Notes under the pieces: generated by a model
Seen by the model: the letters and a program-made list of their open reading frames with translations, nothing else
Told to the model about the DNA's origin: nothing
Database searches by the model: none
Shown: positions 1 to 64,000 of the stretch, piece after piece
Position numbering within the stretch: position 1 is the first letter of the stretch
How the letters are laid out: each line of letters begins with the position of its first letter
Source: Paraspadella gotoi
Taxonomy: Eukaryota > Animalia > Chaetognatha
Length of the DNA: 64,000 bases
Reading direction: 5' to 3'
Assembly (NCBI GenBank): GCA_051294375.1
Contig: CM119271.1
Location: forward strand, 6,635,632 to 6,699,631
Position numbers and translations under genes: made by a program

Positions 1-1905
1 AAGGGGCTGGAGTTTTCCACGTAGCAGGCAAATACGTCTCCGGGGACTGAGTTGGCGGTCGGTCGCGGGAATAAACGGTTCGAACCTTCAGTGTCGACCT
101 TTGACTGATTTTGTTTGCGCAAAAAGCGAAACTCGTAGAGCTGCTCGAGGGTAAAGGTCGACTTAACCGGAAGAAGGACCCAACCCTCGTTCTCCAAAAA
201 CATTCGCAGCTCATCCAGGCAAGCGCGATGATAATGCTTAAAATAATTGATGCTCTGCTTTTTCATTCCGTCCCTGAGCCCTTCACTTGACGAAGCCGGA
301 CAGAACTGAGCTCCAACGGCGATGAGAGTGTTCCCGATTCGTAGAACCTGCATAAAGTCGTCAAACTTGTACGAAGAAAGGTCCGAGGCCAGGAGGTAAA
401 CCTTGACCTTTTGCTGCACGTCTTGCCAAATGCGAGAGACGCCGTGCTCGAGTTTTTGGCGCACGTAGGTGCAGGACTCAGGCGAGACATCCGCCTCTGG
501 ACGGCGCGAGCTCGAGATTGTCGGCGGCGGGGGCGGGGGTGTACCAAAGCAGGGATCCTCGTTAAGGGTGGCGTCTTTAAGGGCGTCCTGGTGATCGAGT
601 ATACGAGTCTTGTACCATCCCATTACCGAGTCGTAATTTCTCAGGATGCCGAAAAGCTCTTTCGAAAGGTCGACAAGGCACGGTACAAAAGACTCGGCTG
701 GGATAAAACGGCACAAGTCACTGTACTGCTTTTTGCGAAAGTCGATATTGGATCCCGAATATTGAGACGAACAATACGACGATGACTGCGACGTCGACGA
801 CTGCGACCGGCTGGGACCAAAGGGATTGGAATAAGAATCATCCTCGCCCGTTGTCTCGAATGAACTCTGCGGATAGGCGAGTTCCACGTGTCCAAGTACG
901 ATATTGAATGCCAGGTTGTGGATAGTGCTGGCGAAGTGCATGAGCAATTGATCCACGGATGTCTCTGTCTTGCCCAGCATGGCGTAGGATTTTTGAAGCT
1001 TAGCAAATTCATCGCAGTCGAAGTGTTGAGGTATTCGACCAAGGGCGACGTCGAGACCCTCCTCGATCAATTCCAGTGTATCCTGCAGTTTGGAGCCCAA
1101 TTCGGCGATGCACTGGTGCTGTCGATGACGAAGGCTGGCGGCGCGGCAGTCGAGGCAGAGTTCGATGGCTCGGGCGTAATCCTCGGCGTCCACCATGGCC
1201 CGGAGAGCGGCGTCAGTGGCGCGTAGGCGTCGAATAGTTTTCAGCGATTCCAACAGAAATCGGAAACGAGATCGGCGCCGGGTTCTGGCGTATAGGCGTA
1301 GTGATTCTCCCGTAAAATCGTCGCGTGCGGCCGCGAGGGATCTGTAAGGTAAAAAAAATTTTGGCCAGAATAGATTATTTTTACAAAATAAAAAAATTTA
1401 AATAAACGTTCGTTCGATAGTCCTCACAAGGCTCATAGTCATAGTCATAGTCATACCTCCTCGACGAGGCAGCAACGGAAACGGCGTTCTTAAGCCCTTC
1501 CTGCAACTCAACAACACGGGCCAGCTCGTCCTGGAAAGCTGTGCTGTTCTGCAGCACAGCGTCGGAAAGCATTCGGCAGACCACGTCGAGTTGTTTGCGA
1601 AGCAGCGCCCGCCGCTCGGCGACTGCGTCTAGTTCCAGTGTTCCCTCGGCGGTGGCCGCCGCCGTTTCTTCCAACCCTTCCAACTCATGTCGGCCGGGGT
1701 CGGCGCCACCCTCCTCGAAGTATAACTGTGGTAGCGCCGATAGGAGGTCGCGGTCGACTTCGGGATTGGGTAATGGCTGACGGGGCGCCTCGAACCCCGT
1801 AAAAAATACGCCCGAAGAGTCAGCGTCTCGAGGTTCTGGTTCATCCTCGACCGAAGGTTGGGTCAGGTTTTCCACCAGGTTTTTCAGTTTTCGAAGGGCG
1901 GCCAT
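1..1905 (-). CDS. VPS50: VPS50/syndetin (CCDC132), EARP complex subunit; 5' part, runs off window
   Basis: ATG at 1905 (MAALRKL), intron ~1343-1456, then a long exon running off the window. It encodes KQSINYFKHYHRACLDELRMFLENEGW..LPVKSTF.LEQLYEFRF, which matches my recollection of the VPS50 sequence. Confidence 0.88.
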
Positions 1906-1953
1906 TAAATGGTCAATCGGATTTTTAAATTTTTTTATTTTGTTAAGAATTGA

Positions 1954-1995
1954 CTGAAAAGATGGGAAAATGTAAAGAGAGGAAAGACAAACGCA
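1954..1995 (-). promoter_or_regulatory. Unpaired 3' splice acceptor upstream of the VPS50 ATG (candidate trans-splice site)
   Basis: Minus strand reads gtctttcctctctttacattttcccatcttttcAG ~50 nt before the ATG. Confidence 0.55.
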
Positions 1996-2508
1996 ACACA
2001 AATCTAATTTTCGCACATTCAAAAAAAAAAATGAATAGCGATAGCGGGGAATATACCGAAACACTTAAGTTAAGGCACTTAATAAAATAAATGAGAAAAA
2101 TTGAAATTTTGAAAAAAGTTTACGAAGCATAAACAACATAAACAACAGATTAAAGCCATCTAAACTGGAAGAGCAATAAGTAATAAATTTTTCTGTAAAC
2201 TAAGTTAATTCTCTTTTACCGTAAAACACCACATTCACGACATTAGGTTAGTTTAAAAAAAATTCTTTTAGAAGACAAACAAAAAAAATTTAGTAAGTCA
2301 TTTTTTTAATAAAACCAGTATATAAAGATATATATTAAAGCGAAATAAAAGTTCAAAATTTATGTTCGACTCGCGAAGTCCAATAAATATAAATACCAAA
2401 GATAAATATATAAAAAAACTATAAATTCGTAAATTACTAAATCGAATCTATGTCGGCAGCTGAGGCCCAAGAAAAAACCGGAGATCGCACCGGCGCCTTT
2501 TTTCGTCG

Positions 2509-3090
2509 TCAAAGGCTCAAGACGTCGTAAGAGTTCCGTGGTTCGGCCTCGATCTCAATGACCTCGAGGTTTTTGGCCTTGGCGAAGGCGATCTCCTGCG
2601 TGCCCACTTTGCCCCTCGACCCGACGTTGACGACGGTGAGGGAGAAAGCGTCGTCTCGGATCCACTCGTCCGAGAGGTAGACGGCCGTCCCGCCGACGGG
2701 CCGCCCTTCCTTGGTCACGCCGCCCCACGTGAGGCTCGAATCCTCTTCGTAGGAAACCTTGGGATAGAGTAGGGCGACGTCGACGTGCGAGTCGATCTCC
2801 TGCCAGCACTGCACGGCCAGCAGCGGCATGCCGAACTTGTCCTTGAGTCGCTTCATAACGGCACCAAGGTCGGGCCGGTCCTCGATGCAGCTGTCTCCGC
2901 CAAAGGCCGCGAGCCAGGGTTTTCTAAAGGAGCGCACGATGGGATGGAGCGTCTCGCAGACCTTATTTAGCTCCTTGTACTGGAGCCGAGCGCCGTTTCC
3001 TATGAAAAGGTAGACGTCCTTGATGTTACGCTCGCGGAGGTAGGTCTTTAAGTCTGAGAAGGATCGCAGAATTAAGGGTTTGGCAGTCAT
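2509..3090 (-). CDS. Uncharacterised ~193 aa single-exon protein, predicted SLOG (SMF/DprA/LOG)-like Rossmannoid fold
   Basis: Intact GC-rich ORF (ATG 3090) with beta-strand/Gly motifs YLFIGNG, AAFGGD, WGG and C-terminal VVNVGSRGKVGTQEIAFAKAKNLEVIEI, resembling the SLOG G-G-x-G-T-x-x-E...A...V signature. Gene is well supported; fold call is tentative. Confidence 0.6.
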   Translation of the reverse strand: MTAKPLILRSFSDLKTYLRERNIKDVYLFIGNGARLQYKELNKVCETLHPIVRSFRKPWLAAFGGDSCIEDRPDLGAVMKRLKDKFGMPLLAVQCWQEIDSHVDVALLYPKVSYEEDSSLTWGGVTKEGRPVGGTAVYLSDEWIRDDAFSLTVVNVGSRGKVGTQEIAFAKAKNLEVIEIEAEPRNSYDVLSL

Positions 3091-3261
3091 GGCGGCAAGC
3101 AAGGAAGATGGCGAAGAGTGAAATGGTGAGTAACGGGCGACAATTAAGCTCGGGAAAAAAATTTTAAGTTTTCATTGCTGTTTTCAAAGGTTTCTAAATC
3201 CTTTCTAAACAAAACAACCAAAATTCTAAAATGGCATAAAATGGGCAGAAACGAGAGAGTA

Positions 3262-4430
3262 TCAAACTTTAAACGAAATGCCTTGCATCTGCAAGGCACC
3301 GCCGTCGACTGAATTATCCGGAAGTCTAGAAACTAAAGCCTTGGGTTTTTGACCATCCTTGACGTGAAGGTAGGCTACGCACATGCTGGAGGTGGTGTGT
3401 GCCCACGTCAGTTCACCCGCGCCATGTTCCTTCGAGGTAGTGAGCACTAAGGCCCCGGCCTGTCTGGCCCCTTCGCTCTTTAAAAATCTGGAATTGAGAA
3501 ATTTGTCGTTAAACGTCCGAGTGACGGCCAGCGTCAGGTTGTTGCTAGAGATCGCGGCGTCGCCCAGTTCCTTCGCGAGAAAAGTCTTGACGAGTTGTTC
3601 TCCTCTGCCGGTCGTGCTGACGGCGACGCCCGCATCTCCGTCCGCCACCGCCCAGCATCCGCAACCGAAGGCCGCCGCCTGACCCACTCGACCCGGCTGC
3701 TTCAGCAGAACCCCGCCGCTGGAAACGCCGGAGGCGACGTTGCCGGATGAGTCAACGGCGCAGGCGCCGACCGTATCTAGAGGCGTTTCGGCCTGCTGGC
3801 GAGCGAATGCATCGGCCGCTAGTCGGAGCATGTATTTTTCGTGGGCCGCCTTCGCCTGAACGCTGACTAAAGCATCTTCATCGACGGTGTTTTCTCCAAT
3901 TGCCCTGGCCCACCGACAGACGGCCCCTCCTGTCAACGTCATCGGCGGCTCGCGGTCCAAACTCATCTTCCCCTTCATCTGAGCCGTGAGCAGACGAGAT
4001 GCCACGCGGACCGGATTCTTAACGCCGGACGCCGCCGAGACGGAAGCGAAGCTCAAACTACGACCGTCCATCAAACCAGCGTCGCATTCCACTGGAGAAA
4101 ATTATGTTTGCTAGTTTTGTTAAAAATGTTCTACTACTCAGTACTTAACAATTATACATTTTTCTTTAAGTCCTCACAGTCATATTAAGAAGAGAAAAAT
4201 AAATTCATACCTTTTCCATCGATCGTCAAGTTTGAACCAAAGCCGGCGTTACATAAGGGATCGTCTTCTAAAACCGTCAAAGCTTCAACCACTGCCTCCA
4301 CTGCGCCGCCTCCTTCAGACAGGACATTACCCCCGCTCACACAGGCTAGCTTGCTAAGTTTCTTGTATTTTGGCTCTTTGTCACGACTGTGATAACCAGC
4401 GCCTAAATGAACGCAAACGAATGTCCCCAT
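3262..4430 (-). CDS. TASP1: Taspase-1 (threonine aspartase 1), 2 exons (4430-4211, 4091-3262)
   Basis: FVCVHLGAGYHS, EDDPLCNAGFGSNLT, VECDA, autocleavage/nucleophile site LD/TVGA, SSGGVLLKQPGRVGQAA; GT-AG intron 4092-4210 joins the frames. Confidence 0.95.
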
Positions 4431-5035
4431 CGCGAAACGGGTCTTCTTTTTTACCCGAACCTTTATTTTTTTTCCCTTTCAATCTACGACACTACAAACA
4501 TTCATTGAAAATCACAGTACAGCGAAAACATTTTTCCCCCTTTTAAGGGATGTAACAAGAGGCACGCACGAGTAAAAATCACGAATGGATATAAAAATAA
4601 TGTAAATCACTATATATGCTTTTAACATAGGCAAAAGGTTTGATTGATTGGAATACTGATAAGTATCTGACGCAAAAAAAAAAGCATCAAAAATACCAAA
4701 AAAGCAACAATTATTTTTTAAACTTTGCAATTATTAAACTAAAAAAAACTAACTATAAAAGACTAGTAAATACGATATACCAAAACAACTGCAAAATCGG
4801 TCCGACTATCTGCCGTAAATCAAGTTGTGTCAGTGTCGGGTTAAAACAAACCGTTTGTTTTTAACGATTTCTTTTAACCAGTAAAATGCAACTTTTACCG
4901 AGAATTAAAAGGGCTTTGCCGAGGTATGCTCAAGCTTGGATACACATCAAAAATAAATGAAGACATGGTAAAAGCTCGGTAACAAGGGGTGAAGGTCAAA
5001 AAAGTTAAAGCAACAAAATAAGAGGAAACTTGAGC

Positions 5036-8000
5036 TTAAGGTTGAATGAAGACGCTGGCTTCTGTCTGGCCTTCGGTGTCAGAGGCGATGGTTTCGGGCG
5101 ATGGTAAGTTGGAGAGTTTGTTTTCTTTAGTCTCCGCTCCTAAAATTAAAGTTTGTTATAATGATTTAGAAGTCAATTAACGAATGACCACGAACGCAAA
5201 TCTAAATTGTCGTACACAGCTTGCCTGATATTGCATCTAAATCCACAGGCCAAAACCGAATTCTGAGCAAGGTGTAAACCAAGTAAAGCGCGCCAGTGAT
5301 AAAGGCAAAAGCGCTTGAGCAATAAAATAAGAAATGATAATTGGTCTTGGTTACGATGACGCCACCCAACATGCTTCCGATCCCTTTGGCCACGCCGAAG
5401 TGAACGCCCTTAAAAAATTTCAAAATATTGCAACTAATCATGGCATAAACAAATGAGACGAGACGTCACCTGCAAAATTCCCTGCATGGTTGCGGTGGTG
5501 CCAGGAGGTGAAACTTTTCCCGCGTAAGTGGAAGCAGCGGGAAACATAAGTCCGAAGGTGATGCCATGCAACAGCTCGATGGGGATTTGCAGCCAATAAT
5601 TTTGGACGACGGTATAAAGAAAAAACCGCAGGGACCACGCGAACAGCGCGAGGCACAAACATCCTAAGAGAATATCATATATTAAGCAAAAGCAACGACC
5701 ACCCCTACTCGAAGGAATTCTGCCACTAACCCGAATGAGATAAGAAAGACATTATTCTGCCCGAAAGAAACATCATAGGTGTCTCTGCCAGAAGACAGGC
5801 GATCGTGATGGAAAGACCAATAGAAAGCTCTTTAGCTCCCAATTCCAAGATAAAATACAGGAAAACGAATGCTTCCAGGACACCTGAAAATATAAATGAA
5901 ACAAAATTTTAAGAAAATTATAAAGTCACTCGGATTTTTTTTTGGTTTTGTTTAGTAATTTAGTAAACAATTTATCATCAACTTGGCATGTTAGGGTCTC
6001 AGTTTTATCAAACTCAAAAAAAATGTATTATTGGTGAAAAAAAAGGAGGATTTAGCTCGCCGTCCCACTCTCCCCATGCTCTTCCTCTTTTTTTTATCCT
6101 CCTGCTCCTCGGTATTTTGGGAAGCGTTTCATTCACTCGTTCTTACTCTCCGCGAAATATACATTGTAAAGAGTAAAAAGAGTAAAAACGAATAAAAACG
6201 TTTCTCCCTCTATTTACTAGGGCCTTGAATAGTAGAGCGTAGTGAAAGTTACAAACAAAAATTCTAAATGTCAATTATGAACAACATACCATCAATTTGT
6301 AAAAATAATTAATTTTATATTCTTCAATTTTCGCAATAGGCTATATTTATATATCGTACTATCCTTATAAAATCGAAAAATTTTAAAATAGGCTTTTCTT
6401 AATTTTGATTGCAGATTTAAATTCCTCGTCATAGGTTGATAAAAGAAAATATAAATCATTTTCAAAAATTCTTTCATTAAGTGGGTTAAAAATTTAAAAA
6501 ACTATATTTAATATATAAAATTTTAATTTTCCGCTTAAAATATAGGTTTTTTTATATTTGATCAACTTAATGAAATAATTTTTTTATATATCTTTATATC
6601 AAATTTTCAAATCTTCAAAAAAAAAGACAAGAATCCGCCTTTATACTTTTTTACACTTGAAAAAACTTCTTTCTCGACCAGTTTTACCGGTAAGCATTCC
6701 CATGACGAACATGACGACGAAAAAGATACCGACGTCGACGTGACAAACGATAACATGGACGACGTCTCGAACCAAATTCTCGCTGGGCTTCGAGGGGCTC
6801 ACGTTACGCAAGAAAAGGGAAGCGACGATGCACAAAGTTATCCAAAAGAAATAAAAGTAAAAGTAAACGTAAAAGGAGGAAAAGTGTTTAACGACGCAAA
6901 AGTCGGATCGGTGAAGGAAATAGGCCACGAGTCCGACCACCGTAGCGGTTGTGCCGAAACCGATGGATCCCCACACCTGAAGAGAGTTCAAGGGTGATTG
7001 TTGAATTTATAAACCAACAACAAACAAAACTACTATATTTTCTATGGGCGAAAAAAAAAGCCCTAACTGACCCGCTGCAGTCCGTACATGACTTGATCCT
7101 TCTCCACGACTTCCAGAGTTATGGCATCGACGAGGGGCATGACCGTGGCCACGGCAAGCGTGACCACTAACTGCAACACGAAGAAGGCCAAAAATGGGGG
7201 CGTGAAGAACTCCGTCTCCGGCCCCGGCGCCACTTGGAGCGCGGGTAAGCACCGCTTCTCCGTCGCCGCGCAGATCAATTGACACTCGATCCTCGACTCC
7301 GTAGTCGTCGTCGTCGTCGAGGAGAACGAGCAGTTGGAAGAGAAGTCGAGGGAAAAGTCATGTTCGCAGACGAAGCCGATACCAACGCCGTCGTCGTCCG
7401 AGTCGCTTCGTCGCGCCGAAAAAGTAAATGGCGACGTGGTGACGTTGAGTCGGGAGCGAAGGCGACAGGACGAAGGAAATTCTTCGAGGACTGTGTCGTC
7501 TGGACAGATGAGAGAGTTCTAAGGAAAAGCGAGATTGAAACATTACAAGGTAGTCCAAGGGATACATTGTGTAAGGGATGATATACCCTCGTATACATGT
7601 GAAAAGAACGATAAATACTCACCTCTAGCCCGCCCCGATTGTGACTTTTGCACAAAGGAAATTGAGATTCTTTACTCAGACAGCTCGATTCTGGGTTTGA
7701 GCAGGAGAGCTCGACGCCGCAGGGCAGCCTTGAAACGAAGGGCTCACTGGGCACAGCCAAGTGAAGCGCGTGGCCCAGCCCGTAGACGACCGTAGATATG
7801 ATAGCGATGGAGCGGTAGCAATGATACTTGTCGGCGATGCCACCTCGGGGTGAATGGTAGAAAAGAAGTTATATATTTTTATGTCATCATCAATGGAAAA
7901 CTGGTAAAGCATTAACAGAGAATAAAAAAATCTTGATCTTGATCTCGCTAGTGACTGACGCGATAACGAATTATTGGTGTAATAGTAATTGATTGATGTA

Positions 8001-9044
8001 ATTGTAATTGATTGATTGATGTAATTGATTAATTGATGTAATAGTTATTGATTGATTAATGTAATAGTTATTGATTATTAATGTAATAGTAATTGATTGA
8101 TTGATTGATTGATCGCCGGATACTACGCCGGATACTACATAATAATAATTGATTGAATGATGTAATAGTAATTGATTGATTGATGTCATAATAATTGATT
8201 GATTGATGTAATAATAATTGATTATTGATACGATAGTAACCAAATACTGATGCGATGATAACCAAATATTGACGCAATGATAACCAAATATTGATGTGAT
8301 AATAACCAAATATTGATGCGATGATAACTAAATTATTGATGCGATGATAATCATTCATTGATGCGATAATCATTCATTGATGCGATGATAATCATTCATT
8401 CATTCTTTGACAATAACAATCTTCTATCAAACATGAGCCAGTCTCCAGAACAAGAAAAATACTTCCATTGTAAAGCTACAATACTACAATGAAATATTCG
8501 AATAAAATTGGAAAACTAAATCATTATTAAAAGCTATTAAAAGTACTGCTAAAACCGTAAAATAAGACTACTATGAAAACTGTATAAAGATATGTATCAG
8601 ATATGAGAAATGGTCTAAACTACTACAAAATGTAAATGAGATTGAAGAACTCAATCTCATTTGAAATGAACCACAAATTATTCTGCGACAATTGATGCGA
8701 TGATAATCATTCATTGATGCAATGATAATCATTCATTGATGCAATGATAATCATTTATTGATGCAATGATGTGAAAACACAGTAGGAGTTTGCCCCCAAA
8801 CTACTATGGTGTCTTAAGTTTGGAACACAGAATTCCCAAGCAGTTCTTTTCACTCACCAGTTATAGGTCTGCTGAGAAATCCCACAAAGGCCATGACGCC
8901 ATAGATGATGCCGATATGAGCATTCGTGAGACCCATTTTGGCCATGAACGAGGGAATTATGGGGAACACACAAGCGACGCTCCCGAAAAATAAGAAGTTG
9001 TACAACTTGAGAGGCAAAAGAGTTTTGTTTATTTGCGGCGGCAT
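5036..9044 (-). CDS. MFSD6: MFSD6-like major facilitator superfamily transporter, multi-exon
   Basis: INKTLLPLKLYNFLFFG start, VDAITL..YGLQR|VWGSIGFG, IELLHGITFGL, TATMQGILQ|GVHFGVAKGIGSMLGG; exons joined by GT-AG introns. The last intron is probably GC-AG (5140-5224). Confidence 0.85.
7958..8770. repeat. AT-rich minisatellite (ATTGATG../ATTGATGCGATGATAA(C/T)CA units) in MFSD6 intron 1
   Basis: Degenerate tandem units at 7958-8402 and 8692-8770. Confidence 0.85.
8595..8690. repeat. Short dispersed repeat, copy 1 (inverted copy at ~44642-44725)
   Basis: gatatgagaaatggtctaaactactacaa.atgtaaatgagattgaagaactca...ccacaaattatt matches the reverse complement of 44642-44725. Confidence 0.8.
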
Positions 9045-9423
9045 TTTGCAAATTCTCTTCATAATATAAAGTAACAAAAAAGTAGTGTTAAAAAAAAAAG
9101 AAGGGAAAATGAAAGAAGTCATCGAGAGATGAGAGCTACGACGTTCGGCTCAACTTTTTAGTAGGAAACCGAAACAACAGAAAGTGATATAAGTTAAATC
9201 ACGAGTTATTGTAATTACTCAATGAAATAGTCCCACTAAAAACTTTGACCTCCGGTAAGGAGTGATACCAAAAGCCATTTCATCAATGATTAAATATACA
9301 ATTGTACATACAAAAAATCTTATAAAAAAGACCTCACGCTAAACTGGTGAAATATAAACGTTAGTCTATTGATTTCGACAAAAACAGTAAATGAGCATAA
9401 ATGACGATTAAGAAATATTCCAA

Positions 9424-12400
9424 CTACCAAACTCCTCCTCCTCCGTAACCACCGTAGCCGCCGTGATAGTTGCCGTAATATCGACCGTCCATCGCTCCTT
9501 TATTCCAACCCGAATTCCCCGAGCCGGGCGCAGCGCCTCCGTAGGGTCCCGACGCGTTCCCGCTCGCTCCGGGTCCTTGCTGACTTTTCGAGGCGTCTTG
9601 CCGCCCTCGCTTCTTAGGATCTTCCTCGCCATCTTGCATCCAAGTTTTCATCATCGCCATGGCCTGACAAAACAAAAATTTCATTTTTGTATTGCTTTAA
9701 GAAAGTTGTAGAATGGTGCAATAAAATTTAATTAGTCTAATTTTATATCAAAAGATTGATTCAGTGTGCAAGCATCAGCGTTCAATTAATGATTAACGAA
9801 ACAACATCGTAAAGTAAAATATTCTTTTAGATTATTTGCCGATATTTTACTAATAAATTTAAATGGCATATTTTTTTAAAATCACTATATATAGTCTTGA
9901 CTGTTTCAATAATTATATGGAAGAATTATAAATAATTATAACAATAATTTGACCGAGCGAGCTCACAACCACAACAATTTTAACATTAATTTGACCTTAA
10001 GACTTGAGTAAAGTCACTCAACCGAAACCTCGCCTTCAAAAGCGCGTTCACAAAAATGCGGGTATAACAAATCTCGATAAAAGAATGACTAACGGTTACA
10101 GTGGCTTCAGCCTAAAAAACCAACATTTAAAAAGTCACACCTATATGTTAAAAAGACTCCCGGTCCCGTTTATGTTGGCTTCGAGAAGAGATTTGGCAGA
10201 AAGACTCGACAAAATCTCAAAAGAAAATCAACTTGAATTTTTTTTTATGTTCAAGATTGAAGCAACTCGTGACGGACACAAACAATGTTTCACTACGGGA
10301 AGACATTCATAACGCTGACGATCCTCAATAATTTTATCGCGGGAGCCTACGACATAAATCCAAAAAATGAACCCGATGTTTTAGTGAACGACGATGACGA
10401 TGAAGATTTATACCACCGAGGGCGTTTAAGTCCTCGCTACTTTTTTCGAATCGGTCGCGAGGATTTCGTCGACGCACATGCCATAGAAGGTCTCGCAACG
10501 GACGTGGAGCAGGTGACGTCGCTTCCAGTGGTTAACGAGCGCGTCCTTTTTCAATGCGGAAAAAAATTTAAGATCGGTGGGAAAAGGTGCGATCGAAACA
10601 CTTGGGTGCAGGGAACAGTCTTATCCACGAAAGGCAACGAAGTCGAGGCTTTGACTAGAAACTGCCAGTTGAGAGAACGATTCTGGAACGAAGACACAGA
10701 ATACAATGTCGTAAAGTTCAACATAAGAGAACTGAGACGCGCGGATTCTAATAACTTCCGGCGCGATGTCGTCTGCTCCCGAGTCAACGTCAACATTTTT
10801 TACAGACTCCATCCGAACTGCGGATTCTTCAAGTTCGCTACGGTGTTTCCCAGCCAATCGTTAATAAAAGTGGAGTACGTCGAGGACCACGGAAGGTCGC
10901 AGATGATCCGTATACTGAATCAAAGTGATCCGCCAAAGTTGGTCCCAGATATCGTGCCGAAAGTCAAGGATCTCGAGAACTTAACAGAGGTTATTGTGAA
11001 ACAGGAGAGCTGGTCAGGGGAAGAGTGGACGGTCGGACAGTTGACGGTGAGCGAAGATTCCTATTATGAAGTGGTCGTCGAAGGATTGCGACAAGTGGTA
11101 TCGGTGGATGACAGAGAATACCTTCGAATTTTGCGGGGAAGAGTCATGACTTTCTGCGAAAATGATGAGAAGGAAATCGACGAAAATGACGTAAAAACTA
11201 CAACCTGGACTGAGTTGGACGAGGTTACGGAATCGCCGCTCTCACAAAAGCAAAATATGACTTGGATTATCGTCGTCGTCGTCGCAATCGTTATGTTTAT
11301 TTTCGCCGTCTTGATCACCGTCTGTTGTAAATTTATCGTTGAAAGGTGAGAACAAAATTTGTTTTGACGTGATTTTCATGCGATTCAGGTGAAAAACTTT
11401 TAAATGTTAAACAAATATATAGGAGGACTTCAACATCAAGAGTACAATCCGACCATTACGAAGAAATGAATCTGCCAGAATTGAGGGCCAAATCAAAAGA
11501 GGCAGAAGCCAAGAACGAGAACACGTATGAAAGTATCGAGTCGACATACGAAAATCCAAACATTGAAGCTAATATCTATAGCGAAGTCTCTTCCGAATCT
11601 GGCCAATATGAGGTACGAATTTTTCTAAGATTTTATACCAAAATATTACGAGTCTCAAGAACTTATTTCAGTTTTGTTAACGATGTTTTTAGCAATATAG
11701 AAGAGATAGGTCTATTCATTCCGTAGCGGTTCAGCAAGAGTACGCCGAGGAAGGAAACCTACCGAAAACTGACGAATATTATGGTAAGATAAAATCGAAA
11801 CCTGTACGTCCATTTTGAAATTACATATGGGTTGACTTAGTTTATTTTTTCTTCGCAGTTTACGACACGGACACAACAAATTACAAATGGAATGAAAAAT
11901 GACAAATGAAAAATGAAAAATTTGTTGTTTTTTTTTGGGGGGGGGCCGTTTATGAATAATTTTATATCGGGTAATTGTAAGAGATATAATAATATAATAT
12001 AATATAATTTTAGAGAATGCCCGATTATTAGTTATCTTAGTAAAAAAAATGTTTGTGTATTGTATTTAAAAATTTTAGGATAGCTGGCTGGAAATGAATT
12101 TAATAAGTGGCTAAATTAAATTAATAGTTTATTTATTATGATTTTGTTTTTATTTATGATTTATTTACTGCGGATTGTTTTATTTCGTCAATTTACGAAT
12201 ATAGCATTGTTTAACATCAAGCAATTTATGTACTTCTTTAATTCAAGCCAAAGAAAAATATAATTTATAATTTTATTGTATTGCATATGCAGTAAAGTTT
12301 CATAAAAAGAGTAGCGTATAAGAAGGCTACAGACTATATAAAAACAATAACTAAAATACCTAAAATTAATATACAAATTAAATAATTTTATTTGTGAACT

Positions 12401-15053
12401 CACCATTCCCATCATTTCCATAGGATTCTCAGGCATCTTCGGTCGGTATGCGTTTCCGGCCATCATGGGATTCATGAGGGGTGGAGGGCCACCAGCCCAA
12501 GCAGAAGGGTTCCCCATCATCGACATATCGTTTTGTTTCTTCTCGTTAGGTTTCATTGGTGAAGCATAAGCTACGTTGACTGAGCAACCTAACAAAATAT
12601 TTTTTTTAAATTTTAAATGTCAGTCGTTTAACTACTGCGAAAAAGGGTTACCTTTAATAAGATGATCGTTCTGTTCCAAGAGGAACGCGCGCTTTCGGCG
12701 TCGGCGAAAGTGACGAAGGCGAACATACGATGCGGTCGAGGGACAAAGACGTCGGTGATTTCCCCGTATTTGGTGAAATATTCCTCGAGGTCCTCGCGCG
12801 TCACAGACTCCGTCACGCGGCCGACGAAAATGCGGCGACTCAGATGCGGCTGCGGCGCCTGAGTGGGCAGAAAAAGCGGGGAGGAAAAAAAAGAATGAGA
12901 GCGAAAAGATGATAGCGAGGACGGAGAAGAGGGAAGGGGGAAGACTGAGGTCGGAGGCAAGAATTGAAAGTCTCACAGACAGAAAGAAAAAAAGCGGATT
13001 ATGATATTATATTTAAATAGCGAAACTATCCAGAAAACAAAGAGGATGAAGAAGAAAAGAAGATAAAGATATAAAGAAGATTTAGCGATAAATAATAAAG
13101 CTTTATTTTTTATTTTTTTACGAAAACTTGAATAGAAAGATAAATCCAATACTACGCCGTTATCTTCGAAATGAGATCGTCGTCCCCCCCTAAAAAAATA
13201 CATTAAAGCGATATGACACACCCAAGAAAAACATAAAAGTATAATGTTTCCAACAGACTTATCTATCATAGAAAGACATTTGTAGTTTAATTTAAAATAA
13301 CATGAAAAAACGTAATAACAATCGATTTAAGTGTAAATCATTTTGTCTTGGTTATCGGTAATAACTACGTAACATTAATAACTACGGTAACAGTTTTGTT
13401 ATACAGGATATTAACAATCTGTATCATAAGAATGAGACCCAATTTACCTGCGTATGATCACAAGCTATCCTTCATTTTTTTTTTTCAATCTTGACGGAAA
13501 ATCCTATCGTTGCCGAGAAGTAAGTTGTAACCCGGCTGCAATCGAGATCATTGACGTTTTAATACGATACCTTTTCTGCACTTAATCATCTTCGAACAAC
13601 CGAGCAAAACGGCTTATCTATTTGCGTCAGACAAAAAATTGGTGACATCACGAACGCCGCTGGATAGAGCAGTTATAAGAAATCCACTTAAGACGTAAAA
13701 AATCGGGGACGTCTGTCAGAGGGAAAACGGGCAACGGCGAATGATGGAACGCGATGGCGATTCGCGCGACGGGCAAAAACTTCGGACGTCGACGGTCGGT
13801 CGCCTTCCGGGTTGAACCCCAAAAGGTCGATAACAGTTTATATTATATAATAGGCACGAGGAATATTTTCATGTTGACGTTCATCCAACAAAATGTATAC
13901 ATTTTTCGTTGCGTAGCATTTTCGATGAAAAAAAAAAACCACAAAAAACCAGATCAGGCAGCGAAGGACGTACACTGATGAACGCACAGAGAAACAATGC
14001 CGAAATACGTACGCTCAGGAACGAATAAGCGACAAAAAAAAAGCGTTCAAAATCGCAATTGAAACGATCGGAGAAACACCGGAAGCGGACACTCATGAAA
14101 ACGATTTTTGGGGTGAATAAAGGGGAGTAAATACAAAGAAAGACTGAATGATACTCACCCCGGGAACGATGACTTCATCGAACCCAGCAGCTTTTGATTG
14201 CGGTATCTTGACGTCGCAGAGACGACCTTCGATACGGTGACGTTCGTTCAAAGCACGGTTTTGATCCTCTAAGTTCTTGAAACGAATAAAAGCGAATCCG
14301 CGGCTCTTTCCTAGAAAATAACGGAAATTCTTCTTCACTTTTGTTTCGCGATCATACAAGCAGTATCAGATTTTGTAAAAAAATAAGAGAAAAATGATTC
14401 TGAGACCATTCCATTAAAGGCTTTAATAAATCTTGTTTTACTTTAATTATCAATGGGCCCAGACCTTCCAGATCTTTCTTGAGCTGAACCATGAGCATTT
14501 CGCCAAACTGTTCGAAGTACTCTTTCAACTGCTGCTCCTCCACCTTCCAAGGCAAGTTCATGACAATGAGGTCCGTCGTCGTCTGTATCTTGGCTTTAGC
14601 ATTGAGGCGTTTCGTCTTCGGTCCGTCCGTCTCCATCTCTCCTTCGCCTCCTTCCCCTTTTCGTTTGTTGTCCTGATATGGATATAGAAAATGTTTAATG
14701 TTTATGTTTATTGTAATCATATAAAAATAACGCAATGGCTTTCTTATTAGAAATGGCAGAAATATGCAATACAAAACTTCGACTTGGGCTTTATTCATTA
14801 GAAAATTTACCTTGGGGTAAACTACGACGAAGACACGATTTACGGACCAGTCGTTGCCGACAGGGGCAATAGACCCGTCCGTGACTCTCAGCCCGCGCCA
14901 GGATCCCGTCTCGCCGCGGTACTTGAGGCCGCAGGCGCCGGGGAACTGTCCCTGCAACGTCGCCAGGTTTAGCGTCTTGTCGTCTTCCAACGGAATCTCT
15001 ATTTCTTCTTCGTTCTCGTCCTCAACAACGCGAATGTACATGTCGTCCGACAT
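9424..15053 (-). CDS. TARDBP: TAR DNA-binding protein 43 (TDP-43/TBPH); 6 exons, apparent 1-nt frameshift at ~12688
   Basis: N-terminal domain YIRVVEDENEEEIEIPLEDD..QFPGACGLKYR, NLS DNKRK, RRM1 (DLIVMNLPWK, KSRGFAFIRF), RRM2 (IFVGRVT, FAFVTF), Gly-rich tail. Exons ~15053-14811, 14672-14465, 14310-14159, 12858-12652, ~12588-12404, 9663-9424. Confidence 0.95.
10285..11902 (+). CDS. Orphan type I transmembrane protein with Tyr-motif-rich cytoplasmic tail, nested antisense in the last TDP-43 intron
   Basis: 354-codon first exon with an N-terminal hydrophobic segment and a TM helix (WIIVVVVAIVMFIFAVLITVCC). In-frame GT-AG exons at 11423-11612, ~11693-11783 and 11859-11902; the 3' exons are less certain. 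Confidence 0.75.
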
Positions 15054-15371
15054 GGTTTTTTTTTTAGCTTTAATTTACTTTTCTGTATATAATTATGAAA
15101 AATTAACGATTAAAATCAACGAAAGAATGTTTTTTCAAAATAATAAAAGAATAAAACATTTGCCGAAATGAGCGAATATCGATCGAGGGAAAAAATGAAA
15201 TTATGTAACTTTAAAAAAAAAAGGCTGCAACATAATGTGAATAACGTAAAGGACATGGCACTTCTGAGGTCATGAAAATAAAAACAGTACGTCGTTTGGA
15301 TCTTCGCCCAGTTACTTTCTTGTCTCTATTTTTTTTTCTCTTTCAAGCAAAGTTTTTATTTTTTTTTTAAA

Positions 15372-18278
15372 TCAGTTCTTCTGCCATCCCTGCGAGAGCG
15401 CGGTGAGCAAGAGGGTGAGCGTTTGCTGCGCTTGACGCTGACACTCTGGTTCCGGGTCCCGTGCCGCCACCTCTTCGAGCCAAGCCTTCGTGTCGAGCAA
15501 TTCTGCCTGGAAGTCGGCGACTAGGATGGCGGGCGGCAGAGAGATGACGACGATGGAGAGGGCGTAAATGAGGGATACCCGGACGTATGTTTGCGAGTGG
15601 TAGCGGATACACCACACGACCTCCAGCAGAGACGCGGCCATGTTCCGACAGACCGAGGTATTGACTGCCGAGTAAAGGAGGACGCCGAGGGTGTAGAGAA
15701 GGCGCCCGAGCAGCAGGTGATCCTTGTCGAGGAGATCGAGAGACGCACTTGGCCGATCGAGCATCTTGAGGAGCGGAAAAAAGAATGAGCCAGCGACAGA
15801 TCCGAAGCGATTGGGCACGGGCGTCGGCGACGGCTTGGTTCGTCCCTTGGAGATGATCTTTGTTTTGGCGTCGATCCGTTTTTTAACGATTGTGGACCAA
15901 TGTTCTAATTCGTTGGCGCCGGCAGAAAGGGCAGCTTCGCCATTAGCTTTAGAGCCTTCGTCGCCGGGGAACCAGAGATTCGAAGGTGCGTCGGGGTTCG
16001 AAAGTTCTTGAGCGCCGTTGCTCAGCACTTCCAGAATATCCATTCGCTGGCGGATGCTGTAATTGCGCTCGTAAAACTCGCAGGTGAGGTAGGAAGCCAC
16101 CTTCTTGGGCGCCTTGACGACGAGAGCGATGAGGGCGTTGAGTCGCAGCTCTTCGAAGTTATAGTTGTGGACGCCGAGACGATCAGCTAGATGCAAGAGG
16201 ATGCGCGCCATCTCAACGCCCACCTCTTCCATGGTTTCGGCCTGCGCGCCGCGGATAAGAGATTCACAATTTTCTAAGCACACGAAAAGTGTCTTCGAAT
16301 TCGGGTCGTTGGCGTCTTGGCCTTTGAGAAGACCGAGCATGCACTCTTGAAGGTACTTTGGAGCCTTGCTCCGGACGGATTTGTCGTAAACTGGCTCGTT
16401 AGATATAAAAGGTTCCAGGTCGTCGTCGCTGTCTAATTCTTCCACTTTTTTGGATTCACCATCTTCGACGCGTTCGATGTGGTTGTTATTTGATACTTTG
16501 ACTTCATCTCCGATTTTTTCCGTGGACGGCGTTGTCCCGTCGATTTCTAGCTTATTGAGTGCTTCTGCCAATTCACTCGACGACAGATCGTTTATCGAAA
16601 TGCTAGACCCTGACTTGGAGTCCCACTTGGGAAAAATTCCAGTAGGCAAAATCTTGTCGCCGATTTTAACCGAGGGCATTTCCGGAGGTTTACTGAGCCG
16701 CTTGGCCTCTTTGATGAGTTGTTCCACTTCCTCGGTAGCGGCGTGTTCGAACTCAAGCTTATCGCTAAAAGTATCGGCGCGCGTTATTTGCGCCTCCGTG
16801 CGAAGAATATCTACTGTATTTTCGGCCAGGATCATGCCCAACTCCCGGATCATCAGAGTGGACGAGGAGAGGTGGCACGACATGCCGGACAACAACTTAG
16901 AAAGAAAGACGTCGCCATTTTGGCGAATGTCCTCGGGGGTGAGACAGGCCATGGCGCAAAGCAGAGCCTTTGTAAGATAAGCGTGTTGATCCAAACTCGT
17001 GTGTTTGAGGTAATTCTCCGTTCCCCAAACGTCGAAGAGTCTGGAGACAGTTTTGATGAAAACCGACTGTCTCAAGGCTGGCTGCTTAATAGTAACGCTC
17101 GACAAATAACCCATAATGTTTTGCAGAATGAGAGGGTTTGAGAAATGTCGATGGAAGAGAAACTTGTTGGTTAAAAGGAAGACGGCTTTGGCTTTTTTCG
17201 TAAGAAAGTCCGCGCCGAGGATACACTGAACCCCGACGGGATGTGCCGAGTGCCGCAAGAGCGGCAGAAGCGTGGCTTCTAAACAAGTGTCTGGGACACT
17301 GAGAAAAATGTTATTGAAAAGATCTTTCCAGTCCCGATGATCGAGGCAAGTCATTCCATTCGAGGAGAGAAGTTGAACTAAAACTTGATCGCCGTAGTCG
17401 CCAGAGGCGAAGCAAAGGCGCCCCACAACGGTTCCGAGAAACACCGGCACCGACGTCGGGAGAGGCTGCTGAGAATATTCTTTTTCCAACATAATCTCGG
17501 AGATAGCGAGGGTAAGCTGTAGAACCACGAAAGTATAATACGACTTAAGGGAAAGATATTTGGGAGTTTGTTCCTTTAATTTGTTGGCGGCAATATGCGG
17601 GAAAGCCGTGAGAGCCGACAAAACTTTGTCCGAGAAGCCAAGAAGCACATGCGGCTCGATGGCCTCGTGATGGCCCACCGCGTGTTGAAAGAAGATGTTC
17701 CTAAAGCTGTCAGAAGTAAAGAACTTTTCCAGCATTGCCAACACGCGGGAGAGTCGAATGCCCTGTGGCAGGCTCTTGAGACGTTCGCAAAAGACCAAAA
17801 GGACGCAGGAGGGGATTCCCTCGAGGAAAAATGGATCTATGAATCGCTTTCGCTGCTTCTTGTTTAAAGTGTCAAACCATGGAGTGTCAAAACTGTCGAT
17901 GATGTGGTTGAGTACAGCGCTATACCCTCCACGCGCCGAAAACTCTCGTCGATGGCGCAAGAGTTCGGGACTGGCTTCGATTTCATTCTTGACGATTTTA
18001 CCACCCTTGCTAGAGTAGGTATCCTTGGGAGTGCCACGGAGAGGGAGAAAGTCGAGAAGGGCTTTTAAAGTGGCAAGGATGCGGCGAGTTCGTTCGTTGA
18101 TGGGATCTTCATCGGGTTGATTGGAAGCGCCCTCTTCGGGGGGGTCCTCCACGACCTTGAGAACGTCGCTGGATTTCGCCTCGAGCTTCTCTCCGTTCGA
18201 AGTCGAAATGGTGTGGCCGCGAAGGCGAAGCGCCAACAGGCAGTCCTTTGTCAAACGCATCACCTCCGTCGAAGTCAT
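15372..18278 (-). CDS. TELO2: Telomere length regulation protein TEL2 homolog, intronless 968 aa
   Basis: ELDSDDDLEPF (CK2/PIH1-binding motif), APKYLQEC, EFYERNYSIRQRMDILEVL, NRFGSVAGSFFFPLL, LLGRLLYTLG. Confidence 0.95.
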   Translation of the reverse strand: MTSTEVMRLTKDCLLALRLRGHTISTSNGEKLEAKSSDVLKVVEDPPEEGASNQPDEDPINERTRRILATLKALLDFLPLRGTPKDTYSSKGGKIVKNEIEASPELLRHRREFSARGGYSAVLNHIIDSFDTPWFDTLNKKQRKRFIDPFFLEGIPSCVLLVFCERLKSLPQGIRLSRVLAMLEKFFTSDSFRNIFFQHAVGHHEAIEPHVLLGFSDKVLSALTAFPHIAANKLKEQTPKYLSLKSYYTFVVLQLTLAISEIMLEKEYSQQPLPTSVPVFLGTVVGRLCFASGDYGDQVLVQLLSSNGMTCLDHRDWKDLFNNIFLSVPDTCLEATLLPLLRHSAHPVGVQCILGADFLTKKAKAVFLLTNKFLFHRHFSNPLILQNIMGYLSSVTIKQPALRQSVFIKTVSRLFDVWGTENYLKHTSLDQHAYLTKALLCAMACLTPEDIRQNGDVFLSKLLSGMSCHLSSSTLMIRELGMILAENTVDILRTEAQITRADTFSDKLEFEHAATEEVEQLIKEAKRLSKPPEMPSVKIGDKILPTGIFPKWDSKSGSSISINDLSSSELAEALNKLEIDGTTPSTEKIGDEVKVSNNNHIERVEDGESKKVEELDSDDDLEPFISNEPVYDKSVRSKAPKYLQECMLGLLKGQDANDPNSKTLFVCLENCESLIRGAQAETMEEVGVEMARILLHLADRLGVHNYNFEELRLNALIALVVKAPKKVASYLTCEFYERNYSIRQRMDILEVLSNGAQELSNPDAPSNLWFPGDEGSKANGEAALSAGANELEHWSTIVKKRIDAKTKIISKGRTKPSPTPVPNRFGSVAGSFFFPLLKMLDRPSASLDLLDKDHLLLGRLLYTLGVLLYSAVNTSVCRNMAASLLEVVWCIRYHSQTYVRVSLIYALSIVVISLPPAILVADFQAELLDTKAWLEEVAARDPEPECQRQAQQTLTLLLTALSQGWQKN

Positions 18279-19182
18279 CGTCCAGAAATCACCGGGGAAT
18301 ATCGTTAAGAAATTAGATTTGTTTAAATTATAAAGACAGCTGACGGGAATGAAAGAGGGTTGAGAAACATATAATTACGCCGTAGAATTTTTAATAAATT
18401 ACAACTGGAATATAGTATATAGAATTTTATCACGAAGTGGGACAATTTGGTATTGAATGCCTTAGAAAAGACACTGCTATCTGCTTTGATTTAACATATA
18501 AATCTAAATTTCGTAAAACGACTCATAAGTCTGATTCGTGATAGAATATTTCACAGAAAAATAAAATTTATTACTAAAAATTAAATTTAACTTAAAACAA
18601 GGACGGTATAATAAGTTTTGAAAACACCGAGTTTTAATAAATACAGTTTTCCTATTAGCTATTAGCTATTTTTCTTATTCAACATTCTATTTTTCTAAAA
18701 CTTGAACAATCAACATTTAATTAGGACCCTTTAAAGGTTTTAACTAGTGTTTTACTACCCGCTTTTTGGAGAAATAACTTGAGAGCATAATTCAAGTCCC
18801 GACAGCAAAAGTGATCAATGTATACAACTACGTACGTAACTATTTATGGCGTACTATTAGATCCGATTAAGATTTGCCCGAAACGGAAAAAATAAAACTC
18901 TCGTGCTGTTCTGAATACTAAGTACGAAATAAATTTATCACCCTTGATCACAATCCAGCTAAGCGGCCACCAAAATGGTAAACGAAATTGTAAAACAAGC
19001 AGAACGTAAATGGAATTGAAGATCTTTCGATTAGTGAAACGAAAGTCCACGGGTACTAAACAGCGCTAAAGCTCCGGAACAATAAAAAGAGCGTCGAAGG
19101 TGTGAGACCTGACCAGAAGTTTCACGCATAAGAAAATAGATCATCGTAATCTCAATTTTAGCAGTGGGGAGTTAGAAAAACT

Positions 19183-22086
19183 TCACTCGCTCATTTCCTG
19201 CGTAGCGGAAGAGTCTTCGACAGCAACGTCCTCGTCTTCGTACTTGGTTCTCTTTCCACCGTGCCACCAAGACGAAATGCTAGTCCTGGCGTTGACAATG
19301 GCTCCGCCCACAACTTTGCTCGTGGAAACGACGGCCTTGCCGGTGTTGGCGGCAGCTGCGGTTATTTTGCGCCCGCTCTGCGAGGAGGACATGGTGTGAG
19401 AAACTTTAAGTTTGATGTCTCCGACGCTGAGATGGGGGCTAGCGCCTGGATGCGACGGTTCCGTCGCCTCCAGACCTGGCCACACTTCGGGCCCCGTTCC
19501 GCGCCGCCTCCAAACCCGATAATTGTGAGTGTTTTGTAACGCGAAGACGAATGCTGGATTGAAGTCGTGAAGGTGATTTTGGTCACCTTTGACAGATGCG
19601 ACCAGCAATGACTGAAGATAGGTCTTGACTTGAGCCCGAATCCACTCATCGCCTCCCTCCCAAACGCTGCTGTCTTCGACGGCCTCGACTTGACGGAGAA
19701 GTTGATCGGCGAAACGAAGGTCGGCCGTGGTGAGGGCGACGAGGCGCTTGAGGTCGTGGTCGTGCCATTCAATGTCGAACGAATGGACGGGACCCTCGGG
19801 CAAATGCTCTGTCGATCCAACGCCGAACGCTCCGGGCTCTTCTTCGACGACGGGCGCGATGGTTTCAATGGAGATAACGACGTCGGACAACTTTATCTTC
19901 TGTTTGAAAAGAATGTTGGTGGCGCCGATGACGAAACCTCGCACGGTGTCTCCCTGAACTACGTCCAGGTGTTGCAGACTAGCATAGGGGTAACAAACGT
20001 TTCCTTTCTCAAAGATCGTCAGAGGAAAGCCAAAGCTATCCTGGGCCAAAGCCGTGGATTCCTCGGGGGTAGCAGATTCCACTCGAGAATCGTTAAGATA
20101 TTCTATGCTAAGATGCTCCACTGAGGGCGACTGCGACATAAGCTCGGCCGCTCCGCCTTTACCCGTTCCTTTCGATGGAGAGGATCCTCCGGATTCTTCC
20201 TTGTCCTCAGCAAACCGCCCGTCGCCGGCGCCGAATCCCCAGCCGCCTTTCCAAACGTCGAACAGCTTATTCTTAACCAAAGACGCTCGGGCGGACAAAT
20301 TGACCGAGCGTTCGCTGAGGATGGAGGCTTTGCTATCGCTGTGTTTAATCCCAAGCGCGTTCTCGGCGTCCTCGTTCTCTGGCGACGCCCCAGTGGCTTC
20401 CATAATCGGCGCCGACCGCTCATCGACGCCCTCGTCTGAAATGGCGTCGAGGCCCAGTTTCTCTTTGCCCTTAGAGCTGGCGCTCATCATCCGGTCGATC
20501 TCGTCAAGAAGGGCGTCCTCGCCCGTGTCGTTAGACCCGTGAAAATCAGTCGTTCTGACGACGTCGCATTTATTGTCTTGGACGCTGACGCTGGCGGCGG
20601 CGGCGCCGCCAAATGCGAACGACTCGTCGGCGCCGAAGGCATCTTCACCTTCTTCCTCATTGAGCGTCTCTATGCCGACCTCCTCTTCGTCGAGACTAAG
20701 GTCTTCCATTCTGTCCTCGAGATTGTCGTTGACCGAGAGCGGGGGTTCCACGCAGAGAGACGAGAGCGACTGCGTTTCGGCCTCCAAGTGGTCGTCCCTC
20801 TTCAGATCTTCTTTGTTCAGGAAAAGCGGGCTGGCGGAACGATCCCTGCCTGCACCGCAGACTCGTCGCTTCGGCGCCTTAAGGCTGGCCTTGAAGTGGC
20901 CTCCCCTTGTAGGGAGGCTGTCGCCAGATCCAGAGAACCCAGAGTCGTCCTTTTCGGTTCTGGAGACGGAGTCGGGCGCAGGTGGGTCCGAGTCTCTGAC
21001 AGGAAGCGAAGTGAAACCGACGTTGGTCATAGTCATGGCGGAATCGGTCAGCGTTGCCATCCGATCGGTGCTGCACTCAGATGCTGAAAAATCAGAGACG
21101 TCGCCGCGGTTGTTTCCCGCCGCAGCCTCCGCGCCTCCGAGGCTGGAGCGTCGGGTGACGATGACGAAGTCCGACGCGAGGCTGGCGGCGCCGGATTTAA
21201 TAGAAAACGCAGTCTCGTCATCAAAATCGCCCCGCGCCGTTTTGCCCTCGGGCATCAACTCGCAAGACCGGTAGAGCCCGTCCTCCAACATCTTAGGTAG
21301 GAGACTGAGTAAGGTGAGGACAATGCCGCCCGTCAAAGCGAGAACCGGCGTTTGACTAGGCGAAGCAAAGAAAAGAATTCGACGCTCGAGCAAAACCAGC
21401 TTGATGAGGAGCAAGAAATTGTGGCGGAATCTCAAAACGAAATCTCGGGCGGAAAGGCCGACGAAGAGTTGCGAGTCCTCCTGCAAATAGGCGAGGGCCG
21501 ATCGAGGAGAGGGGCACGAGTATTGGAGAATCAGGCTCGAGGCAAGCTGCCGGAACAACTCTTGCAGAATATCTTTGTGTTCAAAGTTCTTTTGTTCGAA
21601 ATAGGCTTGGGTGACGGGCTTGAGATGGGCCTCGACCACTCCATAAGCAGGGATCGAAGTCAGCACGCAAATGGCCTTTTGCACTGTGTTGCGCGTGAAC
21701 TCGGCCTTGTCGCCATCGAGCTCTCGTGCATCAATTTGACGGCAGCAGGAAGTACCGAAAATGGCGCTCGATCCAGAAACCGTTCCGGATTGATACTTTG
21801 GGGGGAGAGTGAAAAATACGGCGTCATCACTCCAGTGGTGGGCGCCGTCCGGCAATGCCAACGAAGGCAGAAGCCTCCGCCACTCGTCCGGCATTTCAAA
21901 GCTGAGGGACTCCACGAGCCGAGATGTCCCGGTTCCGCGAGACGGAAAATCATCTCCAGTGACTTCGGGCGATGCGTCGAGTGGAGATGAGAGTGGTGGA
22001 TAAGAAAACTCGACTTGACAGCCTTTTTTGTGATGAAACCCAACCACCATCACATGCAAAAGCGCGTGGGTCTCGTTGGCCGTCAT
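19183..22086 (-). CDS. AVL9: Late secretory pathway protein AVL9 (DENN-like), intronless 967 aa
   Basis: HVMVVGFHHKKGCQVEFSYPPL, LALPDGAH, RNTVQKAICVL, GATNILF, LTTADLRFAD, WEGGDEWIRAQ. Confidence 0.96.
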   Translation of the reverse strand: MTANETHALLHVMVVGFHHKKGCQVEFSYPPLSSPLDASPEVTGDDFPSRGTGTSRLVESLSFEMPDEWRRLLPSLALPDGAHHWSDDAVFFTLPPKYQSGTVSGSSAIFGTSCCRQIDARELDGDKAEFTRNTVQKAICVLTSIPAYGVVEAHLKPVTQAYFEQKNFEHKDILQELFRQLASSLILQYSCPSPRSALAYLQEDSQLFVGLSARDFVLRFRHNFLLLIKLVLLERRILFFASPSQTPVLALTGGIVLTLLSLLPKMLEDGLYRSCELMPEGKTARGDFDDETAFSIKSGAASLASDFVIVTRRSSLGGAEAAAGNNRGDVSDFSASECSTDRMATLTDSAMTMTNVGFTSLPVRDSDPPAPDSVSRTEKDDSGFSGSGDSLPTRGGHFKASLKAPKRRVCGAGRDRSASPLFLNKEDLKRDDHLEAETQSLSSLCVEPPLSVNDNLEDRMEDLSLDEEEVGIETLNEEEGEDAFGADESFAFGGAAAASVSVQDNKCDVVRTTDFHGSNDTGEDALLDEIDRMMSASSKGKEKLGLDAISDEGVDERSAPIMEATGASPENEDAENALGIKHSDSKASILSERSVNLSARASLVKNKLFDVWKGGWGFGAGDGRFAEDKEESGGSSPSKGTGKGGAAELMSQSPSVEHLSIEYLNDSRVESATPEESTALAQDSFGFPLTIFEKGNVCYPYASLQHLDVVQGDTVRGFVIGATNILFKQKIKLSDVVISIETIAPVVEEEPGAFGVGSTEHLPEGPVHSFDIEWHDHDLKRLVALTTADLRFADQLLRQVEAVEDSSVWEGGDEWIRAQVKTYLQSLLVASVKGDQNHLHDFNPAFVFALQNTHNYRVWRRRGTGPEVWPGLEATEPSHPGASPHLSVGDIKLKVSHTMSSSQSGRKITAAAANTGKAVVSTSKVVGGAIVNARTSISSWWHGGKRTKYEDEDVAVEDSSATQEMSE

Positions 22087-22221
22087 TGTTTTTTTAAATA
22101 CGTCTCATTTCGCCATATGGAATCAAAGCCCAGCCCTTTTTGCTTTCGAAAATAAAGAGAAAAAAATTATACATTGAGGAAACGACGGTGTTAATAAATG
22201 AGTAAAACAGTAAAGTTAAAA

Positions 22222-22699
22222 GGACAACGTTAAAAAACATAAAGCTTGAAAAATTGATCAAGCTCAACAATTTTTTTTTTTTGCGAAAAAAAAAGAAGTC
22301 AAAAATCTGTATCTTCGTTCTCCAAATCGACGATAAAGTCAAACTCGTCTTTAGTTAATGGCTGCACCGAGAGTCGTGCCTTGGTGAAAAGAGCCAAGTT
22401 CTTCAACGGCCCGCCCGTGCGCTTGTGCTTTTCATGTATCGACTTTAGTTGGTGCANNNNNNNNNNGGACAACGTTAAAAAATATAAAGCTTGAAAAATT
22501 GATCAAGCTCAACAATATTTTTTTTGCGAAAAAAAAAGAAATCAAAAATCTGTATCTTCGTTCTCCAAATCGACGATGAAGTCAAACTCGTCTTTAGTCA
22601 AAGGCTGCACCGAGAGTCGTGCCTTGGTGAAAAGAGCCAAGTTTTTCAACGGCCCGCCCGTGCGCTTGTGCTTTTCATGTATTGACTTTAGTTGGTGCA
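22222..22699. other. ~235-bp near-identical duplication flanking a 10-N gap (22457-22466); probable uncollapsed haplotype overlap of the THYN1 3' end
   Basis: 22222-22456 matches 22467-22699 with a few substitutions and small indels in A/T runs. Confidence 0.88.
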
Positions 22700-23333
22700 A
22701 CGGCAAGTAGCGCTTCAGCGGTCGGACATACTTTACGTCGACCATGAACCACTTGGGGTTGTCCTTTTTGGCGGAGGGATCGTAATGAGGATCTTTCTTA
22801 TCGAACTGTGTGTGGTCAACGTAAGATTCCTTGACCACTTCTACGATGCCAACCACTCCGGGCGGTTTAGTGTTGCTATTAGGATAAATTAAAAATACAC
22901 AAACAAAAACCTATCAATTAAAAACTGAATAACTTTTTGTATTTAATTCATTCCAAATAACCTACCTGTGGTAAAAAAATGCTTTGTCCCCCACGCGCAT
23001 CTGGTCACGCATGAAGTTTCGGGCCTGATAATTACGCACGCCGTCCCAACAGGCGGTTCCCTCCGGCTCCTTCTTCAAATCGTCGAATCCAAACTTGACG
23101 TCGACGCCCTTTTCGATTCGAGTCTCGGGCTCTGACTTGAAGAGCCAGTGGGAGTAGGGTCGCGGAGAAGCGGAAGAGGCGGAAGAAGATGCTTCGGCTC
23201 CGTTGACCTTTTGGTTTTTGTCAACGGCGGATTCGGGAGAGGAGGACCTTTTTCTCTTTTTAATGTCCGACTTCTTTGACTTAACGGCCGCCGTTGTCTC
23301 GCGCTTTCTTTTCGTCCCTCTTTTCGGTGGCAT
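22542..23333 (-). CDS. THYN1: Thymocyte nuclear protein 1 (EVE domain), 2 exons
   Basis: HWLFKSEPE, ACWDGVRNYQARNFMRD, FFYHS, DHTQFDKKDPHYDP, PKWFMVDVKYVR, ARLSVQPLT; intron ~22881-22966. Confidence 0.95.
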
Positions 23334-23363
23334 AGTATTTTTTTTTGGTTGATCTAAATAGAA

Positions 23364-23400
23364 AGAACGAAGAATTCAAGAAGCGGAAATAATCGACAGG
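23364..23400 (-). promoter_or_regulatory. 3' splice acceptor in the 121-nt MED19-THYN1 spacer (candidate trans-splice site)
   Basis: Minus strand reads ttcttgaattcttcgttctttctatttAG 30 nt before the THYN1 ATG. Confidence 0.55.
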
Positions 23401-23454
23401 TCATACATAAAATAGAAAAAGGGGGGGGATTGGATGGGGGGTGTTAATTTCTAT

Positions 23455-24177
23455 TCATTCTGCTTTGTGCTTTTTCTCTTTGTGTTTCTTCTCCTTATGT
23501 TTCTCTTTCTTATCCTTGTCCTTTTTCTTCTTGTGTTTTTTGCGATCCTGATCGCTGTTGTTCCCGTTGACGGGATCCAAATGTGTAGGGGGAATACCGA
23601 CCCCAACGGCCGCGCATCCAGGTTCAAGCCCCACTCGGTCCTTATCATACTTATTCTTCTTTAGCTTCTTTTTGGCCGGCGGCTGCATCATAAGCTGCCG
23701 ATATTGCTCCGGCAGCGGCCCAGGATGTAACCGAAAACCGGCCAACTGCGACACGGTAAGTTTTTCTATCTCCTTGCCAGTGATTGGCGGCTTCTCAATG
23801 ACGCTGCGCAACGAAGAGTTGTCGTTGTCCCCCACTGTGTCAACAATGCCCGGAAGGTTGGGCAAGAAGGACGAGAGCGGTTCTTTAACCTTTTTCCCGT
23901 TAAACTTTTGGTAGGCGTGCTCGAGGTTGTACTCGATGATGAGATTGCTTTGCCCGGTAACCTTTTCCTTCTCGGGAGGTTCTTTCAAAAGGTAAAAAGG
24001 CCCGCTATGGACCACGCTGGGGTTCTTCCCGAGAGAAATGTTGAGTTTGAGCGTTCCCGTAGAAGAGGGTTCGTTGCGGGCGACTGCGGGGCTGCGTGAC
24101 CCCCGGTCGGGGATGCCGCGAGGGCTCATTTTAGGCGGAGTTGCGTCGCGCGAACCGAAGTCTGGAGTGGCCATCAT
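23455..24177 (-). CDS. MED19: Mediator subunit 19, intronless
   Basis: SGPFYLLKE, TGQSNLIIEYNLEHAY, KKVKEPLSSFLPNLPG, DNSSLRSVIEKPPI, LAGFRLHPGPLPEQYR, Lys-rich tail. Confidence 0.96.
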   Translation of the reverse strand: MMATPDFGSRDATPPKMSPRGIPDRGSRSPAVARNEPSSTGTLKLNISLGKNPSVVHSGPFYLLKEPPEKEKVTGQSNLIIEYNLEHAYQKFNGKKVKEPLSSFLPNLPGIVDTVGDNDNSSLRSVIEKPPITGKEIEKLTVSQLAGFRLHPGPLPEQYRQLMMQPPAKKKLKKNKYDKDRVGLEPGCAAVGVGIPPTHLDPVNGNNSDQDRKKHKKKKDKDKKEKHKEKKHKEKKHKAE

Positions 24178-24455
24178 ATTTAACGATTAGTTCTTTTAAC
24201 GCCTGAATATAATTTTGCAAGATGCAAGCCATTAAATGAAACGAGAAAAGTAACAAGAGTGTAAAAACATCTTCAGAGACAATCATATTCTCGATATTTC
24301 TCGATCGGGACAATTAGTAATTAACCGCTCGCGAGTGATGATCGTGTGGAATCAGGGAAGGGAAAAGACTAAATAACAATAATTATAACAGGAGAGAAAT
24401 CAAAGATAAAACGCAACTTGAGTATAATTGTCGAAAAGTGGGGGGAGCAGAAAGG

Positions 24456-26525
24456 TCAATGACGCGTTTCTGTTTCTTTATGGAATTGGTTGTCGCTATC
24501 TTCGCTCGGGGTCTCGAAGGCGGGTCGCCCCATTGTCAAGGAAGTGACGTCGTTAATAACCATTTGCGCAATCTGCGTCGCCATCAACTCCTGAGCTTTG
24601 GCTTGGGACTCGTCGTGTACCAAGTTTTTGAAGGCTTTGGCAATGCGATTCGAGCTTTTCTTTTTCAGCGTGTCGGGGTGGCACCAAAGTTGAGAGCGAA
24701 AGTCGCCCATGTCGTCCACGCTACCGAAGATGAGTGGACCGGCGTTTCGCTTTTTACGCCAGAGGGCATCTGGATCGGCGTCGATACGCGACTCGGCGAT
24801 CATTTCTTTCACAGACTTTTGACCCTTGCTGCGAAAGTTGCGCTGAAAAAAGGACGAAAAAGAAGAATATTTTTATTGTTACTCTTAAAAAGTAAGAAAA
24901 GACGAAACAAATAAAACGATCAGCACCTTCACACTTCCCGAAGCCAGCAATGTGCTGCCAGTTTCTGAGCTGCTGGCATCGCTACCGCTCCTTGGCCGAT
25001 GGGCGCCGCTTGGTACGCCTCCCAACCTAACGCCATTGACGAGCTCGCTGAGCCAACGGTAGTAGATGGGGCTCCCTAGAAACGGGCGCAGGTATTCCCG
25101 ATCGAGGGCGCCAAGTACAAGCTCGACGGCAGGGTCGAAGCAGCAAGGATCAGGGACTCCGTCTTCGCGGCAGATGGCGGACTCTACCCGCAGGCGAACC
25201 GCGTCAGGAAATCCGAGACTCTCGGTCGCTTGTAGGGATAAGTATTTGTCGTAGATGACCATGGCGTCGGATAAGGCCTCGAGCGCTGCATCAGCGGAGC
25301 TCTGCGTTGCGGAATCAGTATCGGGAAGAGAGGTTTTGAGCGGACGAGAAAAATTCTCGGCCGCCAACCAAAACTGAAGCAGAGGTGTCGCGCCCTCGTT
25401 CTCCAAAAATTCCATCAAGTAAAACAAGGCGTTTTCGTGATAGAGGATATCGCTGAGGCGAACCTCGGCGCCTGTGAGAAGGGCGATCTGCAAAGGCCAA
25501 GAGGGGGGGGGGTTGGGCAAAGGTTTTGAAATTTATTTATTTAAAATTAATCCATCCCCACTTCAATGATTCAACTAAACAATAATAACAATTTACATAC
25601 TTATTCCGCAAGACTACCTGATATCTGACATGAAAGTCCGAAGCGAGAAATTCCGGATAGCGGTGTTCTATTTCGGCAAGCACGAGGCGTTGGGCTTCGG
25701 CAAAGCAACTCGGGTCGACGCGGCCGTCCTCGCCGCAAATGAGGCTCACCACGGCGTTGTGAGCGGATTCTGGGAGCGGAACGCGCTCAGCGGCAGTCGG
25801 GCTCACGTATTTTCGATAGATGGCAACGGCATCGGCCTCCACTAGTTTAGAGGCGCGGGAGACGGAAGAACAGTCTTTCACGAGATCATGTGCGGGCGGT
25901 GGCGGCAGCGGCGGTGCGATTCCGTTTATATCACAATGACTAGAAGTTTTAAAGCTGTAACCTCCGTTTTGCGTTGGGAAGGCCACCGTTTCGGAGGGTG
26001 TCTCTTCCGGCGACACGGAGGGATCTCTGCGTGAACTGTTTAAACGGCTGCGTAACCTCGTTCTGTAAAATAAAAGAAAAAAAAATAACTTCATCTAACA
26101 GAGAATAAAAGTGAAGGAACTGACTTGGCCGTCGTTCGGAAGCTCTCGACATCGAGCCAAAAACGCAAGAGGTGTCCCCAGCCTCCCGATTCGGAGAAGG
26201 CCAAAAGAGCGCGGGTGGCGACAGCGTCGGCGAGAGTCTCCGCCAAAGACATCGAGAGGCGGGACAAAGTCGGAAATTCTCGCTTCGCCGCCGCCACCGC
26301 GCGAAGGTTAAACCGCGGCAGCGGCGCCTCTGTAAACCCGTTTGATTTTGAACGGAGGCGGGCTAGAAGAAGATGAAACTATTAATGGAATCCTTAATAG
26401 AAAGAGAACGTATTTGCCTTACAATCATTTTGGCAAGCTTTGTTTGAAAGTGTGGAATTAGTGGGGCCGAGACGCTTCGGAATGTCTTCGTCTTTCGATG
26501 CTCTTCGTCGCTTGAAAAAGTTCAT
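24456..26525 (-). CDS. AKAP10: A-kinase anchor protein 10 (D-AKAP2; two RGS domains), multi-exon
   Basis: RFWLDVESF, DAVAIYRKY, YLMEFLE..LLQFWLAAENF, DAMVIYDKYLSLQATESLGF, PKA-binding helix AQELMATQIAQMVINDV. Confidence 0.92.
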
Positions 26526-26773
26526 CGTCGACGATCGCTGTCGTAACGCGACGATGGGCGGCGGCCCCTGCGCGATTTTACCGCGCCTGTCATCGAGGGC
26601 CCCCAAGCGTTGTATCCGCTTGAGCGAAAAATACGTTTAGCAAGGGAATTTCGTAAATACACTATAAAGGAATTTATTTGAGAAAATCCTCCGAAAAAAA
26701 TTTTAAAAGTATAGTGATCTCGCCAGTCGTTACGATCAAAAAAAATTAATGAAAAAATCCGAAAAAAAAAAGA

Positions 26774-27046
26774 ATGATTGATGCGATAACAAATTATTGA
26801 TGTAATAGTAATTTATTAATGTAATAATAATAAATAGATAAAATAGTAATTGATAAAATTACTATTTTAAATTAATTTAAAATAATAATTGATTGATATA
26901 ATAATAATTGATTAGTAATAAGATCACTAATTATTGATACGATGATAACCAAATATTGATGCAATAATAACTAAATGATTGATGCGATGATAACCAAATG
27001 ATTGATGCAATTATAGTCATTCATTAACGCGATGAGTCATTCATTG
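26774..27046. repeat. AT-rich minisatellite related to 7958-8770
   Basis: Same units attgatgcgatgataaccaaat / taatagtaattgat. Confidence 0.8.
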
Positions 27047-27379
27047 TAAATAAAACAAATGCATGTATTAGTAAGAAAGAAAAAAAAAAAAAAAAGAGTG
27101 AAAAAGAGAAGTCCAGCCGCAACAGAGCTGAATTCGTTTTTAGACGAATCAGAACAGGCAGCGATGGAAAAAAAGAGCGACATATAATTAAAAGAGAGAG
27201 AAAAAGTGATATATAATTAAAATGTAATTATAATTTTTTTAAATTTATAAATAAAACAAACAAATGCGTGTAGAAATATTGATGATTTTGATGATGTGAA
27301 ACTATCTAAATTTTTAGCTTCCTATGGTTACACACTTTTATAACGACAGACGGTCACAAAGAAGCAAAAGCGAACCAAG

Positions 27380-27417
27380 ATCTCGCCAAAGACGGGCATG
27401 AGCCCGTCTGGCGAGAT
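27380..27417. other. GC-rich inverted repeat (hairpin), possibly a transposon-derived terminal palindrome
   Basis: atctcgcc(aa)agacgggc-atga-gcccgtct-ggcgagat; the arms pair except for a small bulge. Confidence 0.6.
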
Positions 27418-28173
27418 AAAAAGATTCAGATTTACCGTTGTCGGGACGCCTCCCTCCGAAAGTGCTTCCGTCCATTCATCCAAAAGAAATCATTAGTGAA
27501 TATATAAACTCGTCTAAATCAGATAACGATTGAAAAAAGGTATCAACGACAGACAGCCAAAAAAGCAGTTTGGGAGAAAAATAAATAAAGAATAGATTTT
27601 TTTCCCTTGATTCAATTAAACTAAGGTATTTTTAAATTTTTCTTAATTTTACTACTGGAAGAAAACTACGTCTTATTTTGATCATATTACAGGTCACTGT
27701 CTTTCTAGATTTTTATAATATATGTTTTTAAAATATTGACTTTAGTTTAGTTGAATCAAAGGTTATCCAGTAATAACGAAGTACGACCACAAAAAAGTCA
27801 TAGCAATATTAATAATGATCGAGTCATTTTGTAAACGGTAGATGAAAAAAAATATGAATTTTTAATTATTACGAAACATTTACAATTGTTCATGGCAAAA
27901 AGTTCGTATTTTAATAAATTATCGCAAAAACGCCACAACTATCATGAATATCTTCTATACCCATTTTTCCTGAATCTCGATCTCGATTAATGAGATGGTC
28001 AGTTAGGTTTTTGAAAAATTTACAAACGTAAAAATTTAAAGATCCCAAACCAGCTCACATATTTTTTCATCCATAAATAGCAGAGGAGAAATGGGGCTGA
28101 GGCTTCTATCATAGCTTTGACCCCTTCACAATTCGAGAGTCTTCAGCTCCCTTCGATTTCAAAGGGCGGGAGA

Positions 28174-29010
28174 TCAACCGCGTATCTCGTCACCTCCATC
28201 GACCTCATCGAATTTCCGCTTGGCCTGGAAAGCCTCGAGACCCGGAGGGGGCGGGGTCACGGGTTGACCGCACAGCCGGGCACGAAAGATGGGCTCGTAC
28301 TCGACGAGCTGGTGGACAAAGTGCGTATTGGGGTTGACGCAGAACCTCTTGCTCTGCACGAACTGGAACGCAGTCTTGTAGTCGACCCCATACTTTTCCA
28401 TGACGTAGCCAATGACGATGGACGCCGATCGAGAAATACCCGCGTTTCCGTGAACCAACACCTTTCCCTTTATGAAATGAGGGATGTAACTGACCCAAAA
28501 TTTCTTAGGCCTCCGGCAAACCAAACACTACCTGAGACAATAGCGCCGCATCAATGAAGGCCCGAGTTTCTGGTAAAAATTTGATGATGTTTTGGTCGAA
28601 AGAGTCAGAAATGTCGAGGACCATGTATTTAAATTCGTGGGAGAAATTGGGCTTGATGATGTTGGACTCCATCACGTGACGTATGCAAATGACGTGAGTG
28701 ACACCGGCGGCCTAATTATTGGGTGGCAAAACTTCAATTGAAAGTTTTATCCGACTCATTTCAAAATCAGACGGCGTCTCAATGGAATCGTTTTGTTTTA
28801 TTTTGCCTTTAGACTTAACAATTCCTTACCATGACTTACTTTCATCGTTTCTAATTGGCTTTTACAGGCGCTCGCATAGGGACCGAGGTATATCCCGGGA
28901 CAAATTTCTTGCATCTGTCGCCGCATGACATAATTCCAATCCAAGTTGAGTTCATCGTCAGTTTTCGGCAAATTTTCAAAGACGGGTTGTTGCTCTTCCG
29001 GGTTGATCAT
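28174..29010 (-). CDS. STYX: STYX pseudophosphatase, 3 exons
   Basis: WNYVMRRQMQEICPGIYLGPYASA, and VLVHGNAGISRS with Gly replacing the catalytic Cys, which is diagnostic of STYX. Confidence 0.95.
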
Positions 29011-29104
29011 ATCAAAGAATCAGTTTACATCATTCGACTGCTTAGGGAAAAAAATCTCTAATAAAAAGCTTAAGATCGGAAAAAAAGAAAAAAACTAGGG
29101 AGGA

Positions 29105-30154
29105 TTAAGAGTCGACGCGCAACTCGTGCCAAAAGTCGATGAATTCCTTCTGGTACTTGAGCACGTAGTGTTGGCCAAAGGCCACGAACCCAGCCCCAAA
29201 GAGGGATCCCCCCAAATGCGAAGCGTGGTCAAAAAATTTCCAGCGAAGAAAGACGCCGGCGGTGTCAAAGGCGAACATGGTTCCAAGGGCGTACTTGGCG
29301 GCGATGGGAAACATAGGCAAAAATATGATGGCCAGCTTGGTGTCAGGGTACTGAGTGCAGACTGCCGCGGCGAGTCCAAGGATGGCGCCGGAAGCACCCA
29401 CGCTTATTGTTTTACTCCCGAGCGCCACTTTGTAAACGGAAGACGCCAAGGCAGAAACCATGCCCGCCGAGACGTACAACGCGACCGTCTGCTCTTTTCC
29501 AATTGCGTTGACGATGGAAGGAGCGAAGGACCACAGGCAAATCATGTTGATGGCAAGATGTACGAACGAAGTGTGAGAGAACATGTGGAGAAACATGGAC
29601 AGGCAAGGAGACTTGCCGAAAGGGCTGGAAGTGAAGTAGCGAGACATGACAGCCGGGTTTACCAAGCGCCACGCGACGAAAACGCCGAGGTTGACGACCG
29701 CGCAGCTCAGCGCCATCTTTTCACCGACGGATAGTTGATTCCACGATTCATTCATCCACTCTCGCCATGAGGGACTTTTCCTGTTAAAGTTGAAGAAGTC
29801 GCGGACGCTGTCCGGGACGCCGGGACGCAGAGAATTAGAAAATCGTTTCGCACGATCGCGTAAATCTTCGTATCTGTAGATGGCAGCGCCGGTGAAGGCG
29901 CAAAAGCAGGTGGCGCCCGTGAATAGCGTCGGCTTTAAGAGAGGACCACCTATAGGCTTTCCAGCAGAAGCGACGGGGAAAGAGTTTCTCTTTCTGAACT
30001 TAGACAATCCGGATTTGTTGTTGCCTCCCCGAGCGCCGAGAAAGCGAACCGGCGCCGAGATATTCACGCCAATTCGATTGCCAAAAGTCAAACTGTCGGC
30101 GGAAACGCGATTGAGGAAGAAAGGCCTCGCACAAGTCACGAATACATTATTCAT
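29105..30154 (-). CDS. PARL: Mitochondrial rhomboid protease PARL, intronless
   Basis: Basic N-terminal presequence, FSHTSFVHLAINM, catalytic GASG, FDHASHLGGSLFG. Confidence 0.95.
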   Translation of the reverse strand: MNNVFVTCARPFFLNRVSADSLTFGNRIGVNISAPVRFLGARGGNNKSGLSKFRKRNSFPVASAGKPIGGPLLKPTLFTGATCFCAFTGAAIYRYEDLRDRAKRFSNSLRPGVPDSVRDFFNFNRKSPSWREWMNESWNQLSVGEKMALSCAVVNLGVFVAWRLVNPAVMSRYFTSSPFGKSPCLSMFLHMFSHTSFVHLAINMICLWSFAPSIVNAIGKEQTVALYVSAGMVSALASSVYKVALGSKTISVGASGAILGLAAAVCTQYPDTKLAIIFLPMFPIAAKYALGTMFAFDTAGVFLRWKFFDHASHLGGSLFGAGFVAFGQHYVLKYQKEFIDFWHELRVDS

Positions 30155-31317
30155 CGTTCTACTAGAAAGTTCAATAATGAATTACTCAAAATCTAAAAAG
30201 CTAAAAATAAAACTGAAAAAATGTTAAAAATATAAAATGTAAACTGATATGGTTTGACAAGCATTGACCTGCAATGAAAAGAATAAGTTTAAAGCGTGTG
30301 AAATTGATTCAGTAATACGTATATCAACAGTAAAGAAAGAACCAAAAATTAGTATTAGTATTATTAATAGTAATTTATCCTTCCAACAAAGGGAAGAGTA
30401 ATCCTAAGCCAGAGGCGAAGCCACTTCACAAGTCTTCGATTGAGCTCATTGTAAGTGATGTTTCCTCCTCGTCCGCAGGGAGTAAATAAAAGGCAGAAAA
30501 TCGTGAAGAGTCGCGCCAGACGAGACGTCGTTGACAGAAAAAGTAAACCACGAAAATGACTAAAAGGCCGAGTAGAACTAGAAGAGAGAGGATAGAAGCG
30601 GACCCTCTCCAAGACGGATTAGACTTTTTATTTACACCTTATTTAAAAAAATGTTGCTTACCCTTATTACTTAATAAATTATCATTGATACTTACTTGAC
30701 AGGTGTTCCATTTTATCCAAATTTAATTGTAAAAAATAATTTGAAATACTTTTTCGAAATAATCTATAAAATAAATGAAAAAGGCCTGAAACGACTAAAC
30801 CACGAAATTTAACTAGCAGCTTTGAAATTGCTGCTGTAGCCGAATGCTATAACTTTAATAATGCAAAGTCAAGTTGGTGAAATATTTATAATTTAATGCA
30901 CCTAGAAAAATTTTAAAATATCTGTAAAGATTTTGTTATTTCATTTTATATGCGAGTGTTCCGAATTAACACTGTTCCGAATTACCCCGCACTACCCTAT
31001 ACTAATAAAGAGTATATGAATCTCCAAGGGAATATAGTTTTCTTGTTTGAATTTTTTTAAAGCGCGTCATAAACCTCATACTAATGGGTTTAACTTTGAA
31101 TCTATAAAATAAGTACAGGCACCGAAAATATTATTACTAATTCTATAATGTGATAGTGTTGCAATAAGATTAATCGCAATAAAAAAATTGACACAATGAC
31201 CATTTCTATAAATGGTTTTTGCTCTTCGCGCAAAATCAAATCATCTACTAAAATTTAAAAAAAACTTCAATATTCCATATTGAGCATGGAGATCATTTTT
31301 CCGTTCGAGTTATTCTC

Positions 31318-32688
31318 TCAACCTGAAACGTAGCCATAAGTCTCTCCGTCGTCAGTAGGGTGGGCAAGAGGCAAGGCGGCCTCCCCGTCATCATCGGGTG
31401 AAAAGCGTAGAGCTGAAAATCGTCGGTAGTCGGGTCGGGCGCCGCGACGCTGACGCACAAGGAAGAAGACGCAAGAGAAAAACAAGATGGCGACGAGTAG
31501 CGAGACCAAAAGGGAGAGAAAGAGGACGATGGTGTCACGACTCGGATCTTGCAGCAGCTCGCTTAAACCACCACCGTCGGAGGCACACTCCTTACTGCGA
31601 TCTACAGGAATGTTGTAAGACAGAATCCTCTTAAAACGCTTCAACGGACAACGTTCTTCACAGAATGGAATTTTGAGAAGCTTGGCCCGAGTCAAGTCGG
31701 GCTCTCCACCGCCGCGAAGAAAGTAGACGGCGACCGTGTAATCGGAGGGATCCTGAGAACCTTCCACTTTAGCGAAGAGTTCAACTAGGACAGTTGAAAA
31801 GTAATGAGGTTGAAGGTGGACTTGGAAAACGTTCAAGGCAGCGAGGAGAGACATCACGGTCGTGTCGTGGGCCGAATAAACGAACATTTTGTTAGTCACA
31901 TTATTCGCAATCTTATTTTCCATGTTGCGAATCATGGTGCCCAGTAGGGGTCCGCCGCCGAGTCTGACGAGCTTGTCGGTGCTCATGTAAAGTGTTGGAT
32001 CATAGCTTTCGTAGACAAAATTGAGAAAACCGAGAACAGTTTTATTTTTAGCGATCCATTCGGGAAGTAAATATTTGTGTTGACGGGCGCAATAAACTGT
32101 GTCTGCAATCCGTCCAATTCTTAAGGAGGCATTGCCACTGCGCTGAAGGATGTAGTCCATGATCGTACCATTCTCCGCCGTGTTGTTAATAGCAAAAGGC
32201 AAATTTTTTTCCGCCCAGGTTTTCTCTTTCCAAAAGGCGGGACAATCGCAGCCAGGCGAAAGGAGGTATCCCGCTTTGTCTACGTGAACTGGGACCGGTT
32301 GCCACAAGCGCCCAAGCTCGTTTGTTTCGTTCCATCGTTGCCATCCTTGAGGCGGGTAAAGTCCTGCCATGTTGGCCTGCGCGCTCATGATGGTGCGATC
32401 GACATCCGAGCTCATCACAGTTATTTCACTCGCTAAGTAAGTTTCGTTCAAGAAGTATTTATATTTTTTGCGTAGTTGCCTTCCCAACTGAAAGTGCTGC
32501 TCGATGCCTCGAGGCGTGAGGCAACCAAGTCCCATTGGCCAGTCAACGTCGGCGGGGCGAGGGTAGTTCGGGAAGAGTGCGATGGGACTGCGATCCCCAT
32601 GACGCCACAAAATCTGAGATAGAATTAACGTCTCTCCAGAGACGGAATCAACCAAGGCCCAAAAGAAAAGCACCGTTTGAACAATCAT
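31318..32688 (-). CDS. Lysosomal/prostatic-type histidine acid phosphatase, type I membrane, intronless
   Basis: Signal peptide, RHGDRSP and SAHDT motifs, SSDVDRTIMSA, C-terminal TM followed by DYRRF (YxxPhi sorting motif); ACP2/ACPP family. Confidence 0.92.
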   Translation of the reverse strand: MIVQTVLFFWALVDSVSGETLILSQILWRHGDRSPIALFPNYPRPADVDWPMGLGCLTPRGIEQHFQLGRQLRKKYKYFLNETYLASEITVMSSDVDRTIMSAQANMAGLYPPQGWQRWNETNELGRLWQPVPVHVDKAGYLLSPGCDCPAFWKEKTWAEKNLPFAINNTAENGTIMDYILQRSGNASLRIGRIADTVYCARQHKYLLPEWIAKNKTVLGFLNFVYESYDPTLYMSTDKLVRLGGGPLLGTMIRNMENKIANNVTNKMFVYSAHDTTVMSLLAALNVFQVHLQPHYFSTVLVELFAKVEGSQDPSDYTVAVYFLRGGGEPDLTRAKLLKIPFCEERCPLKRFKRILSYNIPVDRSKECASDGGGLSELLQDPSRDTIVLFLSLLVSLLVAILFFSCVFFLVRQRRGARPDYRRFSALRFSPDDDGEAALPLAHPTDDGETYGYVSG

Positions 32689-32914
32689 CGCATTTTCCGT
32701 TCTTAATAATCTGGAAGTCGGGGGAACGCAAATTTTTTACAACATGCAAAATTTCCATATTTTCCTTGGCTTGCACAACATCATAATAGTCAATAAATAC
32801 TTAGTAATTATTCAACCCATTGAACTTGAGAGATCTTTTTAAAATTCGATAATAAGTTTAATAACAAAAAAAAAAAAAAATGTAATAAAACCACAAAATT
32901 CCTAATGAATGGAG

Positions 32915-33107
32915 TGGGAGTGAATAAACGAGACAGAGAGAGTCTTGGTTGAAAGTGATGAGCGCAGGGACCTGCTATGTCATTATCTTGTAAGAGTGAT
33001 GGAGGCCTTAAACCACCAAAGCCTGTCAAAAGTCAGGGGCAAGATAGTTTATTTATTAAATCAATTCAAATGAATGGATAATTTTTATATTGGTTGTACT
33101 AATTTCA
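32915..33107. repeat. ~190-bp dispersed repeat, copy 1 (copy 2 at 43502-43682, same orientation)
   Basis: Shares cagggacctgctatgtcattatcttgtaagagtgatggaggccttaaaccaccaaagcc...gtcaggggcaagatag...ggataatttttatattggttgtactaatttca. Confidence 0.9.
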
Positions 33108-33294
33108 TAGAGTATTGCGACAAGGTTTCAGAACAAAAGTTCTCATAATAGAAATGAAAAATAACAAAATAAAAAGCTAATAAATTATCTAGAAAAGATA
33201 AAAACTAAATAACAATAACAAAAAGTGAATTGATTTTAATTGAAAAAAAAAAAAAAATCTTAATTCGGAAAGAATGAATCATACAGAAACGAAA

Positions 33295-34083
33295 TCATTC
33301 TTGCGCGAGTTGCAAGTCAGAGTAAAGAAAAATTCCGACGATGGCGAGGTTTGAACCGAAGGTGATGGCGATGATGACGAGGACTGTCCACACCATGAGG
33401 GAAACCGAGACCGCGCTGGGAACGAAATGGGCGTGGGACTCGGGCGCCGATGAACCGACACCGTCGTTGGCGCCTTTCGAGTACCGCGCCGACGACCCAA
33501 TTTCGCGAGAAAAAAGGTCAAAGTAGAAACACTGTCCGCTCGATCGCCGCTTGACCGAAAAGCTACGTCCCTCGCAGAATAGGCGACCTTCAAAGGAAAG
33601 ACCAAAGCTAATCGCTCAAATATGATTAAGTGATTTATCAAAAAAAAAAAAAAACCAAAAAACCTTACCAGTACTGTAAGCCTCTCGGATCCGTTTTCCG
33701 TCGGCCTCGGCGTCACCGCAGGCCTTGAGAAATCCATCGCAGACTTCCTCGCAAACGGTAAGTCTCTCTCGTCGATAAAAACGGTTTTGATCCGGCGAAC
33801 AGATGTAGCAGATGAGGTAGTTTAGCCACAATTGGCACTCTGGCGTGGCTCCCCGGAGGGGTTGTACCTGTCCGAAAGTAGCGTCGATTTCCTGTTGCAG
33901 GCAACAACTGCTATTGCGGTACCAGGTGCAGTTTTTAAGGTTGGGCACCGGCCGGGGGGCTCGGTTATTGAAGAAAGAACAGTACTGAGTTGGAACGGCG
34001 TCGGAAACGTCGGCGGAAGCGGCGGCGAAAGCCAACGACGCAAACGCCAAGATGGTCAACGTTGACAACCGAGTCAAACTCAT
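33295..34083 (-). CDS. Folate-receptor/riboflavin-binding (Folate_rec) domain membrane protein, 2 exons
   Basis: Signal peptide; Cys pattern YCSFF, CTWYRNSSCC, EC..WLNYLICYICSP, VCEEVCDGFLKAC; intron ~33588-33668; C-terminal hydrophobic anchor; stop at 33295. Confidence 0.8.
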
Positions 34084-34628
34084 TTGTTTTCTTTCTGTTC
34101 TCAAAACGACTGAAATAAATAACATCGCGTGTCAAGAATGGGTTAACATTCAAAGAGTTTTCTCACAAACTTTCGGTTTACTTAAGCAATATATCCTTTG
34201 CCCTATTCTGGTTTAACATAAATGAATAAAACTATAAAAGAAGAGGATAATTAAAATCTAGAGAGAAACTATAGCTATACCATGAGATCAATTATTTCGA
34301 AAAAGAAGGAAAATATTGAAACGTGTCCAAAAGTTGGTTCCTTCGTTCGAAACAGCGGAACGCATTTTTGAGTTATTATATGTCGGAATGACTATTTTTA
34401 ATAATAGGAATCAAAATATATTGGATATTAGGAAAAACTAAAAAAAAATTTGCACAAGATCATCTTTTCCAGTTAAGCATTCTGGATCCGGGCTCGCGAG
34501 TAAACATATTTCCGAGTCTACGAAAAAAAAGTTGAACTGGATTCGCTCATGGGGATTCGGGTTTCGGTTGATAAGGGATGAAAAATGGGGAAAAGAAAGA
34601 GAAGTTGATACGAAGAAGGTGGAAAATG

Positions 34629-37600
34629 TCACAGCATTCCGTAGTCGAATCCCAAAGGCAGAAGAATGAGGAGAAAGAGAAGCAGGTTCCTGAGGCATAG
34701 TTTCCATTCGGCAGGAATAACAAAGATCTTGAGCATGCGAGTCACGTGATTGATCTCGTGCGCCGCGCACACAAACACAAACGAAGTGAGAATGACGTTG
34801 AGCACGGGATAGTCGGGAAGGAGGACCAAAACGCCGTGAGTGTCGGCCGCCAACCAAATGTGGTACTGCGACACAAAGAGCTCAAGCGAAATGCGTCCGA
34901 ACCACGCGAAGAACGAAGAGTAGCGAGTTCGCAACCAACCTGAATCGGCGGAAGAAACGACCTTAGCCTCGTAGTTTTGAGAAATTTATTGAAAAAGTAT
35001 GTGGTAAAAACCTGGGATGTTGCGCAAAAGTATGAACCCGATGATCGGCAACGCCGAAATGTACGGATGAACGTCGTTGCATTGAGTCTTGTTCTTGCAC
35101 CAGAATATCACGTATATTGTGTACGTGAGGATTCCCATCATGGAAAACGCCACGGCAAGAAAGGAACTCTGATAAACGATAAATGTATTTTATAAACGGT
35201 TAAAATTTTTTTTTCTTTTTCACCGAATATTTGTCTTTACCTTCAATCCTCCACAAGGAATAATAGTCAACGTTTTGTCGCTAGTATCGTCGACAAGTCC
35301 ATAAGCCTTGGCCAGTTGTAATCCGTAAGCGAATACCATTCCAAACAAGACACTGGACAAAATTTTATGGGTGGTTCTAACTAGTATTTTCAATGGAAAT
35401 TGATATCCTCAAACTCAATAAAAAAGAAAAAAGAGTGCAGATCCGGCTTTATTTGCTCAACCTATCATTAGGGGTAAGCAGCGATGTTATGATAAATCTT
35501 GCAATTTTTTTTTCATTTAATACAATTTAGCATTAATATTTAGAATTTATAGTTTTTTTTATGTGGTAGTTGTTTTAATCTAGGTGATAATGCTGGTTAT
35601 GGTCGTTATGGTGGCTAAGGTAGTTGCGATAGTAGTTATGGTTGTACATTTTACAATCATTTTACAAGCAAAACTAAATAGTTAAATGCCATTTTTCTTT
35701 TCTCTATTTAAACTCGCTTCCATTCAGACGATTCCATCCAAACTGGATTTCCATCTTAATCATATACCACACACACAAAAATCAAGGCAATCGCCCGATC
35801 CACACATGTGTATTTGACGTTCAAAACAAAGGTGGGACAAAAAGACGGACGGAAGGACGGACATCATATTTTTGCATAATTTATTATAATTTAGTGTTCT
35901 AAGATGAACTAAATGATTTACTGCCGGAAAATATAGAGAATCTTAGAGCCGTGCTCTGTGGCAGACAAATGGGGCTATTTAAACCACAAAAACAAGGATA
36001 GTCGGAAGACGCTATGATACAACCAACCTGTATCTGTCCAATTGCCATCGGAACCACCATTCGTGTATCGAGTCATCGCTGGTAACGAAGAGAGCTTTGA
36101 ACGGTCGAGTCAAAAATACTTTTTCGAAAAACACTTCCGACATGTATAAAATTGTAATAACGACTGTAAACAAGTGATTAAAATATGTCACCTATTTTCC
36201 TTTTCAAAAAACGAATCTGATAAGCAATTAAGTAAAACTTACCGATGAGAGCAACAAACTTTAACACGGTGTAAAAATAATGCAATGGGTTAGCTTTCGC
36301 TGAGGTACTAGAAACACGAGGCCATACAATGACAAAGACGTACTGAACCATAAACCAAAAAGTGACGAGAGGAACGAAATAATAAAACTGAAGGAAAAGG
36401 GGAAAAAATTGAAATTTAGATCACATTTAAGAAATAGAACCCATGATTGAACAGCGAATTACCTGATATGGACGATTCATGGTAAAACAGAGTATTACTG
36501 TCAAGAAGTTGAAACGAAATAAAATTTCACAGAACCTGATTAAAATAAATAGAAAAAAAAAATCAGGAAAAAATATTAATTCAAGCAAAGAATACTTAAT
36601 GAAACTTGAAGGGGCTATTTTTTAAAATTAACCTGGAGAGAGAAGCTGTACCATCATTCCAGAAATAGGTAAAGTGACCATATCCGGAAAGAAACAAATA
36701 AGCAGTGACCAGAACCCGTATGTGCATGTAGATAGGAAGCGCCTGCGAAGCGCCAGTCAGATGGTATATAAGGATGCAAACCTGCATCCATCCTTTCCAT
36801 TCGTCCGTTTGATCTCTGTGCAAAACCTGATGAGATGATAAAAAAAGAGGCAAAATTGAGGAACCGAGGAAATTTAAATTCTAAAATGAGTCAACTCACC
36901 CTGGTTTCCTCGGTGGAATCGTGGAAGAAAAGACCGAGGGCGGCCACGTAAGCGACAGGGAGGAAAAAGTTGATGTGGGTGAAATGTTTGTTCTCCTTCA
37001 TGAAAAAGTTGGCGCGATCGCAGAGAAAAAAGTAGGCCATGATGACGCCGAGCCGAGTCATCGTTGCGAAGAAGGCGTAGCAAGAATCTTGAGAAGGGGG
37101 AAGCCGTTTTTTCTCTCAAAATGTTGACCAGATTGGCAAAAATATTTTGTAAAAAATTTATAGAAAAGGAAAAAATCTATTTGCAAAAAAAAAAAAATTC
37201 TAACCCCTGTATAGCGATCCTCGACTGCTCTTCCCTCTGCGACGGGAGCTACCGCCTGAGACGCTTCTTCGGCGAACGTCATGAGGGGACGCGCTAGTTC
37301 CTTCGCCGGTCCCCCTCTTACTGAAAACCAGTTCCGACGCGGCGGAGGCGGCGGTCTTGATAGGACAGAGCTTCGCCGCCTCTGTGGCGACGGAAACCGC
37401 CGTCGCGCCAGCCGGAGTCGACGCCACGGATTCGTAGAGTTTGCCTAGAAAAAATGAAGGCCTTAATTAGCCTAAACGTTATCTCCGAAAGTTAAAAAAT
37501 GACCCGGTGTAAAAATAACCCCCCCCCAAAAAAAAAAAAATAATAAAGATAAATAAATTTAAAAAATATAGGCAAAAGATAATAAAAATATATAAAAATA

Positions 37601-40600
37601 TACTAAAATGAAAGTTCTATTTGGTTTAACATAACTAATTAAAAAAATAACATAAAATAGTCATATAATTAGAAATCTACTATGAAATTAAATTCAATAG
37701 GGGCGGGGGTTCAAAACTTAGTTTTGAAGTCTACTTTCAGGTAAAAAAAGAATTTTTAAAAAAAATTCATCAGCATAAAAATGTCCGAATTAATAATAAT
37801 AAATTCACTTGTTGTTGCAACGAAATTTTCATTTTCTCTCTAAACTTTGATAAGACAAACAAAAAGAAAGTTGAAACACAATGTCTAAAAATTTGATTTT
37901 AATGCTTGTTGCTATCAAAATTATAATATTACTATATAATGATAAAATTTTTTTTAATCAATCTTAATTTTTTTTTTTGATGGATTCTGATAGAGCATAA
38001 AAAGTTAAATAAAAAATATAACTACAACTTTCAAAATTTTTTATGTTTTCTTGGTCAAAATTAAGAAAAAAAAAAAATTATCGAAAGATGATGATGTTGA
38101 AGATTATAAATAGTTTTTCATATTTTTAACCCACTTATGATCAAAATATTGAAAAAAGAATTATACTTAGTGTATACAACTTTTTGCAAGCTACCTGAAT
38201 CTTACCTTAAAAATAAAAAAATCCTAAAAAATTTTTTAGCCTTTCCTATTTATAAATAATTATTAAAAAATTAATATATGGAGTATGGAATAATATTAAA
38301 ATTGTTTGTCTATTCAATTTTTTTTAAAAAATGTCTAAATTTTCGTTTGAGCAGGTGCTTAATTCAAATTTCTTAACCACCTTAATGAGTTAGGCTCCCC
38401 CTTATATAATAATGGAAGGATCACCATTTGGTGATGGCAAGCCTATACCTGGATATTGGGATTAAAGAGCCGAAATCAATGAAGGGTATAGGTTCCCAAC
38501 TGATGACCTTCTTGTCTTAAAATATACATTAATTTGCAGTTTTAAACAGAAATAAAAATATACTTATATATAATATTTACAATAATAATTAAAAATTACT
38601 CTCAAAATATAAAGGTACCCCTATAAAAAATTTTTCCCAGTATATATCCCTATCAGAGCATACAATTCTACTTGGTCGTCTCTTATCCTTAAGAAAATTA
38701 AAAAAAATTGAAATTTTCATAAATACAATAAATACGATTCCCATTCTCACCTCCCATGCCGTTGAGAATGATGACGTGCTCGTGGTTGGCGCCGTTCTGT
38801 CCGTTTCGACGACAGCGTCTCGTTTTTAGGCGACAGACGAGAATGAGGCAAAAGATGACGAAACAAATTCCGAAGACGCAGGCTATGGCGGAGAGACGAT
38901 AAACAATAAATAACTATAAATACGGAGAGCGATGAATCGTGCAACGGGAGACCTGTGATTATCTGTAAAACGGTAATGGGTTCCCCGTCGGAGCAACAAG
39001 TTCCATCGTTATAGTTCATGTGGTTGTTGCAATACATGTTGAGCAAAATTTGCGAGTCCAGTTTCAATACGGTGTTCGATAAATGAATGCCGTCTAAATT
39101 GAAGAAAATACGAGTCGTCTAGTAAGAATTTTAAAATTAAAATCGACAGAAGCTAACCTTCGGAGTCCTTTAAGTAGGCGCGGGCGATGGTTTCGCTCGA
39201 AGTCCAAAGCTTGGCGGCCGTCTCCTCTACGATGCTGGCGGCTGCTTTGTTGTACTTGAGAATCTGCTCATTGGTGATCATAGATCTGCGGGGGGACAAC
39301 TTGTTCTCCGCGACGGGGCCCTGTAGCATCCACAGAATCTTGGTCGTGTCCTTGAGTTTGTCGAAGTAAGGCGCGATGTAGGAGAGATTCACCTAAGAAA
39401 CGATTTGAATTTTTTTTTTTTTTTACTGAAGTACAGAACAACCTATTTAAGAGGCTAATATCAACCTTAATTAATAATTATGTATATCCCCCAGCTTGCC
39501 TTAAAATTCTCCAGAGCCTCCTCGCTTCCGTTATTCAATCTGATGCTCCAAGCACCGCTGCTGGTGATAATGGCCTTCGGCTTGTCCTGACTGCCTAAAG
39601 ATCCAAAACGAGAAAAAAAATAACAACAATTAGCTCCAAACCAATTAAGGGGATGTCCCTTATTGTTACTGACCTTTGTTTCCGCTCTCTACCCACTTCT
39701 TATAAACGGCCAACATGGATTCGTTAACCATCGGCTGCCACAGAAACTCTAAATGAAGATTTAACCTTTCGTCTCTGCAAAGGAGAAGAATAGAAAGTCG
39801 GTGAAGACATGACAAGAGGTAACAGAATGCAAATGCGAAATATTTGCCTGTAATGATGATCCTCATGGTGGCCTTCGATGACGTAATCCGCACCGCTTAT
39901 CAGAGTCACCATCGAGGCGAACAATTGGCGAATCCTCGAGTCTCCCATAAACACGAAATAGTTTCGTCCACCCCAATAGGCCACGTATCTGGCAGGCAGA
40001 CATAGGTATTCTCAAACAATTTGCGACACAAATTTTTTTAAATCATAAAAGTAATGATACATCATAAAAAACAACAACTTAACTATCAAATAACGACTTT
40101 TCCCAATTAAAAAACCTTAAACACGTGTGCGCTTCCTCTTTCTCGTAGTCGTGCATCATGCAGCCGTAGGGTTGCCAGACGGTCCGCCCTTGAAAACGGC
40201 CCTTGGTGAGAAGCCAGTCGCAGGAATCGGCGCCGAAACGCCATCGCATGACGCCGTGATGAATGACGAAGCCGACGACGAGGATGAGGGCGATGGCCTT
40301 TGCCCGATCAACGGTGAAGTGAGCGGCTAGCTCGGAGCGGCCCGCAGCAAAACCGGCCGCGTCCACGCCCGGCGGCAGCATCGACGCCCAGCGCGAGGGT
40401 TCTGCCTCGGACGGCGATGGGCCGAAGGAAGACTTTGAGGAGGGCGCCGGCGCGGATTTGGTAAAGGGCGCCGCGGGTCGGGAAGGCGTCGATGGCGTGG
40501 AAGAGGGAGGAGAGGCCAAACTCGTGTCACTGGTTTTCGTTGAGAGCTGAGAAGACGAAGAACGGTAGCTTGAGAATCTAGAGTAAACGCTAAATTCTTA

Positions 40601-41113
40601 ATACTTGTAACACTATTTTTAACCCAATTATTCCGCTCTCCCTGATTCCACAAGAGTTTGTTCCTGACATCCCAACACAGGAAACTCGTCCTCAGATTTC
40701 CAAAATATTCGTGCACTTACTAATATCGGGATACTGACTTCCACAGACAAAGCGTTATAAAAATTTTCTTAAGAATATATTTTTTTTCTTAAGAATATTC
40801 GCAATTAAGATTATTGGTTTATACGGTGATCATGTCCTACCGACAGAATTCATCGGAACTAATATAATCACTGAATATTAATCAGTCAACACCGTTCTGT
40901 TAAGTCAATCTGTTGAAATTGATAGCGGATTACCTCGTTCCCGCCAGTTTCGCTGGGCGCATTCTGGGACGAATCCTCCCCGAAACTCTCTTCTAGGAGG
41001 AGCGAATTTCCTAAGCCGGATGCGCTTCCCTCGGATGCGTCGGAGGTCGACTGGGTCGCTTGGACGTAAGTTAAGCCGTTTACATCCGGGACCGACTCGG
41101 CCGGATTCGCCAT
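34629..41113 (-). CDS. CASD1: CAS1 domain-containing sialate O-acetyltransferase, multi-exon
   Basis: [79 protein letters not shown]. Likely first exon 41113-40935 splices in frame to an acceptor at ~40537; this start is inferred. Confidence 0.9.
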
Positions 41114-42838
41114 GAAGGGAAGTCACAACATCCGCCGAGTCTGCATAGTTCTTCGATCCTTAGCGTTTTTCGTTCAAATTCGATGTCATGTAAAACCGAT
41201 TGGGCCGTTTGATTGAGCGTGAAGAAAGAATGTTTCACAACGACTGAGTTTCCCAAAATGATGCACAATGAATATATTATATTATTATATATTTATTTGG
41301 TATAACCTTTCTTTCGACGACCGGGGTTAGGGGAGGTGTCAGGGTAATTAGGTAATAATTTTTTTTTAAATAAGTATTTAATTGTTTTTTCAAAAGACGC
41401 CAAAACCCAGATAGGCGAAAGTAAAGTTTTACCAAATATTTCATGTTTAATTCTCTAATGACTTAGAAACGGTGAAATGATTTCGTGACTTGAGCTGTAA
41501 CTTATACAAGGAGCCTCATATCATTCTTTCCTAACCCACTTAAATCTTACGATTCACTATTTCTTCTTCTCCCCCTCAGACAACATTTTATGGATATATT
41601 TATATTGTATATAAAGAAGTTCCTTATCACTTAGGCGGGTCACAAAGAGTTAGTCTAGCTTTAATCTTAAAAACTTATCACTTTTGTACATCAATATGTG
41701 CGACGACTTACCTCACAGAGTTTACAAATTCATTTTGAAATTGGAGATGATTTAAGTATTGTCCATATATCGCAGTCTCATTCTACACTGTTAGAAAAGT
41801 GTTGGGCAATAAATCAAAAGCAAATCTGGAAAGGTGTTTTCTTTTTATATTTTTCTCATAAATGACAAATTTCTTTACACGTTCCGGACATAACGTTTCC
41901 AAACAAGATGCTGCAAAAATCCCGATGCATTTATCACAAATTATTTAGGGGGTTTAAAAAAAAATACTAAATTGTGATAACTATTCTATAGGACATCAAC
42001 CAATTAAGTACTTTTGATATTTTAGGGGAAGTTACAATTTCCACAGCCCAACTAACAACTAAAGAATATTTCTTTTATTTCCACGACCGATGTCCGGGAA
42101 AAAAATGTGCAAAAGTGTCGACAGAGCAGAAAAAATGTAAAAACAAGATGAAACGAGGATAAACTCCAATAATCGATATGACTAGCAAGGAATACCCTAA
42201 GCAACCACAGGTAAATATCATGACCTAAAAAAAACCTTAATTCCATCCGCGTCCAAGAAACTGATATCACATAATACAGATGTAAGTTTGGAAACCTTTT
42301 CTCATAACCTTTGGAAATGACAAATTTATTTACTCCAAATTAACCCAAGAATTCAATTTATAAAGTATGTTTTACTTTTTAATTTACATGCGTTAAATCA
42401 AAATAAAATCAATAAAAAAATTTTATTACCCCTATTTTACCAAAAAATTTTAATTGATTAATTTTCTAAAATCTATTCTAATTTTTTTAGTCAAAAGGAA
42501 GTAAACAAAATTTAAGATCAATCATTCCCAAAAGTTAACGTGGTAAAATTAAAACATACAATTTTTCATGATCATTATGACCAATCGACCATCAAAAACC
42601 CCTCTCATATGGAATGATTAATTGTGTAATTTTTGTTCAAGAATTTTTTCATTGTCCACGCGTCAAAATCGTTTATAATCATCCCTCATAAAGTGAAAAA
42701 TTTTATACGTCCGTTAATACGGAAAACGTCGATTCATTAAAAATCGGAAGAAAAAAAACAGGAAAAAAAAAAACAAAAAAACGCGAGCGACAATGTCATC
42801 TAAAATGATCCCGTGAGCCCAATTTTAAAAGGACCTCT

Positions 42839-45800
42839 TCAAGCTATGGCCTTGGCCTCAGGGAGGAAAAGCTCCCAGTGTTTAACGAGTTTCTGTTCGC
42901 TGTCCATCAGGATTTCCAGGTACGACAAAATTGTGGCCTTGAAATCGCGAATGCGCGTCGCCTCGAACCGCTCCATCTCTGACCGGATGGTCTTAGAGCA
43001 AGCCTCAAATTCCTTCTGCCCAAGCTCCATTTTTCGCTCAAGCTGCAAAGAATAAAGATTTAGGTCAATTGGGCCAAGAAACGGCCTCTCCTTCCAATCT
43101 CAAATAAACGCGAGACCCACCTCCTTAATCTCTTCCTCGGTTAAGCGCAGTTTGTCGGACTTTCCCTGTTGTTGAAATTTAGTCGCGGCCTCCCTTCTCT
43201 TCGCCAGGGTGGCGCTGGTATTTCGCCAGTTGGTGTAAATCTTTACGCGTTGATTAAACACGTCCTGTATAAAGGAAAGTCGAAGACGCTGCTCAACTGC
43301 TCATTTTTGTCTTTGAACCGGAACATGGGAGATCTTGAGCTGTGCTACACAGTTAAACTCATAGATACTTCAATTATATAAAAAACATTGCGGAGTACAA
43401 TAAGTATTCCCCGATCTAATACTTAAGGGAGTGGTCTTTTCATACAATTGAAACATTCTTTGAAATATTTTCCACTTCATTGATAGGGAAGCCAGGTACT
43501 CTGGGAGTGAATAAACGAGACTGTGAGAGTGTCTTGATTGAAAGCTTGCAGGGACCTGCTATGTCATTATCTTGTAAGAGTGATGGAGGCCTTAAACCAC
43601 CAAAGCCGGTCCAAAGTCAGGGGCAAGATAGCTTATTTATTAAATGAATGGATAATTTTTATATTGGTTGTACTAATTTCATTCTCATAAAAACAGTGAA
43701 ATTTGTATAAACTTTTCCCAATCCGACTCCTCACTTTGACGGCGGAAAGAAGAGCCACGTAATCGCGAATTGTCTCGGACAACTGAAAGAAGTCGCCGTT
43801 GGATTGCTCGAGGTGAACTTGCTCCACTTTTTCTTCAACCTCCGCCAAATGAGACAAGGCACGAGAAAGACCTGGCGAGAATCAAATCGAGCTATAGAAT
43901 ATTCGACCTGAGAGCTTCGTCACGCAATCAGGCGCAACCTGTGTGTTCCTCAGCGTTGGAGAGCAGGGCGCAGGATTTAGCGAACTGCGCCGTATTCCCG
44001 ACGAGTTCGCGTCGCTGCACCACCAGCGATTCCAGGGAGGTGTGAAGCTTCCTCAACTGGTGGTCTGTGAGAAGTATTTAAAAAATTATTAAACTAAAAA
44101 GAAATAATAAACTATCGTTAAGATGTAACTGAAAAAAAAAATAATCACCTAAATTCTCAATCATCATCCCCTTCTCTTCGAACCAAGCGTCGGCTTCGTC
44201 CACTCTATAGGCAATCTTGTTCACTTTGTCCTCCAGATTTGAGAAAAACTTGCCAATAGAGGCACCGCTATAAAGTTTAAGACAAAATCAGGTAACGATG
44301 ATTGCAAAAAATATCATAACTCTCGTTTTCTCTCTCTCTGATAACCTGAAGGTCGAAGTCTGTGTGGCGCGAGGCAAATCCCCGTCGGTTTCGAGGAAGT
44401 CCCTAAAATCGGGATCCATTCGTAAAACAGGATGCGCCGCCGTGCGGTTGAGGAAGCGTTCCAAGGCGGCGCGACGACGCTCGATGAACTCCTGGTGTCA
44501 ACCGAAAAAGAAATGAGACGAAGGATCCAGACGAAGTTAATTCGCGATTTTAAGAAAAAACTGGACAATTTCCAATGCGCAATAAGTTTTTGTTAGTCTC
44601 AGTCACACGCACCCGGAGTTAAATTGTTCAAATTTATTATTTTTGTAGCAAAATAATTTGTGGTGAGTTCTTCAATCTCATTTACATATTGTAGTAGTTT
44701 AGACCATTTCTCATATCTCATATCAGCACCATAATTTTATAAGGATAAAAACCATTTAATAATAGTATTGAATAATAGTATTGAGCATTAGTATTGAGCA
44801 AACTCTCAAAACTGAATTCCAAAATATCAACCTGGGGCTTTCGAACAGTCCAAAAATCCTGTATTATCATTTATAAAACGAATATTATAAAAGGTGGAGG
44901 TTCCCTTTCCAGTTTCCATGCATGGCAAGTGGTATCCCAATAAATTCGTATAGATACTACTTCGTAATTTGAATAAAAAATAAATTGTGAACAATTACAT
45001 TACACACGAAAAAAAAAACGATGTTCTTCCTTACCTGAGAGGTTTGGTCTTCTTTCGACAATTTGATGCCGATGGCACCCATAGCGCTCTTTTCGGGTGC
45101 CGGTGGAACGATACGTCCGGCCACCATGTGTTTTGCGACTAGTTTTTGATGCAGTCCGAGGAAATCGGAGAAACGCCGACTAACGTTGTAGTTGGATTTG
45201 CGAAATGCTGGAAGGTTCGTTTTGGTCGTGACCTAAAAACAAAATAAAATAAATAAATTTCGAAATGACAATAAATACGTGGGGACCATTCCAAAGGTAG
45301 TCTCGGCCGAGGCTGGGCTGGGCTGGGCTTACCTTGTAAGAAACGTATGCTCCCATTCCTTCTCCAACTTTGGCCGGGTCGTGGACGCGGATTTCGAGGA
45401 AAAACTCGTCTCCTCCGTCAGCCTCCGATTCATCCTTGGTCATCTGTTGTGGTTCATTCTTGAATTTCTGGTAGACGCATCATCAAAGAAAATCGAAAAC
45501 AAATGAATCCAAAAGTATTAAACGTTTGTCGAGGACCAATAAAACAATTTTCCTCCATGCATGATTAGCACTCTCGTCCTCCTAATTTCTAAATTTCTAC
45601 CATATTTCTATAAAAACTCTTGACAATACTTACGCCGATAGGAGCGGCCACCGGAATTGGTTTGGCCACTGGTTTCGCGAGAGGAGCCGTCTTCCCAGTG
45701 ACGGGCAACTGGGAATCGAGATCGCCGGCTCCAGCACTCATTGGGGACGGCGTCTCGTCGGTGCTATTAGTTTGATCCAAACTTAAAACCGGAGCCTGAC

Positions 45801-48693
45801 GTAACAAAAAAAAAGTTTAGAATTCGACAGACTTATTTTTTAAACGGATGACGGAGAGAATTATTATCTAATCTACTTCGCGCTGAATTAAACATAGTTA
45901 GTTGACTAATACCGAAATTGCCGATACGTTTTTCGCAGCCAATTCATTGCCTGCTAATCTATATGCATTTCTTTATTTTACAGATCGAGTTCGGAAGAAA
46001 ACTTAAAACAGGGTGAATAAAATTCATAAGAAAAATATTATTATCTTTTTAAAACATTTGAAAATCGTAAAAACAATTTTGCACTTAAACTTTACATACA
46101 CTGCGGCGCATAAAAAAGTTCATACTTTCCTGCCTGGAATAGGCCAATGTATTTGGTTGAACTGTGAACCTCTTTTGAAGAGCTATCAATTAGTGCACAA
46201 AAAATTAAATCGGTTGAGACCGTAAAATATGGCAAAACATTAAAATCAAAACTTTAAAATGAAATTGGGAAATGTAAATTTCTCTAGTTAAAACGTCCAT
46301 CATTTTTTCTTTTCTGACATTCGCTATTGATATAGAATTAACATAATGATAATAGAATATATATTTCCCCAGTATGTATCCCTATCAGAACATACGATTC
46401 TACATGGTAGTCATATCCCTATTGGTAAAAAAAATCATATATAACTTTGGTCCCCCCTCAAAAAATTATCCATTCCCACCCCTTTCTGTTCAGCCTGTGA
46501 GATATTATGATTTTTCATAAATAACTTTCTAACAGGAATGATGAGTGATATCTATTAGAAAACTAGGACAGATTGTAATCTAACCTTGGGTTGTATAGAT
46601 ACTCCCTCTATTTCCAGAAGAACACTGACTTCCCCTTCCCAAAATGAGTTATTAGCTGTAATGATAAGTAAAAAAATTTTAAGAAAGCAATAAATTTATA
46701 TTTAAAGAATATAAATTAAATAATAAATCCTTCATAAAATATAAAAATAGAAAATAGTGAAACAAGTATTTTTATACTTAACATATAAACAAAAATATAA
46801 ATCTTATAATTAAAGTTAATTTAAAAGAGTTTAGAAAAGTTATTTCTTCCAAAATAAAACGTCCTCTAAAAAAATGAAGAGAAAAAAAGCTTTAAAAGTT
46901 GTCTGTGGTAAGCTAACTTTAAACAACTGTTTTTTTCACTTTTTAAACATAATTCTTTCGGGTAGTTTTTATACTTATTTTAGTTATTTTAATATTTTTT
47001 TATTTCGAACCATCGGGATAACTCCCCTTAAAATTTTTCGATTAACTGACTTAATGAGTTACAACTTTTGAATTTCTCGCCCGATTTTGATGAAATTTGC
47101 ACCAATCGCTTTGGCTTTCAAAAAGCTTTATATCTTTTGAAAGTTAAGCCATCCAATATGTTTTTTCTGCGCCGCAGTGTATTTTACCCCGAAATCGATC
47201 CGGTGAGAAAGTGATACGGATAATATAAAGCAAATTATTAGCGAAAGTAACGAAAAATATCAATTAAAAATTTTAAAATATTGAAGCGGGATGTGTTGTA
47301 AAGACTTTCTGTACATAAAACAAAACATAAAACAATACACCATGACAGATGGACATTGGACATTACTTGGAGTTTAATAACATACGTGGTAGTGGTAGGT
47401 TCGGGAGGGCTGATTGTGAAAAGTTTCGATACATATAATAAAAAGGGTTTATTTTTTAGATCAAAGAAGAATTAGAAGAAAAAATAAAAAATACAAAAAC
47501 AGACAAATTAGATTGTTCATAGTAAACGACTAAAAAAAAAAAACAAAAAAAAACAGAAATACAATTTGCAATAAATGTAAAAAACTATGGGATCTTTATT
47601 AAACAAAACTTTAAAATATTTTCGTAGAATATACGTAAAATAACGTTTACAAAAACTCGATTCTGAGTAATACTTCAGCAAAAAACATTGCATAAATTTC
47701 CTACGATCTTCATTCGAATGAGTATACATATTACATAGTATATAAATTTCCACCTCCACTCCGTCAAGTTAAAAGTAATACTAATAGTATACTATTAGTA
47801 TATATATATAATATATATATATATTATATATGACAAAGATTTCCCCCAGACCCCAGGATACATATTAGCCCTACCTGATTGTTGGGCAGCCTGGAAGGGG
47901 GAAACAAGTCGTCGTCGTCGTCGTCGTCGTCAAAAAAGGCGCCGCCAGAGGAAGGAGGCGGCGCCGTAAACTCGGAGGACGCATTGTGGCCGTTGACGAT
48001 CGGCGATATCGAGGACGGCGGAGCGACAACTTGATTAAATAAACAATATCAGGTTATAAAAGGAAGTTAAATTAAAATTATGATTATAATTACATTTATA
48101 AAATTTTTTCAAAATTTCTAATTGCCAAAAATATATTTTACACTTCATATGAACTTACACTTAATACACAATAAACTTACTATATCGTTCAGTTTATTAT
48201 TAGGTTTGTAGAGATTTATAAACATTGGTATGATTTTAAATTTAATTATTTTAGGAGTGTAGATCGTATTTGAGTTTAATTGTTCTTTGTTAAAATGGTA
48301 GTTTTTTAATTGTTTAAGACATCTTATTTTAATACTCATTACAAACTAAACCCTAAAAATTAAGATAAGCGTAGAACAAAAAAATAAAATAAGTATTCCA
48401 GTGAATTTCTGCCCGTCCCTCTTTCGAAGCCAACCTTTATCTGGCAAGGCAGCACTTGGTTCTGAGCTGAGCGAAACGGGTTCGAAATCTGGCCCGTCAT
48501 CGAGCGGCACGGGTTTGAGGTCGCTGACGGGGCTTTCGAGGTCTTCAGTAGGCGGATCGTCAGAGAGGATGAGTTGGTCCTCCGGTGGTGCGGATGGCGA
48601 TGGCGAAGTTGGGGTCATCGTGGGCGTGGCTCCGGTCTCCCCATTTCCTTCATCGCTGGCATCCAACGGCGGCGGTTCCGTCACGGTGGCCAT
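42839..48693 (-). CDS. Sorting nexin 1/2 (PX-BAR), multi-exon
   Basis: [51 protein letters not shown], and C-terminal [19 protein letters not shown] typical of SNX1/SNX2. Confidence 0.93.
43502..43682. repeat. ~180-bp dispersed repeat, copy 2 (in SNX intron)
   Basis: Near-identical to 32915-33107. Confidence 0.9.
44642..44725. repeat. Short dispersed repeat, inverted copy of 8595-8690 (in SNX intron)
   Basis: Reverse complement matches 8595-8690. Confidence 0.8.
46099..47179. mobile_element. Non-autonomous Tc1/mariner-type DNA transposon (MITE), ~1.08 kb, in SNX intron
   Basis: TIRs CACTGCGGCGCAtAAAAAA (46099) and TTTTTTcTGCGCCGCAGTG (ends 47179), each flanked by TA (46097-98, 47180-81); no transposase ORF. 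Confidence 0.85.
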
Positions 48694-49451
48694 TTTCTCG
48701 CAACTTCCTTTTCCGCTTAACTTGATCCCTTTCTAAGATAACGATTTCGTTCACCTAAACGCTGGTAATATAAACGTGAAAAATACTTGAGACGTAGTAA
48801 AGCCTACGCGAAATTCAATATTTTCTTTCTTGTTATAAAATTCCAACAAAAAACTAACATCTTTCCTGATAACAATTTTTCTAATACTACTGAAAAAATT
48901 AACAGCGGTATGGCTACATTCGCAGTGCCGCTTATACCGAGTTGTAGTTTGATTAATTTTCAAAGAAAAGAATGATACATTATCCGTTAGGACCAGCGCC
49001 AGTTGATCACAGAAAAGCTCAAAGAGGAAACTCCATAATATTCTCCCATATTTACTAAATTTATCAAATTCAAAATCAAGTTGAGCACTTAATGTTTATA
49101 ACTTTAAAATGGCATCGCCTGAGACGTCTTACTCTTCAATGTAAACTTTTTTACGTATATCACTTGCTCGTAGTGGTCCATAAATGACGAGCAGAAAAGG
49201 CAGAATCGCAGTTACTTACGTTAAACAATAACTTGAGTAATTTCAATTGAAAAAAGAGAAATTTTCAATTATAAAACACATTATATCACGTGCTGTGTCA
49301 ATAAAAATTCTCTACATGTAAATAAATCTCAAAAACGACAATTTAAAAAAAAAAAAATTTGAGGCGGAAAATAAACTTCGTTAGTGACCAACCACAGTTT
49401 ACTATAAGAAACACTGGCCGAAAAGACTCAAACGAAAATAGCGGTCGAGTT

Positions 49452-50885
49452 TTATTTATTGACTTTGCGTCTTTGGTTAGTCAGCGAATTAACGTATCCG
49501 CGATGAAGGACGTCGACGAACCCCTCGTCGGTCTTGAGCAGAAAGAGAAGCGTCGACTTGAGTTGCTCCTTGGTCAAGGATTCGGGATCCATCTCGGCGC
49601 CGCTCGAAGAGGGTTCGTTCGGATCTTCGCTCGGACAAAAGAAAACGACGGGTCGAGCCTTCCCAGCCTTTCGCCCACTTTCGACTGTCTCAAACGCATC
49701 CGGCGTCAACAGCGAAACGCCGCCTCCGACGATTCCTCCAGCTTCGGGAGACGACGGCGGAGATCCCTCGTTAACGTTGACGATGAGTGAAACGTCTCCG
49801 CAGGAAAAATGAGAGGGAACGGCGGGAAGCGCTTGAGAAGGCGGCGGACTGTACGAAGGCACAGAATTACGAGAAGGAAGATTGGATGGGGATATCTCAT
49901 TCTTATTGTTGCCATAAGATGGCGAGATCGGCGTCAATGGTCCGGGGACGTTCTCCGGGGATAGTCCGTCCTCGGATATCATGGATAGAGAGTTGGGGTA
50001 ATTGAGATCATTCTTCAGCGATCCGCTCGATACCTGAGTAGACAAGAGCGGGCCGACGTTACGATCAAGCGATTGGATGCCGCGGATCTTCATCTTGCGG
50101 ACGAAAGACTGAAGTACGTCTTTGGTCTCGTCCGATTTTTCGACGGAATCGCAAGTTTCTTTGGGCTCGTCAATCTTAACGGGCAGCACGGAGACAGCGC
50201 GGACGTGAGAATCGAGCTTCGGTTCGTCCTGTTTTTGGTTCCTCGCGTTGGCGAAGAGCGACGAGACGCTGATACTGAGGCCCGTGGAGACTTCATATTG
50301 AGGATGTTCCTTGTCGTACTCTCGCTGCGCCTTCGACAACAGGGCCATGATATCGTTATTCTCCCCATGGCTAGATAGAGGATCTTTGAGGATTTCTTTC
50401 ATAACGCCGTGCTTGTCGCCTGAAGAGTCGACTTGGCAAGCCTCGAGCGGGGCGCCGCTCGATTCCTCAACGGGTTCTTTCTGAACCATTTTCGTGAGTC
50501 GGACGACGAGGTCGCCGATTCGGCGACATTCTTTTTTTTCGAAGAACCACAGACCGTAGATGTCATCTCGGTTTTTGTAGAGAAGGAAGGGATCCTGCTG
50601 CTGGAACTCCACGTGGCCGTTGATCGTTTCCCAGTGGTTCTTGGGCATTTTGCGATTGGAAATGGTAAAGCCATAGAGAGGCGCCGCCGATCTCTCATAA
50701 ACAAAGAGAGTACCTTCTATTTCTGACTTGGCCCAGGCGTCTTCCGGCTCGTTGAAGATATACAGAGCCACTTGGGACGCGGTGTCAAGGATTCGGCGGA
50801 TGTAAGGATCCCGTCGCTTGAGCGCCGTCAAGTTCATTCGTTCTTCTGGAGTTAAGTTTAGTTTGGCGTTGTTTATGATGTTCAT
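49452..50885 (-). CDS. DCP1: mRNA decapping enzyme subunit DCP1, intronless
   Basis: EVH1 domain MNLTALKRRDPYIRRILDTASQVALY..W.KSEIEGTLFVYER, FLLYKN, IYGLWF; C-terminal trimerisation helix LTKEQLKSTLLFLLKTDEGFVDVLHRGY; ATG at 50885. Confidence 0.95.
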   Translation of the reverse strand: MNIINNAKLNLTPEERMNLTALKRRDPYIRRILDTASQVALYIFNEPEDAWAKSEIEGTLFVYERSAAPLYGFTISNRKMPKNHWETINGHVEFQQQDPFLLYKNRDDIYGLWFFEKKECRRIGDLVVRLTKMVQKEPVEESSGAPLEACQVDSSGDKHGVMKEILKDPLSSHGENNDIMALLSKAQREYDKEHPQYEVSTGLSISVSSLFANARNQKQDEPKLDSHVRAVSVLPVKIDEPKETCDSVEKSDETKDVLQSFVRKMKIRGIQSLDRNVGPLLSTQVSSGSLKNDLNYPNSLSMISEDGLSPENVPGPLTPISPSYGNNKNEISPSNLPSRNSVPSYSPPPSQALPAVPSHFSCGDVSLIVNVNEGSPPSSPEAGGIVGGGVSLLTPDAFETVESGRKAGKARPVVFFCPSEDPNEPSSSGAEMDPESLTKEQLKSTLLFLLKTDEGFVDVLHRGYVNSLTNQRRKVNK

Positions 50886-51834
50886 CTTTTTTATGTAATG
50901 TATTATCACCGCTGAGGCATAAAACATCAAAATAATTACATATTGTATTGTCACGATTCAAATTTACTAACGGCATGGTAACTGGTAAGATATACGGTAA
51001 ACGAGTCTCGAAAAAAATCTAAAGAGTCTACATGGGCCTAAACACTAAGAATGGGCCAAATTTATGGCATCTGGTAGTTGGACTATCACGAACAGCGTCG
51101 ACCATTGCACTCGGTCATACGGGCATGCATTCGAAAATAGATTCAGGATACCAGTCTTACCTATAAATATGATCAATGTGATAAAAATCAAGCTCTGAGC
51201 TACATGTGGTTAAGGAATATCCGAGCATAACGTTGAAGCCACTCAATGGGCAAAACTCAACTAGAGCCGTAGAGTAATAAAGAAAACTATACGCGTGACT
51301 ATTTCGAACACAATAAAACCACTATTTATACAAATATCGACGAAGATTCCTCCAAATTATAATTATACTCAAACTATGGCTTTAGCCATTTTTAACGTTT
51401 TGCATGATTGACCAAAATAAGGTTTATTTACAAAAAGTATTAAAATAAAAAAAGCAGAACCCCCCCCCCCCCCCAAAAAAAAAAAACACCTGGCAGGAAA
51501 ATTAGCAAATTCTAAAAGCGTGAGCTATGACACCAAATTGAGTTGAAATAAACGAAGTCAAATAAAAAATTCAAAGCTTTCATGACGTGAGGTTTCGTAT
51601 CACAAGATAAATAAAACTATCTAAATATATTTTACACAGTTCAAACCTAAGATGAGCACACATATTTAAAATCATAACAGAGGCACCACTTTTTTTTTCA
51701 TTTAATTTAAATACCGTCATACCTTAGAAAAGCACACAAATAAGGGTTTGAATTGTACACATAATACGTTGCAGACCAGCTTAAACAACGTAAAAAGATA
51801 GTTTTTAAAACTTTCTCTGGGGAGCCAATATTAA

Positions 51835-54800
51835 TTAGTCTATAATATTAGTGCTGGAACTCTGGTGACATGGAGATGTTGAGTGTGCGTGCTTCTGGTT
51901 ATGACCAGGCTGTTCGTTTCCATTACCGCGTTGTTCATTAATTCCAATAGAAGATGTTGAATTACGTAAAGTGCTGTTTCCCCCTGTTGGGCTCGGTATC
52001 AAAGTTTCTTGCTGGGCTTGTTGACTAGAACCAACCACACCTCCAGTTGCGCCTCCTTCAACTTCGTTATCTGACCCTACAAAGTCAGTTGATTCAGGAG
52101 GACCCCGAGAAGATCCCTCAGAAATTGCACCTTCACCATCTTCTTCGGCACATAATTCAAAGGCACGCGCCAAAGTCATTCGTGCCGACTGAGACCTTTC
52201 TAAATAGTAACCATTTGATGTTTCATTTGATTGGACTGGGGGGTTCCAATTATTAGCATACTGAACATTTCCTGTGTATGGTCGGCGGTCGAGCTCATCA
52301 TTTAACCATTCGACTGCCCACGTCCATTTTCGTTTTAAATCGCCTTGAGAGTGCAACATATTAGAGGCAGGAGTGCAATTTGAAAACAAATTGACCATCA
52401 TCTTTATGCATTGATAAGCACGTTTCTGATAATGATTTTTCGACTTTTGTATTGTGTCAAATAGTCCATCGCGGTCGTCAGGAATTCCTTTTAAAGCATT
52501 ATGAATGCGGTGCTGCTGCCACGAATCATCAATCAGCAGCATCTGATAAAGTAGGTCCATATATGGGCGCAATTCGTAGGTGTAAGAGAAAGCAACCTGC
52601 CAAAGCAATTCACTCAAAACTGATGACGAAAAATGGGGATTTTCCCAGCAGCAAAAGCGTAGAAGCTTCACAGTTTCCTCACTAGCATTACAATCCTCAA
52701 TGACTTTCTTAACATAAGTGTTGCGTCTGAAGAGTATTTCATTAACTTGAGCTTGAATTGGCATTAATGGAGCAGACAGAGTTGGATCCCCATGGGGATT
52801 TTGTAAAGGTGTGGCATTAGGTTGTGAACTTTGCATGACTCCAGATACGTCGCAGCATCTCACTAGAAGAGAAACCACGCTGTACAACTTTCCTAATTCA
52901 GCATATTGATATTTTATCGGGGGTCCCGGACCTTCATCAAGAGCAACAAGCATGAACATAACAGGGACACCCAGTTTCAGGAGCTGCAACCTTTCAGTAA
53001 CTCCAAGGTTTGCATATATGTAAAAAAAGTGAAAATACTGAGACAAAGTCCTTCCATGTTCGGCGACTTCTTTTTTTAATAAAGCTAAGACTGCAGATAA
53101 AATGTAATCAGACAAAGTTGCATTTGGATGTTCCATACCAAGTAGTTCAGGAGCATCGTTTGGCGGTGAGCACGGTCCATCTTGAAGAGAATAATGAGCT
53201 AAAAACCATATAATCTTCACAAACGCCGACCGAACTTCGGAAGTAGGACATTCGAGCATGTACTCAGCAAATCGTTCTTGATGCGCAAAAAGTACGCTGT
53301 TGGCAAACCAAGATCTCACATTTCGTGAACACTGCAAATGAATTCGAATGGCATCGTACCATTCCGAGGCGCTTCCTCGAAGAGTTTTTTTCGTATGAAA
53401 CCCCACAGAAAACAAAAACTTTGAAGCTAACTGAATGCTTATCATTGCTAATTCTTCAGTTTCAAGTGAACTAAGATCAGTTGTTACGGGTTGTGCTGTA
53501 TTTTGCTGAATAAAAGGAGCATTGCAAGTGATCAACTTTTTCATAAATTGAAAAAACTCTAATGAGAACAAAGTCTTGTTGTGCATGAACTGAATATTTT
53601 TTCGTCTTACACACCTTTCTATAGGTGAAGGCATTTTTGGATGGTAGGGTGGTTGAATTACTGAAGTTGTCATTGATATATCAGATGGGCAATCATCCAA
53701 TTTCAAATTTTTAAATGCTTCAGCAAGAGCTAGAGATGCTGGAGTATCATTACTTCCTTCAGACAATTCATCTTCTCCTGGCAGTTGTTCATAGAACAAA
53801 ATGTAAGCATTCCACCACCTTTTTTGGCGACGACATGACATTCTTTTCAGCATATGATCAAAAACCTCACCCATATACTCTCCTCCAAACCATTGATTTT
53901 TCATCTCGTCTTCGTCATCAAATTTACATTCGGAGACTTCGCCATCATCAAATTTATACCATTTGAGTTCTCCATTTGAGACTTTTCCATCTAAACCTAA
54001 ACTACCCTCTGCTGGTCGATGGAGGATAAAAGAATAATAATGTCCCCCAGAAGCTTGGCCAGAATGGACAACGACGCCAACTAGACGATATTTAGTGGAC
54101 TGACTTCCACTATCAATGGAAAACGGCTCGCCATCATGTATCCATTCGCCCATAGAGGTAGCTGATAATCCTTTTTCCGTGTATGGTTCCATATCCAATT
54201 CCTTAGGAAATTCAAAATAATCATTGAATTTAATAGCCGTTTCGTGTTCCCAATCATAATCAAAGCGTTTCAGTTGAATGGCCAAATACGGAGGAAGTTT
54301 CTTTATGCACAAGCGTTTGACAGTATCCACTTTTTTGTCACACTTTTCACAATGGTAAGCATTGGCACCCTCCAGCAGATCCCCTTTTACATACTGCTCC
54401 AAAGAACTTAAAAGATCATGATGATTTCTTATGTCCACATTAAGTGTCGTAAAAGATTCTTCGCGAGAATATCTATGTGGACATCCTTTACAGATCTTTT
54501 GATCAGCAAATGAACCCCCCATAATTTTAGAAAGGATTGCAGGTTGCTTAACTAATTTTAATGCTTCGTCCAAAGAATCTACTAAGGAATTGAAAAATTC
54601 TAATGCATCATGTTGCTCTCTTAAGTTTACAGGCTCTCCCCATAGCTTAAAGTGACGCCAAAAGCCTTTAGGTACATAAAATTGAAGTTTTGAGGTGGCA
54701 AGATGACCAAAAATCATTTGAACGTGTTTTAACACACCAAGATTGTATTCTTTTCTTTCTTCAGTGGTATTTCTTTCTGAACGTATTTCTTCTTTATCTT

Positions 54801-57800
54801 CATTTTCTTCTTTATCATCTCTCTCATCACCACTGAGATCTTCATCAAAATCTTGCACCGCTCCCTCGACTTGTAATATTCCTGTTCGAATTTCATCTAT
54901 CATAAATAGCTGTTGTAAAACCGAATTCATATAACACGTTGCGCCAGCATTTTTAAGACCAACAAAACCATTATGAGGTCGAGGTCCGACAGGTGGTAAA
55001 TACTCCCATTCATTCAGAACTGCTTGAGATCCATTAAAATACATATCAGTCAAAAGTTCAGCTAACATCCTCAAATTAGCCACACATCCGGTACATAATG
55101 AAACGAGCAATTCAAAAGCAGCAGTAATAGTTAAAGGAGTAGAACAAACTGGAATTGCATGATCGTCGGGAAGCTCGCCATCACTTTTTCTGCATTGTAA
55201 AACTATTTTCGAAGCGGGAAATATAAAATCTTCAACCAGTTGCTTAATCAGTTGATGCCCTTCAGGATCAGACCCGATCTTATACTTTAATTCTGATGTT
55301 TGAAAAGAAAGTAACTCTTTAGTTACGCCCAAATGGCCTTCTAAGAGGGCTTCTTCTACACCAGTAACTCCAGTTTGAATTACAGTATTTCTGACTTTTC
55401 CTAACCATTCGACCTCCTTGTTCAACTGATTAATATTAGTTGGTACAGACACTTTTGATTGACATGCATAACTTAGAAGTTTACAAAGAATTTGAAAATA
55501 TTCATGGCTTTGTTTTGCGTTTTCTTTTACCGTAGTGTCAAGTACCGTAAAGAGCAAAGTAATGAAAAATAAGAGTGGCCTTTTCTCTGCACCACTTTTA
55601 GTGGCAATTAAATAAAGTTGTTCAGATGCAGATGCTCTGACTGTTCTAGAATTGCATAGCAAAATCATATCAACAATGAAACACTGCCAAGATTTATCAC
55701 CTTTACTAGTTAATTGATCTAAAATATCTGGACAAAGAGCGAGGCATATTGTTAGAACTTCCAAGGATTCCTTGGCAAGGTTGTTGTTAATTGGCTCGTG
55801 TTGGCCAGAAGTAGTTGATCCCCAACTGGTAGTCATTCCATCACTCGGTAGATTTTCATAGGTCTTATGAATATCATCGTTTGATGCCTGCAGCAAATGA
55901 AGTGAACCCGAAGCAGATGCCCAGGCTAGTTTTACAATGGCTTTCACAGCATTTAAATCAGGCAAAACATCTGTCACGGAATCTGACAAAGATTGACCAA
56001 GGCGACTAACAACAGATCTCAACATCATTTCACTTGAAGGAGAGGGCATTTGATGAAGTGCTTGCTGCAAAACAACTGCCCTGCCATGCTGGGCTGGAGA
56101 AATATTGATAGACGCGGAAACGTTACCCCCTCCAGAGTGATGTTGTGCACTGTCAACTGCAGTAACTGCTTCAGCCACAACTTGAACCATAGCATGGCCC
56201 ACAGCAGAAAGCAGTATTTTAGCTATTTTTAAGATGATGAGATAAGCTTGTCGTCTTATAGAGAGATCAGCAGAAACCAAATAATTATTTCTTGTTATCA
56301 TAGTCAAAATTGCTGAAACACCACCACTTCTCATGAAAGCTCGTTGAAACTCAAATGCTTCTTCAGAGAGAGGATTTAATGCAGGCATTAGAAGAAGGTA
56401 AGTGACTTCAAGATGATACAATGCTTGTGACGGAGAGGAACAAAAAAATAAAGCTTCCATTTGGGTGGAGGATCCAGGATCAACAGGAAGGTAAGGCTCA
56501 GAGCACACAGATTTTAAATTTTCAACAGTTTTCATATCAGCCGGCATCAACTTTAACAATGCCATCGCCCCTTCTCGTACTTTCGGTATTTGAAGTTGAG
56601 AACCTAAGTCAGCAAGCTGGAATAAGAAGGTAGCATATCTGGAATTCGCCGCCATTATTACCCCAGGCAAACATTTTTCAGCTTCAGCATTAGGACCGTC
56701 ATAGGTGTTTCTAGGACTTCCAGCAGTTGAACTATCAGAACTGCTGTCAGGAGATGAAGGCATGTTGGAACCAGCCTGAGACAATTTAGCCGTTATGAGA
56801 GCTTTATTACTATTAGGTCCATGTGAGAAAACATCAGTTAACACCTGCGAAATCAATTTTTTATCATCATTCATATCGATTGCATCACCATTAATAAACA
56901 AGTCAACTTTTACATGAGTAGCATTAGCTTTTAATCGCGTTAGTATTTGGCGACGAATAGATCCAACAGTTTCATTTGCATGAGACCAAAGTTCAATATC
57001 ATCAAATTGACGTCCTTGATTTGGGAATCGAACAATTAAAGTAAAATGTTTTCCTCTACAGGCCCTGCCAAGTGGTAAAATAGCTCGCTCTTCATGATAA
57101 TCATCATCACATTCTGATATATACTCATGAAGGACCGTCAAAACTCTAACAATAGAAACGGTTTCTTGATTAATATAGTCTATTTCCTTATCTTTTGACA
57201 ATATTGTAACGGTGTCATAACAAGCTTTTAGCCTATCCATACAAGAAGCCACAAAATCTTCATGAATATCCACTTGATTTGGCTGTAATCTTGGACCCAA
57301 GTTTGTGTATATCTCTTTTAAAAGACTGATAGCTTTTTCAGCTACTTCTTCTTGACTGGCAATGACAACGCGCCAAATATAGTTGAGACCAATCAATTCT
57401 AAATCATCCATCATATGAGCTCTACGTTTCTGTATCAGCTTTTGTTCTTTGGCATTGACAGCTTTGAAAAAACGTTCAAAGCATTTTATCCCACTTTCTG
57501 TGAGGTAAACAGGGTCAAGCTGTAAAATGTTATTTTCAAAAAAATCTCGATTAATGTCAGGATCAAGATCTGGCTCATCTCCCATTAGCTTAGAAAACCA
57601 CTTAAAACACGCTTCTCTATCTGTATTATAAACAGCGTTTTCTGCAAGACAAGTCCATATTTGCCTTGCTTGTGGAGCACATAACCACAACTGACCATCT
57701 TTAAGAAGAAACCTCAAAAAATTAAGGCGTTCTTGAACTTGTTGAATGTGGTTATATCTCCCATCAGGTAAAACATCTTCAGGCAAAGCTTGTGGATTAT

Positions 57801-60066
57801 CCATGTGATAATGTCTTGCCCTATTCATGTAAGTTGTTAAATTTTCGGCAACGAGAGTGACTAGGGAATGCGTATTTTGTAGTTGAGATATAACTTCGTG
57901 TCTGTAAGATACATGAGGACTTCTTTGTACCGACTGCCCATAATTTTGAGGAGCTTCTGTAAATAAAGAGCAGATCTCTTTGATTTGCTTTAAAGCAGGT
58001 ATAACCCATTTATCATTCCGCAACTCATCCACAAACTTATTAATCCAAGTCATTTTCTGTGTGTCTCGATCTTGAGAGCAACTGTAATCAAGTATCTTTA
58101 CATGTGCAAGAAGAGCTTGATCCATTAAATCCGTAGGGGCATCGTCACTATGAGCAAGACTCCATAAAAGACCCAAAACTTTATGCGCCATTATTCCATC
58201 TTTGTCATCTTCTGCTAATCTTCTAATCAATTCAAGAAGAGCCTCTCTTTGCTTAGTTCCTTCAACCGCCCAACTACTCTGAAACAACTCAAAAAGATGA
58301 TCAAGTTGTTCAGAAGCAAAGTCCCAGGCAAGCTTAGCAAGAAGATCGTGAACATTTTTTACAATTGCTTCGTGTTTCCCATTCTGTGCAGCCCACAAAG
58401 CATCGAGGTCTTCAATTGTCAAGGCTTTTTCTTTTATTACAAAGCGCAAAATTTTTTCCAGTTTTTCAACGTACTGCGGTTGATGTAATGAATCACGAAG
58501 AACTATCGAAAGAACTTTATTTTCTTGAAGCCATTCAGCCATTCGATCAGCAGTCAACCATTCGTCATCCTCCACAGCAGAATGACGATGAGTGTAGTAA
58601 GAAACTCCAGTGATTACTTTGTTGATTTCGTTCAATGCATTCATTTTTCCATTGAAAGAGGAAATTTGAAGAAGTCGTAAAATCATCTTTAATCGAAACA
58701 TCTCTAAACTCTTGGCTTTTTCTTCCTGATTGGGAAGACGGGTAACTAGATTTTTTAGATATTTGACAATCGATGAGACAGAATCGTTCTTGGATTCATT
58801 CTTGGCTTCCTTTTTCAATTCTTCGTCCGTTAAATTATCAAGAAAAGAAGGCACTAACTCCACTATCGGCATGAAGTAGCGCCTGACCGTGTTGGGCGTC
58901 AAAAGTTCGAAGCATAGACCGAAGGGTCGAATCAAAGCAGAGATGACAGGAACAGATAACCTGGTTCCACTTGTAAATCTATCCAAAAGAATCTGAAAAC
59001 CTCCCATGGTCCCGAACTGGTTAATTAGATCGACGAGCCATCCACGGGGACTCCGCAAATCCAAAGGACGGGCGAATAATTCGTCGTCATTGAGATTGTG
59101 CTTGGGAGGAACCGTCTCGCTGGTTCTGCTACCGTTATATTGATGGAATTTGCTTTGAGGGTTAAGAACAATAGCGAGAAGCTCAAGAAGCGGGAACCAG
59201 TCGTCATGAAGCTTTGCCACACACAATTCAATGAGCTTTTCTGCATTTCGCTGAATGCATCGGTGTATTTCAAATTTCCACCCGTGAACGGCGTCGTCCG
59301 TGAGAATCTTAGTAAAAGAAATCGTTAAACCTTCCCTGAAAAATCGTTGACAAGGCTCACTCCTAGAATCTACTCCGGCTTTACAAAGTTCAATGGCGGC
59401 GTTCAGCAAAATTTCAAGTTCACCCTTGGGTAAAACCGGTACGATCCACCGAGGTCTGTTGATCATGTCGTCCAGCTTCGCCAACTCTTGTACCGGAAAC
59501 GGGGGATCTTTCATGCTCTGAAGCTCTTCAATTCGGCGAGCGGCTTCAGCAAGCGCGTCTTCTTGAACAACCTCCGTCGACGCGTTTGCGTTGGAGTTGC
59601 TGGTCTGGAGTGCAGGGGCTGGTGCCGGCAGCGACGAAGGCACCGAGACTCCACCGGGAGACAACGAATGTTGCTGTGGCTGCTTGGTGATCGGTGGCGT
59701 CGGTGTGGTGCCACGAGTGCTGCAGCCGGGCGTCGAAGCTGTGGGTGTCGTCGATGCTGAGGACTGGGAACTCGACGGGTTAGAGGTTCCCAGGACGATG
59801 GTTTCCCCGGAGGAAACGCCCGCCGATCGTCCCAAGGACGCATCGCCCGCATTGGAGGACGACGATGCAGACTTGTTTAGCGCGGACCGGGAATCGCGCT
59901 GTTCGTTCGGCGAAATGTTAAGACGCTCTTGCGATGAGCTGGGAGTTGGAGCAGCCCCGGAAGTGGCCTCCTCCGTCAGCGGATGAGTCGAGGCTGAGGA
60001 CCCCCTTCCGCTCGGCGCGCCATCAGAGGCATCCGTTGGCAAAATCTTTTCGTCCTCGTCATCCAT
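51835..60066 (-). CDS. USP9X: Ubiquitin C-terminal hydrolase USP9X/fat facets, single 8.2-kb exon (2743 aa)
   Basis: [24 protein letters not shown], Cys box [16 protein letters not shown], His box [26 protein letters not shown]. Confidence 0.98.
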
Positions 60067-61344
60067 TATCGTCAGCGTTAGAGTTTTGACTGTCTCTTCC
60101 GCCGTTTCGTGAGATGATTTTTCGGCTATGTTTCTTTATTTAATCGATTTTTTGCGTTGCATTGTTAGAAATGTGAATATAATTGGTTTATTTTCCAATC
60201 GTTACTAATGAAGGAATAAATCAAAGGTTTTAAAAAACTAATTTAGATAAAGGTAAAACATGGGCGGTTCAGGTAAAAAAAAAGCCATGAGTCTTTCCAA
60301 CAATCTTTTATTGAAAACGTTTTAACTTATGTAGAGTCTGAGCAATAGAAAACAGTATTTAAGGTTTTTAAAAATAAAAAAAAATAAAATGGAATAAAAC
60401 TATATATATTTAATAAAAGGATACAATGGATTCTTGGAGGGAGCAACGAGTAGTTGACAACTGAGTATGTAAAGGTAATATTTACTTTTTGGCAAAAAAC
60501 CGATATGATTTGAGAGCTGCAATGTAACATTCTTCTCTTTCATTAATTAACAATTAATTGTAAAAAGAATCCAGTGCGTAACAAAATCAAGTTCATAAAT
60601 GTATATAAACCATGATAAAAGTATTAAAATCATGTCCAATTAGAAAATAAAATGGACAGTTTGGCCGAAAAAAAGAAGAAAATAACTGCCGCGGTTGTGT
60701 CTAAAAAAAAGCCATACATTGTGCTCGAATATATTGTACAGCAAAACAGTACATCATCTAATTTTGTTGTAATTAACAATAAGAATTACGGAAGCACATT
60801 ACTTGCGGACAAGCAAGCGTATAACTTGAAAGTTAACAGCAAGTTATTTAGTACATGATTATTCCAACAAACAATCAAATTTAAAACATTGTCTCGGTAG
60901 ATGGATTGAGTTTTAAAATATCCAAGTTATAAAGATGTAAAAATAAATCGGTGAAAAAGGTTTTGATAAATAAAAAACCCAAAAGAATACAATAACACAA
61001 TATCGGCCATAAAAAAACTAAGGGAGATAAAGAGGGATCAACGACACTAAACTAGACGGAACAATTTCCCTCATTCACTGGCGATAAAAAAAAGACCGCG
61101 CCTATCAAGCTAAGTCCCGCTAACCTTTAATTCTCGCAGTGGACCGCACAAGACAAAAAGAAGAGAAACAAAAAAGAACTACGTGCTAATTAAAACCCGA
61201 TAAAGACAAATTTTACTTATTGCATGCAGACGTGGAGAGCGCCCAAAAAGTGTATTAGATAGTTTATCTCAGTGATATTTTTACGCACATTATGCAATGT
61301 TTAGAAAACAAATGTCACTCAAAACGACGGGTTTTGAAATAAAA

Positions 61345-64000
61345 CTATGCGAAGGATCCGTCGCCGTCTCTATTATCCTCTTCATCGTCATCTTCGTCTT
61401 CCAGAGTCAGCATGAGTTTCGCCGGTCCGTGCCCGTCGTCGGAGGCCGATCCGGCGCCTAACTTGATATTGGGGTCGGACTGCGGCAACAATTTTTTGTG
61501 TTCAGGCGTTGGTGCGATCGCCTGATGGTCGGGGAAAAGGGTCTCGTAGACGGGGTTGCAAAAATTAGTAGATCTCGGAGCAGCGACGGGGGCGGCGGCG
61601 TCAGAGTCGGCAAAGGAGGTTCGATCCTTATCGGCGCCGATATCGGGTCGCGGCGCGGACTCAATGAATCGGCGTCTGTCGGGATCGAGGACGAAAGCGG
61701 AATCGAGTGGTTCCGGACCTTCTTCTCCGTCGTCGACGTCCTTCATGTACATCGGGTTTGAGATTTCGACGTTAGGGTTGTCGTGCATACGAAAGTGTTG
61801 GAATGGTCGGGTTGACGGGTAGCGTCGGCGAATTAAAACGAGAAGAGCGACTAGAGCGATCAAGAATACGACAACGATAGGAATAGCGACGGCGAGTCCC
61901 AATTGCGTCGGTGACCATTCGTCGGGGGCACGTGTGCCAGGATGGGGGCCTTCGGATGTTCCAACTTTGTTCTGACAAAAATCTCCGTCGTATTCCGGCG
62001 GGCAACTGCATATCCCCTTCCTGGTACAACTACCTCCGTTGAGACAAGCCTTTTTGCACTGACGATGCAGTGACGTCTGACACAAGGGTCCATCAAATCC
62101 CTCGGGGCACTTGCACCGAGACTGACCAACGCAAGTTCCATTGTTTTTGCACAGACATGGAGAGATTTCGCATTGTGTACCTCTGAAAGATATTGGACAG
62201 AGGCAACGAGGGCCATTCTCTTCGCGTTTACATGTGCCTCCGTTCTTGCAATAGTTTTGGCACCTGTCAATGTTGCATCTTTTACCCGTAAATGAGGGTA
62301 GGCAATCGCATCTGAGGTCACCGATTTCGTGATGGTCTATACTACAATTCCCGTCATTGTGACAATAATCTTTGCACGCGTCCGTGTCGCACTGTGGGCC
62401 AGTCCATCCGGCAAGACATATACATACAGGCTTATTGGAAACGATCTGGCAAACTCCGCCGTTACGACAAAGTCCATGGCAAACGTCCTCTTCACATTTG
62501 GGCCCGTTAAATGCGGGCGGACAAGAGCAACGTGGGGTGCCGATTGAGTTGGAAGATTCATCACGCTGACATATTCCGCCGTTGGCACAGAACCACTCCA
62601 CACACTGCTCGCAACGAGGACCCTCAAACTTGTTTTGGCAATTGCAGGAGGGCCTATCTTTTTTCACCACGCAGTCACCGCCATTCTTGCAATAATTCTT
62701 GCAAGGATTTTTGTTTTTATTTTGACATCGGTGTCCTCCAAATGAAAAGCGACACTTGCAATGAGGCTGGCCCAAAGCGTCAATACTGCACGTACCCCTT
62801 TGGTTGCAATAGTTGAGGCACTTCCAATTTTCACACCTCGTCCCGTTGAATCCTGGCTGACAATCGCAGAACACTTGCCGTTCCGGTTGACTTGGCACAC
62901 GGCATTGGCCTCCGTTGTGGCAAAGACCGTAACAACGATCATTCTCGCAACGAGGTCCCGAGAAACGGTTTTTACACTTGCACTTGGATCGACCAGACTG
63001 ATCCTTCTGACACGTGCCACCATTTTGGCACGGGTTGTCTTCGCAAGTCAGTCCGTCGGAAACGCAGACAACTACAGTAGAATCCGGCACGGCCCTCTTG
63101 CCCTCAGGGCAATTGCAGGAGGAGCCATTTTTAGCCATGGATATGCATATTTGATCAGGGTCGCAGGTTGAAGGGAGACAATGGTTAATGAGATTCTTGT
63201 TCTGAGAATTTTCCTGAATTAAAATAATGTCGCCGATTTGTGTGAGATTCCGCAACAAGTAAACCGGGAGGCCAAAACCGAATTTGTGCATCTTGAACAA
63301 GTTATGCGTCCTGTCAGTGGTCACGTAGAGATGATCCTCAAACACACGAATGCCAGAAGGTTGATCGCCTCCAAGAGGGAAGCTCTTTACTACTTGGCGT
63401 CCGGTTCCATCGAGAGCAAGACTCTCTATAGTGCGCGCCTTAGGGTCGGCCCAATAAAGCCGACCATTGGGTCGATCTATGGTCAGGTCAGCAGGTCGCA
63501 AGAGACCTTTTTGCACTAAAATTTTCCTGCCCCTTCCGTCTAGGAGGGCGGCCTCTATCTTCGGGAAGTGGCCGAGGTCTATCCAGTACATCCAACCCCC
63601 CTCTGGATCGACGACTATCGATTCGGGTCGCGTCAAGCTTCCACTAACGATTATCTTTTTAAAGCGATTCTTGTCAAAAGTAATTGCTCGAATAGTTCGA
63701 CTGCCGGCCTCCGTCCAATAAACGATCCTGGATACCCAGTCAACGGCAATTCCTCTGGGATCATCCAATCCGCTGACGAGCGTCTGCGTCTCGTCAAAAT
63801 CCGAATCGTCGTGATCGCGACGACGACGTCGATCTCCCTGCATCTCAATCGGACGGGCTTGCTTGGGCGGCGGTATGGGCCGAAAGGAAATGGTCCCGCT
63901 GTGGTGATCCGTCCAAAATAACACGGGCCGATCTGGATCGGACATGTCCACATCGACGGAGGCGATCCGCGTCGACGCGTTCCCCTGAAACAAACGCGAG
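61345..64000 (-). CDS. LRP1: LRP1-like LDL receptor family protein, 3' part (YWTD propeller, EGF repeats, TM, NPxY tail)
   Basis: YWTD-type repeats, ~10 EGF repeats, TM helix, VEISNPMY and TNFCNPVYETL (LRP1-type NPxY motifs); ORF is open at the window edge. Confidence 0.85.
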   Translation of the reverse strand, partial: SRLFQGNASTRIASVDVDMSDPDRPVLFWTDHHSGTISFRPIPPPKQARPIEMQGDRRRRRDHDDSDFDETQTLVSGLDDPRGIAVDWVSRIVYWTEAGSRTIRAITFDKNRFKKIIVSGSLTRPESIVVDPEGGWMYWIDLGHFPKIEAALLDGRGRKILVQKGLLRPADLTIDRPNGRLYWADPKARTIESLALDGTGRQVVKSFPLGGDQPSGIRVFEDHLYVTTDRTHNLFKMHKFGFGLPVYLLRNLTQIGDIILIQENSQNKNLINHCLPSTCDPDQICISMAKNGSSCNCPEGKRAVPDSTVVVCVSDGLTCEDNPCQNGGTCQKDQSGRSKCKCKNRFSGPRCENDRCYGLCHNGGQCRVPSQPERQVFCDCQPGFNGTRCENWKCLNYCNQRGTCSIDALGQPHCKCRFSFGGHRCQNKNKNPCKNYCKNGGDCVVKKDRPSCNCQNKFEGPRCEQCVEWFCANGGICQRDESSNSIGTPRCSCPPAFNGPKCEEDVCHGLCRNGGVCQIVSNKPVCICLAGWTGPQCDTDACKDYCHNDGNCSIDHHEIGDLRCDCLPSFTGKRCNIDRCQNYCKNGGTCKREENGPRCLCPISFRGTQCEISPCLCKNNGTCVGQSRCKCPEGFDGPLCQTSLHRQCKKACLNGGSCTRKGICSCPPEYDGDFCQNKVGTSEGPHPGTRAPDEWSPTQLGLAVAIPIVVVFLIALVALLVLIRRRYPSTRPFQHFRMHDNPNVEISNPMYMKDVDDGEEGPEPLDSAFVLDPDRRRFIESAPRPDIGADKDRTSFADSDAAAPVAAPRSTNFCNPVYETLFPDHQAIAPTPEHKKLLPQSDPNIKLGAGSASDDGHGPAKLMLTLEDEDDDEEDNRDGDGSFA

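Follow-up and report, generated by a model that had tools for sequence, protein, structure and literature searches.

The minus strand of the window, the 64-kb stretch of Paraspadella gotoi DNA analysed here, carries nineteen functionally unrelated genes head-to-tail, in a run that is open at both ends. The question raised by this locus is whether such an array is transcribed as a polycistron and, if so, how far one unit extends. Operons resolved by spliced-leader (SL) trans-splicing have been published for chaetognaths, namely RPS14-PCNA of Spadella cephaloptera (PMC2481426) and those of P. gotoi (PMC12460157). The features of the window are listed from the LRP-type receptor to VPS50, with the evidence in brackets.

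61345..64000, minus: LRP-type receptor, 3' part, leaving the window (Pfam Ldl_recept_b, EGF)
51835..60066, minus: USP9X, single ORF (Pfam); ATG without strong acceptor within 100 nt; may be an operon start
49452..50885, minus: DCP1 (Pfam); ATG uncertain, 50976 being open too
42839..48693, minus: sorting nexin 1/2, multi-exon (ordered PX and Vps5 pieces)
34629..41113, minus: CASD1, multi-exon, predicted first exon (ordered Cas1_AcylT pieces); strong acceptor lacking within 100 nt, may be an operon start
33295..34083, minus: folate-receptor-family gene, FOLR (Pfam)
32711..32712, minus: ACP acceptor AG (RNA contig begins at 32710, 9 unaligned letters)
31318..32688, minus: acid phosphatase, ACP, first in a four-gene RNA contig (His_Phos_2)
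29105..30154, minus: PARL rhomboid protease (Pfam; RNA contig)
28174..29010, minus: gene which we take to be a STYX-type pseudophosphatase, 94 nt behind PARL (DSPc match)
26619..27435, minus: 817-nt GT-AG intron between STYX stop and AKAP10 ATG (joint in RNA run X9, absent from DNA runs X1 and X5)
24456..26525, minus: RGS protein, presumably AKAP10-type (Pfam; RNA contig); RNA extends to 24203
24203..24204, minus: MED19 acceptor AG (upstream contig terminates on its G, an abutting junction)
23455..24177, minus: MED19 (Pfam; relatives)
23354..23355, minus: THYN1 acceptor AG (RNA contig end placed within 2 nt from distance-to-end values)
22542..23333, minus: THYN1, EVE domain (Pfam; RNA)
22222..22699, no strand: assembly artefact, a false duplication on either side of a 10-N gap
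19183..22086, minus: AVL9 (Pfam; RNA); RNA contig extends to 18424
18342..18423, minus: intercistronic stretch without RNA contig cover, from AVL9 contig end to TELO2 acceptor (depth arithmetic)
18340..18341, minus: TELO2 acceptor AG (9 non-templated letters past it, candidate leader 3' end)
15372..18278, minus: TELO2 (Pfam; RNA)
9424..15053, minus: TDP-43 (Pfam; RNA); RNA contig extends to 9101 and stops 38-56 nt short of the MFSD6 ATG
10138..11902, plus: nested antisense gene, predicted membrane protein of 461 aa, three spliced introns (RNA)
5036..9044, minus: MFSD6-type transporter (Pfam); ATG 9044 or 9062
3262..4430, minus: TASP1, taspase (Asparaginase_2)
2509..3090, minus: SLOG-like gene, 171 nt behind TASP1 (relatives)
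1..1905, minus: VPS50, 5' part, leaving the window (Vps54_N)

The first-pass annotation had claimed nineteen co-oriented, non-nested genes, and this layout was borne out. Pfam matched 33 of the 111 minus-strand ORFs in collinear order, covering 18 of the 19 genes. The nineteenth, the SLOG-like protein, was without a Pfam match and gave 125 matches, including a full-length relative at 72% identity; its atlas matches all scored below 0.9 and are leads at most. On the plus strand, none of the 150 ORFs scanned was matched (174 were listed, the remainder being short overlapping frames). The array exceeds both window edges as proposed, the LRP-type receptor and VPS50 being cut there. The earlier spacer values agree with the recomputed stop-to-ATG distances, all below 1.75 kb. 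From LRP to VPS50 these are 1278, 949, 758, 1725, 545, 606, 1163, 94, 1648, 278, 121, 455, 904, 318, 379, 605, 171 and 603 nt (range 94-1725 nt, median 604), and 11 of the 18 exceed 500 nt. The THYN1-AVL9 spacer of 455 nt contains a 235-nt, 95.7% duplication flanking the 10-N gap; 210-212 nt are left after its removal, against 212 nt in the annotation. Neither Rfam families nor tRNAs were found in the window, and T-over-A skew, which in spacers is like that in introns, was too noisy for marking untranscribed stretches. The one-strand claim applies to the non-nested genes. The window is not one-way throughout, because a plus-strand gene, spliced and expressed in X9, is nested in a 2740-nt intron of TDP-43. 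This antisense gene would need a promoter of its own.

The chance of 2^-18 attached to the run holds for one chosen start only and overstates the surprise. For 22,000 genes the expected number of runs of at least 19 is 0.04 with p = 0.5; with p = 0.566, which follows from the published operon fraction of P. gotoi, it is 0.34. Taken by itself, the run exceeds chance only modestly, and the case rests on short spacers and RNA ends. In a published chaetognath BAC of 158 kb, chosen because an operon was present, 14/14 host genes are on one strand, all four minus rows being transposons. Together with the 19/19 non-nested genes here, this suggests that one-way clusters of such length may characterise the phylum. 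The 2008 paper described further BAC genes as clustered and co-oriented (PMC2481426). Long one-strand runs are untreated in either chaetognath text, with 0 occurrences of 'co-orient' and 'same strand' in the P. gotoi paper (PMC12460157).

The RNA evidence consists of one run, X9, in the form of assembled contigs, which are not single molecules and were aligned at 10 of the 18 junctions. X9 was taken as RNA from its splicing, its status otherwise being a tool's guess. Thirteen minus-strand GT-AG introns (12 joints and one loose end in MFSD6) and the three introns of the nested gene are skipped in X9; seven of the skipped introns were compared with X1 and X5 and are unskipped there. The intron stretch 9663-9987 is without X9 cover, and therefore DNA carry-over is low. 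One spliced contig of 7175 nt (24203-32710) runs across ACP-PARL-STYX-AKAP10 and thus over three junctions. At four junctions the RNA extends up to or past the downstream acceptor, and at three more it stops at most 90 nt from the next acceptor or ATG. The long spacers of 904, 1163 and 1648 nt are RNA-filled or leave an 82-nt gap. Junctions are of mixed type, abutting (about 0 nt) or spaced (83-87 nt). None of the contigs displayed bridges TELO2-TDP-43 or THYN1-AVL9; stretches uncovered in the displayed contigs, namely the MED19 5' end (24133-24202) and parts of these two spacers, were counted neither way. Contig alignments in the FOLR-ACP spacer were swamped by repeats. From run X10, of another organism, nothing aligned to the window.

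It is highly improbable that the gene order results from misassembly, or the bridging RNA from DNA carry-over or chimeric contigs. In favour of an artefact, the false duplication flanks a gap bridged by no displayed DNA contig, and X9 is called RNA on a tool's guess. However, between 14500 and 32852 most junctions are bridged by DNA contigs from two studies (X1, 14500-18284 and 27314-30984; X5, 22603-26725 and 28923-32852), and in X9 introns are spliced out while some intron and intercistronic stretches have no cover.

Contig ends of X9 coincide with four AG acceptors (18340, 23354, 24203 and 32711), and the same four positions are the best sites of an acceptor matrix trained on 15 cis introns only. 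Of the 18 ATGs, 10 have a strong acceptor within 100 nt, whereas the control windows gave 20 of 119 (p = 0.0008, Fisher test); the acceptor is weak or absent at USP9X, CASD1 and TASP1. The TELO2 contig carries nine non-templated, leader-like bases at its acceptor, 83 nt past the AVL9 RNA 3' end. It is the sole leader-like end among those displayed; the ACP contig has nine unaligned letters past its acceptor, the letters themselves not being displayed. No cis donor for the TELO2 end was found nearer than 18 kb, even when 2 mismatches were allowed. The TELO2 end shows 8/11 similarity to the 3' end of SL2/SL4. Since it finishes AAG, whereas SL2 finishes AAA (117/117 terminal contigs and the SL gene of record L062), it corresponds to no published leader. 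The nine bases are a candidate 3' end of a spliced leader. A tandem SL2 gene locus was seen in the separate record L062 only.

The MED19 comparison makes a chaetognath source likely. MED19 falls in a long-stemmed clade with five relatives at 81-88% identity, versus 50-70% for named animals (quick tree, SH-aLRT 100). The N-terminus of one of the five (P0005), LSSFNLFK, is translated chaetognath SL2.0 directly after an in-frame stop, and the window MED19 groups with a record bearing the chaetognath leader, for this one protein only. The translated leader occurs in 1 of 315 proteins and in none of the PARL and SLOG-like relatives, and the placement gained no confirmation from a second gene. Orthologues of window genes are encoded by none of 120 SL2-pattern loci, which gave one weak RRM match, and no MED19-related locus was found in the metagenome contigs scanned. 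Among SL2-capped plankton contigs, 3 of 77 hold two separate Pfam-confirmed genes head-to-tail. The search with USP9X returned matches at 71-73% only, mainly from vertebrates, and gave no placement of the animal.

Another reading is that compact tandem genes mostly have their own promoters, some of them in the upstream 3' UTR, and are trans-spliced one by one from short outrons, with operons of two to four genes at most and a run that is partly chance. The expectation of 0.34 such runs, the 11 spacers above 500 nt and the mostly non-operonic nature of trans-spliced P. gotoi genes (PMC12460157) argue for it, as does the finding of PARL and MED19 relatives mostly on contigs of single-gene size, although mature operon mRNAs would be of that size too. 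Nine consecutive junctions have no untranscribed room for a promoter except within upstream transcripts, and we regard this reading as unlikely.

From the observed gene order, spacers, RNA contig and contig ends we infer co-transcription and unit boundaries: the 19 genes probably form a single operon or a few placed back-to-back, and some ten of them, ACP to MFSD6, are predicted to be a co-transcribed, SL-resolved core. About ten genes are likely co-transcribed because the RNA contig joins four of them and TELO2 has a leader-like end. Under the published rule, at least two same-strand genes with transcripts less than 250 nt apart (PMC12460157), ACP to MFSD6 is likely a ten-gene chain. ACP-PARL, PARL-STYX and STYX-AKAP10 are bridged, and AKAP10 RNA terminates on the MED19 acceptor. 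MED19-THYN1 and THYN1-AVL9 measure 121 and 210-212 nt from stop to ATG, AVL9-TELO2 83 nt and TDP-43-MFSD6 38-56 nt. TELO2-TDP-43, 318 nt from stop to ATG, is likely below 250 nt after counting UTRs. Against the operon core, overlapping UTRs or read-through could yield the same cross-gene contig. Trans-splicing alone is no proof of an operon, because about half of the P. gotoi genes are trans-spliced and 18% are operonic; distal regulatory regions were described as well (PMC12460157). The operon-type transcription proposed by the annotation is supported mid-array by the four-gene contig, the acceptor ends and the TELO2 end. A single 19-gene or trypanosome-type unit is conceivable rather than established, given that USP9X and CASD1 lack a near acceptor and that the antisense gene is expressed inside the array.

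In the proposed mechanism, RNA polymerase II would read through the short spacers. Upstream mRNAs would be polyadenylated 0-90 nt ahead of the unpaired AG acceptor of the following gene, and the leader would be joined at this acceptor, so that spliced-leader trans-splicing would cut the precursor into single mRNAs. Transcription would likely restart before USP9X and before CASD1, at the two longest spacers outside the contig-covered part, and internal promoters may exist within the array.

Kinetoplastid directional clusters are long arrays of tens to hundreds of co-oriented, unrelated genes resolved by a leader. We know of none with separately transcribed opposite-strand genes inside, and to our knowledge cis introns are nearly absent from them. 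The present array resembles them in its long run of unrelated co-oriented genes, here 19 with both ends open, but differs in its 16 spliced cis introns, in the expressed antisense gene and in that about half of the P. gotoi genes are trans-spliced. The SLIDR paper describes trypanosome genes as all polycistronic. It is rather unlikely that one promoter outside the window drives all of the at least 19 genes and that such trypanosome-like one-way clusters are the chaetognath rule. This would fit 64 kb without an opposite-strand gene outside introns, spacers all below 1.75 kb, the RNA found over the three long spacers and the 14/14 host genes in the BAC of a second chaetognath. However, that BAC was selected for containing an operon, USP9X and CASD1 are without a strong acceptor within 100 nt, and the antisense gene is expressed within the array. 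Moreover, half of the P. gotoi genes are not trans-spliced, operons hold at most nine genes and distal regulatory regions exist (PMC12460157).

Operons and leader splicing being established in arrow worms, the mechanism of the favoured operon reading is already known; the length may be new. Like chaetognath operons, for which several leader types are on record, the array has unrelated housekeeping genes head-to-tail and probable poly(A) sites adjoining the downstream acceptor. The abutting AKAP10-MED19 junction resembles RPS14-PCNA, in which 3 nt separate poly(A) site and acceptor (PMC2481426). Unlike the published chaetognath operons, the chain likely has at least ten genes and no ribosomal gene, and its one leader-like end fits no published leader exactly. 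The longest P. gotoi operon has nine genes, including ribosomal, ubiquitin and proteasome genes, according to the text of PMC12460157, whose Supplementary Table 1 (gene and operon list) could change this comparison. Maxima elsewhere are 6 genes in Ciona (PMC2760879), 11 in Oikopleura (PMC4122922) and 9 in flatworm candidates (PMC12582326). Tunicate operons and flatworm candidates share SL-resolved polycistrons, abutting or short junctions and acceptors that can serve cis- and trans-splicing; they differ in phylum and leader, and here abutting and 83-87 nt junctions occur in a 19-gene one-strand run.

The ten-gene chain, if true, exceeds the chaetognath maximum of 9 and nears the animal maximum of 11 in Oikopleura. 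Tentatively, chaetognath chromosomes might consist of one-way clusters, each with 15-20 housekeeping genes or more and few promoters in all, read as leader-cut polycistrons about twice as long as the longest reported animal operon and masked by 250-nt rules. If one-strand runs hold genome-wide, animals can go a long way towards gene clusters that are poor in promoters and controlled after transcription.

Six-frame open reading frames (ORFs) of the window were compared with Pfam. A match was found for 33 of 111 minus-strand ORFs, covering 18 genes in collinear order, and for none of the 150 plus-strand ORFs scanned (of 174 listed over the whole window). A nineteenth gene, SLOG-like, was added by homology to a relative of 193 aa at 72% identity. 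This confirms the head-to-tail arrangement of 19 non-nested genes on the minus strand described in the first-pass annotation. STYX, AKAP10 and MFSD6 are the presumed identities of matches to DSPc, RGS and MFS_1_like, respectively.

Minus strand, in order of falling coordinate: LRP-type, USP9X, DCP1, SNX1/2, CASD1, folate-receptor-like, ACP, PARL, STYX, AKAP10
Minus strand, continued after AKAP10: MED19, THYN1, AVL9, TELO2, TDP-43, MFSD6, TASP1, SLOG-like, VPS50
10138-11902, plus strand: nested gene inside a TDP-43 intron, with three introns, spliced and expressed

The stop-to-ATG spacers measured 94-1725 nt (median 604), in agreement with the sizes reported earlier. Taking out a false duplication that flanks a 10-N gap brings the THYN1-AVL9 spacer down to 210-212 nt. 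An artefact is a very improbable explanation of the array. The odds of 2^-18 first attached to the run were not sustained: per 22,000 genes, 0.04 runs of this length are expected if orientation is random; the expectation rises to 0.34 when the co-orientation rate is derived from P. gotoi linked pairs (2,910 pairs, 22,082 genes, in the accessible text of PMC12460157).

Several features of the array were observed in passing. USP9X (8.2 kb; 51835-60066), AVL9 (19183-22086), TELO2 (15372-18278), ACP (31318-32688) and PARL (29105-30154) are intronless single open frames adjoining intron-rich genes; their vertebrate orthologues are multi-exon. The SLOG-like gene (2509-3090, minus strand) has no Pfam match and 125 relatives; the one with a name comes from a dinoflagellate transcriptome, and leads in the atlas point to giant-virus and bacterial clusters. 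Two repeat families of very high contig depth (32915-33108 and 43502-43682; 7950-8770 and 26770-27050) lie in spacers and introns.

Transcription across the junctions was investigated in the nine sequencing runs containing the stretch. None is recorded as RNA, and run X9 was judged to be RNA because it skips GT-AG introns retained in the DNA runs X1 and X5 and leaves the intron stretch 9663-9987 with zero cover by summed depths. The RNA evidence consists of assembled contigs from this one run, over 8790-34400 and 10 of the 18 junctions. A single contig of 7175 nt (32710 to 24203) carries ACP, PARL, STYX and AKAP10, passing spacers of 1163 and 94 nt and splicing out 817 nt of intron that separate STYX from AKAP10. 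It starts, on the ACP side, at the base following an AG, with nine unaligned letters, and ends on the G of an AG located 25 nt ahead of the MED19 ATG. The THYN1 contig ends at most 2 nt from its AG, as deduced from distance-to-end values. The AVL9 contig stops at 18424, 18342-18423 is without cover, and the TELO2 contig begins at an AG (18341-18340) and carries nine additional letters (plus-strand reading TAATAAAAT; among the ends listed). The TDP-43 contig extends to 9101, which is 38-56 nt short of the MFSD6 ATG.

The 817-nt intron (26619-27435, minus strand) is cis-spliced between the STYX stop and the AKAP10 start, which means that the acceptor of AKAP10 serves in cis-splicing; joining the exons creates an upstream frame of 46 codons that finishes at the AKAP10 ATG. 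The ACP-PARL spacer holds a 70-aa frame (30429-30638, minus strand), unspliced within the X9 contig, that resembles the C-terminal membrane segment of ACP (score 67 versus 45 for the best of 1000 shuffles) and may be a duplicate remnant or an alternative 3' exon. The nested gene encodes a predicted single-pass membrane protein of 461 aa, for which no Pfam family was found at E < 0.05. An unspliced X9 contig covers the TDP-43 intron at 12830-14187, and the joint 12590-12666 has an extra 15-nt piece, which suggests intron retention and alternative splice sites.

Acceptors were scored with a matrix from 15 RNA-supported cis introns, each ATG being represented by the highest-scoring AG among the 100 nt before it. 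Strong acceptors (at or above the lower quartile of true ones) preceded 10 of 18 ATGs versus 20 of 119 non-coding control windows (Fisher p=0.0008), and were found in 1 of 18 opposite-strand windows. The top sites for TELO2, THYN1, MED19 and ACP coincide with four RNA contig ends. USP9X and CASD1 score near zero. Each is preceded by one of the three longest spacers and may begin a transcription unit, although moderate AGs occur 140-380 nt upstream.

The TELO2 letters have no exact source upstream in the window and no near match followed by GT within 18 kb. Together with the AG they resemble the 3' end of the published chaetognath spliced leaders SL2/SL4 at 8 of 11 positions, yet end in AAG. 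The final bases of SL2 are AAA in 117 of 117 terminal contigs and at its gene locus L062, so the letters may stem from a leader form not yet published rather than match a published one. That locus carries tandem SL2 RNA gene copies (180-330 and 880-1010, 695 nt apart), with the leader end TTTAAA followed by a GT donor.

Five relatives of MED19 show 81-88% identity, versus 50-70% for named animals, and form one long-stemmed clade with it in a quick tree of 121 rows. In one of them, which is the 1 of 315 stored proteins with such a start, the N-terminus is LSSFNLFK, the translation of chaetognath SL2.0 (Table 3 of PMC2481426) from the position just behind the in-frame stop of that leader. A chaetognath as the source is thereby highly probable.

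Most likely, polymerase II would transcribe straight across the spacers, the upstream mRNA would be polyadenylated 0-90 nt ahead of the next acceptor, and a leader would be trans-spliced onto it. The published operon rule places genes less than 250 nt apart (PMC12460157). RNA ends or coding distance agree with it at eight ACP-to-MFSD6 junctions; at TELO2-TDP-43, where stop and ATG are 318 nt apart, agreement is likely once UTRs are counted. ACP to MFSD6 is thus a likely ten-gene chain, with that one junction predicted. The spacers flanking the chain on either side measure 545-606 nt. The array probably contains one operon, or a few side by side, with a long core; a single unit for the whole array is improbable, and mostly separate promoters are slightly more so.

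As far as the accessible parts of the sources go, about half of P. gotoi genes are trans-spliced, 18% are operonic and the longest operon has nine genes (PMC12460157); maxima are 6 in Ciona (PMC2760879), 11 in Oikopleura (PMC4122922) and 9 in Schistosoma (PMC12582326). The available text of PMC2481426 describes leaders of chaetognaths as well as an operon whose poly(A) site and acceptor are separated by 3 nt, and remarks on other clustered, co-oriented genes. Its Table S5 has 24 rows for a 158-kb BAC; once 9 rows (transposon, recombinase or unlabelled) and one that gives no orientation are set aside, all 14 remaining host genes lie on the plus strand, and 4 of 4 minus rows are transposons, in SwissProt-matching models only, two of which may be one gene, on a BAC selected for holding an operon. 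Operons are unmentioned in the part of bioRxiv 10.64898/2026.06.08.730799 available, and no description of long one-strand gene clusters in chaetognaths was found in the literature searched, where subscription journals are poorly covered.

Of 120 other loci with a chaetognath leader, 77 contigs were examined; two long ORFs occur in 5 of them, and in 3 both ORFs have a Pfam match; junction-spanning RNA is therefore not peculiar to this locus. Three SL2-capped contigs (L007, L050, L072) pair glutaredoxin-like with kinesin (55 nt apart), RPL10 with RPS16 and RPL10a with RPS8, respectively; no leader remnant was found between the paired genes.

Of the proposed giant operon or trypanosome-like cluster, the leader-resolved operon-type core is supported by RNA contigs and acceptors; membership among trypanosome-like clusters is not, because one defining feature differs, the antisense gene being expressed and cis introns many. 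Long one-way clusters as a trait of the chaetognath phylum are a tentative and rather doubtful suggestion. The array itself is real and probably an unusually long case of leader-resolved operons, an already known type, in what is likely a chaetognath.

What the first reader, a model, noticed from the sequence alone, without database searches (positions are those of the whole stretch)
1954..50913. Recurring unpaired polypyrimidine tract + AG just upstream of start codons (trans-splice acceptor signature)
Seen on the minus strand, AG positions: VPS50 1954-55 (catcttttcAG), TDP-43 15083-84 (ttcataattatatacAG), TELO2 18340-41 (ctctttcattcccgtcAG), AVL9 22143-44 (tttctctttattttcgaaAG), THYN1 23364-65, MED19 24203-04 (attatattcAG), STYX 29041-42, PARL 30213-14 (cattttttcAG), acid phosphatase 32711-12 (cccgacttccAG), SNX 48762-63, DCP1 50912-13 (ttttatgcctcAG). 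Each lies ~20-70 nt before the ATG, is often followed by an A-rich leader, and resembles the cis-intron acceptors of these genes. Inference: outron/intercistronic SL acceptor sites. Caveats: AG after T-rich DNA is common in AT-rich spacers, and some could end 5'UTR introns (e.g. a possible GTATGA donor at ~23406).
Basis: partly seen in the sequence, partly recalled or inferred. Interest (0 to 1): 0.75.

Follow-up and report, generated by a model that had tools for sequence, protein, structure and literature searches.

The report
Arrow-worm operon trans-splice acceptor sites
These are likely the spots where an animal that is likely an arrow worm splices a short shared leader RNA onto the front of each gene in a tightly packed row of housekeeping genes, a process already described in that group.

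Summary
Confirmed, and a known kind of system. Ten of 11 AGs sit where stated; THYN1's is at 23354-55. The window holds 19 tandem minus-strand genes. A spliced 7175-nt RNA contig covers ACP, PARL, STYX and AKAP10. It starts exactly after the ACP AG with 9 unaligned letters and stops on the G of the MED19 AG. The leader's letters were not shown. Orthologues supply the link: one MED19 relative begins with the translation of chaetognath leader SL2, one PARL relative with SL3 at 9 of 10 residues. So the animal is likely a chaetognath, in which SL trans-splicing and operons are published (PMC2481426, PMC12460157). Against: the contig reads through the PARL and STYX AGs, six of the 11 sites had no RNA test, and AKAP10 has a true cis 5'-UTR intron. 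Open lead: upstream RNAs may end at the next acceptor, as in Ciona, and the operon may exceed the published nine-gene maximum.

The parts
32711..32712 (-). Acid phosphatase acceptor AG; best-supported trans-splice site
   Evidence: record 2 aligns to 32710 and leaves 9 letters unaligned; top-scoring AG
30213..30214 (-). PARL acceptor AG (rival AGs at 30201 and 30269)
   Evidence: Orthologue P0279 starts with an SL3-like peptide; record 2 reads through; scores
29041..29042 (-). STYX candidate AG; exact site unsure (29069, 29095, 29038 score higher)
   Evidence: 62 nt after the PARL stop, no GT available for a cis intron; record 2 reads through
24203..24204 (-). MED19 acceptor AG; the upstream AKAP10 contig stops on its G
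   Evidence: record 2 aligned to 24203 plus 3 unaligned letters; orthologue P0005 starts with the SL2 peptide
23354..23355 (-). THYN1 acceptor AG (corrected from 23364-65)
   Evidence: Only AG within 100 nt of the ATG; 99 nt after the MED19 stop; contig end 23354-56 inferred table 3
22143..22144 (-). AVL9 candidate acceptor AG
   Evidence: Top AG; 153 nt after the THYN1 stop copy; no RNA test
18340..18341 (-). TELO2 candidate acceptor AG
   Evidence: Score 7.6, only AG within 100 nt; a donor-like GT lies at 19113; no RNA test
15083..15084 (-). TDP-43 candidate acceptor AG
   Evidence: Top AG within 100 nt, score 1.0; no RNA test
1954..1955 (-). VPS50 candidate acceptor AG
   Evidence: Score 6.8; no RNA test
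48762..48763 (-). Sorting nexin candidate acceptor AG
   Evidence: Top within 100 nt but weak (0.8); a stronger AG lies at 48890; no RNA test
50912..50913 (-). DCP1 candidate acceptor AG
   Evidence: Weak (-0.6), near-tie with 50982; no RNA test
34232..34233 (-). Added candidate acceptor of the folate-receptor-like gene, 148 nt before its ATG
   Evidence: Best AG within 320 nt; the CASD1 contig (record 3) ends at 34229, 3 nt past it
24203..32710 (-). Four-gene stretch ACP-PARL-STYX-AKAP10 covered by one spliced contig, 7 introns out, spacers in
   Evidence: record 2; exon sum 7163 equals aligned length 7163
19183..32712 (-). Likely operon core of 7 genes: ACP, PARL, STYX, AKAP10, MED19, THYN1, AVL9 (inferred)
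   Evidence: Record 2 plus stop-to-AG distances of 211, 62, 251, 99 and 153 nt
26619..27435 (-). Cis intron in the AKAP10 5' UTR; shows that some AGs before an ATG are cis acceptors
   Evidence: Record 2 piece ends at 27436 and the length bookkeeping needs this intron
1..64000 (-). Run of 19 tandem, co-oriented genes from LRP-like to VPS50
   Evidence: 18 of 19 have a Pfam match

Best explanation
[quoted passage not shown] Shown: the AGs resemble this genome's cis acceptors; an RNA contig starts exactly after one of them with non-genomic letters; orthologues of two genes carry chaetognath leaders. Inferred: one long precursor is made; the spliceosome joins the donor of a roughly 36-nt SL exon from a separate SL RNA to each AG, giving capped single-gene mRNAs with 20-70-nt UTRs after the leader. 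The T-rich sequence before each AG would be the end of the upstream gene's 3' UTR or, at a first gene, an outron. Weakly inferred: the upstream mRNA would end at or within a few bases of the acceptor, as in Ciona operons.
For:: record 2 aligns 24203-32710, 7 introns removed (exon sum exact), with 9 letters left at the ACP AG. The alignment does not take in the AG, which fits chaetognath leaders ending in AAA; forms SL2/SL4 and SL3.1 share exactly their last 9 nt (Table 3 of PMC2481426), a circumstantial fit. P0005 (MED19, 85% identical) starts with the 8-residue translation of SL2.0: 1 of 20 close-kin sequences, about 6e-6 by chance. P0279 (PARL, 58% identical) matches SL3.2 at 9 of 10 residues: 1 of 33 kin sequences, about 3e-6; 7 leader peptides were tried in all. 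The window's MED19 and PARL fall in clades with these at support 100. STYX and THYN1 spacers hold no GT for an intron of 56 nt or more. First base after the AG is G in 1 of 11 sites against 24 of 48 cis introns (p=0.017) and 2 of 16 SL-bearing contigs. 19 genes are co-oriented (2^-18 if independent).
Against: The 9 letters were not displayed (424 loose ends hidden). X1 is only guessed to be RNA by its record, though its joints are canonical. It is one run. TELO2, DCP1 and SNX spacers hold donor-like GTs (4.0-6.3; cis median 5.6). Six other genes lack a good AG within 100 nt. No named chaetognath sequence was in any tree; the taxon rests on the leader peptides.
Confidence: 0.8

Rival explanations
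1. The sites are SL acceptors, but each gene has its own promoter and outron; there is no polycistronic precursor.
For: Several stop-to-AG distances are long (553-921 nt). About half of chaetognath genes are trans-spliced but only 18% are in operons (PMC12460157). No read-through is seen upstream of ACP.
Against: Spacers of 62, 99 and 153 nt leave little room for a 3' UTR plus a promoter. One spliced contig spans four genes and stops on the next gene's AG.
Confidence: 0.1
2. The AGs end ordinary cis introns in 5' UTRs.
For: True for AKAP10 (26619-27435). Donor-like GTs lie upstream of TELO2, DCP1 and SNX.
Against: No usable GT before STYX or THYN1; only weak ones (2.7 or less) before ACP, PARL, MED19, AVL9, TDP-43 and VPS50. 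Record 2 makes no cis joint at PARL or STYX. Orthologues carry leaders.
Confidence: 0.06
3. Chance AGs in T-rich spacers, picked after the fact.
For: 26 of 68 spacer windows reach the lower quartile of cis scores; rank tests are borderline. STYX, SNX and DCP1 sites are weak.
Against: Shuffle test p=0.006 with the omitted genes included. Contig ends fall on or within 3 nt of the ACP, MED19 and THYN1 AGs.
Confidence: 0.04

Closest known systems
Chaetognath SL trans-splicing and operons (Spadella cephaloptera and Flaccisagitta enflata, PMC2481426, sections 12-13 read; Paraspadella gotoi, PMC12460157, passages read)
   Same: Same leader family in orthologues (SL2, SL3), housekeeping genes, close head-to-tail packing. 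In Spadella the RPS14 poly(A) site lies 3 nt from the PCNA acceptor.
   Different: This gene cluster is not named in the passages read; the Nature paper's spreadsheet supplement was too large to read and may list it. The longest published operon has 9 genes under a 250-bp rule; the run here is 19 genes. Species not determined.
Ciona intestinalis operons without intercistronic DNA (PMC1488885, section 14 and passages read)
   Same: There poly(A) is added to the G of the acceptor AG and most upstream genes lack AATAAA. Here record 2 stops on that G with 3 other letters, and no AATAAA lies in the last 100 nt before any of the 11 AGs (0.75 expected, so not significant).
   Different: Different phylum and leader; Ciona operons are mostly two genes; the 3 letters here are unseen.
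Caenorhabditis SL2 operons and the minor SL1-type class (as described in PMC1488885 passages)
   Same: Polycistronic RNA resolved by trans-splicing.
   Different: About 100-nt intercistronic regions and a dedicated SL2; chaetognaths have no operon-specific leader.

Membership tests
SL trans-splicing acceptor | AG with pyrimidine tract like cis acceptors, upstream of the start codon | tested here: met
   9 of 11 top-ranked; p=0.006 over 17 genes
SL trans-splicing acceptor | No paired upstream donor | tested here: inconclusive
   none for STYX and THYN1, weak for 6 sites, donor-like GTs for TELO2, DCP1, SNX
SL trans-splicing acceptor | mRNA 5' end breaks from the genome at the AG | tested here: met
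   exact at ACP (9 letters left); within 3 nt at THYN1 (inferred); not seen at PARL or STYX; MED19's 5' contig not shown; 6 sites outside the laid stretch
SL trans-splicing acceptor | One shared leader on several mRNAs of this species | tested here: inconclusive
   Letters hidden; leaders found only in orthologues P0005 and P0279
SL trans-splicing acceptor | SL RNA gene elsewhere in the genome | not testable with these tools
   No genome held; no leader pattern in the window; candidate SL2 genes found in unrelated contigs L005, L013, L018
SL trans-splicing acceptor | Hypermethylated cap on mature mRNA (recalled feature) | not testable with these tools
   Needs cap analysis
Chaetognath operon (definition of PMC12460157) | Co-oriented genes less than 250 bp apart | tested here: met
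   stop-to-AG 62, 99, 153 and 211 nt; 251 nt at MED19, where RNA runs up to the AG
Chaetognath operon (definition of PMC12460157) | At least one member with an annotated leader | tested here: inconclusive
   Shown for orthologues of MED19 and PARL, not for this species' own mRNA
Chaetognath operon (definition of PMC12460157) | Single polycistronic precursor | tested here: inconclusive
   One four-gene spliced contig; a contig is not a molecule
Chaetognatha (taxon) | Phylum-specific leader on close orthologues | tested here: met
   trees; leaders unlike those of other phyla per PMC2481426
Ciona-type operon without intercistronic DNA | Upstream poly(A) site on the G of the acceptor AG | tested here: inconclusive
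   record 2 ends on the G at 24203 plus 3 unseen letters; record 3 ends 3 nt past the AG at 34232-33

The most novel reading that the evidence does not exclude
[quoted passage not shown] The long spacers are then just 3' UTRs, and this block is one operon of 13 to 19 genes, longer than the published maximum of nine.
Probability: 0.35. Interest if true: 0.5.

Novelty: already known. Interest (0 to 1): 0.25.

Why it matters
What remains useful is a base-level list of acceptors and a testable hint on operon mechanics. If upstream RNAs end at the next acceptor, a distance rule would undercount operon size, and chaetognaths would be a second phylum that resolves operons the Ciona way.

Tried and rejected
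No whole genome is held, so no SL RNA gene search in this species. One search listed no holder on record as RNA; X1 is a guess. RNA was laid only on 22470-39300; X2 and X3 gave 8 and 9 short pieces and nothing on 5' ends. A metagenome scan with the MED19 alignment found no relative among 446 pattern matches. The 19 loci with the SL2 pattern match no window gene by tblastn or blastn. No Rfam family in the window or in L005, L013, L018. SL1 and SL4 peptides gave no good match in 292 proteins. AATAAA is not depleted: 5 seen, 4.0 expected in 11 spacers. The USP9X tree puts the query next to lophotrochozoans with few taxa and cannot name the phylum; a first IQ-TREE run timed out. Cluster listings gave no organism names. 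A THYN1 search of protein representatives was queued but never returned. Part 1 of 2 of the Spadella list of trans-spliced genes showed none of the window's genes. Earlier scan notes: none. Nematode origin was considered and dropped: proteins are slow-evolving and the leaders are chaetognath forms. The GTATGA donor at THYN1 was rejected (52-nt intron).

Full report
Observation. They lie 20-68 nt before the start codons. The window is animal DNA with 19 tandem minus-strand genes, 18 with a Pfam match.

Chance. I built an acceptor matrix from 48 cis introns: 18 backed by RNA and 30 predicted from reading frames. Eight of 17 reach the cis median, against 7 of 68 spacer and 16 of 113 intron windows. 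Rank tests are borderline (p=0.02-0.07), and the six skipped genes score poorly. The pattern is real but modest, and sequence alone would not settle it.

RNA. One run, X1, holds 0.78 of the sampled words. Its record only guesses RNA, but its contigs skip canonical introns. Record 2 (7175 nt) aligns from 24203 to 32710; my exon model sums to 7163 letters, exactly the aligned length. It covers ACP, PARL, STYX and AKAP10 with seven introns out and the spacers in. Its 5' end stops at the first base after the ACP AG with 9 letters unaligned. Its 3' end stops on the G of the MED19 AG with 3 letters unaligned. Distances in table 3 put the end of the THYN1 contig at 23354-56 (my arithmetic). The CASD1 contig ends at 34229, 3 nt past a good AG that lies 148 nt before the next ATG. 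The letters of these ends were not among the rows shown. That fits an unresolved precursor, as reported for Ciona, but also overlapping UTRs or DNA carry-over. AKAP10 has a real cis intron in its 5' UTR.

Organism and leader. MED19's nearest kin are unnamed proteins at 81-88% identity. One of 20 such sequences, P0005, begins with the exact 8-residue translation of the 3' 24 nt of chaetognath leader SL2.0 (Table 3 of PMC2481426; chance about 6e-6). One of 33 PARL kin, P0279, has 9 of 10 residues of leader SL3.2 just before its normal start (about 3e-6); the two residues before it may be a library adapter (recalled, untested). The window's MED19 and PARL group with these sequences at support 100. 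The species was not determined. A scan for SL2 found 19 loci: 16 with the leader before an open frame (15 at a contig end) and 3 with five copies followed by a GT donor, likely SL RNA genes. These come from other samples and do not match the window.

Mechanism. Shown: acceptor-like AGs, one exact RNA break at ACP, leaders on two orthologues, tight packing. Inferred: a long precursor is cut into capped mRNAs by joining an SL exon to each AG. No cis partner is possible at STYX or THYN1; TELO2, DCP1 and SNX have donor-like GTs and stay open. The 7-gene core from ACP to AVL9 is the best operon candidate. Contig ends on or next to the following acceptor in two cases suggest that upstream mRNAs end there. 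This is a hint from one run.

Known systems. PMC2481426 (sections 12 and 13, passages, and part 1 of 2 of supplement 3 read) reports the leaders in two species and one operon with 3 nt between poly(A) site and acceptor. PMC12460157 (passages read; three PDF supplements searched; spreadsheet too large) reports trans-splicing of 10,197 of 21,072 genes, 18% in operons and a nine-gene maximum; its main text has no match for 'intercistronic', 'polyadenyl', 'acceptor' or 'SL RNA'. PMC1488885 (section 14 and passages read) shows poly(A) on the G of the acceptor in Ciona. PMC7986045 (passages read) gave the SL RNA criteria. Searches for chaetognath with 'intercistronic' and with 'SL RNA' and 'Sm binding' listed only general papers; the unread spreadsheet and papers outside the library may cover this.

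Verdict. The system is already known for this phylum, so interest is low (0.25). The best remaining question is whether these operons lack intercistronic DNA and are longer than published (probability 0.35, interest 0.5).

Noticed in passing
L005:214-335 and 909-1030; L013:12-133 and about 1444-1600; L018:795-916: Likely chaetognath SL RNA genes: SL2 leader, GT donor, three hairpins and a possible Sm-like site; L005 has two copies 695 bp apart. No Rfam match; no two-sided covariation in 4 close copies.
   Followed up: partly
window 10285-11726 (+): Plus-strand gene nested in TDP-43 intron 5: likely membrane protein with a tyrosine-rich tail, no Pfam match. It has its own T-tract and AG at 10254-55, 29 nt before the ATG (score -0.3).
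   Followed up: partly
window 30424-30637 (-), donor at 31574: Likely alternative last exon of the acid phosphatase, encoding a second membrane anchor and tail that resemble the first. Not spliced in record 2.
   Followed up: partly
window 22298-22697: The 3' end of THYN1 is repeated on both sides of a 10-N gap; likely an assembly artefact.
   Followed up: yes
window about 12690 (-): One-base frameshift in the TDP-43 second RRM exon; likely an assembly error.
   Followed up: partly
window 5224 and 39847 (-): Two predicted GC-AG introns among 48.
   Followed up: no
window 2509-3090 (-): 193-aa intronless ORF with no Pfam match; atlas hits (0.82-0.88, leads only) include SLOG/DprA-type clusters.
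   Followed up: partly
window 51835-60066 (-): USP9X is one 8.2-kb exon; TELO2, AVL9, MED19, PARL and DCP1 are also intronless, while CASD1, SNX and the MFS gene are intron-rich.
   Followed up: no
window about 7960-8770, 26770-27050 and 33000-33120: AT-rich repeats with very high depth in X1 at the latter two places; the 33000 element resembles a stretch near 43550-43690 in an SNX intron (seen by eye).
   Followed up: no
window leaders of AVL9, STYX and ACP: Short upstream ATGs lie between the AG and the main start codon.
   Followed up: no
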